From: Isurus oxyrinchus
Taxonomy: Eukaryota
Length of the DNA stretch: 64,000 nt
Reading direction: 5' to 3'
Assembly (NCBI GenBank): GCA_026770705.1
Contig: JANJGN010000038.1
Span: forward strand, 8,928,001-8,992,000
Part shown: in pieces, positions 1 to 64,000 of the stretch
Layout: every line of letters starts with the position of its first letter
How positions within the stretch are numbered: the first letter of the stretch is position 1
Translations under genes and position numbers: made by a program
The notes under the pieces: model-generated
What the model was told of the DNA's origin: nothing
Database searches by the model: none
What the model saw: the letters and a program-made list of their open reading frames with translations, nothing else

Positions 1-240
1 AGAGTCACTTAGAGGCCAGACAGCAGATGCTCTTTCCTGCAGGAAATAATTAAACCAAATGGGTTTTTACAGCAATTAGCAATGGTTTCATGATCATCAT
101 CAGACGCTTAATTAAAGATTTTTATTGAATTCAAATTGCCCAACCTTCCACGGTGGGATGTGAACTTAGGTCCCCAGAGAATTAGATTGGGCCTTATGCA
201 ATGTTAACCTGGTCATAATGCTGCTACACCACCACCTCCC
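1..240 (-). mobile_element. tRNA-derived SINE, partial (elasmobranch SINE family)
   Basis: Shares sequence with copies at ~11500-11770, ~26810-27070 and ~38570-38910. The reverse strand reads GGTGGTGTAG...(k)TTCAAATCCCACC, i.e. Pol III A/B-box-like head. Confidence 0.6.
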
Positions 241-2229
241 ATCAGTAGTTAGCTGGTTCTACCAATTTATCTTTAACAGTTATTAGACAGCAGGCCCAGA
301 CGTGATCAACTATAATGTCAGTGGATAGCTTCAATATTCGGGGCGCGAAATTAGTTGTAGCAGTGGTACCGAGGTTTAGCTGTGGTTTGCTGAGGCACCT
401 TCTACCATGACCCAGAATTCCATTTGTGAAAGAGGCCTGTGGGAGTATGCCCCGTATTTGCCTGAAAGAGGTGAATCGATGTTACACTGAAGTCACACAT
501 CCTGACGACTGAGGTGATGGCAGTATACCGAATGTGGACTAGAAAACGCATTAATACATCATTCGGCAAACAGAAGCTCCAGTTCTGCAAAACTGACATT
601 CCACCACTGTTTCACAATGGGCTTGGTACCTTAATATCATGGAATTTAATTTGGAGGAGTTCTCCAGTCACAAACTATTTGGTGTTATTAAAGCTTGTTT
701 TTGGAGGCCTTGTGGTTGGTTTCTGGATTTCCCAGATGACTGTTCTGCAGCCTGTAAGGAGAGGCAGCAGATCTGATGATGTGTCCACGGGGCCAGCGAT
801 GCGTCTGGACCAGCAACGTTACAGCTGAAATGCAGTGTCGGCTATGAAGAGACGAAGCTCTGGCAAATGCAATCTGTTGAATTGGAGCCAGACTCTTTAA
901 TGCTCCTTGACAGCGGCAGGAGTTGCCATTGCATTGTATGAACCAATATTAACAATCTCACTCTATCTTCTGACAATACTCAATAGAACCATTTATCAAT
1001 GATCTGGTGGGCAGGAGTTTGGGGTGTGCATAGCGTGAAATGCAAGCGAGTTTAGTTGACACTTAATGGATTCCAGAGAATAACAGGATGTTGGTGCTGC
1101 AGTGTTGCTTTGTAATGCAGTAGGGGCCTACAATTCGGCAATTTGGGCTGATTGGCGAGACGTTCCATTCGTTTTCATTTTGGGCGGATGCTGGATGACA
1201 CTGACACTGCTCAGGAGCACATTCGTCTTTTGAAACGCAGGTACAGAAAGAATTTGACGAATTTATTAGTCTGGTTGTCTCGTTATTTCCGTAGCATCAA
1301 TTAATCCATTGTAATTCCCAATAAGATCAGTCGTTATTTTTTTCATGTTCTCCTTTACAAACTAGATTTTTTAAAAACTTATTCAACAGGAAACATTACC
1401 CCCATGATATCTTACAATATCTTTAAAAGTTGCACTTTTCTCACGTTATGATGTTGAATGTTAATGAAGCATGTTGACATTGAATGTCACATGACAATCT
1501 AGAAGCACACATACAAATTCACCACAGAGACATTTCCTATCCTGCGTGAAAATCATTGCTGCATTACAATCAGTCAGCCTAACATTGCCGCCAGGTGAAC
1601 GTCCAGTGAGCAGAATCGGGGCAATTTTAATGGTGAATTTGAAGATTTTCGGTTAACAACCGACAGCTAACTTGGATTTGTAATAAGGCAAAATAGACAA
1701 ACTTGACGGAACTTTTCTCTGAAGTAATAGATGGGATGGTATTCGTGGGTCCCAATGGTTTTGCATCGTGAAACAAGTTAACACAGTGTCCCACAAGTAT
1801 CGGTGTCAATTGTCATTTGTGATATCTGTTAGTCATATGGACACGGGAACAAAGGGTAAAAATTTAAGCTTTGCCGATAGCACAAGACATGGATCTGGAG
1901 AAAACTGTGTGCAGGCTAGTTGACATAATTCAGGAAAGACAGCTGGAATGCCAGGCGCATGAGATATAGAATTTACTGTAAAAAATATGATTTGGAATGC
2001 TGTAATTGGAAATAAATCGAGTTGGGAAGCAACATAACCCAACAGGCTAGAACCTTCGGTGATGCCAGTACAGTGATGTATATTCTGGAAGGAGGGCCTT
2101 GGGAGTTCTCAACATCTGCTGCAGAATCCATCAAGTCTCATGACATCAGAGAACATCAAATCAAACATGGATAAGGAAAGGTACTGCTATTAGATATCAG
2201 ACATCCAGAATCCAATTTTCCAGAATTGG

Positions 2230-3730
2230 GGATGGAGGTGATTTGCCGCTGAGGGTGAGGGTGGGGAGCAGTGTTGGAATCATCGGGTGTGTCCAGGATG
2301 GATGCATTTGGATACCAGGAGAGAATTCGGCGTGGTTGTGATGGTTGTCGAGGTGTTAGAGTGATACCCTGGGCTGTACAGGGGGCTGGAAGGCTTATGG
2401 GGTAATGAGGGGTCTGCAGGGTGTTTGGGGAATCAGGGGAGATTGTCGATGTCATGCTTGGCTAGTACTCGATGTGTTGGGAGGGTGTTTGGCAGGTTAT
2501 CAGGAGTATTCGCGAGGTCGGTTGGGTACTAACTGGGTGAGGGTGCAGTCGGGATCTTGTGGATTGTCGATTGTTGGGAGGGCAGCCTGGGGGCGGGAGG
2601 GTTGTCAGGGGTTGGGGAAGGTAATGGGGTGTAGTCAGGGTCGGGTTGAGAGGATAGGCGGGGGAGTTTCAGCAGTCGGGGAGGTGGGAGATATAGTTGA
2701 GGTTTCCAGTGGGGGGTCGGGGTTCTCATTTCTATAGTGACCCAGGAGTTAGAAGCGATTTTCGTTCTTCTCACTCCTCCTGGGAAACTATTCTGCCGGG
2801 ACAGGCATAACGAACTGAAGTTTCCCATTTAAATCCACGTGTCGGATGCTTTGGATGGTTCCTGATGTTCTTCAGAAGTTTGAATTTTCCGGTCAATACC
2901 CATGCAGCCCTCATATGGGGGCTTCCGGACCGGGGGCGGATGGTGGAGGTTGTGCTTCTCCCACAGCATCTTTGGGGTGCCTCATGGCTGCGGCCCTACG
3001 GAGATCAGAATGTATTTTCAACATGTCCCAGATCTGACCAGTGGATGGCCTGACCCCGAGGTACCAGAGAGATGCAATGTTCGATCCCTTGTAAGTCCCC
3101 ACTTCAGGACTGCCTGGCAACTTCCCCCGGATTTTCCACATCCTTTGGGCAATTAGTACTGCATCTGGAACATTCCAGAACCCTGGGTTAGATTTGGAGG
3201 AGTTGGATTGTCCCGGCATACTTAGCAGAATAGGTACCCAGGAAACGTGAGAAGGATTAATACCAGTTCCAGCTCCTGGGTAACCAGAATTAAGATCTGC
3301 AACTCTGAAATGGACACCCCAATTACTGTCCAGACAGCCCGAGTGTGCCCCAGGTCCCCGACTACCATCCAAAATCCAATTACCCATACCCTGACTAATA
3401 CATTGAAACTTCAACTGCCGCCGAGACGACGGGGACAACGCCCATCCCCAAACTAATCCCCCACATTCCCATTACACCCAACCCCCGACTACCCTCCCGA
3501 ACACCCGAATCTCCCCCTACCCCAGACAACCCTCCAGATAACCCAAACGCTACCCACACTCCCACCCCATGCTGCCTACTCAGCACCAGAACACCCACCC
3601 GCTAACCACCCCCCGTCCAATTGTCTAGCCCCCTTCCCCCACTAAAATTCGACAACCTCGAACTCCCTGATATCCCTCGAACTACCCTATTCCCTCACCC
3701 CTTTACTTGCCACCCGACTACCTGACCCTG
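2230..3730. repeat. Inverted pair of a G-rich interspersed repeat (foldback-like, ~1.5 kb)
   Basis: G-rich arm ~2230-2730 and C-rich arm ~3440-3730. The core at ~2770-2900 (cctgggaaactattctgc) mirrors the reverse complement of ~3130-3250 (cctgggtacctattctgc). Confidence 0.55.
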
Positions 3731-4831
3731 CTGTCTTGCACACTGACCTTCTGTCTGCGCTGTGCCAATCTGGTTTTGGAATCAGTAAAGCTACTGCTAA
3801 ACGGTAGCTAGAGCTACAGAAATGCTCTGGCTCAGCTTTCCCCGACATTCCTGTATGAGGAAGGAAGACATTACACCCCACTGTTCCCTTGAAACCCTGT
3901 TCTGAAGTGCAGGTGAGAAATGTGGAGCTGCGGGGCAGGGAACGTTGAAAATGGCGGAATGGCCATCCAAAGCTGATTACCACTTCCGGGCCATCGTGTT
4001 TCATATTCCACAGCTGATGAAAGCTTCCTTCATAAATCTTCAAACCATCAACATGAATATCATTAGTTTTTGCTGAGACGGGATTCCTTGGCAGATCCAC
4101 CCTGTCTGCCCAGAATCTAACATGCACCCATTCTGTCCTTGAAAGATCTGGGATCAGAGAAATCATTGTCTACCTCTTTCTGGAATGTGCTTTTGGGAGA
4201 AGGTCTGGAAAATGATGGTCCAGCTTCATCCTAATCAGCTCCATAAAACAGGACTTTGTTCTCTCCGGGCCGAGATTATAATCCTTTGTTTGTACTTAAC
4301 AGTTGTATCCTCCAATAATACTTCCAATAACATGCACGCCCTGCAAATACATTGAAACAACGCTCTCACTTAGAAACTGAGTTAATTGAATGATTTTCCA
4401 AGCATTTCCATCACAAATTATGAAAGAAGATGAGATTCCCCAACTGATCACATAAGTGATAACACCCAGAGCCTGCAATTAGTAGCCATAAGTACCTGTC
4501 GTTAAAATAACCGTTTTGAACTACTAATTTTCCTGCGTTATCCAATAATAGGTCATATGAAATTGATCCAAAACACACTGGCACTGAATCTTTAAAAATA
4601 CAATGTACTGATACGGACAGCATGTGGAATGTAAAGCAAGAACGGCTCTGTTGTTAGTAACAGACAAAGATTACTGAGAGCCACTAATGTAATAAGAGGC
4701 ATGCATGAAAATTTAATTCGAAACTAAGCCAAAAGCTTGAGGAAGATACAACAGAATATATGTGCAAAAGATAATGGGACGTCCTGGATTAATATGCATA
4801 TTAAAACATTTCCTCGGATACATCCATCTAG

Positions 4832-4959
4832 ATTCCACGGGCCACATCTGGATTAAGGACTCTGAGGACAATAACGGGAACATCTGGACCACTGCTTCCA
4901 CATTCATCGCCCTGTTCTTCTTGAGCATTTTCTATGGCGCTGCCGTCACTCTGGTGATG
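4832..4959 (+). CDS. IGHM: Immunoglobulin heavy chain (IgM-type) transmembrane exon TM1, copy 1
   Basis: AG acceptor 4830-4831 (phase 1) and GT donor 4960. Encodes DSTGHIWIKDSEDNNGNIWTTASTFIALFFLSIFYGAAVTLVM, matching the CART-motif TM of shark membrane IgM (HIWIE..NIWTTASTFI.LF.LSIFY.AAVTLVK). Confidence 0.85.
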
Positions 4960-5099
4960 GTGAGAAGATTCAATCCACTCACACATCAATATGACAGGAG
5001 CGGTTTGAAAAATCTCCAAATATTTCACTGATTGAAAACTCCAACATAAATGTTCCAGGTCATTAATATCTGCTGCAATATTTTCTCCCTCTTTTACAG

Positions 5100-5108
5100 T
5101 TTAAGTGA
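5100..5108 (+). CDS. IGHM: IgH TM2 mini-exon (F-K-stop), copy 1
   Basis: Polypyrimidine tract plus ttttacAG at 5098-5099, then TTT AAG TGA, equivalent to the canonical V-K-stop TM2. Conserved at the same offset in copy 2. Confidence 0.75.
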   Translation, partial: FK

Positions 5109-5548
5109 TCGGTTGATTTTCGGACCTCCTTGGCTGTTCCTCAGTTGTTTATTGAGATCTCTGTATTGTGACTTTAAAATATGTTCTCCTGGTGACGCTA
5201 ACAGTGAAATGTCTTCATTTTATAATTCTGAATCTGTAATTGAGACATTCGTGGACAGTATTTCCGCCTTTCTGTCTGAAATGCGCGAGATAATTATTAT
5301 TTTAAAATAACTGTAACTTATAATTTCACTATAGCTTGAATTGCATTTGTAAATATGTCTTTTCTTTCGCTGTTGTCCGCTTCCCTTTATGCCAAATTTC
5401 TGTTTTCTCTTTCTGGCCTATGTTACACTTCTACTTACAGTTGGCAGCTCAGAGCATATGGGGTTGTCTCAATGTGACACTCAAACGATAAATTCACTTT
5501 TGTGACCTTTAAATGAACCATTTCTACAAAACATGCTCTGAAATTGTT

Positions 5549-5554
5549 AATAAA
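5549..5554 (+). terminator. Candidate polyadenylation signal for the membrane-IgH 3' UTR
   Basis: AATAAA conserved at the homologous position in the paralogous cassette (46191-46196). Confidence 0.45.
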
Positions 5555-7944
5555 TCTTGAATGATAATTGCACCAAGTATGACTTTGCTGAATTCATTTC
5601 TCCTCGCTTCATCGATATGGCTGCATTTTCCCTATTCCACGTTTTCCTCCTTTCCCGAGTGGTATTTATCACGATTCCTGTCTGCAAAGTGTTTGAACTC
5701 GAGGCCCTTCAGTCAAAGAGCGATTCACCACACAACGCCCCACCCGTGTAAAGAAATGTTTACCCCTTCCCTTTTATGGTAAAAACCAGAAGCAGAATGA
5801 TGGAACGGCGAAGAGCAACTCAGTGACGTCTCTGATCTGTCACAGTCAGCGTCGGGTCGTTCTAAATAATAAAGGCACTCTTCCTCAGAGGTTAATGCAG
5901 CACAATGTTTGAGGAAGAATACGTTCTTTACATATCACATAAAATATTCCCAGGCCTCTACAGCACTGGTTAGGTGCGGAGTAAAGTGCCTCCCCACGCC
6001 ACCGCCCACCCCCCTCCCCCCCCACCCCACCCCCGCACTGTCCGGCTAAACACTTACAAAGCAGAGCAGTTGCAGAACCGATATATAACACTGATATTGC
6101 CGTTGGCACAACCATAGGCTAATTCTTAGAGGCCGGGAAATATATGGCACATAAACAACATCGAGACAAAATCTTGTCGGCCCTCTTATGCTGAACCGGG
6201 CAAAAAACATGAGAACGATTCCGAGAGATTGGGACCAATGCAGATCTGATATAGACATACTATTGAACAGAAATTCTACAAGCTTTCGCTAGAATTTGTA
6301 TTCCCTCAGGCTTGAGAGGGAGCAGAACCCGTTGGACATTGGGGCCTCGATGACACAAAAAGGAAATCAGCCTAAACGAAGTGATGTGGTCCAAAACCGG
6401 GGCCTCTCTAATACACAAACCCTAATGCCTTCTCTGGCACTTTTAGTTTCTTTGATCTGGGAGCTGCATGACTGCTTGAACCCCTTATGAAGACAACTGC
6501 AGATAGTACGTCCACACCATGAAAAGCTGCCTATTCTTTAAGGATTTCACACTGGCAGATCTGGCCTCTTTATGCAGACATGGACTATCCAGTGAATTGT
6601 AATTATTGTTTACCCACTACACAAATCCATGCTTCCCCACATCAACTATTATTACTGAAACTAAAAGAAAACACGAGTTACCAGATTGGCTAGTCACAAC
6701 ACTTGATATCATGCGAATTGTCAAAACTAGCATGAATTACGTCTTGATTGAAAGAATAAAACGAGGGCTGAGAGTTAAAATTTCGCATCAGGTTTTGGAA
6801 AATTCACGTGTCCACTGGTCGAGAACAGCTATAGAGGCGGAGATTAGAAGTGAAGGAAAGGGGTGAGATGGGCTGTGCTAATGCACAATGCACAAAAATT
6901 TAACTGACTAAAGATGGTGGTGTAAGGCTGAATATGGGTTGCAATGGGACAGATGTTTCTGCTTGCTGTTTACACAGATACACACATTACTCCTGATCAA
7001 CCAATCACAACTGACCTTCGAAAACAGCACTCCAGTCCGGAGTTGTTTCTTCACTGCAACAAATGGTGCAACTCCGCCAGGTTTACAACTCGTTTTGTGT
7101 TGCAAAGTGGAGAGTGCCTAATTTCCAAATGAGAATACAAATATTACAACTTTGATTTTAAACATTGAATCATGGAACAGATACTGAGTATAGTTGTTTG
7201 AATTTGCATGGTATTACTAATGATTGAGTAAAAGTTGTTATACATTTGGATATTTGCTGCACATTGACTCTAACATCCTGAAATTCATTTCAAGCTGAGG
7301 CACCAGGCGGAAACCAACAGTTGTCCTGCTGTAATAACTGGCATGGCGCCTGAGTCTAAATATTAAAACCTTCCAAGCATTCTGGTAGATCAGTGCTGGC
7401 CTGCTTCTAGACCAATGTTTATCATTTCTAATGTTCTGTTCCCAGAACTATACAAGTATTCCAGCATGTAATCTAACCAGGGATTTGTATAGCTGTAGAA
7501 AAGCTTTTCTCCTTTTCTGTTACAGCCTCAGTTCACGGTACAGTAAATAGACTTACATTGTGCATATCCATTCAGAGTAACGAAAACCATCTTGATCAGA
7601 AAAAAACGACTTTTGGCTCTTTGGTATGAATTCAATTGCATGCTTAAACACTGCATATGTCAAAAACTGTTTAAGAATCACAAGCCCAACTCTTCGTGTC
7701 TTTCCATCAGGAAAGTTTGTTTATTCAGGCAATCTGTGCGAGCACGCCGCAGAAAATCCTTCAAAATTGGTCAATTACTTGCAAGAAGATATGGAGCCCA
7801 ACACATGTGGTCATTCAACGTATTTGACCAAAGCATCATTTACTCCATCAATGTTAGAGTCGGATATCAATACTTCGTCACAATTAGGCACAATATCAGT
7901 TAAAAAGTCAAAGGGTAAAGTGATGCTTCTGTAACAGTTTTTTT

Positions 7945-8600
7945 ATTCATTCATGGATGTGGGTGTCCCAGGTTCAGTCAGCATTTAATGCCCACCCGTA
8001 ATTGCCCTTGAGAACATGGTGTTACTGAGCTTCTTTCTTGAACTGCTGTGATCCATGTAGTGTAGGTACACCTATGTTCTGTTAGGGAGGGAGTTCCAGG
8101 ATATTGACCCAGAGACATTGAAGGAACAGCGACATATTTCCAAGTCAGTATGATGAGTGACTTGGAGGGGAAATTCCAGTTGTTGGAGTTCCCATATATC
8201 TGCTGCCCTTGTCATTCAAGAAGGTAGTGGCCGTAAGTTTGGAAGGTGCTGTCTAAGGTGAATTCCTGCAGTGCATCTTGTAGATGGCAAATAGTGCTGC
8301 CACTGTGCACCGGTGGTGGAGGGAGTGAATATTTGTGGATGGGGGGGTCAATCCCGCGGGTTGCTTTGTCCTGGATGGTGTCAAGCTTCGTGAGTGTTGT
8401 TGGAGCAGCACTCATCCAGGCAAGTGGGAAGTATTTAATTACACTCTTGACTTGCACCAAGAGCAAGTGGGCCACCTGGTGGGCAGGCTTTGGGGAATCA
8501 GGAGCTGAGTTAATCGACGCAGGATACCTAGCCTCTTACCTGCTCTTGTAGCCACAGTGTTTAGATGGCTAGCCCAGTTCAATTTCTAGTCAATGGATGT
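7945..8600 (-). mobile_element. 3' part of an L2/CR1-group LINE (degenerate)
   Basis: ORF 8212-8475(-) LAWMSAAPTTLTKLDTIQDKATR matches LAWMGAAPRTLKKLDTIQGNASR of the LINE at 52085-53310. The 3' tails also match. Confidence 0.8.
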
Positions 8601-9740
8601 GTCAGGGGAAGAGTAGATCAGGATTCGAAAAGCCGGCGTGAGGTAGGATGCTTTGAACTGACAGAATGTGTAAGGTGTTGTGAACAGTTGACGTAGTGTA
8701 ACTTGTGTCAGGAGTAGGTTTCGTTGGCAGTTGAGGAATGGTCGGGCTTGTAGTCTAGTTCAAGTGGGGCAGGATTGTTCGGGCGTGAAATGGTCGGGCG
8801 GGTTGGCTGGTTCAGGCTGTCTGTTAGGTCGGGGAGGTAGAGTGGGTAGTATAGGTCCAGTGGGTTAGAATAGTCCAGACTGTAGGATAGGTTGGAGGCA
8901 GGATGGGTTGAGGGGGGGTAGGTTGGGCTAGGAGAATTGGATGATTCAGGGTAGGATACTTGGAGTGTGTATGATGGGTTGGAGGTAGGACGGGGCGAGT
9001 GGGGTTGGGTGTGCCAGTCTGGATGGTTGGATCAGGGGTAGAATGGTGGAGCATGGTAGGATGATTCAGTGATGTAATCTGTGGCTGGCTGGTTGGATGA
9101 GTTGAGTGGGGCAGCATGGGTCAGGGGCATAGGATGGTCCCGGGTTTAGGGTAGGTGGAATGGGATAGGGAGGATCGGGTGGTAGCATCGTTCAGGGGAA
9201 TAGGATACGTTGGGATTAGGATAGGTGGAGTGGGTAGGATGGGTCGGAGGGTGTAGAATTAGTCCAGGGGTATTTTGTGTCTGCGGGTGTCAGTCGAGGC
9301 GTGGGTGAGACGATTTGTGGAGGGAGGAATAATAGGGTGGTGTTTTTTTAGTCGGGTTACTCACGGGGTTGGGGTTGTAGTCCGGGGTAGGAAGATAGTC
9401 GGGCTGTCAGGAGGATAATCAGGGCAACCGAGTGAGGAATGGTGGAGGGGAATATTGGGGGTCAAGTGGGGAATCGGGAAGTAGGAAATTATTTCAAATC
9501 CCCTAACTTTTCCTGGATACCTATTCTGCTAAGAGTGGTGGAGCTACGTATGTTCTGCAATTTAAATTTGATTTCCAGATGATTCCAAGGCATCCAGGAT
9601 AATTTCCCATCGGAAGTTTGAAGTTCCTGTGCAATATCTTTGTAATATTTACATGAGAAATTCCTGTGGGGACCCCGGGTGCATCTTCTGGGGCACTAAC
9701 CATGCACAACCCCTCCCACCCCCACGTACCGAATTCGGAA
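8600..9740 (+). repeat. G-rich low-complexity interspersed repeat (same family as 2230-3730)
   Basis: Long GGGT/GGTAGGAT-rich tract followed by the core aacttttcctggatacctattctgctaag, which matches the reverse complement of ~3220-3250. Confidence 0.6.
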
Positions 9741-9769
9741 GTTCGGTGCGAATGACAATGGTTCCCTGA

Positions 9770-10010
9770 ATATAGTCTGCTCTGCCCCTAAATACAATGC
9801 TCTCTGCCCTGTAAATGGAATGATCTCTGTCCCCTAATACAATTTTCACTGTCCCCTAAAACAATGACCACTGTACCATAACCATAATGATCACTGGCTG
9901 CTAAATACAATCTTTGAATGTCCCCTAACTACAATGATCATCTTCTCCTAAGTTCAATCATTAATGTCCCCTGAATGCAATCTTCACTGTCCCCTAAAAA
10001 TAATGTTGAT
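9770..10010. repeat. Minisatellite, ~23-bp unit
   Basis: Repeated ctgtcccctaaatacaatgatc(a)-like unit, about 10 degenerate copies. Confidence 0.75.
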
Positions 10011-11329
10011 TCACCCATAAATTGAACAATGCGCTCTCTGCAGGGAACATTTGTCAGAGCTCCGCAAGGGATTATTTAGAAGTTTACTAGAAAAGCATCA
10101 TATTACCGCTGCTTTAAATGTTATTTATAGATAATTATTTTAAAATAGACTCTGCACAGTCACAGGCCCCTGTGTATTGTACCCAGTTCGGTGAGTATGT
10201 TTTTGTCAAGGAGCTGGTGATGCGATTGATAACTTCCAGCGTTTTTTCTTTTTGTTTCTTTATGAGATTTTCAGATTTATTTCCATGTTACATAGTTGCC
10301 TTTGAATTACTTTCATCTTTTTCAGCTTGTGATTACTGGCTCTAATGGCTTAATTACAGTATCACTTTTTACAACCAACGCTTTGTTCAAATAACTTAAG
10401 TGTAAAAATTACAGTAATCAGGGATACAAGCACATCATTAAACCTAGATGAGATACGGACCAAGGTGTGGCTTAAAACAGAGCAATTCTATTTCATTGAT
10501 TTATTAACCTCTGTTTGCTTTTCTACATATAATTTCCAATCCCTGTTTTGTAGACTCTGGCCGATCATAGAAAACACACTAATTTAAATCATGAAGTCTT
10601 CTTAATTTCACAAAGTTCAAATGAACATGTAATTAAGAAAATACTTTGAAATGGAAGTCGATCTGTAAGTTTACTAAGCTAGATATCGGGCATTGTTGTT
10701 TACGTGTCGTCTCAGAGGTGAAACTTAATTGTTACATGTAACTGCTAACCAGACCTCCACTTTAATAGCAATTTCTCAAAATGCACAAATCCAACCAAGA
10801 GGATAATTACTTTTTATTTTAAGTTTCAGCTTCTTGTTCCATCGCTAGAACTCTCGTTTTTTAAAATTTTTTTAAGTATTTGTAAAAAAGTGTGACACAT
10901 GTTTTGTGATGGGTGTCCTGCAACATAAGTGCATCGGTTCCAAGACTAATAGCAAATATGCAAACGGAAATGGTAGGTTGTTTGATAGTGACAGAGAAAC
11001 TAACCAATCAATATGGACATTCATTTTGAGTGGAAAGGTTCGTCTCTTTTAAAGATAACAAGTTTATTTAATGTCAGGAGATCTAATTGTTCTAAATAAA
11101 CATCAAAGAGGTATTTGAACTTAATCATTATTTAATTGTCATTGGGCCAGTTTGGTGCAGGTCACTTTCTAGTTGTGGACAAAAACGCCCAACACTTTAA
11201 GATTTTTTTTTTCGCGGTATGGCCGAACCTAACTCTGAATGGTGATAGAAACCTGGAATATTGGCTGAACGGTACAATTCAAAATATGATTATGTCAGCC
11301 TGTTGCCTGAATGCTCTCTGGGGCAGATC

Positions 11330-11770
11330 TCATGCATCCACATGTGTGTGAAGAAGACTTTACAGGATCGACAGAGCTGACTGTCTTTTTGTTGTTTCTG
11401 GTGCTTAGCTCGATGCCGGGTGTTCCATCGGTTCTATTTTCAAACATTTTCTCCCGCTTGCTAGGCCAGTTAAGGGGGAAGTTGTCACTCCACTGCATCT
11501 CCCTGGGCGTAGCGTCACATAGAGGCCAAACTTGGGGAAGACAACTGAATTCCTTCATGAAAGTAAATGAATGAAACGGATTGTGCTAATTCATGAGAAT
11601 TCTGTAGTTTCATGGTCATCATTCATAATTGCTCTTTTTTAATTTTCAGCTTACTTTCGTGAACTGTATTTATGTTCATCAGTTGACGTGGTGGGATATA
11701 GATTTTCGTCCCTGAATCACGAACCTTGCCTTCAGATTTACTAGTCCATGAACCTGAGCACTATTCCAAC
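11330..11770 (-). mobile_element. SINE copy (same family as 1-240)
   Basis: ctaggccagttaag...gtcacatagaggccaaac...gtggtgggat...agatttactagtcca is similar to the other copies. Confidence 0.55.
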
Positions 11771-13710
11771 ATACATCAAGGCAATTGTCTACCAACGAGA
11801 TATAGAGACTAGGGTTCAATTGAAAATATCAAAACTGAGATTGATAGGATTTGGTACCATCTGCTTTAAACTAAGGTGTCCAAATGGAGACATTCTGCAT
11901 ATTAGCAATGCACTAATTGAAGGACAGGGAAGATTCCCGGACCAGAATATCCTTCTCCTTTTGCTATGGGTCAACAACTTCGGGATAGGATCCAAAATTG
12001 CACTGGTAAATGCATAACTGAAACAAGAAACCAGCTATAGTCAGCAATTTCTGCAAAGCAGCGAGAAGGGAACAAGGAGGCATAGAACAGCACCAAGCAG
12101 ATTGGAAAAATGGTCGCCAGTATAGTAAGTATGACTATATTTCAATAGTGTGACAGCAAAAAGAATGTGATGCACACTGGACAGAGAGTGGTCCAATGCA
12201 ATGGATGTGGACAACGTTTTAACTAGTTAGCACAGCATGAATAAATAAACGCATCGCACCATTCACAGTGGGGAGAGGTCTTGCACGTTTTCAATGACTG
12301 GACGAAGTTTCAACAAATCATCCAACGTCAGTAGCACAAGGATGCGGTATACTGCGAAACAGTGCAAATGAGGGCACTGCAGGACGGGACTCGCTTCCTC
12401 AGCCTGCCTGCAAATTAATCGATATATTCCCACTGAGAAGAAGTCGTTCACATGCTGCATGGATTAGGGAAGATGTTAACAGTTGTTTCTTCATCTCACA
12501 GTCCGTTATGTTCAAGAGGTAGACGTAGGAAAAACCTTTCAAATGATATGTAGTTGGCAAGTGACTCAGTCGTGCATTTCAATTGCTGACAGATGAGTGA
12601 AATTTCAAGTAGTAGCAGAGTTTCAATTGTGTTCTTACTAATGATGTTAATCACATCTGGGGTTATTTAATAATCTGGACAAAGGGCATATAAAGCGAAG
12701 GCTAATGCATCAGTTTCCACCTCGACATTGAAAGACCTTTTGAGGTATAACAAATAATTACTTCCTTACGATCGTCCGCTGGCAACAGTCACAAATATTG
12801 AGACCTGTGCCGCATTTTGCATTTGGGGAGCAGGAGAACTGCCATACCCTAAGCGCATGTGCAGTACTCACCCGAGATTGGGATAATGATCTGTTGCAAT
12901 GAGTAGCCAATAACTTCTCTGGCGTGAGATTTTGTGGCTATCAGGATGGCAAGAAATGTGTTTGTGCATGGTCAGTGGGGAGCGGCAGTGCTGTAAAGTG
13001 TGGCGAGTCATTCAAAAGCTCATTGGCTTTGGCAGAACCAAAAAATCTCGCCGCCGAGAGGGGCCATAAAATTCTGAATTTGCCATTACATTTGATGAGT
13101 GAATTTTAATAATTCTGTTGTTCACGATTGATGCCCGTTGAAAATAAGACACTGTAGTTAGACTCGATTTATGCTGTTTGATAATACTGGAAATGTCATC
13201 GTAATTGTCCGGTTGAAAGTGTAGAAGGCGAATTACTGTTGTTCATTTTTTCCTGCCCCTTATTCCTATGTTTAATGACAAGGGTTAGCGAGTGTGAAGC
13301 GGTGACTCGTGAGTTGAGAACAATGCATGGGAGAAGCATTTGTTACCGTTTCAGAACGCCTTTTACCTGTAAGGTATAAACCACACAAAGCAATAACATT
13401 GAGTTTCCTACCTTAAATTGTTAAATTTTGGTATCCAATATCAGATCTAAGCCGGACTCTCTGTCTCCCACATGGATTTCCAAGGCCCTGGGGGCTGGTA
13501 GGGATGTACCAGGCCCCTGCTCGCACGAGGAAGACAACTAAAAACTAATAGGGAGCAGGCAACGTTCTTTATACATTGTTAAATTCACACGGAGGAAAAG
13601 GGACTCAAAGAAAATGACGCTGCTTCCGGGAGACAAAACTTTTGTGTGAGATAAACAAAAGCAGCAATGGATGGAACACTCATTATGACTCATGTTGAAT
13701 TTTATTTTTA

Positions 13711-14621
13711 TCATCTTTTAAATAATTTAACAAGCAGATTCAATGGGAATTTCACACCATTCTTTAACTCTTCTCTGAACTTACTCTGGGTCCCTGCATA
13801 AATAAACGGATTGATGCAAGAACTCAGGAGCTGAAGCATACGTGCGCTTTCCTCCATAAGAAAATTTGATTCATTGAAATTGGTAGAGTCTGCATAGCTA
13901 AGATTCGCAATTCGGACATAGAGGAAGTTTATAAGTCTTAACAAATGTAACAGGATGAAACTGCCCGAGATACAGAAGAGCAAAACCATGGACTTCCTTC
14001 TTTTCTGCATCTCTGGGTCACTTTGATTCTCTCCATTGCTCTGGATCCGGAGTCTCCTGCGGGCTCGACTGGCCGCTACAATGTGTCTGATGGTCAGAGC
14101 ATTGAGCAGTAAAATAAGGAAGAAGGAGAGGCAAAGGGTTAAAACGGCGATTATGCTTTCATAAGCGACCCATTCAGGTGCCGTGTAAAATATTGATTTT
14201 GAATTGCATTGCCAGGGTATATTGTCAATGATAAAGGCAGGCTCACACATAAAATACAAGGGAATGCTTTTAACACAGTTAAGTACAGAGACAGTTGCTA
14301 TCACCGCAGCCGCCATTTTCTCAGTGCAATATTTAATTTTCAGCTTCTGGCAGCAAATGGCTACAAATCGGTCAAAGGTGAAAGCCACTGTTACCCAGAC
14401 AGAAGAATCGATGACTCCATAATTTAGCACAAGTCTGAGGCTGAAGACCGGAGTGATGGCCAGGAGACTGAACGGGAAATAAATACCTATAATCCGGTTT
14501 AATATCACAACTGTGATCCCGACAAGAAGATCCGTCACGGCCATGGACATCAAGTAGTAAGTGATACATTTGGAGAGACCGCATCTTCCTCGAGTCAGTA
14601 TCACAATCACGACCAGATTAG
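13711..14621 (-). CDS. GPR139/GPR142-like class A orphan GPCR, gene 1, exon 2 (intact; spliced protein ~326 aa)
   Basis: Acceptor ctgtcacAG ahead of 14621, phase 1. Encodes TM1(end)-TM7 with MAVTDLL (TM2), FTFDRFVAIC (DRY-like), CINPFIY (NPxxY) and a helix-8 FR motif. Stop at 13711-13713. Confidence 0.92.
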
Positions 14622-15868
14622 CTGTGACAGCGAAACGCAGCCACCGAATAGCCAATTTTGGGAAAGAAATTTAGAACATAAAATGTTGGAAATTCTCAGT
14701 CAGGCAGCAGTTGAAAAGAGAGGAACAAGTTAGCATGTCAGAAAGATGATCTGGAGGAAAATATCCTAAAACACAGCAATCTGTTCTGTACTATCAGCAA
14801 CACTAAGGGCTAACTCAAGGTGAACATTGAACGTCCTGCATTGTGACTCTGAAATACAGTCAATGTTGTTCTCATTCAACGTTTAGAGACGGGAAAATGT
14901 AACAATACTCTGAAACATTGGAAAATCGAAGGTTAACAAATACATTATAGAGCTTGAAAAAAGTTCAGCAAAAAAAAAGCTACTACTTAACTGAAAAGAA
15001 GATGAAGGGGATGTGATGCATCTGAGTTGTAACAATTCGAAGTTAAAGGAACAAGGCTTCACAGCCACGAGTAAAACTAATCATGCTTACTATGGCTCAG
15101 TTTACAGCAATCTCACTTTTGAGTCAAAAGGTTTAGCGTTCAAGCCCAACTGTTGGACTTCAGCAACGTTGCACTGCCGGATATGCTATATTTCAGCTAA
15201 AACAAAAGACTGAGGACCGGTCGTGAATACAAAATCTTACTTAAGAAATAGCTGTTATTCACATTCCAGCGCAAGGAGCAATATATGCACATGGCAAAGT
15301 GAGGTAATTCAACAGCTGTGTCAATAACACCATAGAGCTACATTTGCAGCGTGATAAATCAGCCATGGTGACAGTGTCAATAATACAATTGATTTACATT
15401 GCACTGTGATATTAGTGTGCTAAATACTTCGCCCACATTAATAATGACAATAACAACATCTAATTACGTTTAGACTGAGAGGCGGCACTGCTAAGTTGGC
15501 AGAAAAGTTTTATTTAAAGAGATGAAACGGCATTGACGAAGCAAACATAGTAATCCCTGAAATGGAAGTAAGTATAGTGGCAATGGGAAGAAACTGTTCT
15601 CGTGAAGGGGAGAAATTGTAGCCTTAAAGTGGAGAAAAGAGACCAGTAATGACCAGTAATATTGCAAGGAAAGGGAAGGTTTAATCTCATTTAAAAGAAG
15701 AATGCACCAAACGTTGGAGATAAGGCTACTGCAAAAAAGGGAAAACATTATAAAAAAACAAATTATCCTGTTAATGGGGTGAATCATAGAGAAGCAGTAC
15801 AGCTAAATTAAAGAAGTGATAGAGTGAAAAATCATTCTGGTAACTGGTAACTAACCCTAATACTTTAC

Positions 15869-15938
15869 CTGGAATACCGATAGCTGCAAGAACAGGATAG
15901 TAAATGGCGAACACCAGACCTTTTGGTATCCCATGCAT
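15869..15938 (-). CDS. GPR139-like GPCR gene 1, exon 1
   Basis: ATG at 15938 (alternative in-frame ATG at 15947), MHGIPKGLVFAIYYPVLAAIGIP, then G|GTAAAG phase-1 donor. Splices in frame to give IGIPANLV, like GPR139 TM1 LGLPANIL. Confidence 0.88.
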
Positions 15939-15989
15939 TTCTCTCATAAGCTCCAAGTGGGCTCTGTGCTACACCGAAAGACTGTTAGA

Positions 15990-16051
15990 TTTATACATGA
16001 TGTCAGACTCTAGGGAGACAATGAGAAGGTTTGGCTTTTTACATTAATTAC
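15990..16051 (-). promoter_or_regulatory. Core promoter module of GPCR gene 1 (homeodomain site, O/E-like site, TATA)
   Basis: Minus strand: GTAATTAATG at 16051, CTCCCTAGAG at 16017, TATAAA at 15995. Same spacing as in genes 2 and 3. Confidence 0.65.
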
Positions 16052-16499
16052 ACTAACTGAAAAAAAACATTTTAGTGCAGCTGCTGCCACGCTCGTGTTT
16101 ATATTTTTGATGGAATGGAATCTGTTTTCAAGGACATTGGCGCGACAGGAGAGTACGGTCCAAGTTGCATTTTTTCCTAAAATTTAAATAACAAGCCAAA
16201 TAAGCCATTGTAATTGTGAAAGTGAGCACTATGCACGAACATCCATGGCTTTAAACCCCGCAAGAAAACATTACAAAGTTCTCACTCTTGATCATTTTTC
16301 AGCCCGTGTGTACATGGATCACGTGTAATGTGGGTCCCTTTTCCTTCTGGAATGAGGAACCAATCAGTAGCCATCCATCATCAGCCTCTCTGCCTGCTTG
16401 GACGTCAACTCACGACGAAAAGTTTCTCAATTAACTCTGTAAATGAAACACCAATGCTATGGGTATTGGCTTGTGTCCTATTTCTGTTTGGCTTTTGGA

Positions 16500-17950
16500 T
16501 GGATTTGTAGCAGAATTATTGATCCAGTCCCACTCAAGCACCTCCATCACACTTTTGCCTGATATATTCATGACCAGATCAGTATTGATCTCGTTCAACC
16601 CCCGAACTGGAAAATGAGGTTACGTTTGCTTTGGAATGTAACCCTCCCCATGCCCTTACTTGCTCCATGTTTGAAATTTATATTTTCTTCTGCCACTTTG
16701 ATGTGGACACATCGGGCAATTGGCTATGGCCCAATATTCAACAGAAGCTCACCAACAACCAGCTATCTTGAATACACATCCATGCACATCGTTTACTGGA
16801 AAGGAACTTTTCCGTTCTCTCAGAATCTCAGTTTCTGCAGAATATGTTCGATTATCCCTTCTAGCTCTCTCCAATAGAGCTTCCAATTACTTCAGCCGAG
16901 TATTTCCAGCGCACCGTGGTTGACAGAACCCAGCGCCATGCATGTAACATGTCTCATACTTCTGCTTTCACACCTTCTCCCCCTCCAGGATCCACAATAG
17001 GCTTCTCCTTGCCCTTGCCTACCATTCCACACATCTCTTGTATCATTTGTTCCACCTCTGCATTTTCAAACTCATCGGCATGTTGTCACTGCCCAATATG
17101 CCCAACTCACTTCTACTCTATAACATTGAGAATGGGTCTTTGCTCCACTCCGCACTTGCCTCCTCCAAAATCAATCCAACCCTTCCTTTTCCGAAGAACC
17201 TTCCCATGCACGCAATGAACATGCAACGCCAGCCTCTGCCTCCCTGCCCTTCTCTCTGTCCTACGTCCCAAACAATGCTTCTAAATGAAAAATCGATTTG
17301 TTTGAACTTCTGTCCATTGAGTATACCCTGTTCACTGCTCAATATGCAGCCTGCTCTACATTCTGGAGGTTAAATGTAGATTGGTGATAATTTCTCAGGT
17401 ACATCCATTCGGTCCACAAGTGTGATCTTCTGGTCACTTGTCAACCTACTTATCTGTTCCGCTCTCACTTTGACATGACTGTCATTGAACCCTCCGACTG
17501 CTCCAAGGAAATGGAACCTGTGCTTCAGGAGTAAAATCTCATATTTCCTTAAGGCACTTTCTAGGCTATTGGATTTTCCATAAATTTCAACAATCGTGAT
17601 CACACCCACTGCATTTTTCTTCCTTCTTTGCTCTTTGTTATTGCGTTGGGAAAACATTTCTTGATTTTGATTCTGTTATAAACAGTTTGCCATGTTTTAG
17701 ACATTCCTCTTCTGCTTTTCCTTGTTCCACTTTGACTTCGACCATCACTGCTTTTGTCATTTGATTTCTCCTGTTTTCCCATTTACCAGAAGCATCTCCT
17801 TTTGAACCTTTTTCCCCCAAATCCGTTTTTTGCCTCTACACTTGCATTAAAACTGTTCCATCTGTAACTTTTGACTGATCTGATGAAAGGTCACATGCTG
17901 CCGGATATCTTGAGTATTTCCATCGTTTCCTGTTTAATTCCATTCAGGGT
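16500..17950 (+). mobile_element. Degenerate Penelope-like retroelement
   Basis: ORF 16614-16877 contains SYLEYTSMH...FPFSQNLSFCRICS, matching the PLE RT C-terminal motif (YLDYTSSHP..IPFSQFLRLRRICS). Ends with a ctgatgaaaggtcac-type PLE terminus. Confidence 0.65.
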
Positions 17951-19010
17951 GTTTACATTCAGTGTAGAAATGTGCAGCTCGGCATGGTTATATTCACAGT
18001 GCACACGCCTGGTTTGGCACGGTTACTTCCATTGTGGACTAGTTCAATTCAGTTAGTGTAGCCATGTCAATCCTGGCAATAACGAAAGTGCACAGGTGTG
18101 TGAATTTACATTTTGTGTGGCAAGATCCAGTTCAGGACGTGTGTGCTTGGTGCTTTCAGTTTAAGCTCAGTCCACTCACATTCAGAGAAGACAACCTCCT
18201 GCTGAGCATGATTAAATTAATGATGGAGCGCTCCAAATCAACATGGTTATATACCATGTAGAAAGTCCTGTTCAGCTCGTTAGCAATCACTGTTTAGTGG
18301 AAAACCAGTTTAGGAGATTATCACGCTGGTGTGACTGTCCAGTTCAGTAACTCTTTCGAGTACAAACCCATTTCCATCTGTTTCAGATGAAGTTACATTG
18401 TTTCATAGTTTGCCATTGTGAGATTTGAAAAGGAAATTGCATTCACTGCATTCAGGTTAAATTGTGCACAGCTGCACTCAGTACGAACATGCCAATTTCT
18501 ATCCTGTTACACTGATGTACATGGACGACTTTTTGCCCGATTATTATCAACTTTATCCGGTGGAAGACAACTACGTACAATGTGCACAGCCCCGGCTGTG
18601 AACACTTTCTTTCTTGCAGTGAAAAATTTCACTTCAGCGTGATTACATTCCATATAGAATAATCAATTTCATTACTGCTGTATTCGATGGAGACAGGACT
18701 GGTCGAGCATGGTTACGTTTCGTGTAGATTTATGAAAGTCTGCTCGGTGTTAATAAATGTGTACATGGACATTTGCATTCAGACTGGACTGGTTTAGTTC
18801 TGCATTCTTACTTTTAATTTGACCTTCTGTGGTTCACTGTGGTGGACAGTCCCAATGGATCACTGTGAACCTTTTAATTTCCCAGCAGCTATGCTTCGTG
18901 TGCAGATGTCTTGATCAGTGAGGTTACATTCAATTTGCGTAATTGCAGTTCTGTAGCATGATTTTCAGTGCAGACGGATCTCGGCCGGAGAGATTTTATT
19001 CATTGTGATT
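17950..19010 (+). repeat. Degenerate minisatellite, ~32-bp unit
   Basis: Recurrent ggttacattcagtgtagac...gttcagcat-like unit. Reverse-orientation relatives occur at ~27170-27530 and ~30450-30780. Confidence 0.55.
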
Positions 19011-20149
19011 TTCCACGACAAAATCCAGGTCTATTGTTAATGATAAAGGAAGGTTCATAGGCAAAGTACCAGGGGATGAGGAGGTTCTGGAGACTTTGGA
19101 ATTGTCTTCTCCAGAAAACAAGAAACGGCAGGGGCACTAAATATATTCAAGGCATAGTTAGACAAATTATTGATCGACAAGAGAACCAATGGTTACTCAG
19201 TCTGACAGGAAAATGGAGTTAAGGCCAGGATTACATTAGTCATGAACTCCGATGGGTTTCACACAGTGTTGACAACAAAATGCATCTTAGGAGAATTGAA
19301 TGGAGCAGTTAACAGCAGCAACAGAGTTAAAAGTGCTCTTCATAACAGTTAATCGATTGCAACTATTTGATAAATTTACGAATAAACATGTGGAGGGTAA
19401 ACAAAAATATGGAAAAATACATACCACTATCATTTACAGTTTCACGCCAATTAGAAAATATGCTGATCTGTAATGGTTAAGCTCAAATCGCCACAAAAAA
19501 ACACCCTCCCACAAATTATATTCCTTCTCCCACAGTTTGCTCTTTCAGTTATCCAACAACAATCCTTCGCAATGTCCTCTTCTTATCTAAAATATTTACT
19601 GTATCACTGGCTTATTTTTGGCAGCACTTTGGATACAAAACTTACTGTTGCTTCATTTTGAACCTTCTAAATGCTGTGAAAAGTTGAGACCCAAATACAA
19701 ATCTTGCGAATCAGCTGTCACCCCCTGTCAATTGAACTGTATTCACATTACCGATCAACAAATTAAATGAGCTTTGTACATATCACAGCCATCGCGCGTT
19801 AAATTTATGTCGATATCAATTTAAATTAACATCTAGGCATGTAAAATAAATGACCTGTTTAACTAAGAAATTCTGGTTTTAATGACATTACTGAAGTAAC
19901 AATTAAACTACATTGTGCAGCATTTGTATCATTTCCAAAACGTCCGTCAACACAAGACACAGAAATCGCGGACATACATAAAACAATCTTGAATGTTTTG
20001 CTGTTGGAGGACAGCCAAACATCCGGAGAAGCTAAACAGTAAACATCTGACCCTCAAGGCTTCACAGTTGAACAAAGATTGAAAGGACTTAATTCCGGAA
20101 AAAGAAACGTAGAATTCAGATTCAGAATGTCTCCGTTTCGTATTTTGAG

Positions 20150-20303
20150 TGGCTCAGAAAACTGACTGGAAAATAAACAGCCGTAAACCGGCTTAATATC
20201 AGTGTAATGATAATAACATGGAGATCTGTCACCGCCATGGACTCTGCGTATCTGCAAAGACCACATCTTCCTCTGGAACGGATCACGATAGTCAGCTAGT
20301 TAG
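20150..20303 (-). pseudogene. Truncated GPR139-like exon-2 pseudogene fragment
   Basis: (CT)n tract plus cttacAG acceptor, then AN*LTIVIRSRGRCGLCRYA-ESMAVTDLHVIIITLILSRFTAVYFPVSFLS. Has an in-frame stop, a small deletion, and is truncated after TM2/ECL1. Confidence 0.8.
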
Positions 20304-20310
20304 CTGTAAG

Positions 20311-20352
20311 GGAGAGAGCGAGAGAGAGAGAGAGAGAGAAAGGAGAGAGAAG
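20311..20352. repeat. (GA)n microsatellite
   Basis: gagagagcgagagagagagagagagaga... Confidence 0.9.
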
Positions 20353-23099
20353 GGAAAAATTAGTTTTGGAACTCCAAGCTACAACATCCGTTTGGCGGGA
20401 GAATGGTATGGCACACGGACCATCAATACTTCATTCAACGCTGGAACTGATTAATTTGCCAATGTATTAATGCTAGTCCATTTTTTGATTTATATTGTCC
20501 CAAATAGAGTGGAAGTCGGAATATAAAATGACACAAAACACTTACTTTCCGTTTCATGTAAATTTTATGTAATCTAGAAATAGAGGGATTTGATCTTCAC
20601 TAACATATTAAATTGACATAAGGACAACCTGAAAATGGCATTAAAATACAGGTCAAAGCTCAATACATTTATTCATTTATAAATACAGTAAATAATAACG
20701 TTATGAAACGTTAAACCGCTATAATAATGAAACCAATCGAATCACAGGAAATAAGTTATGGGTAATAAGTGATTCCTATTAAATATCAGAAGGAACCAAG
20801 GTACGATGAAAAAGAAAAATTGAGCGAACACCATTGATTCAATTTGGGCTTTGCCTTTGTGGAAACTAGTCAAAGCGCATCAAAGGCTTTTTTGCAGTTC
20901 AGTGATTGCTGTAGTGGCAGATTAGGTCTCGCAGCAGTAGTGAGGATTTTCAACTGATATAGCAGAAAGACCTCGGTCTAGAGCCTCGAAAGAAGGACGA
21001 CAGAGTAGAATTCCTCAGCGGCATGGAGCTGGGCTACAGACACGCGATCGGAAGTAGGGAACAAACACAGGGCTTTCCGAACGAACACTGAGATTTCAAA
21101 ATTTAGCTCCGCTAAATAATGTGGCTACGAGTATAATGAATTCCGGCTCCGAAGGGTATCACACAGCCTTGAAAACAAAGTGCACTTCTAAGGAGAATTG
21201 AATGCGGCTGTTAACCGCAGCAACGGAGTTAAAAATGGTGGTCATCACAGGTCATCGACTGCAATGATTGCTGTTAAAGTTACGCATTGCAAATCGAACA
21301 CCAATAAACATGTGGCGGGTAAACAAAAACATGGAAAATACTTACCACTATCATTTATAGTTTCACGCTAATTAGAAAATATGGTGACGTGCAATGGTTA
21401 AACATAAAGCGCCAGAGAAAAACAGCCTTCCCCAAATGGTATTCTTTCTCCCACAGTTTGCTCATTCAGTTATCCAACAACAACCCTTCGCAATGTCCTG
21501 TCCTTCTGTAAACTATTTACTGTACCACATGGCTTATTTTCGGCAGCAATTTGGATTCGAAACTTTCTGTTGCTTCATTTTGATCCTTCTAAATGCGGTG
21601 AAAAGCTGAGGCCCACATACAAATCCTGCGAATCGGCTGTCACTCCCTGACAATTCAACTGTAATTGCATGATCCATCAACAAATTAGATGAGCTTTGTA
21701 CACACCGCAGCCATCGTGAGTTAAATTTACATCGATATCAATGTGAATTAACAACTAAGCATGTAAAATAAATGACCCATTTAATGAAGAAATTGAGGAG
21801 TAAATTACAATTTGAATTAACAGTTTAACTATATTATGCAGCATCTGTATCATTGCCAATAATCCTGTCAACGCAAGAAACAGAACGCCTGGGAACTCAT
21901 AAATCAATCTTAAATGTCTTGCCATTGGAGCACAGCCAAAAACCCGTAGAAGCTATATAGTAAACATCTGACCCTCAAGGATTCACAGTTTAGCAAATGT
22001 TGATAAGAACTAATTCTGGAGAAAAATATAGAATACAACGAACAATGCTAGATAGTACAGTAAGCTACAGAGACAAGACGCATGCCCCTGTGAAAGCCAT
22101 TACCCAGACACAAAACTGCAGAGACATAGCTCAGCCATCTGTAGGATAAAAAGGGTTGAGTTATGAGAGAATTCCATTTAAAAGTTAAGAAAAATGTACA
22201 CTTTACGGTGAAGAAATTATACTAGATTTTAAGAATAACTTCTTCAAATCATTATTTGTTTGAATATCCAGATTGTTCAATAAAGTGGATTTATAATCTT
22301 ATGCTTTCTTACATAGCATTGCTAGGTTATATTCGGTGATATAGTATTGATATACATATGAGTTGTAGCCTCATACTGAATTCCTCACAAACCCACATAT
22401 AAGTAACGATATCATAGAAATCTTAAGTTTCCTTTCTAAGGGCGGATATTGGTAAACTTTTAAAGAGTTTTTTCTTTCTGTAATATACCTGCAGTAATGT
22501 TCTACCCTGGCATAATTTTGTTGGTTCGACAACTCCGAGGAGCCGTCTGAGTTGTTTTGAATTTGTACAGAGCAGTTGTTGGGGGCGGAGAGTGGCGGTG
22601 GGGGAGTAAAGCAGTCGGATCAATGTTACATTTCGAAAAGACCATAGGGAGGAATAATTGATTAGGTTCGATACATACCGATAATGAGAGAGCGGGGTCA
22701 TGGGAATATTCTTGAATGAATATTGTGCTGCAATGCGAATGATGGGCAGTGCCAATTATTTTGGATAGATACTAGCCTATAGTGAGAAGAAAGAAAATTG
22801 TGAATTATTTTAGATTGGTACAGTCTTATTGTGAGAATAAAACACCAGGGTGAAATATCTCGGATTGCCAGAGGCTTACACTTAGAAAATAGGGCAGAGT
22901 GAATTATTCCAGGTTCGTACCAGGTTGAAGCGAATTGCTAGGCAATGTGAAATGTTTTGAACTGAGACAGGCATGTAATGAGAGAGCCGAGCAGTATGAA
23001 TGCCCCTTGGATTGATACAGGATTGGAGTGAAAAGGCAACAATGTGTGAATTTCAAGGATTCTTTTACTGTAGGGATATAGACGAAACAGTGAATGACC

Positions 23100-23295
23100 A
23101 CACACCCCCCACCCCCTCTCTCTCTATCTCTCCGCCCCCCACATACACACCTTAAACCAGCTTATATTTCAACTCTTTCTTGGACTCAAAATCAAGTTCT
23201 GTCGAAGGGTCATGAGGACTTGAAACGTCAACTCTTTTCTTCTCCACCGATGCTGCCAGACCTGCTGAGTTTTTCCAGGTAATTCTGTTTTTGTA
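23100..23295 (+). mobile_element. Penelope-like terminal repeat fragment with minimal hammerhead-like motif
   Basis: Near-identical to 41365-41470 (caagttctgtcgaagggtcatgaggact.gaaa.gtcaactcttttcttctcc.ccgatgctgccagacctgctgagtttttccagg). Confidence 0.7.
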
Positions 23296-26200
23296 ATGAT
23301 TTTCGATGCATTTAGGCCTGTAGTGAGAGTGCAGGGCCTATAAAATTGTTTAGGGATGATACAGGGCCACGGTGATAGAGTAAGGCACTGTGAACAATTT
23401 GGCTTTCTGCATTCATCTGTTCACATTGGGAAATCCTCATATCATAATGTTACCAGGACATTTGGAGACAGAAGGAACTCATTCAGTCCTTCGCAAACAT
23501 TCAGGATCTCTGAAGCACAGTTTAGTCAGTCTCCCCCTCCCCATTTTATCTCAGTGACCCTTCACGTTTATTTTCATTAAGTAGCTATCACATTTCCATT
23601 TGAAATCACGAGTCATCTCCGTTTCCACCACAATTGTAGGCAGCACTTTGAGGTCGTGAAAACTCGCTACATAAACACCTTTGTTCATCACGTGCTGCCA
23701 GCACATTTCGCACGGTCCTTAAAACGTTGCACCCAAGCAACTTTACGATCGGTAACTGGGAACATATTTTCTGCTGTCTACCTTACGTCAACCCGTTTAA
23801 TCTAGGAAGTTTCTACCAAACATCTCATCAATTCCCTTTCCTCCGATGAGAACAACCCAAGCTCCACTCACCGAATATTGCTGCCAAGGCGCCGCATCCT
23901 TGTTAACATATTTATGGTCAATTTCTCGATTTATGAACTCGAAAATTCCGCAGCCTGTTGTAACGATACTTTCAACATGTCATGGCACCTTCGAATATCG
24001 ATTCACACGGACCCTCAGGTCCCTCTGTCCTTGTGCACTGTTTATAACTTTAACATTAAATGGATGTTGTTCCTCACTGGCCATTTTACTAAATCTAGAA
24101 TTTCCTGGGTTAAGTCCCACATGCCACTTTTATTCAGATGCTGTAGACTTCTGAAATCGGAACTCCTCTTCCTAACTCTTTCCAACATTCTGATATGTCA
24201 GAGTCCTCGTATTATTGTCTATGAAACAGATTAAATGTTGCGTTTCTAGTTTGATCTAAAACTAACATTGCCTTCTTCACCTTGTTTCGCGCTTTTATTT
24301 CAGTAATTGGACGAGCACAGGCTTAGCTAATTTAGTTTAAATTATTTGCAACTACACTAGCTGTGCAACATTACGGGTCGCAGCTTTGTTGTTTTGCACA
24401 ACGGCCCTACTGAAGAAGTGCCTCCAGCTGATTCCCCTTCCCCACCCCACATGACCACCCACTCCACTTCCCACACTTCCCTGATGAATCCGTACTGCTC
24501 CATGTTGAGCGCCACTTGCAAGAAAGACTAAGAGGTGCAAGGTCGCAGAATGAACTCTAGGGGCTTCAGTGTCCATCACCAAGCGCGTCTCTGAAGCACC
24601 GGTAAAAATTGACCTGGTTGCATGCTCAAGGAAACACTGACCAGACTATGCCTGTAGTAGGTGGTGAGGGAGCCAAAAACAGGGAAGAACACATGTTACT
24701 TGATCATACGTAAACTACCTGTAGTAGATGCCGAGGCACCTATCCACCATAGTATTGGGAGAAGCCTCCAGTACACATTCTGTGTAAACATGAAAACTGT
24801 CACACTGTCGTGTTGTGTGGCGCTCCCATTGTGCTAAATCAAATCAAGAAAATCAAAGCCGGATTTCAATTAGGTGCAGTGAGCCATCAGCAGCTGTAGC
24901 ATTGTATCAAATGTTAGTTTGTAAACTCATGGCCCGTTATATCCCTCACTTTGACATTACCAACAGATGAAGGGATCAATTCTGATAAAGTGAAGGGTGT
25001 CGGACAGCATGCCAAGGCCTGCACCCACCGGACCTAAAAAGGAGGTTTCGACCTGGTGTAGTAAAAGAAAACAGAAACCTGTGCAATCCAAGCAGCTTAA
25101 AAAGCATGTGATTGACAGCAGTAAGATATCCCACAAAGAATTGGTCAAACCAAAGATCTGCAATCCTTCCACATGCAATCATGAACAGCGGTGGACAATA
25201 GAAGAATAAAGAGAAAGAGGGTATTCCAAAAATATCCCTAACCCTAAAGATGGGGGAGTCCAGCATATCGGTGCAAAAAGAGATGGCTGAAGGATTTTAA
25301 TCCACATTCAGCCAGAACTCCCGAGTGGAAGATCCATCTCAGACTCCTCCTGAGGTCTCTATCGTCCCAGGGTTCTGTCCTCACCCAATTCGATTGTTTC
25401 CATTTAATATAAAAGACGATTGAGTACAAAGTATGCCACAAAGGCAACGGGCCCGAAAAAAGAGCCGGCTGTAGAATTGAAGATTAGTGCTTCAGAACAA
25501 GCTGACTCTATTTCCGACTTCTGCGCATCTTAGAAAGCTGGCAATGACTCAAACAATTGGAAGCTGCCCAAATATGGCCTGTCCAGAAAAGGAAGGAACA
25601 ATCCAGTCCGGTCAAATATCGCCACATTAGTCTACATTGCATTACAAGCAAAGTGATGGAAAGTCTTGCCATTTTTGTTAATGGTTGGTCGAAATCATTC
25701 ATTTGAATGGCGCTGCGCTTCAATAAGAGCTTCGTGGTATCTTTGTAATGTTTCCCTGTCCTTCCCTGGAACGTTGGCCACTTAAGTGATGGAAAATTTA
25801 GAGCATGTGGTGTAGGGTCGATTTCTTTGAGGCATGAGCATAAATTTAAAATGAATAATAGTTCATTGCAGTATTAATGGAGAGCTGCGCTGATTGAAGT
25901 TCGGCAAATCGTGTGGCATCTAAAACTTAAGCCATTTTCACGATCCCAGGTGGATGCAAGAAACATCATGTGGAGAATTTGGCTTGGAGGCGCTTTATAT
26001 GAATTAAAAATATCCCTATTTTTGCCCATAGCTTCGGTCACATTGAGCAAAACCCTGTTGCTGTGGACTGTGCGTCGACCCAAGTTATTTATTAATACTG
26101 AAACATACACAGAAGTATCGGAGTGCATGTGCTTAAAAGTACAAAGATTGGTCAAAGGGGAATATGATATTCTAACGATAATAGAAATCTGCCACAATAT

Positions 26201-26439
26201 GTGGGGTGATTGAAAGTTTCATATTCCTGTTTGTAATGCATTTTTGAATCATTCCTTTTAACTCTTTGCAAAGTAAACGTCTCTCATCTTCCCACTGTTC
26301 TGCGAGTGATGGAACATCCCAGGTAATGTGGCAGCTCAAGTGCAATTTATCAGCTCCCAGCAGTTGGGTTATGTGTTTGATATGAGGAACACATTATTAC
26401 TAGGACTGCAATATTGTCTCCACTTAATACTGATACCAC

Positions 26440-27070
26440 CTTTTCTATTTATCCCTGCAATATGGCCCTAGGTGGCAAGCTCAATCTTTATTGCGAATTG
26501 CTAATTTTCTTTAGAATTTCATGGTGAGCTGCCTTCTTGAGCCTCTTCAGTCCATGTGTGCTATCTTCATCCATAATACTGCAAGGCAGGAAGTTTCACA
26601 GTTTGACCAAGTGATGAAAAATATTTTCAAGTTTCGAGCGTGAGTGAAATGCAGCTGATGGTGTTTCCATGTGCCTGTTACCTTTGTTTTCCAAGACAGT
26701 AAAACCCGGACTTTGGAAGGTGCAGTTGCAGAATACTGATAACTTGATTGTTTTGCCCCATGGGATGTGGGCATCGCGCAGAAGGCCATATTTGTTATCA
26801 ATTTGAGCGCAGTTAAGAGGCAGACATTTTACTGTGGGTCTGCAGCCACATGTAGGCCAGATCGGGTAAGGACGGCACATTGTCTTCCCTAAAGGACTGT
26901 AGTGAAGCAGATGGGTGTTTGTAACAATCGATGACCGTTTTTTGTGGGCACAGTTACTGAGACGAGCTTGATAATCTAGTCGCATTAAATGAATTAGCTG
27001 CCATGTTATGATTTAAAACGATGTCACAAAGTTATGTGCCTCGGCCTCTGGATCACCCTATCACGCTGCC
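26440..27070 (-). mobile_element. LINE 3' fragment plus SINE copy
   Basis: Similar to 7945-8300 (LINE tail) and to the SINE at 1-240 / 38570-38910. Confidence 0.6.
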
Positions 27071-27639
27071 CCGAATGTTGACATAGGGGGTTCGACTATC
27101 GCAATTACATTAAATTCCAAGGGGAAGTTGTTTGACGTCCTCATCCTGGAATTGGTAACATTCTGCTGTATCCTTACTGAATACATTCTGCACACCTGGA
27201 TCTCTTGATACAGATTAGAATCACAAAATACTGTTCATTGTCACGATAAACATATAATACTGCTGAAAAAGACCAGTCCAGAATAGTAGATATTGCTCAC
27301 AACTGGACCTGCACACACTGAATGTAACCGTACTGAAGAGGCAATGTGCACACTAAACCTAACTACGATGATTTTAAGGAGGTCTCATTGCTTGCAATAC
27401 TGATGATTTGGGATTTTTAACATTGAATCTAATGAGGTTGAACTGGAGCAGCCCACGCCAGAAGTAACAGTGTATAACTGACCCAGTCCTCTTTGAACAC
27501 CGGTGTCGAGAAATGAGATGTGGACGTTGAGAATTACTGTGCAGACCTGAGTCATTTCACACTCATTATGGACCAGCAGGCCCCGTCTTTGTGGAAAACA
27601 AAGATACATAAATTGAGCATTTCACACTTGAAGGAAACC

Positions 27640-29258
27640 ATGTCGATGAAATCAGTGCGAGAGTGAGAGAGGGATATTGGCTTAGAAAATCTAGATGTAG
27701 ATGCAACCTGGGTGGAGCTAAGAAGCAACAATGAGTGGAAAAGATCACTTATCTGTAGACCTCCAGACAGCAGTGTCGACATAGGGGACGGCATAAAATA
27801 GGAATTTGGATGTGCATGTAACAATGGTGTTCCAGAAATCATGGATGACTTTTAGCTACATATAGAGTGTCCAAACCAAATTAGCAATTACAATGGCGAA
27901 TGGATTCCTGTCGTGAGTACGAAATGTTTTTATTTCAGACTCGTATGTTGAGGAACAGACTGGGGATCAGGCTATCCTAGATTTGGTATAGTGAAATGAG
28001 AAGCACTTAAATCATAATCTTGTTGTGTTGGGTCCTTTGGGGAACAGTGACCAACATGATAGAATTCTTCATTAGAATGGGAAGTGAAGTAGTCTGGTCT
28101 GAAACGAGGGTGCTAAATCTAACAAAGGAATCGACAAAGTAGGAGATTTGAGTTGGCTAAGATCGATTGGAGTACTTTATTAAAAGGAAAGATGGTGTGT
28201 AGACAACGTCCAATGATTAACGAAAGTGTGCATACATTTCAAAAGTTATACTTTATTTTCTGGCCCAAAAGAACAGGACAGGAAAAACGGCCCCACCATG
28301 GGTAACAAAATAAATTAAGGATAGCTTTAGATCCAAAGAGGAGTCCTGTGAAGTTGCTAGAAAAATTAACAAGCCTAAGGATTGGGAACAGTTTAGAACT
28401 CAGCAAAGGACGACCAAGAGTTCGAATAAGGGGGGAAAATATTGGATGAGGGTAAACTTGCAAGTAACATAAAAGCGGTCATTAAAAGCATCTATAAATA
28501 TTTTTATTAAAAAACCTCACAGTCTGAAACGGGAGAATTTATAATAGAACAGTTACTTTAGCTCTGTCTTCACTTAGGGAGACATAAATAACTTCACAGA
28601 AATAGGAAGGAACGTCGGGTCTATTGAGAAGGAAGAATTCAACGAAATTAATGTTACAAACACAATTGGGCTGGAGAAATTAATCGGACTGAAAGCCAAT
28701 CAATCCCCAAGGCCTGATAATATACATCTTGGGGTACTAAAGGAGGTGGCCATGTAAATAGTGAGTGTAGTGGTTGTCATCTTCCAAAATTATGTAGATT
28801 CTGCAACAGTGCCGGCAGAATGCAAGGTGTTAAATATAACCCCGCTATTTTAAAAAAGAGTGAGGGAGAAAACAGTGAATTACAGACCAGTCAGCCGAAC
28901 CTCAATAGTAGGGAAAATGCTAGAGTCTATTGTACAGTATGTGATAACAGGACATTTTAAAAATATAAATGGGATGAGACAAAGTCAACATGTATCCATC
29001 AGGGGAACTCATGTTTAACAAACCTACTGGAGTTTTTAAGGACGTAACCTGCAATAAAGATAAGAAAGAACCAGTGGCTGTGATGTATTTGGAATATCAG
29101 AAAGCCTTTGACAAAGACCCACATAAAAGGTTAGCGTGCAAAATTAAAGACAGGGAAGAAAGCAGGAATAAGTGGGTCTTCTTTGGCGTGGCAGGAGGTG
29201 ACGAGTGGACTAGCAGGGATCAGTGCTTTGGCCCGAGCTATTTACAATATATATAAAT

Positions 29259-29301
<43 letters not shown>

Positions 29302-30250
29302 ATATATATATATATATATCAATGATTTGCATGACGCAACAACAGGCAATATTTCCAATTTTTGATGACACGAAACTTGGTGAGGATGTGAGCGATGAGG
29401 CAAGTGTTCAGACGCTTCAAGGCGACTTACGCAGGTTGAGTGATTGGGAAAATAAGTGTGAGGTTATCTGCTATGGCAGGAAAAGCAGATTGGCAGAATA
29501 TTATTTAACTGGTGATACATTTGGAAATGTTGATGTGCAAAGGGACCGAGATGCCCTTACGCAGCAATCACTGAAACCAGGCATGCAGGTGCAGCAAGCA
29601 GTTAAGGACGTAAATGGTACGTTGACCTTTATTGCGACAGGATTTGAGAGCAGCAGCAACGATGTCTTACTGCAGCTGTGCATGGTCATTGTGAGATCAC
29701 ACCTGGAGTAGAGTGTGCAGTTCTGGTCTCCTTACCTAAGAAAGGATATATTTGCTGTAGAGGGAGTTCAGCAAAGGTCCGCCACGCTGATGTCTGGGCT
29801 GGTAGAATTGTCTATGAGGAGAGATTGGGCCGGCTAGTCCTTTATTTATTGGAGCTCAGAAGAATGAGAGGCGATCGCATTGAAACATATGAAACTCTGA
29901 CAGGGATGTACAGGCTGGTGCAGGGATGATATTTCCTCTGGCTCGGGCGTCTAGAACAAGGGGTCACAGACTCAGGATACGGGGTAGACCATTTAGGACT
30001 GAAATGACGAGAAACGTCTTCAATCAGAAGGTGGCGAACCTGCGGAATTCTCTAGCACAGAAAGCTGTGGAGGTCAAGTCACTGGATATATTTAAGAAGT
30101 AAATAAATAGACTTCTAGCCTTCGAATGCATCAAGGGGTATGGGGAGAATGCCTGACTAAGGCGTTGAGATAGAGGAACAGCCGTCATCAAACTGAACGG
30201 CGGAGCAAGCTCGAAGGGCTCGAAGGAGTAATCCTACTCCTATTTTCAAT
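27640..30250 (+). mobile_element. Degenerate CR1-type LINE (endonuclease-RT ORF2 remnant)
   Basis: Fragments NYRPVS.TS.VGKMLE, YLEYQKAFDKDPH, FDDTKLG, LQGDL.RL..W, LVRSHLEY.VQFWSP and LELRRMRGD.IE.Y, with many frameshifts. Interrupted by (TA)n. Confidence 0.9.
29245..29319. repeat. (TA)n microsatellite
   Basis: Long atatatat tract inside the LINE. Confidence 0.9.
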
Positions 30251-31193
30251 ATTTCGGTGGATAATTTTTTCCGCACACTGAAGAAAGCATGAGGAATTAA
30301 CTATCTGCACAAGATTTATAACACTGCTTCACATGTGCGCATTGAAGATAGCAGTTAAAATGGGGCCTGTCCATATTCATTGCAAGATGACTGAACTGGG
30401 CCTTTGCAGACTTAGTGCAGCCGTGCATAATCTCGCCTGGCGCTACGGAAAGCGATTTACGGGAAAAGGACGTGCACATTTACCCTTCCTTATCCGTCAT
30501 GAATTAATGTAACGTGGCAGAAATGGAGCCTCGACACATCACATAACCATACCGAACTGGAACGGTCCACATTAACTAGAATCGTGCTCAACTGGACCTC
30601 CGTTTACGGAGTTTAAGCGTACTCTCTATAATTATGCAGAATTAATGCATAAGCGCTTGACTGCATCTGACCAAGTAAAACGTAGCCGTTCACAGCTACA
30701 CAGCTATGCACAATCACTACAACTGGATTTGACATGTCTGCAATGAATTTAACTGATATGGAATAATCCACACTGCAAGAAGCCGTGAAGAAGGTTTGAG
30801 TACTTGAAAGCTAAGTAAAGGTGATGAGTTGAACATTTCCATACCAAATGCGAACAGAATGAGACAGCAAATGCTGGAAATACGCAATAGACCGTTCAGC
30901 ATCTGTGCAGAGAAAACGGTAAAAGGTTCAGATCCATGACTTTACATCGAAGTTGGGGAGTAGGTAGCAATGGAAGAGTTCTTGTTTTCACTATAGCGGC
31001 GGGAAACGGTTGTGGTAAAGGACAGATGATAAAGAAACATCAATGTAGGTTTGTGTTAATGTGGAAGACAGAAGGGCACTTTGTGAGAATGTTCTTTCAG
31101 AACAATGTCAGTGAGCTTGAAGAGCCTTCTACTCCGTCAAAATAAAAATAATTTCCTGTCAGCTGCAGCACGAGCATCTTTGTTTCAATTAGC

Positions 31194-31255
31194 GTAATTA
31201 TTGCAAAAGATCAAAGCGTCTAATTGTCTCCCTGGAGGCTGGCTTGAGATATATC
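31194..31255 (+). promoter_or_regulatory. Core promoter module of GPCR gene 2
   Basis: GTAATTATTG at 31194, TAATTG at 31221, CTCCCTGGAG at 31228, TATATC at 31250. ATG lies 113 nt after the first motif, as in gene 1. Confidence 0.65.
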
Positions 31256-31306
31256 TGTGACTGTCTTTAGTTGTGGTGCAGAACACACTCGCAGCTGGTG
31301 ACAGAA

Positions 31307-33675
31307 ATGCACGGATTGCCGAAAGGTCTTATTTTCATCATATATTATCCCGTCATTGCAGCGATCGGGATTGCAGGTTAAGTATTTTGGTTTGCTATGC
31401 TATTGAAATCAATGTTTAATCACTTCTCTTTGGTTTGCTTTCATTTTAGTGAATCATTGTTCGTATTTAGGAGCTTTGCTTCTACATGGTACGATATTCG
31501 TTCTCCCATTAAACAGAACAATCTATCAACATTACGGCGACATCGTCCCACTTTATCACCCTCGATAATGTGACTTTTTTCCACTTCAAGGGAAATGCTT
31601 AATTTAATTCTCCATTTTATCAACACAATTGTTTTCTTTTACTGACATGATTAGTCGTCATCACATGCCGAGTCGCTCAAGTTTGACTGTGTCATTTCTT
31701 CCGTTGGACATAGTTTCTCCCCAATGCAAGAATAATAATTCAGCAGTAACAATGCACTATCTTCCCTGAGCTAGTAACATTTAGTCAGTTTAATTGGACA
31801 CTTTCATCTGTTAACTGCCACCGTTCGAGGTTTTAGATGTTCTTTTATTTTATTCTTGGTATTTTTCAAAAAGCGTAATGTATAACGCTGTTACCACTGA
31901 GGAAAGGTTTTTCTATTGTTTCAACGGCATTGTCACCGTGGGTGAATTATTACAGAGGAATTGTATTTGTATTATGCATTATCTCATTCTTTTCCCTTTA
32001 ACATTTCGCTGGAATATGAACAGTATTTATCTGATAAATCTGTGCTGAATATTAAATGACTGGCCCAGGGTTTCTTGCCTTAGCGGAAACCTGGCACCCT
32101 GGGCGGAGAGGAATTCTCAGGGAGCTGAAGTTGGGCTTGAATCCAGGACATTTTGATTCTAAAGCTTGACGTCTTTCAATTTAACAGCAACTGGACATTA
32201 AAATGTGTGTGGATTTCCTCCCTGCTGTGAAGGACAGTTGTGTTCACTGCACGTCATCATAACTCATGAGTTTTAGTTACCTTTTATTTCCTTCCAAAGG
32301 AATTTTTTTTTTCATTTTAGCTGTTCTCATTTGCTGGATTATGCCCACAAAAGTAACACTTTGTATTTAATTCCATTCAACGCCATCTACTCAGTTTCTG
32401 TCAAATTCTTAGGTCGATTTAATATTGCGTACCTTTCTGTTTCCAATGTCCTAGCCTGTTCTTCTCTAAACAGCAAGCAGGAGGATATTTGATCGTTTTT
32501 CATTTAACTGAGTAACAATGCAGCAATTTGAATATTCACTATAGGGCCGAGCCTGCATTCTTCCTGTAAATCAGCACAGTATTGACAATTTGCTGCATTT
32601 TGGAAAGAGTCTTTCTTTCTCCACTGGAGCATATAAGTCATAGGACTGAAATGGGAACATTGCTCTCTTTTCATGACCAATGCTGTATTTGTGAGTTTAT
32701 CAACATTTCCTGTTCTATATTCATTTGTCCCCACCGCAAACCTACTGGTTATATTCCTCTGTCACAGCTAATCTGGCAGTAATTGTGATCCTGTCTCGAG
32801 GAAGATGCGGTCTCACTGGACGTATCACATACTACCTGATGTCCATGGCCGTGACGGATCTCCTGATCATGATCCTTGCTGTGATGTTAAACCGGATTGT
32901 AGGTACATATTTCCCATTCAGTTTCCTCTCCATCACTCCGGCCTTTGCTCTTAGTCTTGTGTTCATATATGGCGTCAGGGATTCTTCTGTCTGGGTGACA
33001 GTTGCTTTCACCTTTCATCGATTTGTAGCCATTTGTTGTCAGAAGCTGAAAACCAAATATTGCACCAAGAAATCAGCAGCTGTGGTCATAGGAACTGTCT
33101 GCGTTGTGCATTGTGCTAAAAAAATACCCTTGTACTTTGCTTGTGAACCTTCTGTTATCACGGACAATACACCCTGGTACTGCAAACTAAAGCCAATATA
33201 TTATTTGTCACCCGGATGGGTGGCATATGACAGCATAAATGCCGTTTTAACCCCTTGTCTCCCATTCGTTCTTATTTTGCTGCTCAATGTTCTGACGGTC
33301 AGGCACATTGTTGTGGCCAGTCGAGCCCGCAGAAGACTCCGAGCGCACAGCAAGAGCGAGAAACAAAGCGACCCAGAGATGGAGAAGAGGAGAAAGTCCA
33401 TCGTTTTACTCTTTGCCATCTCGGGAAGTTTCATCCTGTTATATTTCCTCGCTCTTATAACTTTCCTCTACGCACGAATTGCCAGCGTTAGTTATTTCGA
33501 TGGCTCGAATTTCAATCAATCAAATGTTATACTGGAGGAATGCGGACTTATGCTGCAGCTTTTAAGTTCCTGCATCAACCCCTTTATTTAGGCAGGTACC
33601 CAGAGTAAATTCAGAAAGGAGTTAAAGAATGGTGTGAAATATCCATTGAGTCTGATTGTTAATTTTTTTAAATGA
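31307..33675 (+). pseudogene. GPR139-like GPCR gene 2 (exon 1 31307-31376, exon 2 32768-33675); premature stop, probable pseudogene
   Basis: Exon 1 MHGLPKGLIFIIYYPVIAAIGIA G|GT; exon 2 acceptor gtcacAG|. Close paralog of gene 1, but the NPxxY Tyr codon is TAG (33589-33591) and DRF is changed to HRF. The frame continues AGTQSKFRKELKNGVKYPL... to the ancestral TGA at 33673-33675. Confidence 0.85.
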
Positions 33676-34649
33676 TGAAAGCAGTGAAATCGAACATGAA
33701 TTCTACATTATACCCCACCCATTGCTGTTGCTGTACATGTTACATATGGCTTCTACCCGCAGAAACAGAGTTACCTCCTGCCCGAGGTGTGAATTCAGAA
33801 TTATGTAACTAACTCTGCATTTTCCCAGTTAGTTTTTATTTTTTGTCCCCTTTCCAGAGCGGGCCAGGTACATTCCCAACTGTCCCTAAGGTCTCGGGGT
33901 GTCTCGACGTTCATTTAAGAGACAAAGTGTCCGACAAGAATGGATAACTTGGCAACAAAGTTTCACTATTAAATGTAGGAACCTCGCTGTCTCTCCTTCC
34001 TATGTTTTGGAACTTGATGGTAGATGGCGCCCTGAAATGGAAACGGACACTGTCCCCACCCATTGTTCTATATTGAGCAGGCTCCGCTTCACACTTGAAC
34101 TCTTTTTCCCATAAACATAGCAAGAGAGAACTGGAGTATTACAGACACAGATAAAGGAAACATTTTGTTTGCCTCTTCCATTTGGCAATGGAGGCGAAAT
34201 CCGCAGAGTCATCATACAGTACAAGTCACACTGGCAACAATCTCCCCTTTTAAATGATTACAAATCGCAACTGGCCAGAACAAAAAAAAACAAATTTAAT
34301 GGAAACATTATCTTCACCATCCACAATGCATTATAAAAGTTTATTGCCATCCTGATACAGAAACAGTAATTAGAATGGAATTGTAGGTTACGCTTCGCAA
34401 TGACCCCCTTTCCCAATCGTGGATAAATGCTACACACTTGCTGTTATTTGGAATTTCCCGTGTCGTGACTTACACCCACACCGAAAGTCTCAAGACTCAG
34501 CATTGCTCTCAGCAGAAAACCCAATCCAAGGCATTCATGCTGTGTACATATTATCATTTGTTATGTCTTCCGATGTTATTTGAAACAAACCGATTGCTCT
34601 GCACTTTATAAGGGATTTGACTAAAGGATTAAGTAGCAGAAAAATGCAC

Positions 34650-35035
34650 ATGTTTTAGAAGCTTATGCTCTTGCACTTATCAGGACAATTTGCAAGAGTA
34701 ACGCCGATTTCAACTGAACAAAGGATGGGAGAGTCTGTCTCTGGCTTATGGCCTCATGAAATGTCTTGACCAATCAGAGTCAACATACTTGATTTGAATG
34801 TAAACAACGGTTGACAGTTAACTTCCAGTCATCAGGTCATTATCGCATTCTCTATTACAACGCCACGAGTAATCCATTTTCACTCGCCCATCAATCATCA
34901 CTCTCTTCTCATGACGTTTTAAGTGTTGTTCCCTTTGATTTTTTTGTTACTCATGCGAATTGTCCAGAGGAGTCCAAGATGAAAAGTTTCGAAAGCATGT
35001 GTCTTTGATCAGCACTCTCACATTCTGTTCTACCA
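34650..35035. mobile_element. Short element with imperfect terminal inverted repeats (Penelope-derived or MITE-like)
   Basis: Left end agcttatgctcttgcacttatcaggacaatttgcaagagtaac is roughly complementary to right end gttactcatgcgaattgtccagaggagtccaagatgaaaagttt. Relatives at ~42040-42200 and ~62290-62530. Confidence 0.5.
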
Positions 35036-35039
35036 AACA

Positions 35040-36430
35040 ACGAGTGAGTCCCACGTCAGTGGTCCGGAAACTATTGGAGAAAATTCTGAAGGAAAGAATC
35101 TACCTTAATTTGGAGAGAGAAGGTTTGATAAGAGATATTCAGCATTGTTTTTTCAGAGGTAGGTCATGCCTAAAAAATTTGACTGAATTTTTGAGGAGGT
35201 GACCAGGTGTGTACATGATGGTAGTGCAGTTGATGTAGTTAATACGGATTTCAGAAAAAGCCTTTGACAAGGTCCCATATGGCAGCCTTATAAATAAGAC
35301 AAATACGCATGGGATACATGGTAATTTGAAAAGGTGGATTATAAATTGGCTTAGTTGTAGGAGACAGAATGTGATGATAGAAGGTTGCTTTGGTGACTGA
35401 AAACCCGAGTCCTGTGGTGTACCACAGAGATCTGTGCTGGGTTGCCTATTATTCGTTATTTATATAAATGACATAGATGACTATGTGGGGAGTAGGAATA
35501 GTAAGGTTGCGGATGACACAAAGATTGGCCAGTTGGTTTACAGTGAGGTTGAGAGGCTTGGGCTGGAGGAAGATATCGGCGTGGTGGTCAAATGGGCAGA
35601 TAAGTGGCAGATGGAATTTAACACTGGAAAGCGTGAGGTTATACACTTTGGAAGGAGTAATTTGACAAGGAAGTATTCAATGAACGGCATGGCACTAGGA
35701 AGATCTGAGGAACAAAGGGACCTTGGTGCACGTGTCCATAAGTCTCTGAAGGCAGAGGGGCATGATAGTGGGGTGGTGAAAAAGGCATTTGGGAAATTGC
35801 CTTTCTCAATCGAGGCACGATTGCAAAAGTAGAGGGGTCATGTTGGAGTTGTATAGAACCTTGGTGAGACCACAGCTGGAGCGCTCTGTACAGTTTTGAT
35901 CGCCAAATGATAGGAAGGATGTGATTGTGCTAGAGGCGGTGTAGAGGAAGTACACGTGGATGCAGCCTGGGATGAACCATTTCTGTTATAAAGAATGGTT
36001 GGATAGAGTTGGGTTTTTTTCGGCGAAACAGAGAAGACTGAGGAGCGGCCAGTTCAACGTGTACAAGCTTGTGAGGGGTATTGAAGGGATGGATAGGCAC
36101 AGCTGTTCCCCTTAGTCAAAGGCTCAGTCACGAGGGAACACAAGTTCAAGGTGAGGGGCAGGAGGTTTCGTGGGGATGTGAGGGAAAACCTTTTTTACCC
36201 AGGTATTGGGGACCGTCTGGAATGCGCTGCCTGGGACAGTGGTGGAGGCGGGTTGCCTCACGTCCTTTATAAAGTGTCTAGATGAATACTTGGCACGTCC
36301 TAACATTCAAGGTTGTGGGCCAAGTGCTGGTCAATGGGATTAGTTAGGTAGGTCAGGTGTTTCTCACGTGTCAGTGCAGACTCGATGGGCCGAAGGGCCT
36401 CTTCTGCACTCTACGATCCTTTGATTCTGT
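35040..36430 (+). mobile_element. Degenerate CR1-type LINE, RT and 3' end
   Basis: PVSLTSVV.KLLEKIL, QH.F..GRSCL.NL, LLF.IYINDID, ADDTKIG, W...WQMEFN..K, followed by a typical CR1 3' tail (atgggccgaagggcct). Confidence 0.9.
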
Positions 36431-38569
36431 GACTACTTATTAATTTTTCCATGAAGTGATTGTCATGATTATAAACAGCAGAATCAAATCTCTAAATTCG
36501 CTGACCTATCAACAATTGAAGCGAATGACTGACTCTCTTCTCGCCTAAACATCGTTTTAATCATTTTATTATCTGAGTGAATGCACTTGAATTTGAAAGA
36601 ATGGGACAACTGGCAATATGCTTCCTCGCCGATGGTGCAGGTGAACGATTTATTACCTGTGGAAACATTTCAATAAATCTCCAGCTGGGGTGGGCAAACA
36701 AATCCCTTTCTATGGTCCAGGTATTTCCAAGGTTTGCTTCTGTAGAGTACGTCCTGTCTCTGCCCAGGTTGGGTAATCCATTGAAATCTATTCCACAGAC
36801 AGAAGTGTTGCAGGGTCTCTCCCCATTGCAAATGCTGCAACTTCAATTGTAATTCTATGTAAGTGATTGCAGATCTTTGCATCGTCATTGCATTAGAACA
36901 CTCTCAGTTGGGTGCCTGTTTTATTGTGCTTCCAGCAACACTGGCCTTTGAAATTAAATTCCACTGTCTGTATTGGCAAACATTGCTCCTTTTTTTTGTT
37001 TTACTTTCTGTTCTCCATTCGTGGGTTCCCCTCTCGCTGTCGCCTGAAAGAATTGCTTTTGGATGGTTTTTAGTTTTGCATTTACCCAACAGCCTTGGAG
37101 TTCCTCTCCTGAAGATGTTGACTCAGAGGAAAAGCAGGATACATCCAGCTGCTCTAATATTTCCTATAATTCAGTTAGATCATGGGTAATCTATATATAA
37201 CTTGCATCTACCGACTTTAGTTTTATTCTCTTTCAATGGTTTTCCTGAAAGTAGTCATTCTATCTCATTTTCACATGTTCGATTGACGCCAATTCTCTTT
37301 GAATGTTTAGGAGAAAATGGTCCAGGGGCATGGTAACACAGTAATTATTTTAATGGACTAAAACACGAAATCCATTTTATTGATTAATTTAAGATCCCAC
37401 AGCAGTGGCTAAAGTAGTTGAATTAAGTTCTCTAAATGCAACTGAAATTAAGAAGGCAAAGAAAAAGAAAAATGACACATCACGAATAATGACCATGAAA
37501 GTATATTCTTATCAAGAAGGAAAAAATTGCGTTCTGTTTCATTAATGCATCTTAGTGCAAGGATTGTGCTTTAGTTCCCCTGCTTGGAGAACATGTGATT
37601 CCAGACCCATGGAGATGTATTTAAGTGTTAACCATTGTCTGAAATGGTCGAGCAAGCCGCCATGAAACAAAAAAAGAAAAGTAACAGTGTGAGGAACACT
37701 CGTGATTTTCCCAGCTGCTGGAAGCTACAAAGGGAAAGCCAGCCCAATCGATCCTGCAAAGCTCTCCTCATTCACATCTTGGGACATGAGAGCTGACCCT
37801 CAAACTAGCCAATGGAAAGTCTGACATTGTCGGACTCGCCGAATCAAACCGTTGAGAAAATGTTCCAAACTCTTCCATCACCAGCTCTATTCATGTACTG
37901 TCCCAAAGGCATAATGTCAAAATGTATAGTAAAATGTGGCACGCTATTTGGCCACAACAGAACGGAACAGTTGTCTTCAAACTCGAAACGGGCTAAATCA
38001 CAATTAAATTTAGACAATGTTCAGATACCTCTTTGAGTTTTGCGAAGAGCAATTAGATCTCCTGGCCTTGAAGAAAAAAGCTTTGTAATCTTGAATACAA
38101 CTATATCATTGCAGTAAAAATAATACATTGTGCATTCCATGGCTAGTAATTATAAAAACGTCAATCTTTCAAATTTGCGCCTATAGTTTTGGAGCCAATG
38201 TAGTTTTTAACCGCCAGGCATCAGAAAGCATACGAAGCAAAACACACGAGTTCAGTTATTGACCTGTTGTAGCCATCTTCTTAATTGGGATGATCCATAT
38301 AGAGAAGTCGTTTTCAAAGTGGACATCATTTCAGTAGTTGAATGTTGCAATTGTGATCCATCTTTGAAAGTAATAATACCAGGCATCCAGTGTAGTTATA
38401 TTACACATAGTCTCCCATGTGGAAGTGTTTTCATAATTATATGCCAATTTGAATTTTGTCTAGTTAGCAAATGTCATGTGAATTTTGATTGCTTCTTATA
38501 CCAGGTTGTGCTATTAAAATCAGGGATTTGAATTGGTTATTTCTTCTTGATGCTTTCACATGTCATGGA

Positions 38570-38910
38570 TGTCACTGAACAGGCCATCATTTGTTGCCCA
38601 TCCCTAATGACTTTTGTCCTGAGTGGCTTACTAGGCCATTTCAGAGGACTGTTAAGAGTCAACCACATTGTTGTGGGACTGGAGTCACAAGTAGGCCAGG
38701 CTAGTTAAGTGAACCAGATGAGTTTTTACAACAAACTGTGATAGTTCCATGGTCACTATTGCTGGGGCTAGTTTCACAATTTCTGATTCATTCAACGAGT
38801 TTAAACTCTATCTGCTGCCGTGGTTTGATTTGATCCTCCCTCTCTAAGGTGTTAGCCTTCACACCTGGATTATTAGCTTTATGACAGTGCAACGGCGCCA
38901 CCATCATCCC
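38570..38910 (-). mobile_element. SINE copy with LINE-like 3' tail
   Basis: gagtggcttactaggccatttcagagg...gagtcaaccacattg...gagtcacaagtaggccag...gaaccagatg, same family as 1-240. Confidence 0.7.
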
Positions 38911-39779
38911 AATGATATGGAGAGAAAAAACATGCAGAGAAACACAGAGAGGTTTGGAAATCACACATACAATTGTGCTGCTTTAGGTTACACTGGGGAT
39001 ACGTATCTCCTTTCAGTTTAAGATTCTACTTCAACCAATATATTGGTTTCATTTGTCCAATCCAGATATTTGAAGAAAGTTTATTTGAGATGTAAACTAT
39101 TGTATCTCAATTAACCAATTATAAGAAACAATAATTCATCGAAATGGATGAAATTATTTGAAAAGCAAGTATACAAAAATAAATCTGCAGTCTCTTTGTC
39201 CGCAGTGCTTTAGGCAAACTCGCTAAATGGTCACAGCTTTCCCTTTCGGGCCTGAAAAGACCTGGGTATATCTCAAATTATTCGGGAAGACTCAGGTAGC
39301 CCAAAATTGGAGCAACAAAAAAAAAATGTTGGCACGATGCAATGGCGACACGAGTGGTATTGTCCACGAATTGGTTGAAGATAATAGAACAAGCCAAGTT
39401 TCTACGCACCAGGCAATTGAGTAACGCAATGTATGAATCCCAGCGCCAGCAAAGTGAGTCAGAGATCTCAGCGATTGGTCGGTCAAGTCAAACAAAATGT
39501 CCCTCCACCCGGTACGTAATATACAGAACAAAGATCCAATTGAAGCAGCCCGCGCTTGTAAAACTCGAATCAAAACTCCAACAGTTAGAAATGATTCCAC
39601 GAATGGTCACAGTCATTGAGAAGCCTTGAGCGCGCTAATTGCGGCACACTAGCAAGAACTTCAAGGTAATCAGTCAAGTTGTTCACGTGGTTCATTAAAA
39701 CTTGTCAGGGGCAACATGCATTCATAAACAAGGACTCGATCTCTGCAAACTAAATAAATTTTCCTAGGTTTTTTTCAAA

Positions 39780-40190
39780 TTTTGTGTCCAGAATTTAGGC
39801 TTCACTGGCTAGGCTAACATTTATTGCCAATCGCCAATTGTCCTTCGGAAGGTGATGGTGAGCCGCGTTCTTGAACCACTGCAGTCCATGTGGTGTACAT
39901 ACAGCACAGTGCATTTACCGAGGAAGTTCAAAGATTTAACCTCCACCACAGTGAAGGAGCGATGATCTGATCGAAGTCTGGATGGTGTGTGGCGTGGAGG
40001 AGAACTTGAATTCGATGGTGTCCTTATTTATTTCTTGCCCTTGATCTTCTAGGCAGTAGAGATCGTAGGTTGGTAAGATGATGTCTAAGAAGCCTTGGTG
40101 AGTTCCTGAAATGCATCCTGTACGTTGTTCACAACTGCTGCCTCTTTGCATCGGTGGTGCAGGGACTGTTTGTTTGTCGATGCGGTGGTA
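39780..40190 (-). mobile_element. L2/CR1-group LINE 3' fragment
   Basis: Homologous to 7945-8330. Confidence 0.65.
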
Positions 40191-40204
40191 ATAGCTAAGT
40201 GATG

Positions 40205-41345
40205 ATAAGAAATTGCAACAGCAGTAAGCCATTAGGCCGCTCAAGCCTGCCCCGCCATTCAATAACATCATGGCTGATCTGCACCAGGCCTCAAATCCTC
40301 TTTACTGACAGCTCATCATGAAGCTCAACTCACGATATTTCAAAAATCTATCCATCTCTTCTTTAAATACCTTCAGAGATCAAGCCTCCACAACTCTCTG
40401 GGGTAGAGAATTCCAGACATTCAATACTCTCAGAGAGAAGATATTCCTTCGCAACTCATTTTGTATGTGTGGCCCCTTATTATGTAACTATGTCCCCTTG
40501 CTCGAGATTCCCCCACTAAAGCGAACATTTTCTCAACATCTACCTGTCAAGCAACCCCTCCCCTCAGGATTCTGTTCGTCTCAATAAGATCATTCCTCAT
40601 TCTTCGAAGGGCTAATAAATAAAGTCCTAATGTGTTTAGTCGTTCCTGATAAGTCAACTCCATCATCCCAGGAATCAGCCTAACGAATCCCCTTTGAACT
40701 GCATCTGATGCCAATATATCAATTCTTAAATACAGGGGCCGAAAGCGTTCACAGCACTCCAGGTGGGGCCCCACCGAATCCTGCATATTTGTAACAAGAC
40801 CTCTCTATTTTTTAAACTGTAACCCCCTAGCAACACAGACCAAAATGCCATTTGCCTTCTTAATTACTTGTTACATTTGCATGTTAACGTTTTGTGCTTC
40901 GTACACAGGAACAATCAGAGCCTGCACGTTTTTGAAGTCTCTCTCCATTTTAATAATAGTCTGTCTTTTGATTCTTCCTACAAAAGTGAATGACCTCACA
41001 CTTTCCAGCATTAAACTCCATCTGCCAAGTGTTTTTGCTCACTCACTCAACCTATCTACAACACCTTTTACATTCCTTATGTCCTTTCACAACATGTCTT
41101 CTCACCTATTGCTGTAGCATCAGCAAATTTGGATACATCACACTCTGTCCGCTCCTCCAAGTCATTGCAATAGCTAATAAATAGTTGAGGTGCTAGGACT
41201 GATACTGTGGCACTCCATTTGTTGCGTCTTTCCAACGCTTCTGAAAAGGACCCATTAATCCAGACTCTTTGTCTCCTCTCTGTTATCCAATCCTCAGTCC
41301 ATGCTACTACATTTCTCTCAATACCACGGGCTCTTAACTTGTGCA
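40205..41345 (-). mobile_element. Degenerate CR1-type LINE 3' portion
   Basis: ORFs 41077-41346(-) KLRARGI...WITERRQRVWINGSFS...SKFADAT and 40547-40786(-) PHLECC...YQERLNTLGLY.L..RR.R.DLIE. Confidence 0.85.
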
Positions 41346-41349
41346 ATAA

Positions 41350-41470
41350 GTTCTGTCAAGTTCCCTCAAGTTCTGTCGAAGGGTCATGAGGACTCGAAAT
41401 GTCAACTCTTTTCTTCTCCGCCGATGCTGCCAGACCTGCTGAGTTTTTCCAGGTAATTCTGTTTTTGTTT
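41350..41470 (+). mobile_element. Penelope-like terminal fragment (second copy of 23190-23295)
   Basis: Near-identical to 23190-23295. Flanked by a possible duplication ttaacttgt (41334-41342 and 41471-41479). Confidence 0.65.
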
Positions 41471-42479
41471 TTAACTTGTAACAGATGTTCCTCATCCCTG
41501 TCATTATTTCGAAAGCTATAAATTCCTTGCAAAATGTTCTTCCCAGAACTGGACTCAAATGCTCCAGCTGAGCCAAAACGTTCTTGTGTTTTTATCCTAG
41601 GTTGCTACTTATAGAATCAAACATCCTGTATGCCGATTTATAAACATATGGGACATGTATTTTGCTCCTGCAATCCCATTACCATCATATCCTTTAATCG
41701 AGTTTTCTTATCCTTATTCTTCATTCAAAGATGATCCACTTGACAGATAGCTACGTTAAAGTTAATCTACCAACTTGTATGCCCATTTTATAAATCTGTT
41801 TATGGCTTTTGGAAGTTCAGCACCCTCGTCACATTGGTTTGCAATATTTCCAAGTTTTGTCACATCTGTAAGCTTTGAAATTATGTCACGTACACCCAAG
41901 TCAAAGCCATTATATATATCCAGAAAAAGGGTGCTGACACCAACTCCTGGCGAAATCTTCTTCCAATTAGAAACATTTTTTGACTCGTAAGGTCACTTTT
42001 TAAGAATACCGATGTAAGAGGAAAACAGCAATTTATACTGCATGTGAAGAGAGTGCTGATTGCTTGGCAAGTGGACTCCAGCAGAGGAATTGTCATGGAG
42101 AATGCACCAATTATGGCGACTGAAAGTTAACTCCCAAGCTTTGTTTGAAATTTTAGCTAGGCAGCTTGGCCTTGATTAGTCAATGCATTGCCTTGAGGAA
42201 TGAGTCAGCGAATGGCTGTCACTTATTGTGTTTAGCTGAACCAGGCACAATGTGTGTGCATGTCTTTTCTGCTTGCAAAGAACAGGGCCCTGTGTATTAA
42301 AATATGCAGCGTCCAAATACATGCAAATGCAACATTCTGCAAGCCCAAATGATAATCTAAATTGGTTGTCAGCGTTATTCTTAGTGCAATTCATTTTTTT
42401 TAACAAATGTTCTCGAGTTCTGGAATCGCATCCAATGTTGAACACTGTAATTTGAGCTTTACCAGCATGGCCCGGCCGG

Positions 42480-42950
42480 TTGGATATGTTCTGTACTTTG
42501 CCCGTTTCGAGGTTCATTGAGCAGCAACATTTGGATGATTTACGCCATTTAGAAACATTATATTTCCCTTTCTTACCGCCAAAGTGCACAACTTCACATT
42601 TGTGCACTTTGTGCTCCGATAGGAAGTCCATCTGTTGCCCTCTCCCTTAAGCTTTCGACATCAACTTTCAGCCTCCTTGTGTTCACCTCACAGCTTGCAC
42701 CCGCACCTAGCATTGAATCGTCAGCAACTCAATTATTTTCCAGGTCTTTTCCGAAGTGATTAATGCAAATTGTAGCTGAGGCCATCATTGAAAGTTGCGG
42801 CACTCCACTGGTGACAGCCTGCCAGCCTGAAAGTGCCCAGTAAACCGTATTATTTGCTTCCTCGACATTGACCGATCTTCTACTCATGCTAATGTATTCG
42901 CTTCAAACCCATGAGTTATCATCTTACGAACTAACCTTTGTGTGGAATCT
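42480..42950 (-). mobile_element. Degenerate CR1-type LINE fragment
   Basis: Minus-strand KCEVVHFGGK motif and adjacent CR1 RT-like sequence. Confidence 0.6.
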
Positions 42951-45468
42951 TGAGGGATTTAAGTTCGAAGTCCAAGTCTATGACATCAACTGGTATCTAA
43001 AAGGGGGCAAAAACGATGTCACTATCATAACCCATGAAGATCCTCCCCAATCATAGCATAAATCTATTAATGAGTTGTTCAGAATTCTTAACAATCGATT
43101 CCCACAGTTCCTGGTGACCGAAGAAAGGCTCACTGTATTTCTGGTCGACATGTGGCATTTTTTTTTACCATCTCTCTCTGTTGAAGTGCAAATAATGTCT
43201 GTCTCTCCAATTCCAAACATCTTCCTACAGCTTATCTTCTTCAGGTTTTGCAGTCGACCATCTTCAACAGCTTTGTTTCCTCCACAAATTCGGCCATTGT
43301 TGTTGTGTCATCGAGCTTCGGGTAATTATTAACGGCATTAAAAAAAAGGTTCAAATAAGGAGACTGTAGGATATCCACTTTAACAGCGCCTCAGGCCAAT
43401 TCATCTCTGTATCCGTGCCTTATAGGCACTATGCATCAACATGCTAGTAACCCCTTGAAAAATATATCCACTGATTCCAGCAACTGATTCCTTGATGAAC
43501 TACGTACAAGGACTAAAAAAGCCAAGGGTATCACATCTATTAAATGGACCCTACCTAGTGAAGTTTAATGATACAGACTCCCTTTCATGAACATATATCG
43601 ACTATATATTGAGATAACTTTACATCCTTCTGTTCCATGGCTTTATTTGCAGCAACGGTTGCACAGCATTATACACTCTGAACATCAAACTCATTACTTT
43701 GTACTTTCCTGGATCAAATTTGCATCTGCTTTTCTGGAGCACCAACCACTCTTTAATAGTCAGGGCTTTCTCTTTGATTTGTGTGCGGCACCCTGCAGGT
43801 TGCTTACGTATTTGCATAAGGAAGCTCGATTAAATTTAAGTGGCCACTTAGGTCGACGAATCAGAATTGAATTTTGGACAGCTGTTCATCAACCATGTTG
43901 ATCGCAATGTGACCTGAGTCACAACGATTCTCTGACACGCTCTATAAAAAAAAGTCATTTTTTTAATCCATGGAGATGTTTTAAATATCTGCACGAAATT
44001 CGCCTATTCCCACTTCTCTACTAACAGTAAAAGAATATATTTCTGGGTCGCAATTACTGATGATTGAAAATTTGTCTGTCTCAATATTCCACACCAATAA
44101 CATGAAAAAAATACAGTATCAATTTATTGTGCTCTCTTCGGAGAGTGTTTCTATATGCACGAGGAAATGCTGGACACATTTCCTCGGCTGGATAACATCT
44201 CGGGATTGAGAACAAAAAAACAGTTAACTGTTTCAGGTCGATGAGCTATCAACGAAACTGAAAAGTGTTAGGGGAGTTTTATGGACGTGCTGATTGGACT
44301 TTCAGTCAACATGCGTGGACTATTCAGTGGACATATTCGTGAAAAATTTATCTTGGAACATTTAATCAGTTGAAATTTCCCAATCATCTGCAAATGTTGC
44401 GGCATTTATCTCAATGGGAATTCCTTGATTTTTGAAGCACGACCATTCTGGATGACCCCGAGTCTTAATCTCATTTAAGATAATAATTTCCAACCAGTAG
44501 ATTTCCTCGGCTTAATCTTCCTACCAAATTACACCACTTCAATCTTGTTCAGAATCAAATTACTTTGCCATTTATCCTCACGAGTTTTTGATATTCTTGT
44601 ATTTGGTCACATTTATCCTTAGCATAAGCAAAACCTCAGCCCTTCCTAAATTAGCGTGGTATGCAAATGTTTTATACTATACTTCCCAACACTGAGATCA
44701 GCTCATTCAAGTCCATTGTGGTAAATGGTGGCTAAAGTTGCTATCCCCATGGGTTATCGCTCCTACTTGGCACCCGTAGTAATAACTATATTCAATTCCT
44801 GCGCTCGGCTTTTCTTTTCTGTTTGTTTTATTTTGGTGGGAGCGGTTAAAAAACCACTGGGGATATCTGGACTTTTTAAATAAGTTATTCATGGTGACCT
44901 GTGTATGTACAAGCTGAACACGTGGTAGAAGCAGACTGGATAATATTTCTTCCAAAAACGAATCACTATTTAGAAAGGAAAATAAATTACTATGAGAAAG
45001 AGCATTGGAACCGGACAAATGGAATAGCACTTTCAGGAACAGGAATAATGCGTGTACTGGCCTCCATCTGTGCAGTGCAATGCTAAGCTTTGTTATCCAT
45101 TTAGCTACCGCAAAACTGAAATAAAATATTAATAATTTTATCCTCAATTAAATAAACGGCTATAAAATGGTAGGCAAACGTGCACAAGTCAAAAAAGCAA
45201 TGGCGTAAACATAACAAAAGGCACTGGATGCTGAAGACGTGAATGTTCCGATGAAATGGCGTCGACGTGACACCTTGCCTTTCCATCTTTCTCCTCGTGA
45301 GTGTTATCTGTTTCTATATAATAACAGGTACTTTCACATGGATAAATTCCAGCTTCATTCCGACATCACATAATTTTTAATGTATTATCTGATTTCTTGT
45401 CGTTATTTTTTTTTTGCTGAGATTAATTGAGGTTCCCATTGGCCAACCCCTCGGTAATATCGGTGTAG

Positions 45469-45745
45469 ATTCCACAGACCACATCTGGATTGAAGGCTAT
45501 GAGGACGATAACGGGAACATCTGGACAAAATCTCTAACATTCATCGTCCTGTGCTTCCTGAGCATTTTCGACAGCATTGCCGTCACTCTGGTAAAGGTGA
45601 GAAGATTCAATCCACTCATGCTACAATCTGGCAGAAGCGGTCTGAAAATTTTCTAAACATTTCAACAATTAAAAGTAATAACATAAATGCACCTGATCAT
45701 AAATATCTGCTTCATTATTGTCTCCTTCTTTTACAGATCAAGTGA
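45469..45745 (+). pseudogene. IGHM: Orphan IgM-type TM1 (45469-45596) and TM2 (45737-45745) exons, copy 2, damaged
   Basis: 128-nt exon, same length as copy 1, with AG/GT ends. Encodes DSTDHIWIEGYEDDNGNIWTKSLTFIVLCFLSIFDSIAVTLVK; TM2 is ATC AAG TGA. The CART Tyr is replaced by Asp, and no CH exons are recognisable in ~40 kb upstream. Confidence 0.8.
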
Positions 45746-46959
45746 TCGGTTGAATTTGGACCTCGTAGCTTTTCCTCAGCTGTTTTTTCAGGTCTCTCTA
45801 TTCCAATATAAAATCTGTTCTCTTGGTGATTCTAAAGGTGAAATGTCTTCACTTTGTGATCCCGAATCTGTAACCGAACCTGTAGCAGTATTTCCGATTT
45901 CATGTATGAAAGGTGTGAGATGAAAATGGTTGTAATGTAATTGTAGCATCTAATTTCCCTGGAGTTAGGATTTGAATTGTAATTAAGTAACGTTTTCATT
46001 CGTTATTCGTTATTACCCCCTTCCCTTTCCTTTGAGCCTCAGTTTTCTCTTTCTGATCTATGTTCCAGTGGTACATACAATTTACCAAATCAGAGCGCAT
46101 GTGTTCTGTTCCCAACGTGACCTCAGGCATTATATTCACTTCTGTTAACTTTAAAATAAAATTTCCTGTGAAATATTCTCTGATATTACTAATAAATCTG
46201 GAATGAAAAGTGAACTAACTGTGACTTTGCTGAATTTGTTTCTCCAAGGCCCATCGACACCGCTGCATTTTCCCTGTTACACATTTCTCCCCATTTTACC
46301 ATTCCTGTCGGGGTTCTGTTTACACCCATCACCCCATCCGTGTAAGGGGACCTTTACCTCTGCCTGTTTCTGGCTATTGCCCGAGGTGGAATGATTGAAC
46401 AGGGAGGGTCACCTGGTGATTTCACTCTGGACGGTCACAGTCACATGTCTGGCAATTCTAAACTGTAGGGTTCGGCTTCATCGGAGGCTGATATAGGACA
46501 GGAAATTGGAGCAGAAAACATCCTTTAAAATACCCCATCAAACACTCCCACCGTTGGTGCAATCAGGGTCAGAAAATTGTTCAAGATCCCTCTGCAATGT
46601 CCGATTAAACACTTTGAAGTGGGGATGCCACAGGCTAGATATATAACACAGGCAGAATACGGACCACAAACCAAGGGATATTTCCAGGGGCTGGGGCGTG
46701 TCTGGCACTGCAGTATTATTAAGTACAAATCCTGCAAATTATTACAGAGCATTAGGTCTATTGGACATACGGGGGTGGGGGGGGGGGGGGGGGGGGGGGG
46801 TGCGGGGTGGGGGGGGGGGGGGGGGGTTCAAAACCGCCAAAATACTCAAAGATGGGGTCCAACTTTATGCTGCAAGTAACCATAAACATGGGGCTTGTTC
46901 ACAGATCCTGGGGCCGATCGGATACTGAGACACTGGCTTTCCATTTTCTCTTAAATACA

Positions 46960-47965
46960 CAAACAGACGCAGCCTGCACCTCGCCCTGCCACACCCCTTT
47001 CCGTTCAGCATATACATGGTCCTTATTCCAGTAAACACAGGCCGACTCTCCACTTCCACCTTTTCTGTTAAATCCATTAGCGCTGTCATTCTCCCTTCTG
47101 CTTTGATAATGAACTGTATTCCTGATCAGCTCATTCCTACTGATACCATCTCCCTGAACTCGCTGGACATCACCCCAGGGGTGAAAACAGAAAACGCTGG
47201 AAATATCAGCAGGTCTGATAGAATCTGCAGAGGCAGAAACAGATTCTCGATTCGGTATGACCCTTCTTCAGCTGAACTCGAAAGGTCAACTCTGTTGCTC
47301 TCTCCTCAGATGCTGTCAGGCCTGCTGAGTTTTTCCAGCAATTTTATTTTTGTTTCAGATTTCCAGCATCCGCAGTATTTTGCATTTATCATCCCAGGGA
47401 TTTCGTTCTACCTGCTTCATCGTTTCGTCAGACGAAACTTCAGAGCCTCCCGATCACGGGAATAACAGCAGAAGTTTCTCTTCATATCCTGCTATCTTCC
47501 AATATCATCCATCTGAAACTGCGCCACTTTTCTCCAATTCCTCAGAGTTCAGGCGCGAGGTTCCATGTTGTTGAATAAAGGAAGGGTTAGGCAGAGAAAA
47601 ATTACCTACACATCTTCAAGACTCGGAATGATATTTATGAATGAGTGGCGTTTTTGCTTAAACCCTGTCTCTCTCCCAATCTCTCTCCCTTCCTCTACCG
47701 CAAAGCCCATCAGGACATCTGAATCAACAACAGAAAAAGTTGGAAAATCTCAACAGTTCATAAAGCATCTGTGAAGAAAACCACAGGGTTAACGTTTCGA
47801 GCCCGCATGATTCTACTTCGGAGTCTTCTTATCTGAACAAAAGTCATAAAGACTCAAAACGTTAATCCTGTCTTTATCTCCACAAGTGATGTTGGACATG
47901 CTGAGGTTTTGCAGCATTTTCTCTTTTAGTTTTAGATTTCCAGAAACCGCAATATTTTGCTTTTA
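46960..47965 (+). mobile_element. Penelope-like remnant carrying two short hairpin (inverted-terminus) insertions
   Basis: PLE-like fragments. Insertion 47181-47387 has complementary arms and is flanked by atcaccccaggg / atcatcccaggg. A second hairpin lies at ~47720-47965. Confidence 0.6.
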
Positions 47966-48089
47966 CTGTTCAGGACTTCCCTCCTCTCATGGCTGCATTT
48001 TTTTTAACCGCTGTCATTGCACATGGGATTTGGGAGTGGCTTATTGATGCAATATAATGGGGATAAAACAGTAAGGCAGACTATTATTT

Positions 48090-48950
48090 AGAAATCTGCC
48101 ATTCTCTGCTTTAAACATACTCAATGATTGTACTTCCACAACTCTCCGGGATGCAGAAATACAAACATTCGCAAACCACTGAGTAAAAAACAATTCTCCT
48201 CATGTCAGTCCTAGTGGCTTTACCCTTATTTTGAAATTGTGTCCCCTGTTTCTAGATTCCCCGACCAGGGGAAACATCTGACCTTCATTTACACTTTCTT
48301 CCATTCAGGTGTTTTGTTTGTTATAATGAGATCTTTTTGCTCATGTTTGGAAACTCTGGAGAATACAGGTCCAGTGTCCCCAATCCTTCTTCACAGGACA
48401 GTCACGCCATCCCTGATGCAAATCTGGTGAGCCTTCGATTCACTCCCTCAATAACATTGACTCCCTTCCGAATGTAAGGGGGCCACACCTGCACATTGTA
48501 CCCCAGGGGTGGCCTAACCAAGATTATATACAAAGGAAATGAGAATTCACTATGGCTGTATTCAAATCCACTTGTGAGAGAAGCTAACATTCTTTTCGCC
48601 TTCCTAAATGCTTCATATGTATGCCAGGTTTCAGAGACTTATTGATGAGGGTACACAGGCCCCCTTGTACAGCTACATTTTCCAGGCTCTCACGTTTTAT
48701 GAAATAATCTGCACCTCTGTTGATCCTACCAAGCTGGTTAACCTCGCATTCTTCCACGTTAAATTTCATCTTTCCTGTTCTGTCCCCCTCACCAAGTCTG
48801 TCCAAATCGCCTTGAAACCGTTTTCCACCTTCCTCACAATACACGTTCCCACCAAGCTTTGTGTCATCCTCGAACTTGGAAATATTACATTTGGCGCTCA
48901 TATCCAAATCATTCATGTGTTGTGAACAGCTGGCTCTCAAGTAGTGAGCC
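48090..48950 (-). mobile_element. Degenerate CR1-type LINE 3' portion
   Basis: ORF 48584-48940(-) ISKFEDDTKLGG...FQGDLDRL...MKFNVEECEV and 48402-48590(-) LYIILVRPPLGYNVQVWPPY. Confidence 0.85.
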
Positions 48951-49879
48951 TTCCAATTCCCAATGGCCAGATGCTGACAAAGTTTGATATTTCACTCTAT
49001 ACTCCATCACCCCCACCACCCCCACCCCCACAACAAAAAACACACACGTAGGTCGCCGGCGCCCCTCACCCCACACCTCACACGTTGAAATGACATGCTT
49101 CAGTTACTGCTGCAGCAGCAGGAGTCCTTTGGATCACGTAAGAGTGTCACAACACTGATGGAAGCCCTTGAAGCATTAGTCTGTTTCTCGCTACACAAAA
49201 GTAGCGAGGGCTGCTGATTATTCCCAGCATTGCTGTTTTTTATTTCAGTTCCGAGCACATTGGCCCCCCCTCTCTCTCCTCTCCTGAACATACTTTTTCC
49301 AGATGAGTTCAGGGGACATTTGAATTGACGAATTTCACTGGAACATAACTTGTGCAGTGGAAATAAATCTTTATTTGAAACGAGGAGACTTCCCGCTCCG
49401 AGATACTGTGACTGTTCAGCTCTAAAAACATTGGAATAAAATCACAGAAAGATTTTGAAAAGCTGCAATCACTGACTTTCGAACCTCTGAAACCCACCCT
49501 CCCATCTGCAGGTTGGTCTGAAATGTTTTGAACAAGATCTCCCTGTGATGCTGGAGACACTGCAGCTTGTCCGCCCCTGGACTGTCACCTGCCCAAGTGG
49601 CCTTATCCTCCAAAGCCCCTTTGGATAATGACATGGAACTCGAGCCTGGTGGGTGGGAATTTCACACACCAGGCCCAAGGACAACAGGAGAGTTGGAATA
49701 GCCAGGAAACCAGCAGGACAAACAGGACTGAGGTAAATTACTTCCCAAATGCACCGTTTCTGTTAGTCATTGAATCCTGGCGGTGAAAGATGAAAACTGG
49801 CCTCACCCTGTGCTCATCACCGAGGTGAAGAGATTGGGAATAAAACAGGGTCAACTCGTATTGATAATGGATATTCTTG

Positions 49880-50781
49880 TCACTGTTTAATACATTTAAA
49901 AATTACAGAAAAGGGATATTTCACCACATTCTTCAGCTCATTTCTGAATTGAGTCTGGGTCACTGCATAAATGGCCGTGTTAGTGCAACAACTCAGGAGC
50001 TGAAATATAAATCCCAGTTCCTGCACAAACCTAGGAAGGTATACAGGAATAGCATCTAACACATATAGCCTATTACAAACAGAATTTATCATAAAAACTA
50101 ACCACAACAGGATAAAATTCCCCGATATAGAAAACAGTAAAATGATGGATTTCCTGCGTTTCTCCATCTGTGGGTCCCTGGGTCTCTCCCCACTGCAGTG
50201 AGCCCGGAGTCTCCTGCGGGCTCTGCTCGACACTAAAATATATCTGACAGTTAAAGCGTTCAACATCAAAATCAAAACAAATGGCACAAATGGTGTTAAA
50301 ATATAATGAAGACATTCGATTGCTGCCCACATTGATGAGAATTCAGCATCCGTCACTAATGTGCAAAACCAAGGAGCATTGGAAAGTGAATATTGACCTA
50401 CATACATAAAGTACCAGAATGAATCCTTCACACAGAATAGCAGACTGACTGTTCCGAGAACCACAGCCGCCGTATGCTGGGTGCAATATTTTGTTTTCAA
50501 CTTCTGGGAACAAATAGCTAGAAATCTATCAAAGGTGAAAGAGACTGTGAACCAGACAGAACAATCTGTGGCTGCATAAAGCAGGACTGCATGGATATTA
50601 CACACTTTAAACCTCCACATGAACTGAAACTGAGCCCAGTAAAGAATAGCAATTTGCCTGAATATGAGATCAAGGATAACGACCAGTAGATCCGCGGTTG
50701 CCATGGACACCAGGTAAAGGGAAACACATTTTGAGAGACCGCACCTTCCCCGAGACAGTGTCACAATAGTCAGTATGTTCA
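49880..50781 (-). CDS. GPR139/GPR142-like class A GPCR, gene 3, exon 2 (intact; spliced protein ~332 aa)
   Basis: Acceptor ttccttacAG ahead of 50781, phase 1. Encodes VNILTIVTLSRGRCGLSKC, MATADLL, FTFDRFLAIC, CTNTAIY, QFRNEL. Stop at 49880-49882. More divergent subfamily than genes 1 and 2. Confidence 0.92.
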
Positions 50782-52084
50782 CTGTAAGGAAGAGAAAGGC
50801 AGGATAGTTATTGTTTAACTTAGAGCAAATGTTACAGACTGATGGAGTGACATTTGAACAGAGTTATCCAAGGTCAGAATCTAATTACTTTACCAGTGTT
50901 TGAGCTTTACGCTGGAGGGAGTGTTTCGAGTTAAACACCATCCTGTTGTAGCAGGAAACCAAATCCTGCAGCAGGTCTCATCGCCACTTCCCTAAATTAT
51001 TCATGGAATTCGGAGTGAAAATCATTCACCCCATTACTAGTCCTGCTCAATATCCCATGAACATGCTGCAAACTGCATCACAACGATATGTAAGAAGGGC
51101 TGTGATTTGTACTGAAGGAAAATGGTTCATTTATTTATGAGAAGACATTTGAGTGGAACATTAAGGTTGTGTAAAGAAGTAAATACAGATTTGAATTCAG
51201 AAATTGTATTTCAAATCAGGATGTCCAAATGTGCCTTCCTGATAATTATTGCCTTCGCCAAAAGGCACAATGAACGCTTAGACTGTATCCCAGTAACAAA
51301 TAGACTCTCGAAAAGAAATAAAGAACAGGGAGGTAAATGGATCGCTAGACTGAAGAAAATAAATTAGAGATTGAATCAGAGCTGGCCAACACGAAGGAAC
51401 AGCAGAGAGTGGCAGCACCCAAAATTCAGGCTGGCTAGCAGGAGAGAATTTACCAATGGATCTAATGTCTGTGTTTTGGGCCAGGAATTAAATGGGCCAG
51501 TGGTTGGGAAATGAAGTTGTTACATAAGAATGCAAGAACTAGGAGCAAGAGCAAGCCATATTTCTCTTTGGTCAACTCTAATGTTCATTAAACCCATGGC
51601 CATTCTTCGAATTCTACTATCCAAATCTATCCCCATTTATCTTAATGGCCTTAGAGCACAAGAATCTACCGACCAACAGCCGTCGAGAGTTAATAATTCC
51701 GACGTTTCTCCACTTTCTGAGTGAAGAAGATTCTCTTCATCTCAATTCCAAATGGCCAACATTTTATCTCAGGGATCGAGTTCTCGACTCCCCACCTAAG
51801 GGAAACATTCTCTCAGCATCCATGCTATGAGGACACTAAATTATTTTCTATGACTCGATGAGATAATCACACATCCTCTAAATTTAAGAAGATGCATGTC
51901 AAATTTGATTGATTGATTGATTACTTAAGTATATTTTTCCTTAGGCAAGAAGGCCAAAACTGTACACATTAATCGATATGTTTTCTCACCAATCACATGC
52001 ATAATTCTATCAAAAGTTCCTTACTCGAATACAGGGAAGACTGCCATTTATTATCCTATTCACTTGCTATATTGCTGTATCCTA

Positions 52085-53310
52085 ACCTCATTACAGCTTT
52101 GTTTCAAACATGGAAAAAGGAGCTGAACTCCCGGGGGGAGGTGAGAGCGGCTGCCCTTGACATCAAGGCAACATTTGGCAGAGTGTGGCATCAAGGGCCC
52201 CTAGCAAACCTGGAGTCAATGGGAATCAGGGGGGAAATCTCTGCTGCTTCGAACCATACCTAGCAGAAAGGATGATGGTTGTGTTTGTTGGGGGTCGATC
52301 ATCTCAGCGCTAGGACTTCACTGCAGCATTCCTTCAGGGTACTGTCCTCGGCCCAACCATCTTCAGCTGCTTCATCAATGACCTTCCTTCCATCACATAG
52401 TCAGAAGTGGGATGTTCGCTACTGATTTCACAATGTTCAGCGCCATTAATGACTCCTCAGGTACTGAAGTAGCCCATGCTCAAATGCAGCAAGAGCTGGA
52501 CAATTAGCAGGCTTGCGCTGACATGTGGCAAGTATCTTGTGCACCGCTCAAGTGTCAGGCAATGACCATCTCCAACAAGGGAGAAACCAATCATCGCCCT
52601 TTGTCATTCAATGGCATTAACATCACTGAATCCCCCACTATCAAATCCTGGGGTTTACTATTGACCAGAAACGGAACTGAACAAGCCATATAAATACTAT
52701 GGCTACAAGAGCAGATTAGAGGCAAGGAATAGTGCGACGTGTAACTCACCTCCTCACCGCCAAAGCCTGTCCACCATCTGCAAGGCACAAGTCAGGAGTG
52801 TAGTGGAATGCTCCTCGCTTGCTTGGATGGGCGCAGCTCCCAGAACGCTCAAGAAGCTTGACACCATTCAGGGCAATGCATCTCGCTGGATTGGTAGCAC
52901 ATCCAAAAATATTTACACACTCCACCACTGTTGCATAGTAGCACCAGTGGGTGCCATCTACAAGATGAACTGCAGGAACTCATCAAGGCTCTTTCAGCTG
53001 CACGTTCAAACCCCGACCACTACCATCTAGAAGGAGAAGGGGAGCAGACAGATGTGAACACCACCAAACGGAAGTTCCCCTTCAAGTCACTCACCATTTT
53101 GACCTGGAAATATATCGCCGTTCCTTCTCTGTCGCTGGGCCAAAATCCTGGAATTCCCTTCAGAACAGCACTCTGGGTGCGCCTACACCCCGAAGACTAT
53201 AGCAGTTCAAGAAGGCAGCTCAGCACCACCTTCACAAAGGCAACTAGTGATGGGTAATAAATTCTGGCCCAGCCAACGAAGCCCATTTCCCATGAATGGA
53301 TAATAATAAC
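52085..53310 (+). mobile_element. L2/CR1-group LINE 3' half (RT remnant) in the intron of GPCR gene 3
   Basis: ALDIKATFGRVWHQG, QG.VLGP.IFSCFINDL, MECSSLAWMGAAP motifs, with stops and frameshifts. The 3' tail is shared with the SINE family. Confidence 0.85.
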
Positions 53311-56045
53311 ACATATTGCGTGTTAGCTTTCTCTAGATTGTGTACCCGAGCAGCCAAATTATGAAAATTTACAATTTTTACCAGTTTCTCGACTGTTTAA
53401 ACGCTGGATGAGGATAGAATGAAACTCGTCTGTGTTATTATCTCAGGGAAACTGAAGATTCTGGTGCAATATTAACACAGGGCTTTGATGCATGTTTAAA
53501 TTAATATGTCAGATAATTCATAAAATTAATGGTCCTGGCCTCCTATTTGGTGGCGATACTCGGATAATCAGCGCTGATTGTAAATGTAATTAAAGCCGTA
53601 TCTTTTTCCACCCTTGCAGCTTGTTTTTCTTGCCTCCATAGCGGGGTGGGGGAAATGAGCTGTGTACGAGGTGCGTAGATGGCGGGTGGTCAGCAGTTGG
53701 GATGGGGATGGGTGAGTAGTTAATGTGCTTTGCAGTCGGTTGGGGGTTGAATGGACGGGCGATGGCTAGTGAGAGCTGTGCAAGTGGATCGAGGGGAAGG
53801 CAATCGAGTCAGATTAGATATTCTGGGGTCAGTAGTTGGGGGTGTTGTGGGTTGTTGTGTGTGGGATGAATGTGGGAGTTCTGTAGGTGGGGGTTGGGCG
53901 TGCATGGGCTTTGCTTGAAAGTTATTCACTGACACATGCTAGAAATTAATAGCGGGAAAATACTACGCCAAGCATCTGTCACACAACAGGCACAACAGTC
54001 CAACACTAAAGTCAGTATTGGAGTCATTGTTAGAGGGGCCTGGGCAATACAAATCTGCCCATCTGAAGTTTAAAGTTCATGGGAAATTACCATGCATGCT
54101 CCTGGATCAAGATTTCAGATCGGTCCTGATATGCAGAGCGGCAGACATTGCAATATTCACCACTGTTGGCATCAGGAGTTCCGGTTAATGATATAGTCAG
54201 TATTAATTTCACGGCAATGGACTCCAGACACCAGCTGCAGATAGAGGGAAATTACACAAGAGCGAAATGGAGATCAGGTCAAAAAAGGCTGGCTTAGGGT
54301 GAATAACAATAAAGAACACATTTTAAGAATTATCTTAAAGGATGATAAGTTTGTGGCGAGGACAAAGGATTTCGGAGGAAATTCAGAACATGAAACTCTT
54401 AATACTTCATTGTGGTCACCCATGCCAAAGGCTGCAGACATGTCGACAAAAGGGAAGAGAGGCAGCTCGACATTAGCAGAGTCACATAAGATATAATTTG
54501 TGCCTTTGCTAAGGACGGTGTAAGAGTTGTAATAAGGTAGAAAAATGGTTAGAAAGATTTAAGCATGGTGTCCCTGGAAGATGGGGCAGAAACGTGGGGG
54601 GTAGCAGCAGGGACAAGGAATTTGTAGAGGAAAGAGAGGTTAGAGATGGAGTGTTTGCTTACAAAGACTGAGGCAACAGGGGTTGCTTATTTACAAGGGC
54701 AGGGGTAATGACTACAGAATGGAGCAGCAAAGAACAGTGGCTAAGCAGATGGAACTATTAACTATATCAGCAACTGAGGAACATGATGAGGAAGTTCGGT
54801 GTTCAGCAGTTTGGTGGGAGTACGGTGAACCAGTCCCCACCAGCAGCCACCCCTCCGCCCACACCCTACACCATGCCTCCCACCAACCCAATCAAACGCC
54901 TGGAAATCTCACATCTGAAACATAATGGAATGCTCACTACTCATCAGTATGGTTATCAGAGCAACACCCAATAAGCAGAATCACCTTCAATAATGGAATA
55001 GATTTTCCATCAGTGTCCGTCCATCATTATACTTGCTATTTCTCCACCTCCACCTCTGTGGATGCAGGAAGAATGTCTACAGAATCAACTACAACAACAC
55101 ACCGGGGCTACTTCGACAGCACGTACCAGGACAGCAAAATGCAGAAGGCGTGCAATGCCGTGAGATTCACCTTCTCTAACGCACCATCCTGACTTGGAAC
55201 GGTAACATCTCCCTTCATCAGTGTTCCGGAATTCCCTAACAGCAGGTAGGAGCACAGTCAGCAGAGGGAATACTTCAGTTCAGCAAGAAGACTCAGCACC
55301 AACTTCTCAGCTCACTTCCAGATGGGTAATAAATGGAAGTTTGTCACAAGCATCCATTTCCCAAGGACACATTTTGAAAAAAAAACTTTGAGAGGGGGAT
55401 AATGATTTGCAGCTCTAAATAACGTCATGCAGAGACAAGGGAAGGAAATTAAGTCTGTGGACAGAAATGGGAACGGAGCCAATTGTTGGTGAGGGGAGCA
55501 AATATTGTTGAACAATTATTACATTTTAAATTCTCTCCTAAATATCTAAATTTGGTTATTGTTAGGCAAAGCGGGAGATGGTGGAATGGAATTTGCCTGG
55601 AGCTGAATCATTATGTGAGATCTTCCCTCGTTCCTGTCTGCCCTAATTTCCGCAGATCAGTGCAAATTACTATCTGCATCGCACTGCAAAACCAATACCT
55701 GCGCAACATATTCTGCTCAGATATTGGGGTTCAGTTTAAACAGCAGACTGCAGCTGTTCAATAGCTATAATTCATCACTAATATTTATTGCATAAAATAT
55801 TATACCAGCCAAATTCTGAAGAAAAAAATCATTTGAAGCAAGTCTTGAGATATACAAACGGTCCAATGAACTGTGAACAGTGAATCAGCAACTGCTGAAA
55901 TGCTACTTCACAGAAGCACAGGGCATTACATGTCACAGGACACAAGAATTACAGAGAATAAAATTAATTAACTTACGTTAAGGGCAAGGACAACAAACAT
56001 GATGAAAGATGTTTTATAAAATAAGTTTCTAAAATAATCACTCAC

Positions 56046-56142
56046 CAGGAATGCCAACAGCAGCGAGGAGCGGATAGTAAATCCTTTGCAAATCATAAAT
56101 CACCCAGACAATCCGAAGTTCAGTTGGAATTTCAAAGAACAT
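56046..56142 (-). CDS. GPR139-like GPCR gene 3, exon 1
   Basis: First in-frame ATG at 56142: MFFEIPTELRIVWVIYDLQRIYYPLLAAVGIP, then G|GTGAG phase-1 donor at the same codon position as genes 1 and 2. Confidence 0.82.
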
Positions 56143-56233
56143 GATCTCATTTGCTGTGAGATCCAATGATCGCTGTTTATACTGGCGACCACACTCTGTC
56201 AAACACTGATATACACATTGAAAACATTGCCTA

Positions 56234-56295
56234 GATATAGGCGGAGGAGAGTCCTGGTGATTCAATTAAACAATACACTGGCTGGCATTAATTAC
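56234..56295 (-). promoter_or_regulatory. Core promoter module of GPCR gene 3
   Basis: Minus strand: GTAATTAATG at 56295, TAATTG at 56268, ATCACCAGGA at 56261, TATATC at 56239. Offsets (0/27/34/56) are identical to gene 2. Confidence 0.6.
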
Positions 56296-56759
56296 AGTCA
56301 CTTAACAAACAAGATGCCTTAACCCTTTCATCCCATCACTTTGTATGGAAAAAATATACTAAAAACTACATGGCATTCCTGTCAAGATAATTTATTCAAA
56401 GCAAGCACGTGACGTCAGCCACTTTTGTGATAAACAGGTTATGGAATTCTGCAGGCTTGCAGCACAGATAAGAAAAGAAAAACAGACTCAAATCCAGAGC
56501 TTTGATTATTCCGGAGATAAAATGCTGCCAAACAATTTCATGGTTTCAATTAATTTCTCAGGGGATGAACACAAGTGCCAGAGTATGGTCAGAAGCAGTA
56601 ACTGTCCAAAAGGATGCATAGTTGATCATTGTCTAGTGATCAGAAAGGGAAATAGTAGACTGATGATTTGAAACTGCTTGGTTTAACAGTAAACGTAAAA
56701 CTGATGCTATGGATCAACAATTACCATGGAAATGATATGAGAGTTTAACTTTAAAGCTG

Positions 56760-57270
56760 ACCTGGAAAATGATGCCCCGTTGTAACTAAACCCTGTAATT
56801 GAAATCCATGGAATATTAGTGTCCATGTGAATGACACTACACAATCTAAAATGACTTTGTACCTGACACCACGGACTTACAGTGACCATGCAACTAATAC
56901 CTGGTCATACAGTGCTCATTTGAATTATGCATAGGTCCATCAGTGGGCTTCCTACAGATACTGTTGTCAAACGGTGACCATGGGATTGAAATATGGTATC
57001 CTATTCGCCTTGTACCCGAAACTTCGCTGTAACTGATAATCGAGTACAACAGTGACGTTGTAACTGATATCCCGATCTTACATTGACCATGTACATGACA
57101 TTCCAGTCTATCAGTGCTATGCTAACTGATAATTCAGTCTAACAGTGGCTTTGTACCGGATACCCCAATTTGAACGTGAATATGTACCTGACGCCCCGGT
57201 CTAACTCTGACCTTGGAACTGGTATACCAGTTTAATAGTAAATTTGTACCTGATACTGCGGTGAAAAATT
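56760..57270. repeat. Minisatellite, ~31-32-bp unit
   Basis: Repeated gtaactgatacccc.gtctaacagtgaccat-like unit. Confidence 0.7.
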
Positions 57271-60200
57271 CACCTTCTGTTACCCATGGCTAGTGTCATA
57301 ATTCAGCTGATTTTCAATCCAATTGTTAGTTTTAGGAATTAAAGATTTAACTGTAGGCAGAGGGGATATCTGGTGGCAAAAACTGGTAAAAGCAGCCGTA
57401 AATTAAATGCAATTTAACCAACTTTGAAGTTTATTATTCTTAAAAGTTTGGAGCCATGTTGACCTAAGAGGCTCACAGCTAAAATTACAAGATCATGATA
57501 ATGTGGGCGCTTTTAATTAGCTAAGGACAAGGAGGCAGACCTTTGAAGTTATTCCAGTAAATAAAAAGCTTGTTACGTAGTTTCCCAAGATTAAGGTAAG
57601 TTTTGGAGCTAACAGGTAGTTAAATTGCATTTCTCAGTGGTAACAGACCTTGTGTATCACTTGAGGATCGGTGAAGCTCAGTTGAGATTTTAGAACAAGG
57701 TGGAGTGAAGGAAACGTATTTGTCATCAGAATTCAGTTCAAATTCTGGGTGTTTGCTTAAAGAATTAAATCTTTTGTCATCTTCAGAGTTTTTTCAACGC
57801 TGATTTAAATGTCTGGTTTGGCCAAGCTAAGGGAGCAGAGAAGGAATGATTTATAGATACAACCCTCCATAGTCGGAGATGATCACAGCAAGGGGAGCCC
57901 TGGCTGGAGGCCGCTACATCGCCAGAGACAGCGATGTTGAAAGGTGTGGGGGTCCTCTGCCAGTCCGTGGCCTCTCAATGTTGTTACGGGCTGCCTTCTC
58001 CTGAAAGCACAGAGGAGCATTCATTAGTCCACATCCAACATGCAGCGCCATTACAGCCTGGCGAAGGCCAGCATTGGGGCGCCTTGCAGGCCACATCCAT
58101 ATCATGGCCGGTGATTCGCATGGCACTCAGTCAAAGCAGCCAAAGCTCAGCAACTTGGCCAGAGCCGGAGTGATTGACAGTTAGGACTCAGGTCCTGACA
58201 CGCTGAACTGCATGGGGAGGGCGGCTAGTTCAAAACAATTCCACACACTGACTGATGCCAACACAGCAATCATCTTTTCCGAGTGTAGCAGGTCAATCAA
58301 ACGCCTCTGGCACTGCACCCAGGTGTGCATTATGGCTGTTCACCGAGGCTGCCACTTCCTCCCAATGCTTCTTTGTGAGGTTTCGAGGTGTCCTCCTTCC
58401 ATCTCTTCAGACAAGGGTGTCCCTTCCGGCAGCCACGCCCTCCATGAGGTCAGCGAGGCACACCTCAGTAAAACTGGGGGCCGAATGCCCAAACAACATG
58501 CCCTCCCGCCTGGTGTTTGCTGCCGCACAGGAGTCTATCTTTGCAACAGCAGACAGACGTCATTCTCCAGCAGCCTTCCTGGGGCTGCCTGGGCCGTTTT
58601 CAAACTGGCGGCCGGATCGCCATTGGACCCGGCGGCCGAGAGGCTCCCATTCCCCCTCGGCCCCTCCAACCTGTCACCAGCTGAGTTTCACGCGGGGTGG
58701 CCCTTAATTGAGCTGCCAGCGTGAAATTGCTTTCCGGCCCTGATCGCGGGCTGGCAGTCGCGTTCCGGAAAGCTCCTGTCCACCTCTCTATGCCCACCCA
58801 ATGAGGACAAAACTCCTCCCTTTGACCCAGTGGCCATTGGTAAAACCCCCATCTCTTTCATCATAAACTGCACTCTCTATAGCGTGATGGAGAATTGAGA
58901 GTTTAATTTGAGTCCATTTTACTTTGGAAATAGGTTCAGACTTCGTGACCTGCTGAGAAACCTATAAGTCCACACCTGGGCTGTGTAATTAGCCTGCCAT
59001 GTGTGCAGGAGAGAATTCACCAACTGTCCAACCTGCTGAGGTTCTAGTGGCTCTATGCAGACCAAGCGATGTGGCTTAATTGGTTAATCACCATTTAGAT
59101 CCAAGTTCACTCACACGTTCCACCAATGAAGGCATAATTGCATTCAGATACAGTAAGAGCAAGAAGAGATCTACTGCCCCTCCTCAATACTGTCTCATAC
59201 ATACAACCACACCGGTGAGTAGCTGTTACCCACTCCCAATGACTTCAATCTTCCATTTCACTTGGTGACTCATTGACACAGCGATACCAAAGAGTGGACC
59301 TGCAACAGTCCGGGCTGTGGCCAGGCGTTACTTTCTGCTTATGCACTAGAGTATTCACATTGTTAAGAGGTCAAATATCTCTTTGGCGTTTCTGTGGGAT
59401 TTCAACCAGCAAATATCACTGCGAATGAGATATCATGCACCTGTTCCAGCTCTGAGATGGGCTGTGCATAGTTGCCCTTCACAATGAGACACGAACATCC
59501 TTGAGTAATGGGGGGAGGGCACTGGAATATATAGATATATTTTTTCAGAATATCTCTTAGAGAGAAAAATGCCTGATCTATAATTTACATCATTATATGA
59601 CTCTAGAAAAAGAGGATATAGAACGTTTTGAAAATTGACTCATGGGAATTTGAAGTCGTTCCTGTGCTGTAAGTTCACTATTGTGTCACATAGTTTGAGC
59701 TATCGAAGTCTTAGAGCAATTTCGGACCTCAATTAGTTGCTTATCGAAAATATTACAATAGCTTCCAGAAAGAACCTGAATTGGCATCAAATTTGCAAAC
59801 ACAAAAATAGTTTCAAGCCCCTGGAAGAGTAACGATTGGGGTTTGGAATTAAAATTATTCTAGGATTTATCCAGTTTACTCTATTTATTTTTGAGTGACA
59901 TGGGTTGAAAGATGCTGTTCAGAGTCCGGAGATTTGCAAGCATTTTTAAATTATGTAAATTGAGGATTTCCCTCACCATCCATTGCTCCTTGTTCATGCC
60001 TCTACTGGTATCTTCTATTTAACTAACTTAGCCAGCCGTCACGCGTAGCTAATTGTGGACACAGATGTGACTGGTAACTGATCAGTCACTGGACCAAAGA
60101 GTAATAGATAATCGTTGAGCATGTGACCTTGATATTCATCACCAAGCGATGTATAAAAGATCAACTTAACACAGTTGCGTGTTTGCCTTCTGAAATGTTA

Positions 60201-60534
60201 GGCATAAAAGCCTGTGTTTGGGGATCGTTATGGCCTTGGTAACAGCTTGAATGTAAACGTTTGTTAAGTGAATATGAACCTGAACTGTTTGAGGGAACAA
60301 CTGCAGCGCCACCACTAGCGATACACGGTGGTGGTGGTATCACGGGTGTATGAGCAATATTTACTCCCCTCCTCCTTGCACCCTGACAGAGTTGTTGGGT
60401 TCTCCATTTTGATAGACTGTGCATTAATAAAATAAGTCAAAATAGCAGGCAATGTTCTTGCAGTTTGTCCGCTTCTATTTCCATTTAAAACGACATAAAA
60501 TATATACAGATACATACGTGTTGATTTCGAAATG

Positions 60535-60650
60535 CATGTGGTTGTGTGGGTACGTGCGTGTTTGCGTGTGTGCAAGCGCGCCTATGTGTGTACGCGTGTG
60601 TGTTTGTTTGTGTAGCCTCTTTGACAAGTGTCTGTGCGCATGCCTGCCTG
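60535..60650. repeat. (TG)n-like microsatellite
   Basis: Degenerate tgtgtg/cgtg tract. Confidence 0.75.
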
Positions 60651-63550
60651 TGTTATTATAGTTCAGATCTTCAACATTTTTTTTGACCAAGAGTCTGTTT
60701 ATCTCGGCCTTGATGCCAGGTCATTTTAATCTGGCTCTTTCTATGCAAGGAGGTGGGAATGTGACACATAAGTTTTCGTTTAACGTTGTGTGGTCTACGG
60801 TTAAACTATGTCATCAAATAGCAGATGACAAGATTCACTGGAGCAGGAAGCATGATTTATGCTGCCAGAGAGTAACTGAGAGCTGTTAATTACCTTTGAT
60901 CATAGATCCGTTGGTTTCTCTGACAATAAACTAAGAAGCGGGTATCCAACGACCCCTCCAGCTTGCAGCAGTTATAATCATTCAAAGGATTTCATTACAA
61001 TTGTTTATCTTCCTTAACTTCTCCTTGCGCTTTTAGAACATAAAAAATTAAACATCTTATTGATTGGAGAATGCTTACAGGCCTGATTCTTTGTTCCAAA
61101 TTTCTGTGAATTTCATGCTGTACGAGTGAAATTTTAACAGAGCAGAAGTTGAAAATTCAAAAGACCTTTACAACTCCTGGATCTTCATCAAGCATCGTAA
61201 ATACATGGAAAGAAAAAATCACGTTTATATCTCTTTCTTAAGATGTTATTTAAACAGATTCTGTATTTTCCTCTAACTCTATCACTAGATTAAAGGAGTG
61301 ACTATTCTTCACTAGATACGCCCTTGTCGTTAAGCAACCTGGGACACTCTGAACTATTGAAGGACTTTATATAATTTCAGAAGGTGCTGTCTCCCAGTAA
61401 CTATGAATGAATAATGAGATGGAATTGTGAAATGAATGTACAGCTTCTTTCCACTAATTGTCAGTTTCTATGCCTTTTTCCCTTTCCCTTGTCTAGGACT
61501 CTCCTTCAATTTATCTCTGTCTATTTGACTCTGTATCTATCCTTAACTCTTTTTTTTTCTCATTTGCTCGCCTTGATCTCTCTGTGTGATGAATATTCTC
61601 GCTCTCGCTCTGGTTAATTAGGCCAGGGTTGTTTCTAGATCGATTATTGCTCTGACATGGAATTCATAGCTGTGCAATGGATTAGCTCCGATTCAATACA
61701 ATGAAGACTAAATCCATCCCTCACTTTTGATTCAGTACTCGGAGGAACATAGTGTTTTTTTGAGTTGTCATTTTGTATCTATAGCTCTCTGTCAGTCTTC
61801 GAATTAAATACGTACAGAGAGAAAGGGAAGAGCCAAAAATATGCAGGAGAACAATGTCTTTATATTTTTTTTCTCAGTTCAAACTGGTTAATAACAAAGA
61901 CTAATCAACAGAGTTTGTGAAGCCGTCACAAGAGATTTTGATAAGGAGTGTAACGAAGCTTTGCTGCAAATATATAAGATTTTGCTAACAACACATTTGG
62001 AGAACTGTGCTCAGTTTTGGTCCACCTAACTGGGGCTGGGTAGCTCTGCCATAGATTGGTGCAACCAGATTCACCAGTCTCATTACAGCACGGAGCCGGA
62101 AAGGAGGGGAGGGGGGCGCTGTGGTGGCGGGGTTGGGGAGGGCGGAGTGGTGGGGGCGGGGAGGGAGGCATTCGACATACACAGTCTTTGCCAGACCTCC
62201 GGAGAGCAAACCAGTCAGATCAGCAATTTCAGCTTCATCTTCTTCGTCTTCTTCTTCATCATCATGAGAAACTAGTCAGCCTGAACCTATCAGGGTCAAG
62301 CTGTCTGGCTTAAATTTCAAACAATTCTTGGCAGTTAACTGTCCTTCGCCATAGGTGGTGCATTATTCAGGAAAATGCCACTTGCCATCCAATCATCATT
62401 CTCCTCACATACAGTATAAATTGTGCTCCCCCCTCCCACGTATTTTTATTCTTACGAGTTTCCTGATGAGTGCAGGGTGATAAGCTGAGACCTGTCTCTT
62501 TTTCAGAAATACTCAAGTTCTGTCCGAACAAAAACCAAAGTGTATTCTTTCTGCATTGAATAACAGTGCGCAGTGTTGATTGTTATATGAGTGTCCATGA
62601 CACCAATGTTATACTGGTGTCCATCACACAACTTGCATCTGGTAAGGAACAGCATTAATTGGAGTCAATGAAATATTAAAGATCAATTGTGTCTATTAAC
62701 TGACAAATGCCATTGATGTACCTCGATATTGAGGCCGGGCTATAGATATGAATTTGGATTTTTTAAAATTTTGATTCGTTGCCTTTGTTTGTCTGCCCCA
62801 CCCCTGCCAGCATCGCACCTATCGGCTGCTGGAAGACATCAAACTCAGGAAACTTCCATTTGCAATTTTTGTGTTGTTTATAAATCTCGGAGTCATACTC
62901 ATGTGCAGCTAAAAGTGGTGGTAGGATGTAACAGATATCTTGAATATACATCACATACTTCCGTACAGCATGGAATTCTGACACAGGATACAACTTCAAC
63001 ATGTCTTCTGATCGCCAGTGTGTCTTCTGGACAAGAATAATATTCGTCAAAGTGTTCCTTTTCCTGATAAATGTTCAACCAAGTAAGTATTTCATGCGAT
63101 TGTAACGCTTTTATTTTGTTAACTGTATTGTTATTTTTCCTCCAATTTTTCTTCACTCCATTGGTGAGGTCAGCTTCCTCGACTTCGCTCACTGGTCAGT
63201 GAGTGTTCGTACAGTATCTAAATTAGTCACAAGCTGACCCGTCACTGTCTCAGTGGGCCGGAGAAGGGCTTCTCTATTTCCAGCAGAAATGGTAGCCTTG
63301 GCTGAACACTGCCAGAAGAAATTTACACCGATGATGGCCTGGGATCAGTTAACTGAGGGGTGAAATCGCTGAAGCTCCCTGTTTTTGTTGTTGTCTTCAC
63401 ACTCGAAATGCAGTCAACCGTTGTATTGAAGGGAATGATTTAACGTGAGCTCGTGTGTGTGCGCGTGTGCGTGTGCATTGGAAAGCCTATTTCGTCCAAA
63501 TGAAAAAAATCTAAAAGTTGCATTGATAACATTCTGTTATTGTTTTCCAG

Positions 63551-63858
63551 AATACGGCCAACAGGAGAGACTTTCCCAAACACCCTCAATTGTAGCAGTG
63601 AGTGAAGGAGATACTGCGGTGTTGTCATGTATCTACCCAGCGACATACACAGCTGCTTACCTATTCTGGTACGTACAGTACTCGGGAAAAGGCCTTCAGT
63701 ATATGCTGCTCAGACACACGGCTGGGAATGAAGAGAATGCACCAGCTTTTGCAAAGCGCTTTTCAGCCGTACAGGATAGGAGCAACACAAACATCCCTTT
63801 GAACATCACAGACAACCAGCTCTCTGACTCAGCCGTGTATTACTGCGCGGCTATGAAG
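63551..63858 (+). CDS. T-cell receptor alpha/delta-type variable (V) gene segment, V exon
   Basis: Acceptor tgttttccAG| at 63550, phase 1. Open frame EYGQQERLSQTP...GDTAVLSC...YLFWYVQYSGKGLQYML...KRFS...LNITDNQLSDSAVYYCAAMK carries all V-set hallmarks. No J region; directly followed by an RSS. Confidence 0.88.
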
Positions 63859-63897
63859 CACCACGTTACATAAACCCTTACCACTGGTACAAAAACT
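63859..63897 (+). other. Recombination signal sequence (23-RSS) with variant heptamer
   Basis: Heptamer CACCACG 63859-63865, exact 23-nt spacer 63866-63888, nonamer ACAAAAACT 63889-63897. Confidence 0.8.
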
Positions 63898-64000
63898 ATC
63901 AGCTCCAGTTGTTGTGAATTCTCTGAATTCCCTGCTTCAATCAGCCGTCACACTGCTGTTATTCCTTTACAGATTTGTGGATCAGTGGTGGCACTCTGGC

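Follow-up and report, generated by a model that had tools for sequence, protein, structure and literature searches.

Receptor genes in the window

The window analyzed here, a 64,000 nt stretch of the Isurus oxyrinchus genome, carries two intact receptor genes (A and C), one gene with a nonsense codon (B) and one fragment (D), an inventory that the first-pass annotation had proposed and that the exon models confirmed. An antigen-receptor segment lies further downstream.

13711–14621, minus strand: gene A exon 2; product of 329 aa without internal stop
15869–15947, minus strand: gene A exon 1, from the ATG to a phase-1 GT donor
about 18994–19077, minus strand: fragment D, TM4-ECL2 remnant (weak match)
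19247–20103, strand not applicable: stretch separating the two D pieces, 857 bases, 81% like 21147–22025
about 20146–20307, minus strand: fragment D, start of exon 2 with acceptor, in-frame stop and deletion
31307–31376, plus strand: gene B exon 1
32768–33675, plus strand: gene B exon 2; pseudogene
49880–50781, minus strand: gene C exon 2; intact receptor of 332 aa
56046–56142, minus strand: gene C exon 1
63551–63897, plus strand: antigen-receptor V segment, likely of TCR alpha/delta type, with an open V exon, in a duplicated block
63859–63865 (CACCACG) and 63889–63897 (ACAAAAACT), plus strand: 23-spacer signal of the V segment

Genes A, B and C are interrupted at the same TM1 codon by phase-1, GT-AG introns of 1,247, 1,391 and 5,264 bases, respectively, and the short N-termini noted earlier amount to 24–33 residues ahead of N1.50. 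The claim that all copies have this intron holds for three of the four, since fragment D shows only the phase-1 acceptor and a search for its exon 1 found none. Gene C is 48% identical to gene A, and the latter departs from most paralogs in carrying Phe 3.25 and Ser 5.50 instead of Cys and Pro. In gene B, the Tyr7.53 codon of NPFIY is replaced by TAG (33589–33591), and HRF stands in place of DRF. B had been described as a nonsense allele; the nonsense codon is real, but dead paralog is the better name, since the stop is common to four of 21 B-type copies and six of the 21 are open.

The window receptors are class A (rhodopsin-like) GPCRs. All three genes score above the cut-off for Pfam PF00001 (7tm_1), the predicted receptor structure (pLDDT 90) has its best fold matches among class A structures, and N1.50, D2.50, D/E-R3.50, N7.49 and Y7.53 are kept in 48–49 of 49 paralogs.

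Family size and distribution

A pattern covering the DRF region gave 1,729 exact matches (861 + 868) in the assembly and its reversed control gave none; all 20 matches sampled fit the family profile, 13 of them with an open exon 2 (first-look counts of 7,829 and 7,985 do not measure copy number and were set aside). Ten family loci, five of them open, were found in the 264 kb surveyed, and there are many family clusters on other contigs. These counts, together with the dead copies, bear out the proposed birth-and-death cluster, and paralogs proved to be numerous genome-wide rather than few. A protein search returned 1,947 clusters at E ≤ 0.001, the best 120 of which are all from sharks, and family members also occur in skate, stingray and chimaera. 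Judged from these sequence matches, the family is a cartilaginous-fish group (sharks, skate, ray and chimaera) with well over 1,000 copies in the assembly, more than 1,700 by the motif count. No description of it was found in the literature searched (subscription papers and supplements lay outside the search), nor in the available parts of PMC10620051, and the accessible portion of the main text of a catshark tissue atlas does not mention it; a separate atlas search returned automatically named clusters only.

A duplicated block with a V segment

The window represents a single copy of a block of about 50 kb, which comprises A, B, C and a leaderless TCR-type V segment and was seen complete 16 times; large segmental duplications have carried much of the local cluster along. 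No intact leader was found for the V segment of the window or in any of ten copies read, and 264 kb yielded no canonical J-type signal. A C-type gene lies 8–16 kb from 19 of 30 close V copies, and on contig C26 family genes lie among V segments between 32.8 and 35.7 Mb. This association, in which the V segment travels with the block, would fit an immune-cell repertoire that senses chemoattractants or microbial peptides, like the FPR and MRGPR clusters, and is co-regulated with antigen-receptor loci. We consider such a role improbable, given the missing leaders and J-type signals and the many clusters elsewhere in the assembly; moreover, V-segment proximity says little, because the TRA/D locus of mammals is also flanked by olfactory receptor genes (PMC2275272).

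Relationship to GPR139 and GPR142

The GPR139-like label of the first-pass annotation proved misleading, the family being a distant cousin outside the GPR139/GPR142 clade. Its members are 29–34% identical to the GPR139 of the same genome, and GPR139 is 70–96% identical across vertebrates. The true GPR139 and GPR142 are single, separate matches on contigs C15 and C22, and orthology of the window genes to GPR139 is ruled out by the low identity and by the genome's own single copy on C15. A second match to the GPR139 pattern, on contig C12, has an in-frame stop.

Phylogenetic analysis placed GPR139 and GPR142 in a clade of their own (100/99) and the family as sister to an amphibian/sturgeon orphan (100/98), with coelacanth and teleost orphans grouping next (98/96). 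Membership in the GPR139/GPR142 clade was accordingly discarded, and a topology joining the family to GPR139 was rejected (p-AU 1.3e-5), while a looser clade of family, salamander, GPR139 and GPR142 was not (p-AU 0.072). Placement outside the GPR139/GPR142 group had been named beforehand as evidence against the original view, and it was found in part, since the family lies outside that clade, beside the amphibian/sturgeon orphan. The orphan (P0235 in Pleurodeles, P0297 in Xenopus tropicalis, P0313 in Acipenser) is automatically labelled 'probable GPR139' and forms one cluster per species (in 20 rows for amphibians and one for sturgeon); it shares Cys 3.25 and N5.58 with the family but keeps DRY and Pro 6.50, and identity is 31–34%. 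Rinne et al. (2019, PMC6504862) describe the orphans GPR210A/B and a third subtype alongside GPR139/142 in coelacanth, gar and teleosts; the available part of their account mentions neither cartilaginous fish nor an expansion. Proteins of Latimeria and Odontesthes that lie near the family in the tree, outside its clade, are candidate GPR210 subtypes.

GPR139 and GPR142 are class A orphans that respond to L-Trp and L-Phe, according to the accessible part of PMC7318219; their activation runs via Gq/11. The family shares with them the 7tm_1 fold, N5.58, the two-exon layout with an intron in TM1 and, as does the C6 orphan, a phase-1 acceptor before N1.50 (judged for GPR139/142 from the acceptor side), and differs from them in having no Pro 6.50, DRF for DRY and over a thousand copies. 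GPR139 lacks the Cys 3.25 that 47 of the 49 paralogs have. The GPR139 agonist pocket (D84, E108, F109, H187, W241, R244, N271) is not kept overall, although its aromatics partly are: the pocket floor of GPR139/GPR142 is represented by Tyr 3.33 and Trp 6.48 (35 of 49 each) and the H187 position is His in 22 of 49, but equivalents of E108, R244 and N271 are mostly absent, 3.32 being mostly Leu/Ile, 6.51 Arg in two of 49 and the N271 position Asn in four of 49.

It could be argued that the family, like GPR139 and GPR142, responds to peptides or metabolites made by the animal itself, acting in brain, gut or endocrine cells, and has diversified for internal signalling. The closest solved sequence is that of GPR139 (E = 9e-8), fold searches match peptide receptors and GPR139 about equally and do not separate them, and the sister orphan is kept once per species in amphibians. 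However, host-encoded ligands fail to explain more than 1,000 pocket variants that are continually gained and lost, and the polar pocket residues of GPR139 are not kept, which makes this explanation very unlikely.

Selection on the outer and inner faces

Across 49 diverse paralogs (median identity 51%), the overall dN/dS of 0.39 indicates purifying selection, and the site-wise values are not uniform: the outer face has 0.57 versus 0.34 for the inner face, a difference reached in 0 of 285 circular shifts, and the 27 pocket positions have 0.61 versus 0.34 in the rest of the helices. This upholds the first proposal that the ligand side varies while the signalling side stays constant, with a pocket that is relaxed to weakly positive and not strongly positive. 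The accompanying claim of diverging extracellular loops stands for ECL2 and ECL3 (the latter with a dN/dS of about 1), which change faster, as does the pocket, but not for ECL1; the motifs cited for conserved intracellular loops are present, but the strongest constraint lies in the inner halves of the helices rather than in the loops. A class with dN/dS > 1 took 5% weight and four sites in this deep set, with gene conversion uncontrolled, and was not significant in recent copies (A, p = 0.11; C, p = 0.45), so that posterior 'selected' sites in the latter were disregarded. The fast outer and slow inner pattern had been read as the mark of a sensory or immune repertoire; the pattern is there, but it is not specific to such receptors and positive selection is weak.

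Recent copies appear near neutral at the amino-acid level, since the dN/dS of dead B copies (0.55) is close to those of A (0.44) and C (0.64), and a test of recent copies against dN/dS = 1 as a sign of function was dropped because dead B also gives 0.55. Values that cannot be separated from those of dead genes would suit a few functional orphan receptors caught in runaway segmental duplication, with most copies adding nothing, as would the 16 of 39 A-type copies that sit in a full block together with a V segment lacking its leader and a receptor gene that is dead; some identical copies may even be assembly duplicates. Reading frames tell against this: 30 A copies have two stops where 10–13 are expected (P ≤ 0.002) and 19 C copies have one where 4–6 are expected, a weak depletion, although 21 B copies (eight seen, 5–6 expected) show no depletion. 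In A copies, divergence is lower at codon positions 1+2 (0.033) than in the 3' flanks (0.050), and with purifying selection among the deep paralogs and an expansion seen in other sharks and rays as well, mere carriage by duplication is an unlikely account of the family.

Promoter motifs

Sequences upstream of the three window genes contain the following elements.

15989–16083, minus strand: gene A promoter; E-box 16078–16083, TAATTA 16045–16051, TATA 15989–15996
16008–16025, minus strand: gene A homeodomain and O/E-like element, two mismatches to the published composite
31160–31255, plus strand: gene B promoter; E-box, TAATTA, TATA-like box 31248–31255
31220–31237, plus strand: gene B homeodomain and O/E-like element, one mismatch
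56233–56295, minus strand: gene C promoter; TAATTA 56289–56295, TATA-like box 56233–56240
56251–56269, minus strand: gene C homeodomain and O/E-like element, one mismatch

In 32 non-redundant promoters, TAATTA was found in 14, an O/E half-site in nine and TATA in 20, compared to shuffle means of 3.1, 1.6 and 4.6. The Lhx2-Ebf composite (PMC11643329), sought with a loose pattern and with scan windows and a TATA rule fixed after the sequences had been seen, occurs with at most one mismatch before a TATA-like box in 18 of 32 promoters, versus 4 of 32 introns and a mean of 7.1 (maximum 12) in shuffles. Its spacing to the TATA-like box is 12 bases in 12 of the 32, window B and C included, and 14 promoters fail the test, window A among them. 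Since the promoters are homologous these matches are not independent, and held-out subfamilies gave a modest signal (p = 0.022 versus downstream DNA). In the mouse, Lhx2 and Ebf sites are over-represented in OR promoters (PMC5608512), but the composite itself marks enhancers there and is depleted from OR promoters (PMC5608512, PMC11643329).

It is the homeodomain and O/E-like promoter motif that leads us to prefer a sensory over an immune reading. The E-box CAGCTG is also enriched (11 of 32 promoters versus 2.1 in shuffles), and since Ebf and E-proteins are B-cell factors, the combination of Ebf and E-box sites would fit a B-cell programme too; RUNX and ETS motifs, on the other hand, were not enriched in the 32 promoters.

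A putative chemosensory repertoire

The family is likely to serve cartilaginous fish as a repertoire of chemosensory receptors, most probably for olfaction, a reading in which we place moderate confidence. Each gene would be expressed in scattered sensory neurons under the control of Lhx2-type and Ebf-type factors, and the receptors would signal through one common G-protein route via the conserved DRF, N5.58 and NxxxY core and a basic ICL3. Their ligands may be differing small waterborne molecules, probably with a basic group (amines, amino acids or short peptides), as acidic residues are mostly kept at 3.37 (D/E in 41 of 49 paralogs) and 5.39 (42 of 49) while neighboring pocket positions vary. 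Segmental duplication supplies the copies, many of which die, with selection holding frames open in the A and C lineages and not in B.

Clustered birth-and-death, a short N-terminus and a variable pocket are shared with the vertebrate OR, TAAR, V1R/ORA and V2R/OlfC repertoires, Lhx2/Ebf-type promoter motifs with mouse OR loci, and a TCR V segment neighborhood with mammalian ORs; these known repertoires belong to other receptor lineages, and the family differs in its coding intron in TM1. Sharks have 4–9 genes each of OR, TAAR and V1R, and the catshark has 34 V2R (PMC10116579). The olfactory neurons of the catshark are all of the microvillous type and are reported to be V2R-dominated (PMC10116579), which counts against an olfactory role. 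More tentatively, and at somewhat less than even chances, cartilaginous fishes, whose sense of smell is generally attributed to a few dozen V2Rs, may possess a further olfactory family with roughly a thousand intact genes or more, derived from an orphan GPCR that stayed single in bony vertebrates and with an Lhx2-Ebf composite in each promoter, that is, an independent repertoire of mammalian size using the same gene-choice machinery.

Sharks are known for smell, yet very few olfactory receptor genes have been reported from them, and a large family mis-annotated behind the automatic label 'probable GPR139' would change counts of vertebrate chemoreceptor repertoires. Were the family immune, it would represent a new innate receptor repertoire beside a TCR V array, and on either reading it may rank among the largest vertebrate GPCR expansions.

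Seven of eight read runs guessed to be RNA, with tissue of origin unrecorded, gave short, low-depth contigs of paralogs; they cover an intronic repeat heavily, and no exon 1–exon 2 joint is among the joints listed. The sole recorded RNA run that matched is a coral metatranscriptome, with a share of 0.07.

Receptor genes and the repeated block

Six-frame translation and tblastn identified three full class A GPCR second exons and one fragment in the window, and a V-set exon lies near its end:

13711-14621 (exon 2), minus strand: gene A, 329 aa, no internal stop, spliced at a GT-AG phase-1 intron
32768-33675 (exon 2), plus strand: gene B, TAG in the Tyr7.53 codon (GPCR helix.position numbering), HRF replacing DRF, spliced at a GT-AG phase-1 intron
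49880-50781 (exon 2), minus strand: gene C, 332 aa, no internal stop, spliced at a GT-AG phase-1 intron
minus strand: fragment D, two remnants with a duplicated stretch between them
63551-63897: open V-set exon with a 23-spacer recombination signal

The first-pass annotation had listed two intact genes, one with a nonsense codon, and at least one fragment, and this is borne out by the open frames of A and C, the TAG in B and the remnants of D. The phase-1 intron it gave to all of them is present in A, B and C; in D only the phase-1 acceptor was seen, and a first exon was looked for and not found. Amino acid identity is 72% between A and B, and 48% between C and either of these. Receptors of the A and B types carry Phe at 3.25, where 47 of 49 paralogs have Cys, and because of this substitution they likely lack the TM3-ECL2 disulfide. 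Gene A is also without Pro 5.50, its reading frame nonetheless being kept open. In some C-type subfamily genes (loci L097, L101, L134, L141, L149 and L150) the first exon is longer and encodes tandem repeats of a short peptide (DQNLRTIDWNV-like), which lengthen the N-terminus. Translations also revealed LINE-type reverse-transcriptase remnants between or inside genes (28900-29900, 35400-35900, 41000-41400, 48600-49000 and 51800-53400), and one such remnant occupies part of the C intron.

The window corresponds to a single copy of a block that recurs in the genome. Searches of the 4.98 Gb assembly returned 131 matches to A (130 scored candidates), 131 to C and 150 to the V exon; judged from these match lists, B-, C- and V-type neighbours accompany 16 of 39 A-type copies, ordered, oriented and spaced as in the window. 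A C-type gene lies 8-16 kb from 19 of the 30 close V copies. Ten family loci, five of them open, lie in the 264 kb that include the window and its surroundings, where a canonical J-type signal was not found. This stretch also holds a second V, a broken one, about 3 kb past the window end (G000:C38:8994629). Just before the window, at about 8,901,700-8,926,500 of the same contig (L200-L202), is a head-to-tail array of about eight units that repeat every 3.3 kb, and most of these have an open frame of 926 codons. The array looks like a retroelement, perhaps a Penelope-like one.

The best single-domain matches of the V exon include TCR alpha chains, with multi-domain antibody constructs scoring above them. 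About 30 copies at 88-100% identity are spread over contigs C38, C42, C100, C131, C146, C76, C101, C387, C126, C49 and C26, and an intact leader was found in none of the ten close copies read; a TCR-type V segment without an intact leader has been co-amplified with the receptor block. Family genes are interspersed with many V segments at 32.8-35.7 Mb of C26. That V segments accompany the receptor genes might suggest an immune repertoire, but here they are leaderless passengers, and the mammalian TRA/D locus too is described as flanked by olfactory receptors (PMC2275272); we regard this reading as quite improbable. A very large V-segment array with interleaved receptor genes (G000:C26, 23-40 Mb) holds most of the distant V matches.

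Family size and range

The receptor family is real, very large and mislabelled. A 23-letter DRF-region pattern, designed on 49 diverse paralogs and catching 27 of them, has 1,729 exact matches in the assembly versus none for the reversed control, in agreement with the many paralogs proposed earlier; haplotype duplicates may inflate the family count, at most by about half. A family-profile match was found at all 20 places sampled (every fifth of the first 100, a sample in which large contigs and intact-motif copies are over-represented). Thirteen have an open frame of at least 82 codons before the motif and at least 205 after it, and only nine pass a stricter flag, whose index is shifted by small indels. 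Open copies of the 30 best A-type loci gave 27 distinct sequences. In public data, 1,947 protein clusters match the family at E<=0.001; the best 120 come exclusively from sharks, and almost every one bears the automatic name 'probable G-protein coupled receptor 139'. Nine of ten divergent representatives looked up are from shark, skate, stingray or chimaera, and one is unnamed. No paper describing the family was found in the literature, judged mostly from listings.

Relation to GPR139 and other orphan receptors

GPR139 is the nearest solved sequence, at only E=9e-8. The genome's own GPR139 is a separate single match on contig C15, to which A and C are 29-34% identical; these values, and a separate clade, rule out the family as GPR139, and the label given in the first pass is misleading. 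A 55% relative on C22 is likely GPR142. A third orphan, on C6 (G000:C6:157839161-157840015, L075), belongs to the GPR139-like group, outside both the family and GPR139/142.

In a tree of 34 hand-picked rows, the 20 cartilaginous-fish rows form one clade (support 95/86), sister to an amphibian/sturgeon orphan (100/98), with the coelacanth, silverside and C6 orphans next outward (98/96). GPR139 and GPR142 stand apart (100/99), and the family falls outside the group in which it had been placed. A wider grouping that unites the family with the salamander, GPR139 and GPR142 is not rejected (p-AU 0.072). In a quick tree of 54 rows made earlier, the family node was unresolved and the salamander fell within it. 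Over 20 amphibian rows and one sturgeon row, each species has a single cluster of the sister gene. A phase-1 acceptor before N1.50 is shared by the family and GPR139-like genes, including the C6 orphan, which supports common descent. The coelacanth and teleost neighbours may be the GPR210A/B described by Rinne et al. (PMC6504862).

Selection across paralogs

From 117 distinct open copies, 49 paralogs below 90% identity were kept, broken copies being left out; our codon likelihoods agree with IQ-TREE values. Overall dN/dS is 0.39. Region limits follow motif-anchored numbering, consistent with the helices of a predicted model (pLDDT 90).

dN/dS by region in 49 paralogs
Inner helix halves: 0.28
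ICL1-3: 0.30-0.39
Outer helix halves: 0.52
ECL1: 0.37
ECL2: 0.71
ECL3: 0.95
Helix 8 and tail: 0.53

The 27 pocket positions have 0.61 versus 0.34 at other helix positions, and the values agree with the constant signalling face and variable ligand face inferred at first reading. A class with dN/dS>1 takes 5% of the weight, with four confident sites, three of them in ECL2. The polar pocket residues of GPR139, as given in PMC12775434 and PMC7318219, are mostly replaced in the 49 paralogs, and an acidic residue is kept at 3.37 in 41 and at 5.39 in 42.

The selection signal is less clear in recent copies, where dN/dS is 0.44 (A), 0.64 (C) and 0.55 in dead B copies (21 of 25 listed), and no positive-selection class was significant. 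Stop codons are depleted in A copies (2 seen, 10-13 expected), weakly so in C (1 versus 4-6) and not in B (8 versus 5-6), the choice of best-scoring copies slightly favouring depletion. Passenger copies multiplied by duplication account for part of the copy number; as the main explanation of the family, this is rather unlikely.

Probable function and promoters

By inference from sequence, the family fits best as a set of chemosensory receptors, probably olfactory, that would bind diverse small ligands carrying a basic group and signal via one shared route. Olfactory neurons of the catshark are described as microvillous, with a small known receptor repertoire (PMC10116579). A first exon could be placed in 46 of the 58 ten-kb family loci, besides the three window genes, and thinning left 32 promoters. 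Compared with shuffles, these are enriched for TAATTA, the O/E half-site, TATA and CAGCTG, and not for RUNX, ETS or CRE. A fixed layout of homeodomain, O/E-like and TATA elements aligns 14 of 16 A/B-type promoters, and a matrix built from them scores the 16 other promoters modestly above controls. In mouse OR promoters, Lhx2 and Ebf sites are reported as abundant, the Lhx2-Ebf composite itself being an enhancer feature (PMC5608512). The Lhx2-Ebf composite (pattern from PMC11643329), allowing at most one mismatch, is followed by a TATA-like box in 18 of the 32 promoters; the corresponding figures are 4 of 32 for introns and 7.1 for shuffles. Of the window genes, B and C pass and A has two mismatches.

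Follow-up and report, generated by a model that had tools for sequence, protein, structure and literature searches.

In the available portions of two studies of mouse (PMC5608512, PMC11643329), the Greek Island composite of Lhx2 and Ebf sites is described as the mark of OR enhancers, which are intergenic, and OR promoters are depleted of it; the Sfaktiria probe is given as TAATTG-A-TCTCCAAGGA. An earlier note on the DNA analysed here had taken both promoters and enhancers of vertebrate ORs to be marked by homeodomain and O/E sites, which, as far as these portions go, is correct for the mouse enhancers and not for the promoters.

Sharks are regarded as GPCR-poor and as smelling with a few dozen receptors. 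The catshark repertoire comprises 34 V2Rs and 4-9 members in each other family. Catshark olfactory neurons are microvillous and in situ analysis saw no OR in them; shark ORs peak in non-olfactory organs. Each known catshark receptor marks only some 0.5-6 neurons per mm of lamella, and most catshark olfactory neurons would seem to be left without a known receptor. There is no GPCR among the top 50 genes of a catshark brain-plus-olfactory-epithelium library, which is weak evidence because single receptors are dilute. Rinne et al. 2019 (PMC6504862) describe non-mammalian orphans related to GPR139/142 in coelacanth, gar and fishes, namely GPR210 A and B and a third set. A literature search whose coverage excluded most subscription journals found no paper on the family described below in sharks.

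Receptor genes and promoter layout in the window

The window, a stretch of 64,000 nucleotides from Isurus oxyrinchus, contains three receptor genes (Table 1). In gene 2, the premature TAG replaces the tyrosine of the TM7 NPxxY motif and the last 27 residues are lost. Gene 2 is probably a pseudogene, and an open frame is present in some of its paralogous copies.

Table 1. Exons and upstream elements of the three receptor genes (positions in the window)
Feature	Position	Strand	Remarks
Gene 1 coding exon 1	15869..15938	-	ATG to phase-1 GT donor; 23 codons + 1 base
Gene 1 exon 2	13711..14621	-	Open 7TM class A frame (PF00001)
Gene 1 upstream element	16052..16067	-	T-rich variant (TTTTTTCAGTTAGT) of the family element TGTTTGTTCAGTGACT; putatively bound by a forkhead/SOX-like factor
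Gene 1 homeodomain site 1	16042..16051	-	GTAATTAATG
Gene 1 composite	16008..16024	-	TCATTG-T-CTCCCTAGAG; homeodomain + O/E-like
Gene 1 TATA box	15990..15995	-	TATAAA, +56
Gene 2 coding exon 1	31307..31376	+	
Gene 2 exon 2	32768..33675	+	Premature TAG at 33589-33591
Gene 2 upstream element	31180..31193	+	TTTGTTTCAATTAGC region
Gene 2 homeodomain site 1	31194..31203	+	GTAATTATTG
Gene 2 composite	31221..31237	+	TAATTG-T-CTCCCTGGAG
Gene 2 TATA-like box	31250..31255	+	TATATC, +56
Gene 3 coding exon 1	56046..56142	-	32 codons + 1 base
Gene 3 exon 2	49880..50781	-	Open 7TM class A frame (PF00001)
Gene 3 upstream element	56296..56311	-	TGTTTGTTAAGTGACT
Gene 3 homeodomain site 1	56286..56295	-	GTAATTAATG
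Gene 3 composite	56252..56268	-	TAATTG-A-ATCACCAGGA; O/E-like match weakest of three
Gene 3 TATA-like box	56234..56239	-	TATATC, +56

The earlier note had reported one layout for all three genes, and direct reading recovered each of its elements: GTAATTAWTG at 16051 (-), 31194 (+) and 56295 (-), followed in genes 1, 2 and 3, respectively, by TCATTG, TAATTG and TAATTG at +27, by CTCCCTAGAG, CTCCCTGGAG and ATCACCAGGA at +34 and by TATAAA, TATATC and TATATC at +56. Its reservation that the O/E match is imperfect, chiefly in gene 3, also holds. Four copies of the 10-mer lie in the window, where 0.38 would be expected, and none of 100 shuffles reached this number. The fourth copy, GTAATTATTG at 6599 (+), has neither module nor exon downstream and was discarded. 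The module is longer than first described: a (C)TGTTTGTT(C)AGTGACT element, which we infer to be forkhead/SOX-like, occupies roughly -16 to -1. The gene-1 clade also has a GCAGCTGC E-box.

The flanks had been called otherwise unalignable. Those of genes 1 and 2 do align (72% over 268 bp, E 9e-33), and the description is accurate for the deep clades, whose flanks are at background identity. As genes 1 and 2 are alignable relatives, the window represents two independent lineages and not three, and the real test of layout conservation lies in the gene-3 clade.

The module across the receptor family

The full layout pattern has 50 matches in the 4.98-Gb genome and none in the reversed control, and all 50 copy promoters of the window (15 of gene-1 type, 13 of gene-2 type and 22 of gene-3 type). 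A composite-plus-TAT pattern gave 158 matches (control, 0), and 19 of the 20 that were fetched are followed by a family exon 1, lying 157-523 bp before its end; one of the 19, L128, has a disrupted donor and was counted by its exon-1 peptide. The module is positioned 150-580 bp 5' of the exon-1 donor. The spacing, previously described as fixed, is identical at the three window genes and modal across the family: among 44 non-redundant promoters, the distance from upstream element to composite is exactly 40 bp in 19 and 37-45 bp in 24, with about 31 bp in some others. Motif discovery on the upstream regions of paralogs, as had been proposed, ranked both of these elements top by de novo EM. The homeodomain-O/E composite was absent from one clade, to which four of eight held-out genes belong.

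Such a layout could be common merely through duplication, by neutral descent or gene conversion. This would account for the similarity of genes 1 and 2 and for the 50 near-identical copies, and is consistent with the weak contrast in 26 recent gene-1 copies, in which 8 distinct changes fall in 45 motif columns and 8 in 31 spacer columns. Against it, 13 distant pairs from two deep clades, which have only about 48% protein identity, retain 72% identity in motif columns, whereas spacers (28%) and flanks (29%) are at background; fourfold sites are at 50%. Moreover, a composite matrix trained on one clade recovers the other clade's site in 10 of 14 and 12 of 13 promoters, and spacer and flank matrices recover none. 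Neutral descent is very improbable and is already largely refuted by these comparisons. The analysis supports a real, selected, family-specific promoter with putative homeodomain, O/E-like and TATA sites. Judged from sequence comparison, the module is ancient and ancestral, and is conserved across hundreds of shark class A receptor genes.

We take the palindrome TCCCNNGGGA to be the canonical O/E (EBF) consensus; the OMP probe is also seen in the literature. With no more than two mismatches and 10-14 bp before a TATA-like word, it is present in 26 of 52 promoters and 5 of 52 intron controls, and the divergent members L032 and L084 carry perfect sites. The comparison with Lhx2 and EBF patterns suggested in the earlier note gave a divided answer. 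Set against canonical EBF, 31 shark sites average 3 or more mismatches in 8, whatever the register. The Ebf half of the mouse composite pattern, as given in the available portions of its sources, has its best fit among 10 shifts at the mouse register (shift 0; 0.16 mismatches), and is perfect in 18 of 22 shark TAATKR sites against 7.8% of background TAATKR sites. The composite spacer base differs, being a pyrimidine in 26 of the 31 shark sites and a purine in this mouse pattern. The pattern is also loose, with matches at 0-1 mismatch in 12 of 13 V2R promoters. As all the shark sites go back to a single ancestral one, their fit to the pattern counts about once, and a binomial P of 7e-17 was discarded for the same reason.

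In 11 V2R-like promoters scanned directly, there was no composite above 10 bits and one upstream element of 15 bits. The module is missing from the V2R-like promoters of the contig C2 clusters. These V2R promoters gave only a weak pyrimidine/purine motif, a little above shuffles (log-likelihood 52 against 40-45 for shuffles, which had fewer starts). We thus rejected the module as a regulatory switch common to shark V2Rs.

The lack of the module in V2R promoters would also fit a real promoter that works in chemosensory or sensory cells outside the nose, such as taste cells, enteroendocrine cells, electroreceptors, or the solitary chemosensory cells found in skin, gill and gut. Its readers would then be forkhead/SOX, bHLH and homeodomain proteins, perhaps together with NK2-type factors. 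The TGTTTGTT element and the E-box of the gene-1 clade are foreign to the mouse composite as described in the available text, and the consensus of the gene-3 clade, CACTGGAG, differs by a single base from CACTTGAG, presumably the NK2-type consensus, which L049 carries. On the other hand, divergent members with perfect or almost perfect TCCCNNGGGA sites favour COE/EBF over NK2, and receptor sets numbering many hundreds typically belong to olfaction, not to taste or gut sensing. We consider a sensory promoter outside the nose unlikely.

Diversity, kinship and possible function of the family

At least 654 family first exons were counted in the shark genome, confirming the expansion claimed earlier. 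Stops are present in 32 of 132 family sequences among the matches listed, pN/pS is 0.38 among 28 open gene-1 copies, and column identity is 0.55 in the extracellular half against 0.77 elsewhere. The family is large, its copies are gained and lost, and its ligand face has diversified.

In databases the family is hidden under the label 'probable GPR139', a name derived from GPR139. The earlier designation GPR139-like is appropriate in that the best PDB match of the family profile is human GPR139 (PDB 7VUG, 9M42; 57.8 bits, E 9e-15), but not in the sense of orthology. On the profile, relatives from amphibians, coelacanth and teleosts reach 159-203 bits (separate search, different database). In a tree without GPR139 itself, the elasmobranch expansion is sister to an amphibian/sturgeon gene (support 96/91; XP_031757816.1 in Xenopus), of which there is one per species among the matches listed; the trees exclude 24 of 63 loci, whose exon 2 lies beyond the 7 kb fetched, and 13 with fragmented frames. 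Orthology to GPR139 or GPR142 was rejected on these scores and this sister relationship. The residues of the GPR139 Trp/Phe pocket are F109, H187, W241 and N271; at these positions, mapped by eye via the profile alignment, gene 3 has Y, H, W and F (2/4 identical) and gene 1 has Y, I, H and R (0/4). With no orthology and a pocket only partly retained, the argument for aromatic amino-acid ligands drawn from GPR139/142 in the earlier note fails to transfer.

As for transcripts, no RNA run carrying gene 3 exon 2 was among the matches listed. Six putative-RNA runs of a related organism, whose tissue and RNA status are unrecorded, were compared with gene 3 (X7, X9) or gene 1 (X10-X13). In five of them (X7, X9, X11, X12, X13), short contigs from diverged members of the family lie over exon 2, and no contig bridging exons 1 and 2 was among the matches listed for the six. 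We count these runs neither in favour of expression nor against it.

The module could also be a real promoter serving some non-sensory tissue (central neurons, B-lineage immune cells via EBF, or gonad), the family then consisting of immune or endocrine sensors. GPR139 is a receptor of the brain, even shark ORs are highest outside the olfactory organs, and segmental amplification with a variable outer face also fits immune receptor families. The module, however, is without a conserved ETS-type GGAA column, and a double homeodomain site with a TATA box is more typical of neuronal terminal genes. Expression in a non-sensory tissue seems to us quite unlikely.

We favour the family as a likely overlooked set of shark chemical sensors. 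That the ancestral module is the likely core promoter, likely on in olfactory sensory neurons, and the family an unrecognised olfactory repertoire, is a proposal for which we regard the case as evenly balanced, and on an olfactory function of the family as a whole we would come down on neither side. EBF and homeodomain factors are active in many other cell types, which counts against the olfactory reading, as do the depletion of the composite at mouse OR promoters, the looseness of the mouse pattern, the lack of the module at V2R promoters, and the microvillous catshark neurons in which no OR was seen. Under this reading, TBP would bind the TATA box, and 11-14 bp upstream of that box a COE/EBF dimer would occupy the pyrimidine/purine palindrome. 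A LIM-type homeodomain protein such as Lhx2 would take the adjacent TAATTG; another homeodomain protein and a factor of forkhead/SOX type would bind some four helical turns higher up. The whole switch, a promoter of 75 bp, would be copied along with each duplicated gene, so the family could expand without a common distant enhancer.

If the family is expressed in the nose, its first exons would overturn the count of a few dozen shark receptors. In its widest form, which we advance tentatively and lean slightly against, the proposal is that sharks and rays smell mainly via a fifth vertebrate olfactory receptor family, made up of GPR210-like class A receptors that number many hundreds, each with its own Lhx2/Ebf-composite-TATA switch. 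Receptor choice would then be written into each gene instead of depending on distant enhancers, and the 'vomeronasal-only' nose of sharks would be a mis-annotation artefact.

Comparison with known receptor families and with the Greek Island composite

The nearest bony-vertebrate relatives found for the family are of the GPR210 kind, and our types A and B may correspond to GPR210A and GPR210B; Rinne et al. 2019 (PMC6504862) nowhere use the word 'shark'. In the two single-copy shark genes of the GPR210 group, the module is absent within 3 kb of the exon-1 donors. Like the OR, TAAR, V1R/ORA and V2R/OlfC families, the shark family is large and clustered, gains and loses copies, and varies on its extracellular face. 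It differs from them as a separate lineage, matching Pfam 7tm_1 only, and has two coding exons with an intron in TM1.

With respect to the mouse composite, as described in the available portions of its sources, the likeness is that TAATTR is followed by one base and then a degenerate pyrimidine/purine palindrome of Ebf type in both animals, as seen when Sfaktiria is set beside gene 2 (TAATTG-A-TCTCCAAGGA and TAATTG-T-CTCCCTGGAG). The spacer base is mostly a pyrimidine in the shark sites. Unlike in the mouse system, Lhx2/Ebf binding at the shark composite is a prediction from sequence. The shark promoter adds a second homeodomain site and the TGTTTGTT element about 40 bp upstream. Whereas the mouse composite lies in intergenic enhancers, the shark composite is 12 bp from the TATA box in most sampled genes. 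This comparison suggests that a homeodomain/EBF composite may have served promoters before it came to act in mammalian enhancers, or independently of that role.

Promoter blocks and receptor genes in the window

The layout described in the earlier note was confirmed, as three blocks carry sites at offsets of exactly +27, +34 and +56 from the lead 10-mer GTAATTAWTG, which occurs four times in the window against 0.38 expected. Downstream of each block is a short first coding exon, whose peptide ends with YYPxxAxxGIP, with a phase-1 GT donor. The second exon of each gene codes for the remainder of the class A 7TM receptor (PF00001). The frames are open in genes 1 and 3; in gene 2, the TM7 tyrosine is replaced by a stop codon. 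The note had also regarded the flanks as otherwise unalignable. This was wrong for genes 1 and 2, which can be aligned over 268 bp (72%) through the promoter, and their shared layout therefore reflects descent. The exact layout gave 50 genome matches, all copies of the three window promoters in segmental duplications.

Coordinates of features in the window and of related loci in the same genome (G000)
Feature	Position	Strand	Observation
Gene 1 lead 10-mer	16051	-
Gene 2 lead 10-mer	31194	+
Gene 3 lead 10-mer	56295	-
Fourth GTAATTATTG copy	6599-6608	+	No composite, TATA or exon 1 after it; likely a chance occurrence
Gene 2 stop	33589		TAG
Gene 3 upstream ATG	56150-56100	-	Out of frame, 8 bases before start; 16-codon overlapping upstream frame; ATG also in paralogue L089
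Gene 3 second TATAAA	~56181-56176	-
Gene 3 intron repeat	52040-53443		High-copy, very deep read cover in every run compared; probably a LINE fragment
Additional frame	29214-29711		No match in Pfam search; resembles another LINE fragment
L092/L101	C6:157.84-157.87 Mb		Orphan receptor in the same group, single-copy and on a long branch; without module; exon 2 ~25 kb downstream of exon 1
L091/L095	C9:126.71-126.72 Mb		Type-A gene, conserved (82% to catshark); exon 1 has a GC donor; one TGA within reported match
V2R-like first exons (L142-L180)	C2 clusters		TATA ~155-195 bp before GDII motif; frequently with a TTTCYYTGGGRG-like site 70-100 bp farther up, only slightly above shuffles

Selection on the module

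The module comprises an upstream element, a homeodomain site, a composite (homeodomain plus O/E-like site) and a TATA box. From 60 of the 100 exon-1 sites among the matches listed, together with the window genes, 44 non-redundant promoters were obtained. The top motifs in unseeded EM were cTAATTg..tC.CtGGag (log-likelihood 240, against 117 for introns and 65 for shuffles) and TTTGTT.AgT.AcTgtaAtTAAt (439, against 236 and 140). In 19 of the 44 promoters, leave-one-out matrices put exactly 40 bp between the composite and the upstream element; control introns gave no common spacing between the two. Anchoring by either element was possible in 38. For 13 pairs of distantly related genes (7 genes in all, protein identity <56%), identity was 72% in motif columns, a partly circular figure as these columns had been picked on the family, 28% in spacers, 29% in flanks and 50% at fourfold sites. 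In a non-circular test searching ~740 positions per promoter, composite matrices from one deep clade located the homologous site in the other in 10/14 and 12/13 promoters; spacer and flank matrices recovered none.

Applied prospectively, a composite-plus-TAT pattern gave 158 genome matches and none in the control. A family exon 1 lay downstream of 19 of the 20 matches fetched (18 identified by donor score, one by peptide); the lone match on contig C8 was not followed by one. We are highly confident that the module is a selected, family-wide promoter.

Of 12 loci chosen by exon-2 similarity, exon 1 was identified in 8, and the module was whole or partial in 4 of these. The remaining 4 (L103, L106, L108 and L110) form one clade with a variant upstream of exon 1 that retains TGTTTGTTCAG, the O/E-like site and the TATA box and lacks the second homeodomain site, the adjacent TAATTG. 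The TGTTTGTT element of this variant is ~10 bp (one helical turn) nearer the O/E-like site, with spacing counted by eye. Two single-copy relatives in the genome, examined for the module, did not have it.

Diversity and affinities of the receptors

The exon-1 donor pattern gave 654 matches in this 4.98 Gb genome and none in the control. The family is at least this large, though some of the near-identical copies that lie on separate contigs may be haplotype duplicates. Named homologues with 64-80% identity are found in Heptranchias, Heterodontus, Pristiophorus and Scyliorhinus. Stops were present in 32 of the 132 gene-1 matches among those listed, and pN/pS was 0.38 across 28 open gene-1 copies. 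In a 35-sequence alignment, with limits drawn by eye, the extracellular half varied much more than the remainder (column identity 0.55 vs 0.77). Exon 1 of the gene-3 clade (L033, L069-L074, L081-L083) contains tandem repeats of variable copy number with units like WNVTTMDQNLRTID, each carrying an N-glycosylation sequon, and N-terminal length therefore differs among paralogues.

The best solved-structure match was GPR139 (57.8 bits); salamander, coelacanth and teleost orphans scored 159-203 with the same profile. The amphibian, coelacanth and teleost orphans probably correspond to the GPR210 of Rinne et al. (PMC6504862). A 39-row tree, midpoint-rooted and leaving out GPR139, supported the elasmobranch expansion (100/98), with skate and stingray members inside, as sister (96/91) to an amphibian/sturgeon gene present once per species among the matches listed; a second conserved vertebrate gene falls outside. 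At the four positions required for Trp/Phe activation of GPR139 (PMC5430874), gene 3 has Y-H-W-F and gene 1 has Y-I-H-R. As gene 3 keeps two of the GPR139 residues and gene 1 none, it would be unsafe to presume that these receptors respond to aromatic amino acids, and the argument from GPR139 ligands does not carry over.

Possible olfactory control and identity of the sites

Catshark olfactory neurons all appear microvillous, in situ hybridization detected no OR in them, and individual probes for known receptors label 0.45-5.9 cells per mm (PMC10116579). These data leave room for an unknown repertoire, but weaken the analogy with ciliated OR neurons. In a catshark brain-plus-olfactory library, the 50 top genes include no GPCR (PMC11979771), and a whale shark study describes cartilaginous fishes as GPCR-poor (PMC8455134). 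Our literature searches turned up no publication describing this family or its promoter. The V2R-like promoters scanned in this genome were without the module. The chances that the module drives olfactory-neuron expression seem evenly balanced.

In 26/52 promoters vs 5/52 intron controls, a TATA-like word is preceded at 10-14 bp by a site with at most 2 mismatches from TCCCNNGGGA, and perfect palindromes occur in two divergent members. Of the whole module, the O/E-TATA pair is thus the part retained most widely. Judged by consensus sequences alone, the upstream TGTTTGTT element is presumably bound by a forkhead or SOX factor, and we likewise assume a factor for a clade-specific E-box.

The mouse Greek Island composite consists of a homeodomain site, one base and a degenerate Ebf site (PMC5608512 and PMC11643329). 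Aligned with 31 shark sites, the Ebf half of this pattern has its best fit in the register seen in mouse. This agreement is real, yet it is weak evidence, because 7.8% of background TAATKR sites match the Ebf half equally well, the shark sites all descend from a single ancestor, their spacer base differs from that in mouse and the mouse pattern also matches AT-rich V2R promoter sequence. Position before the TATA-like word supports EBF better than does the resemblance to the mouse composite.
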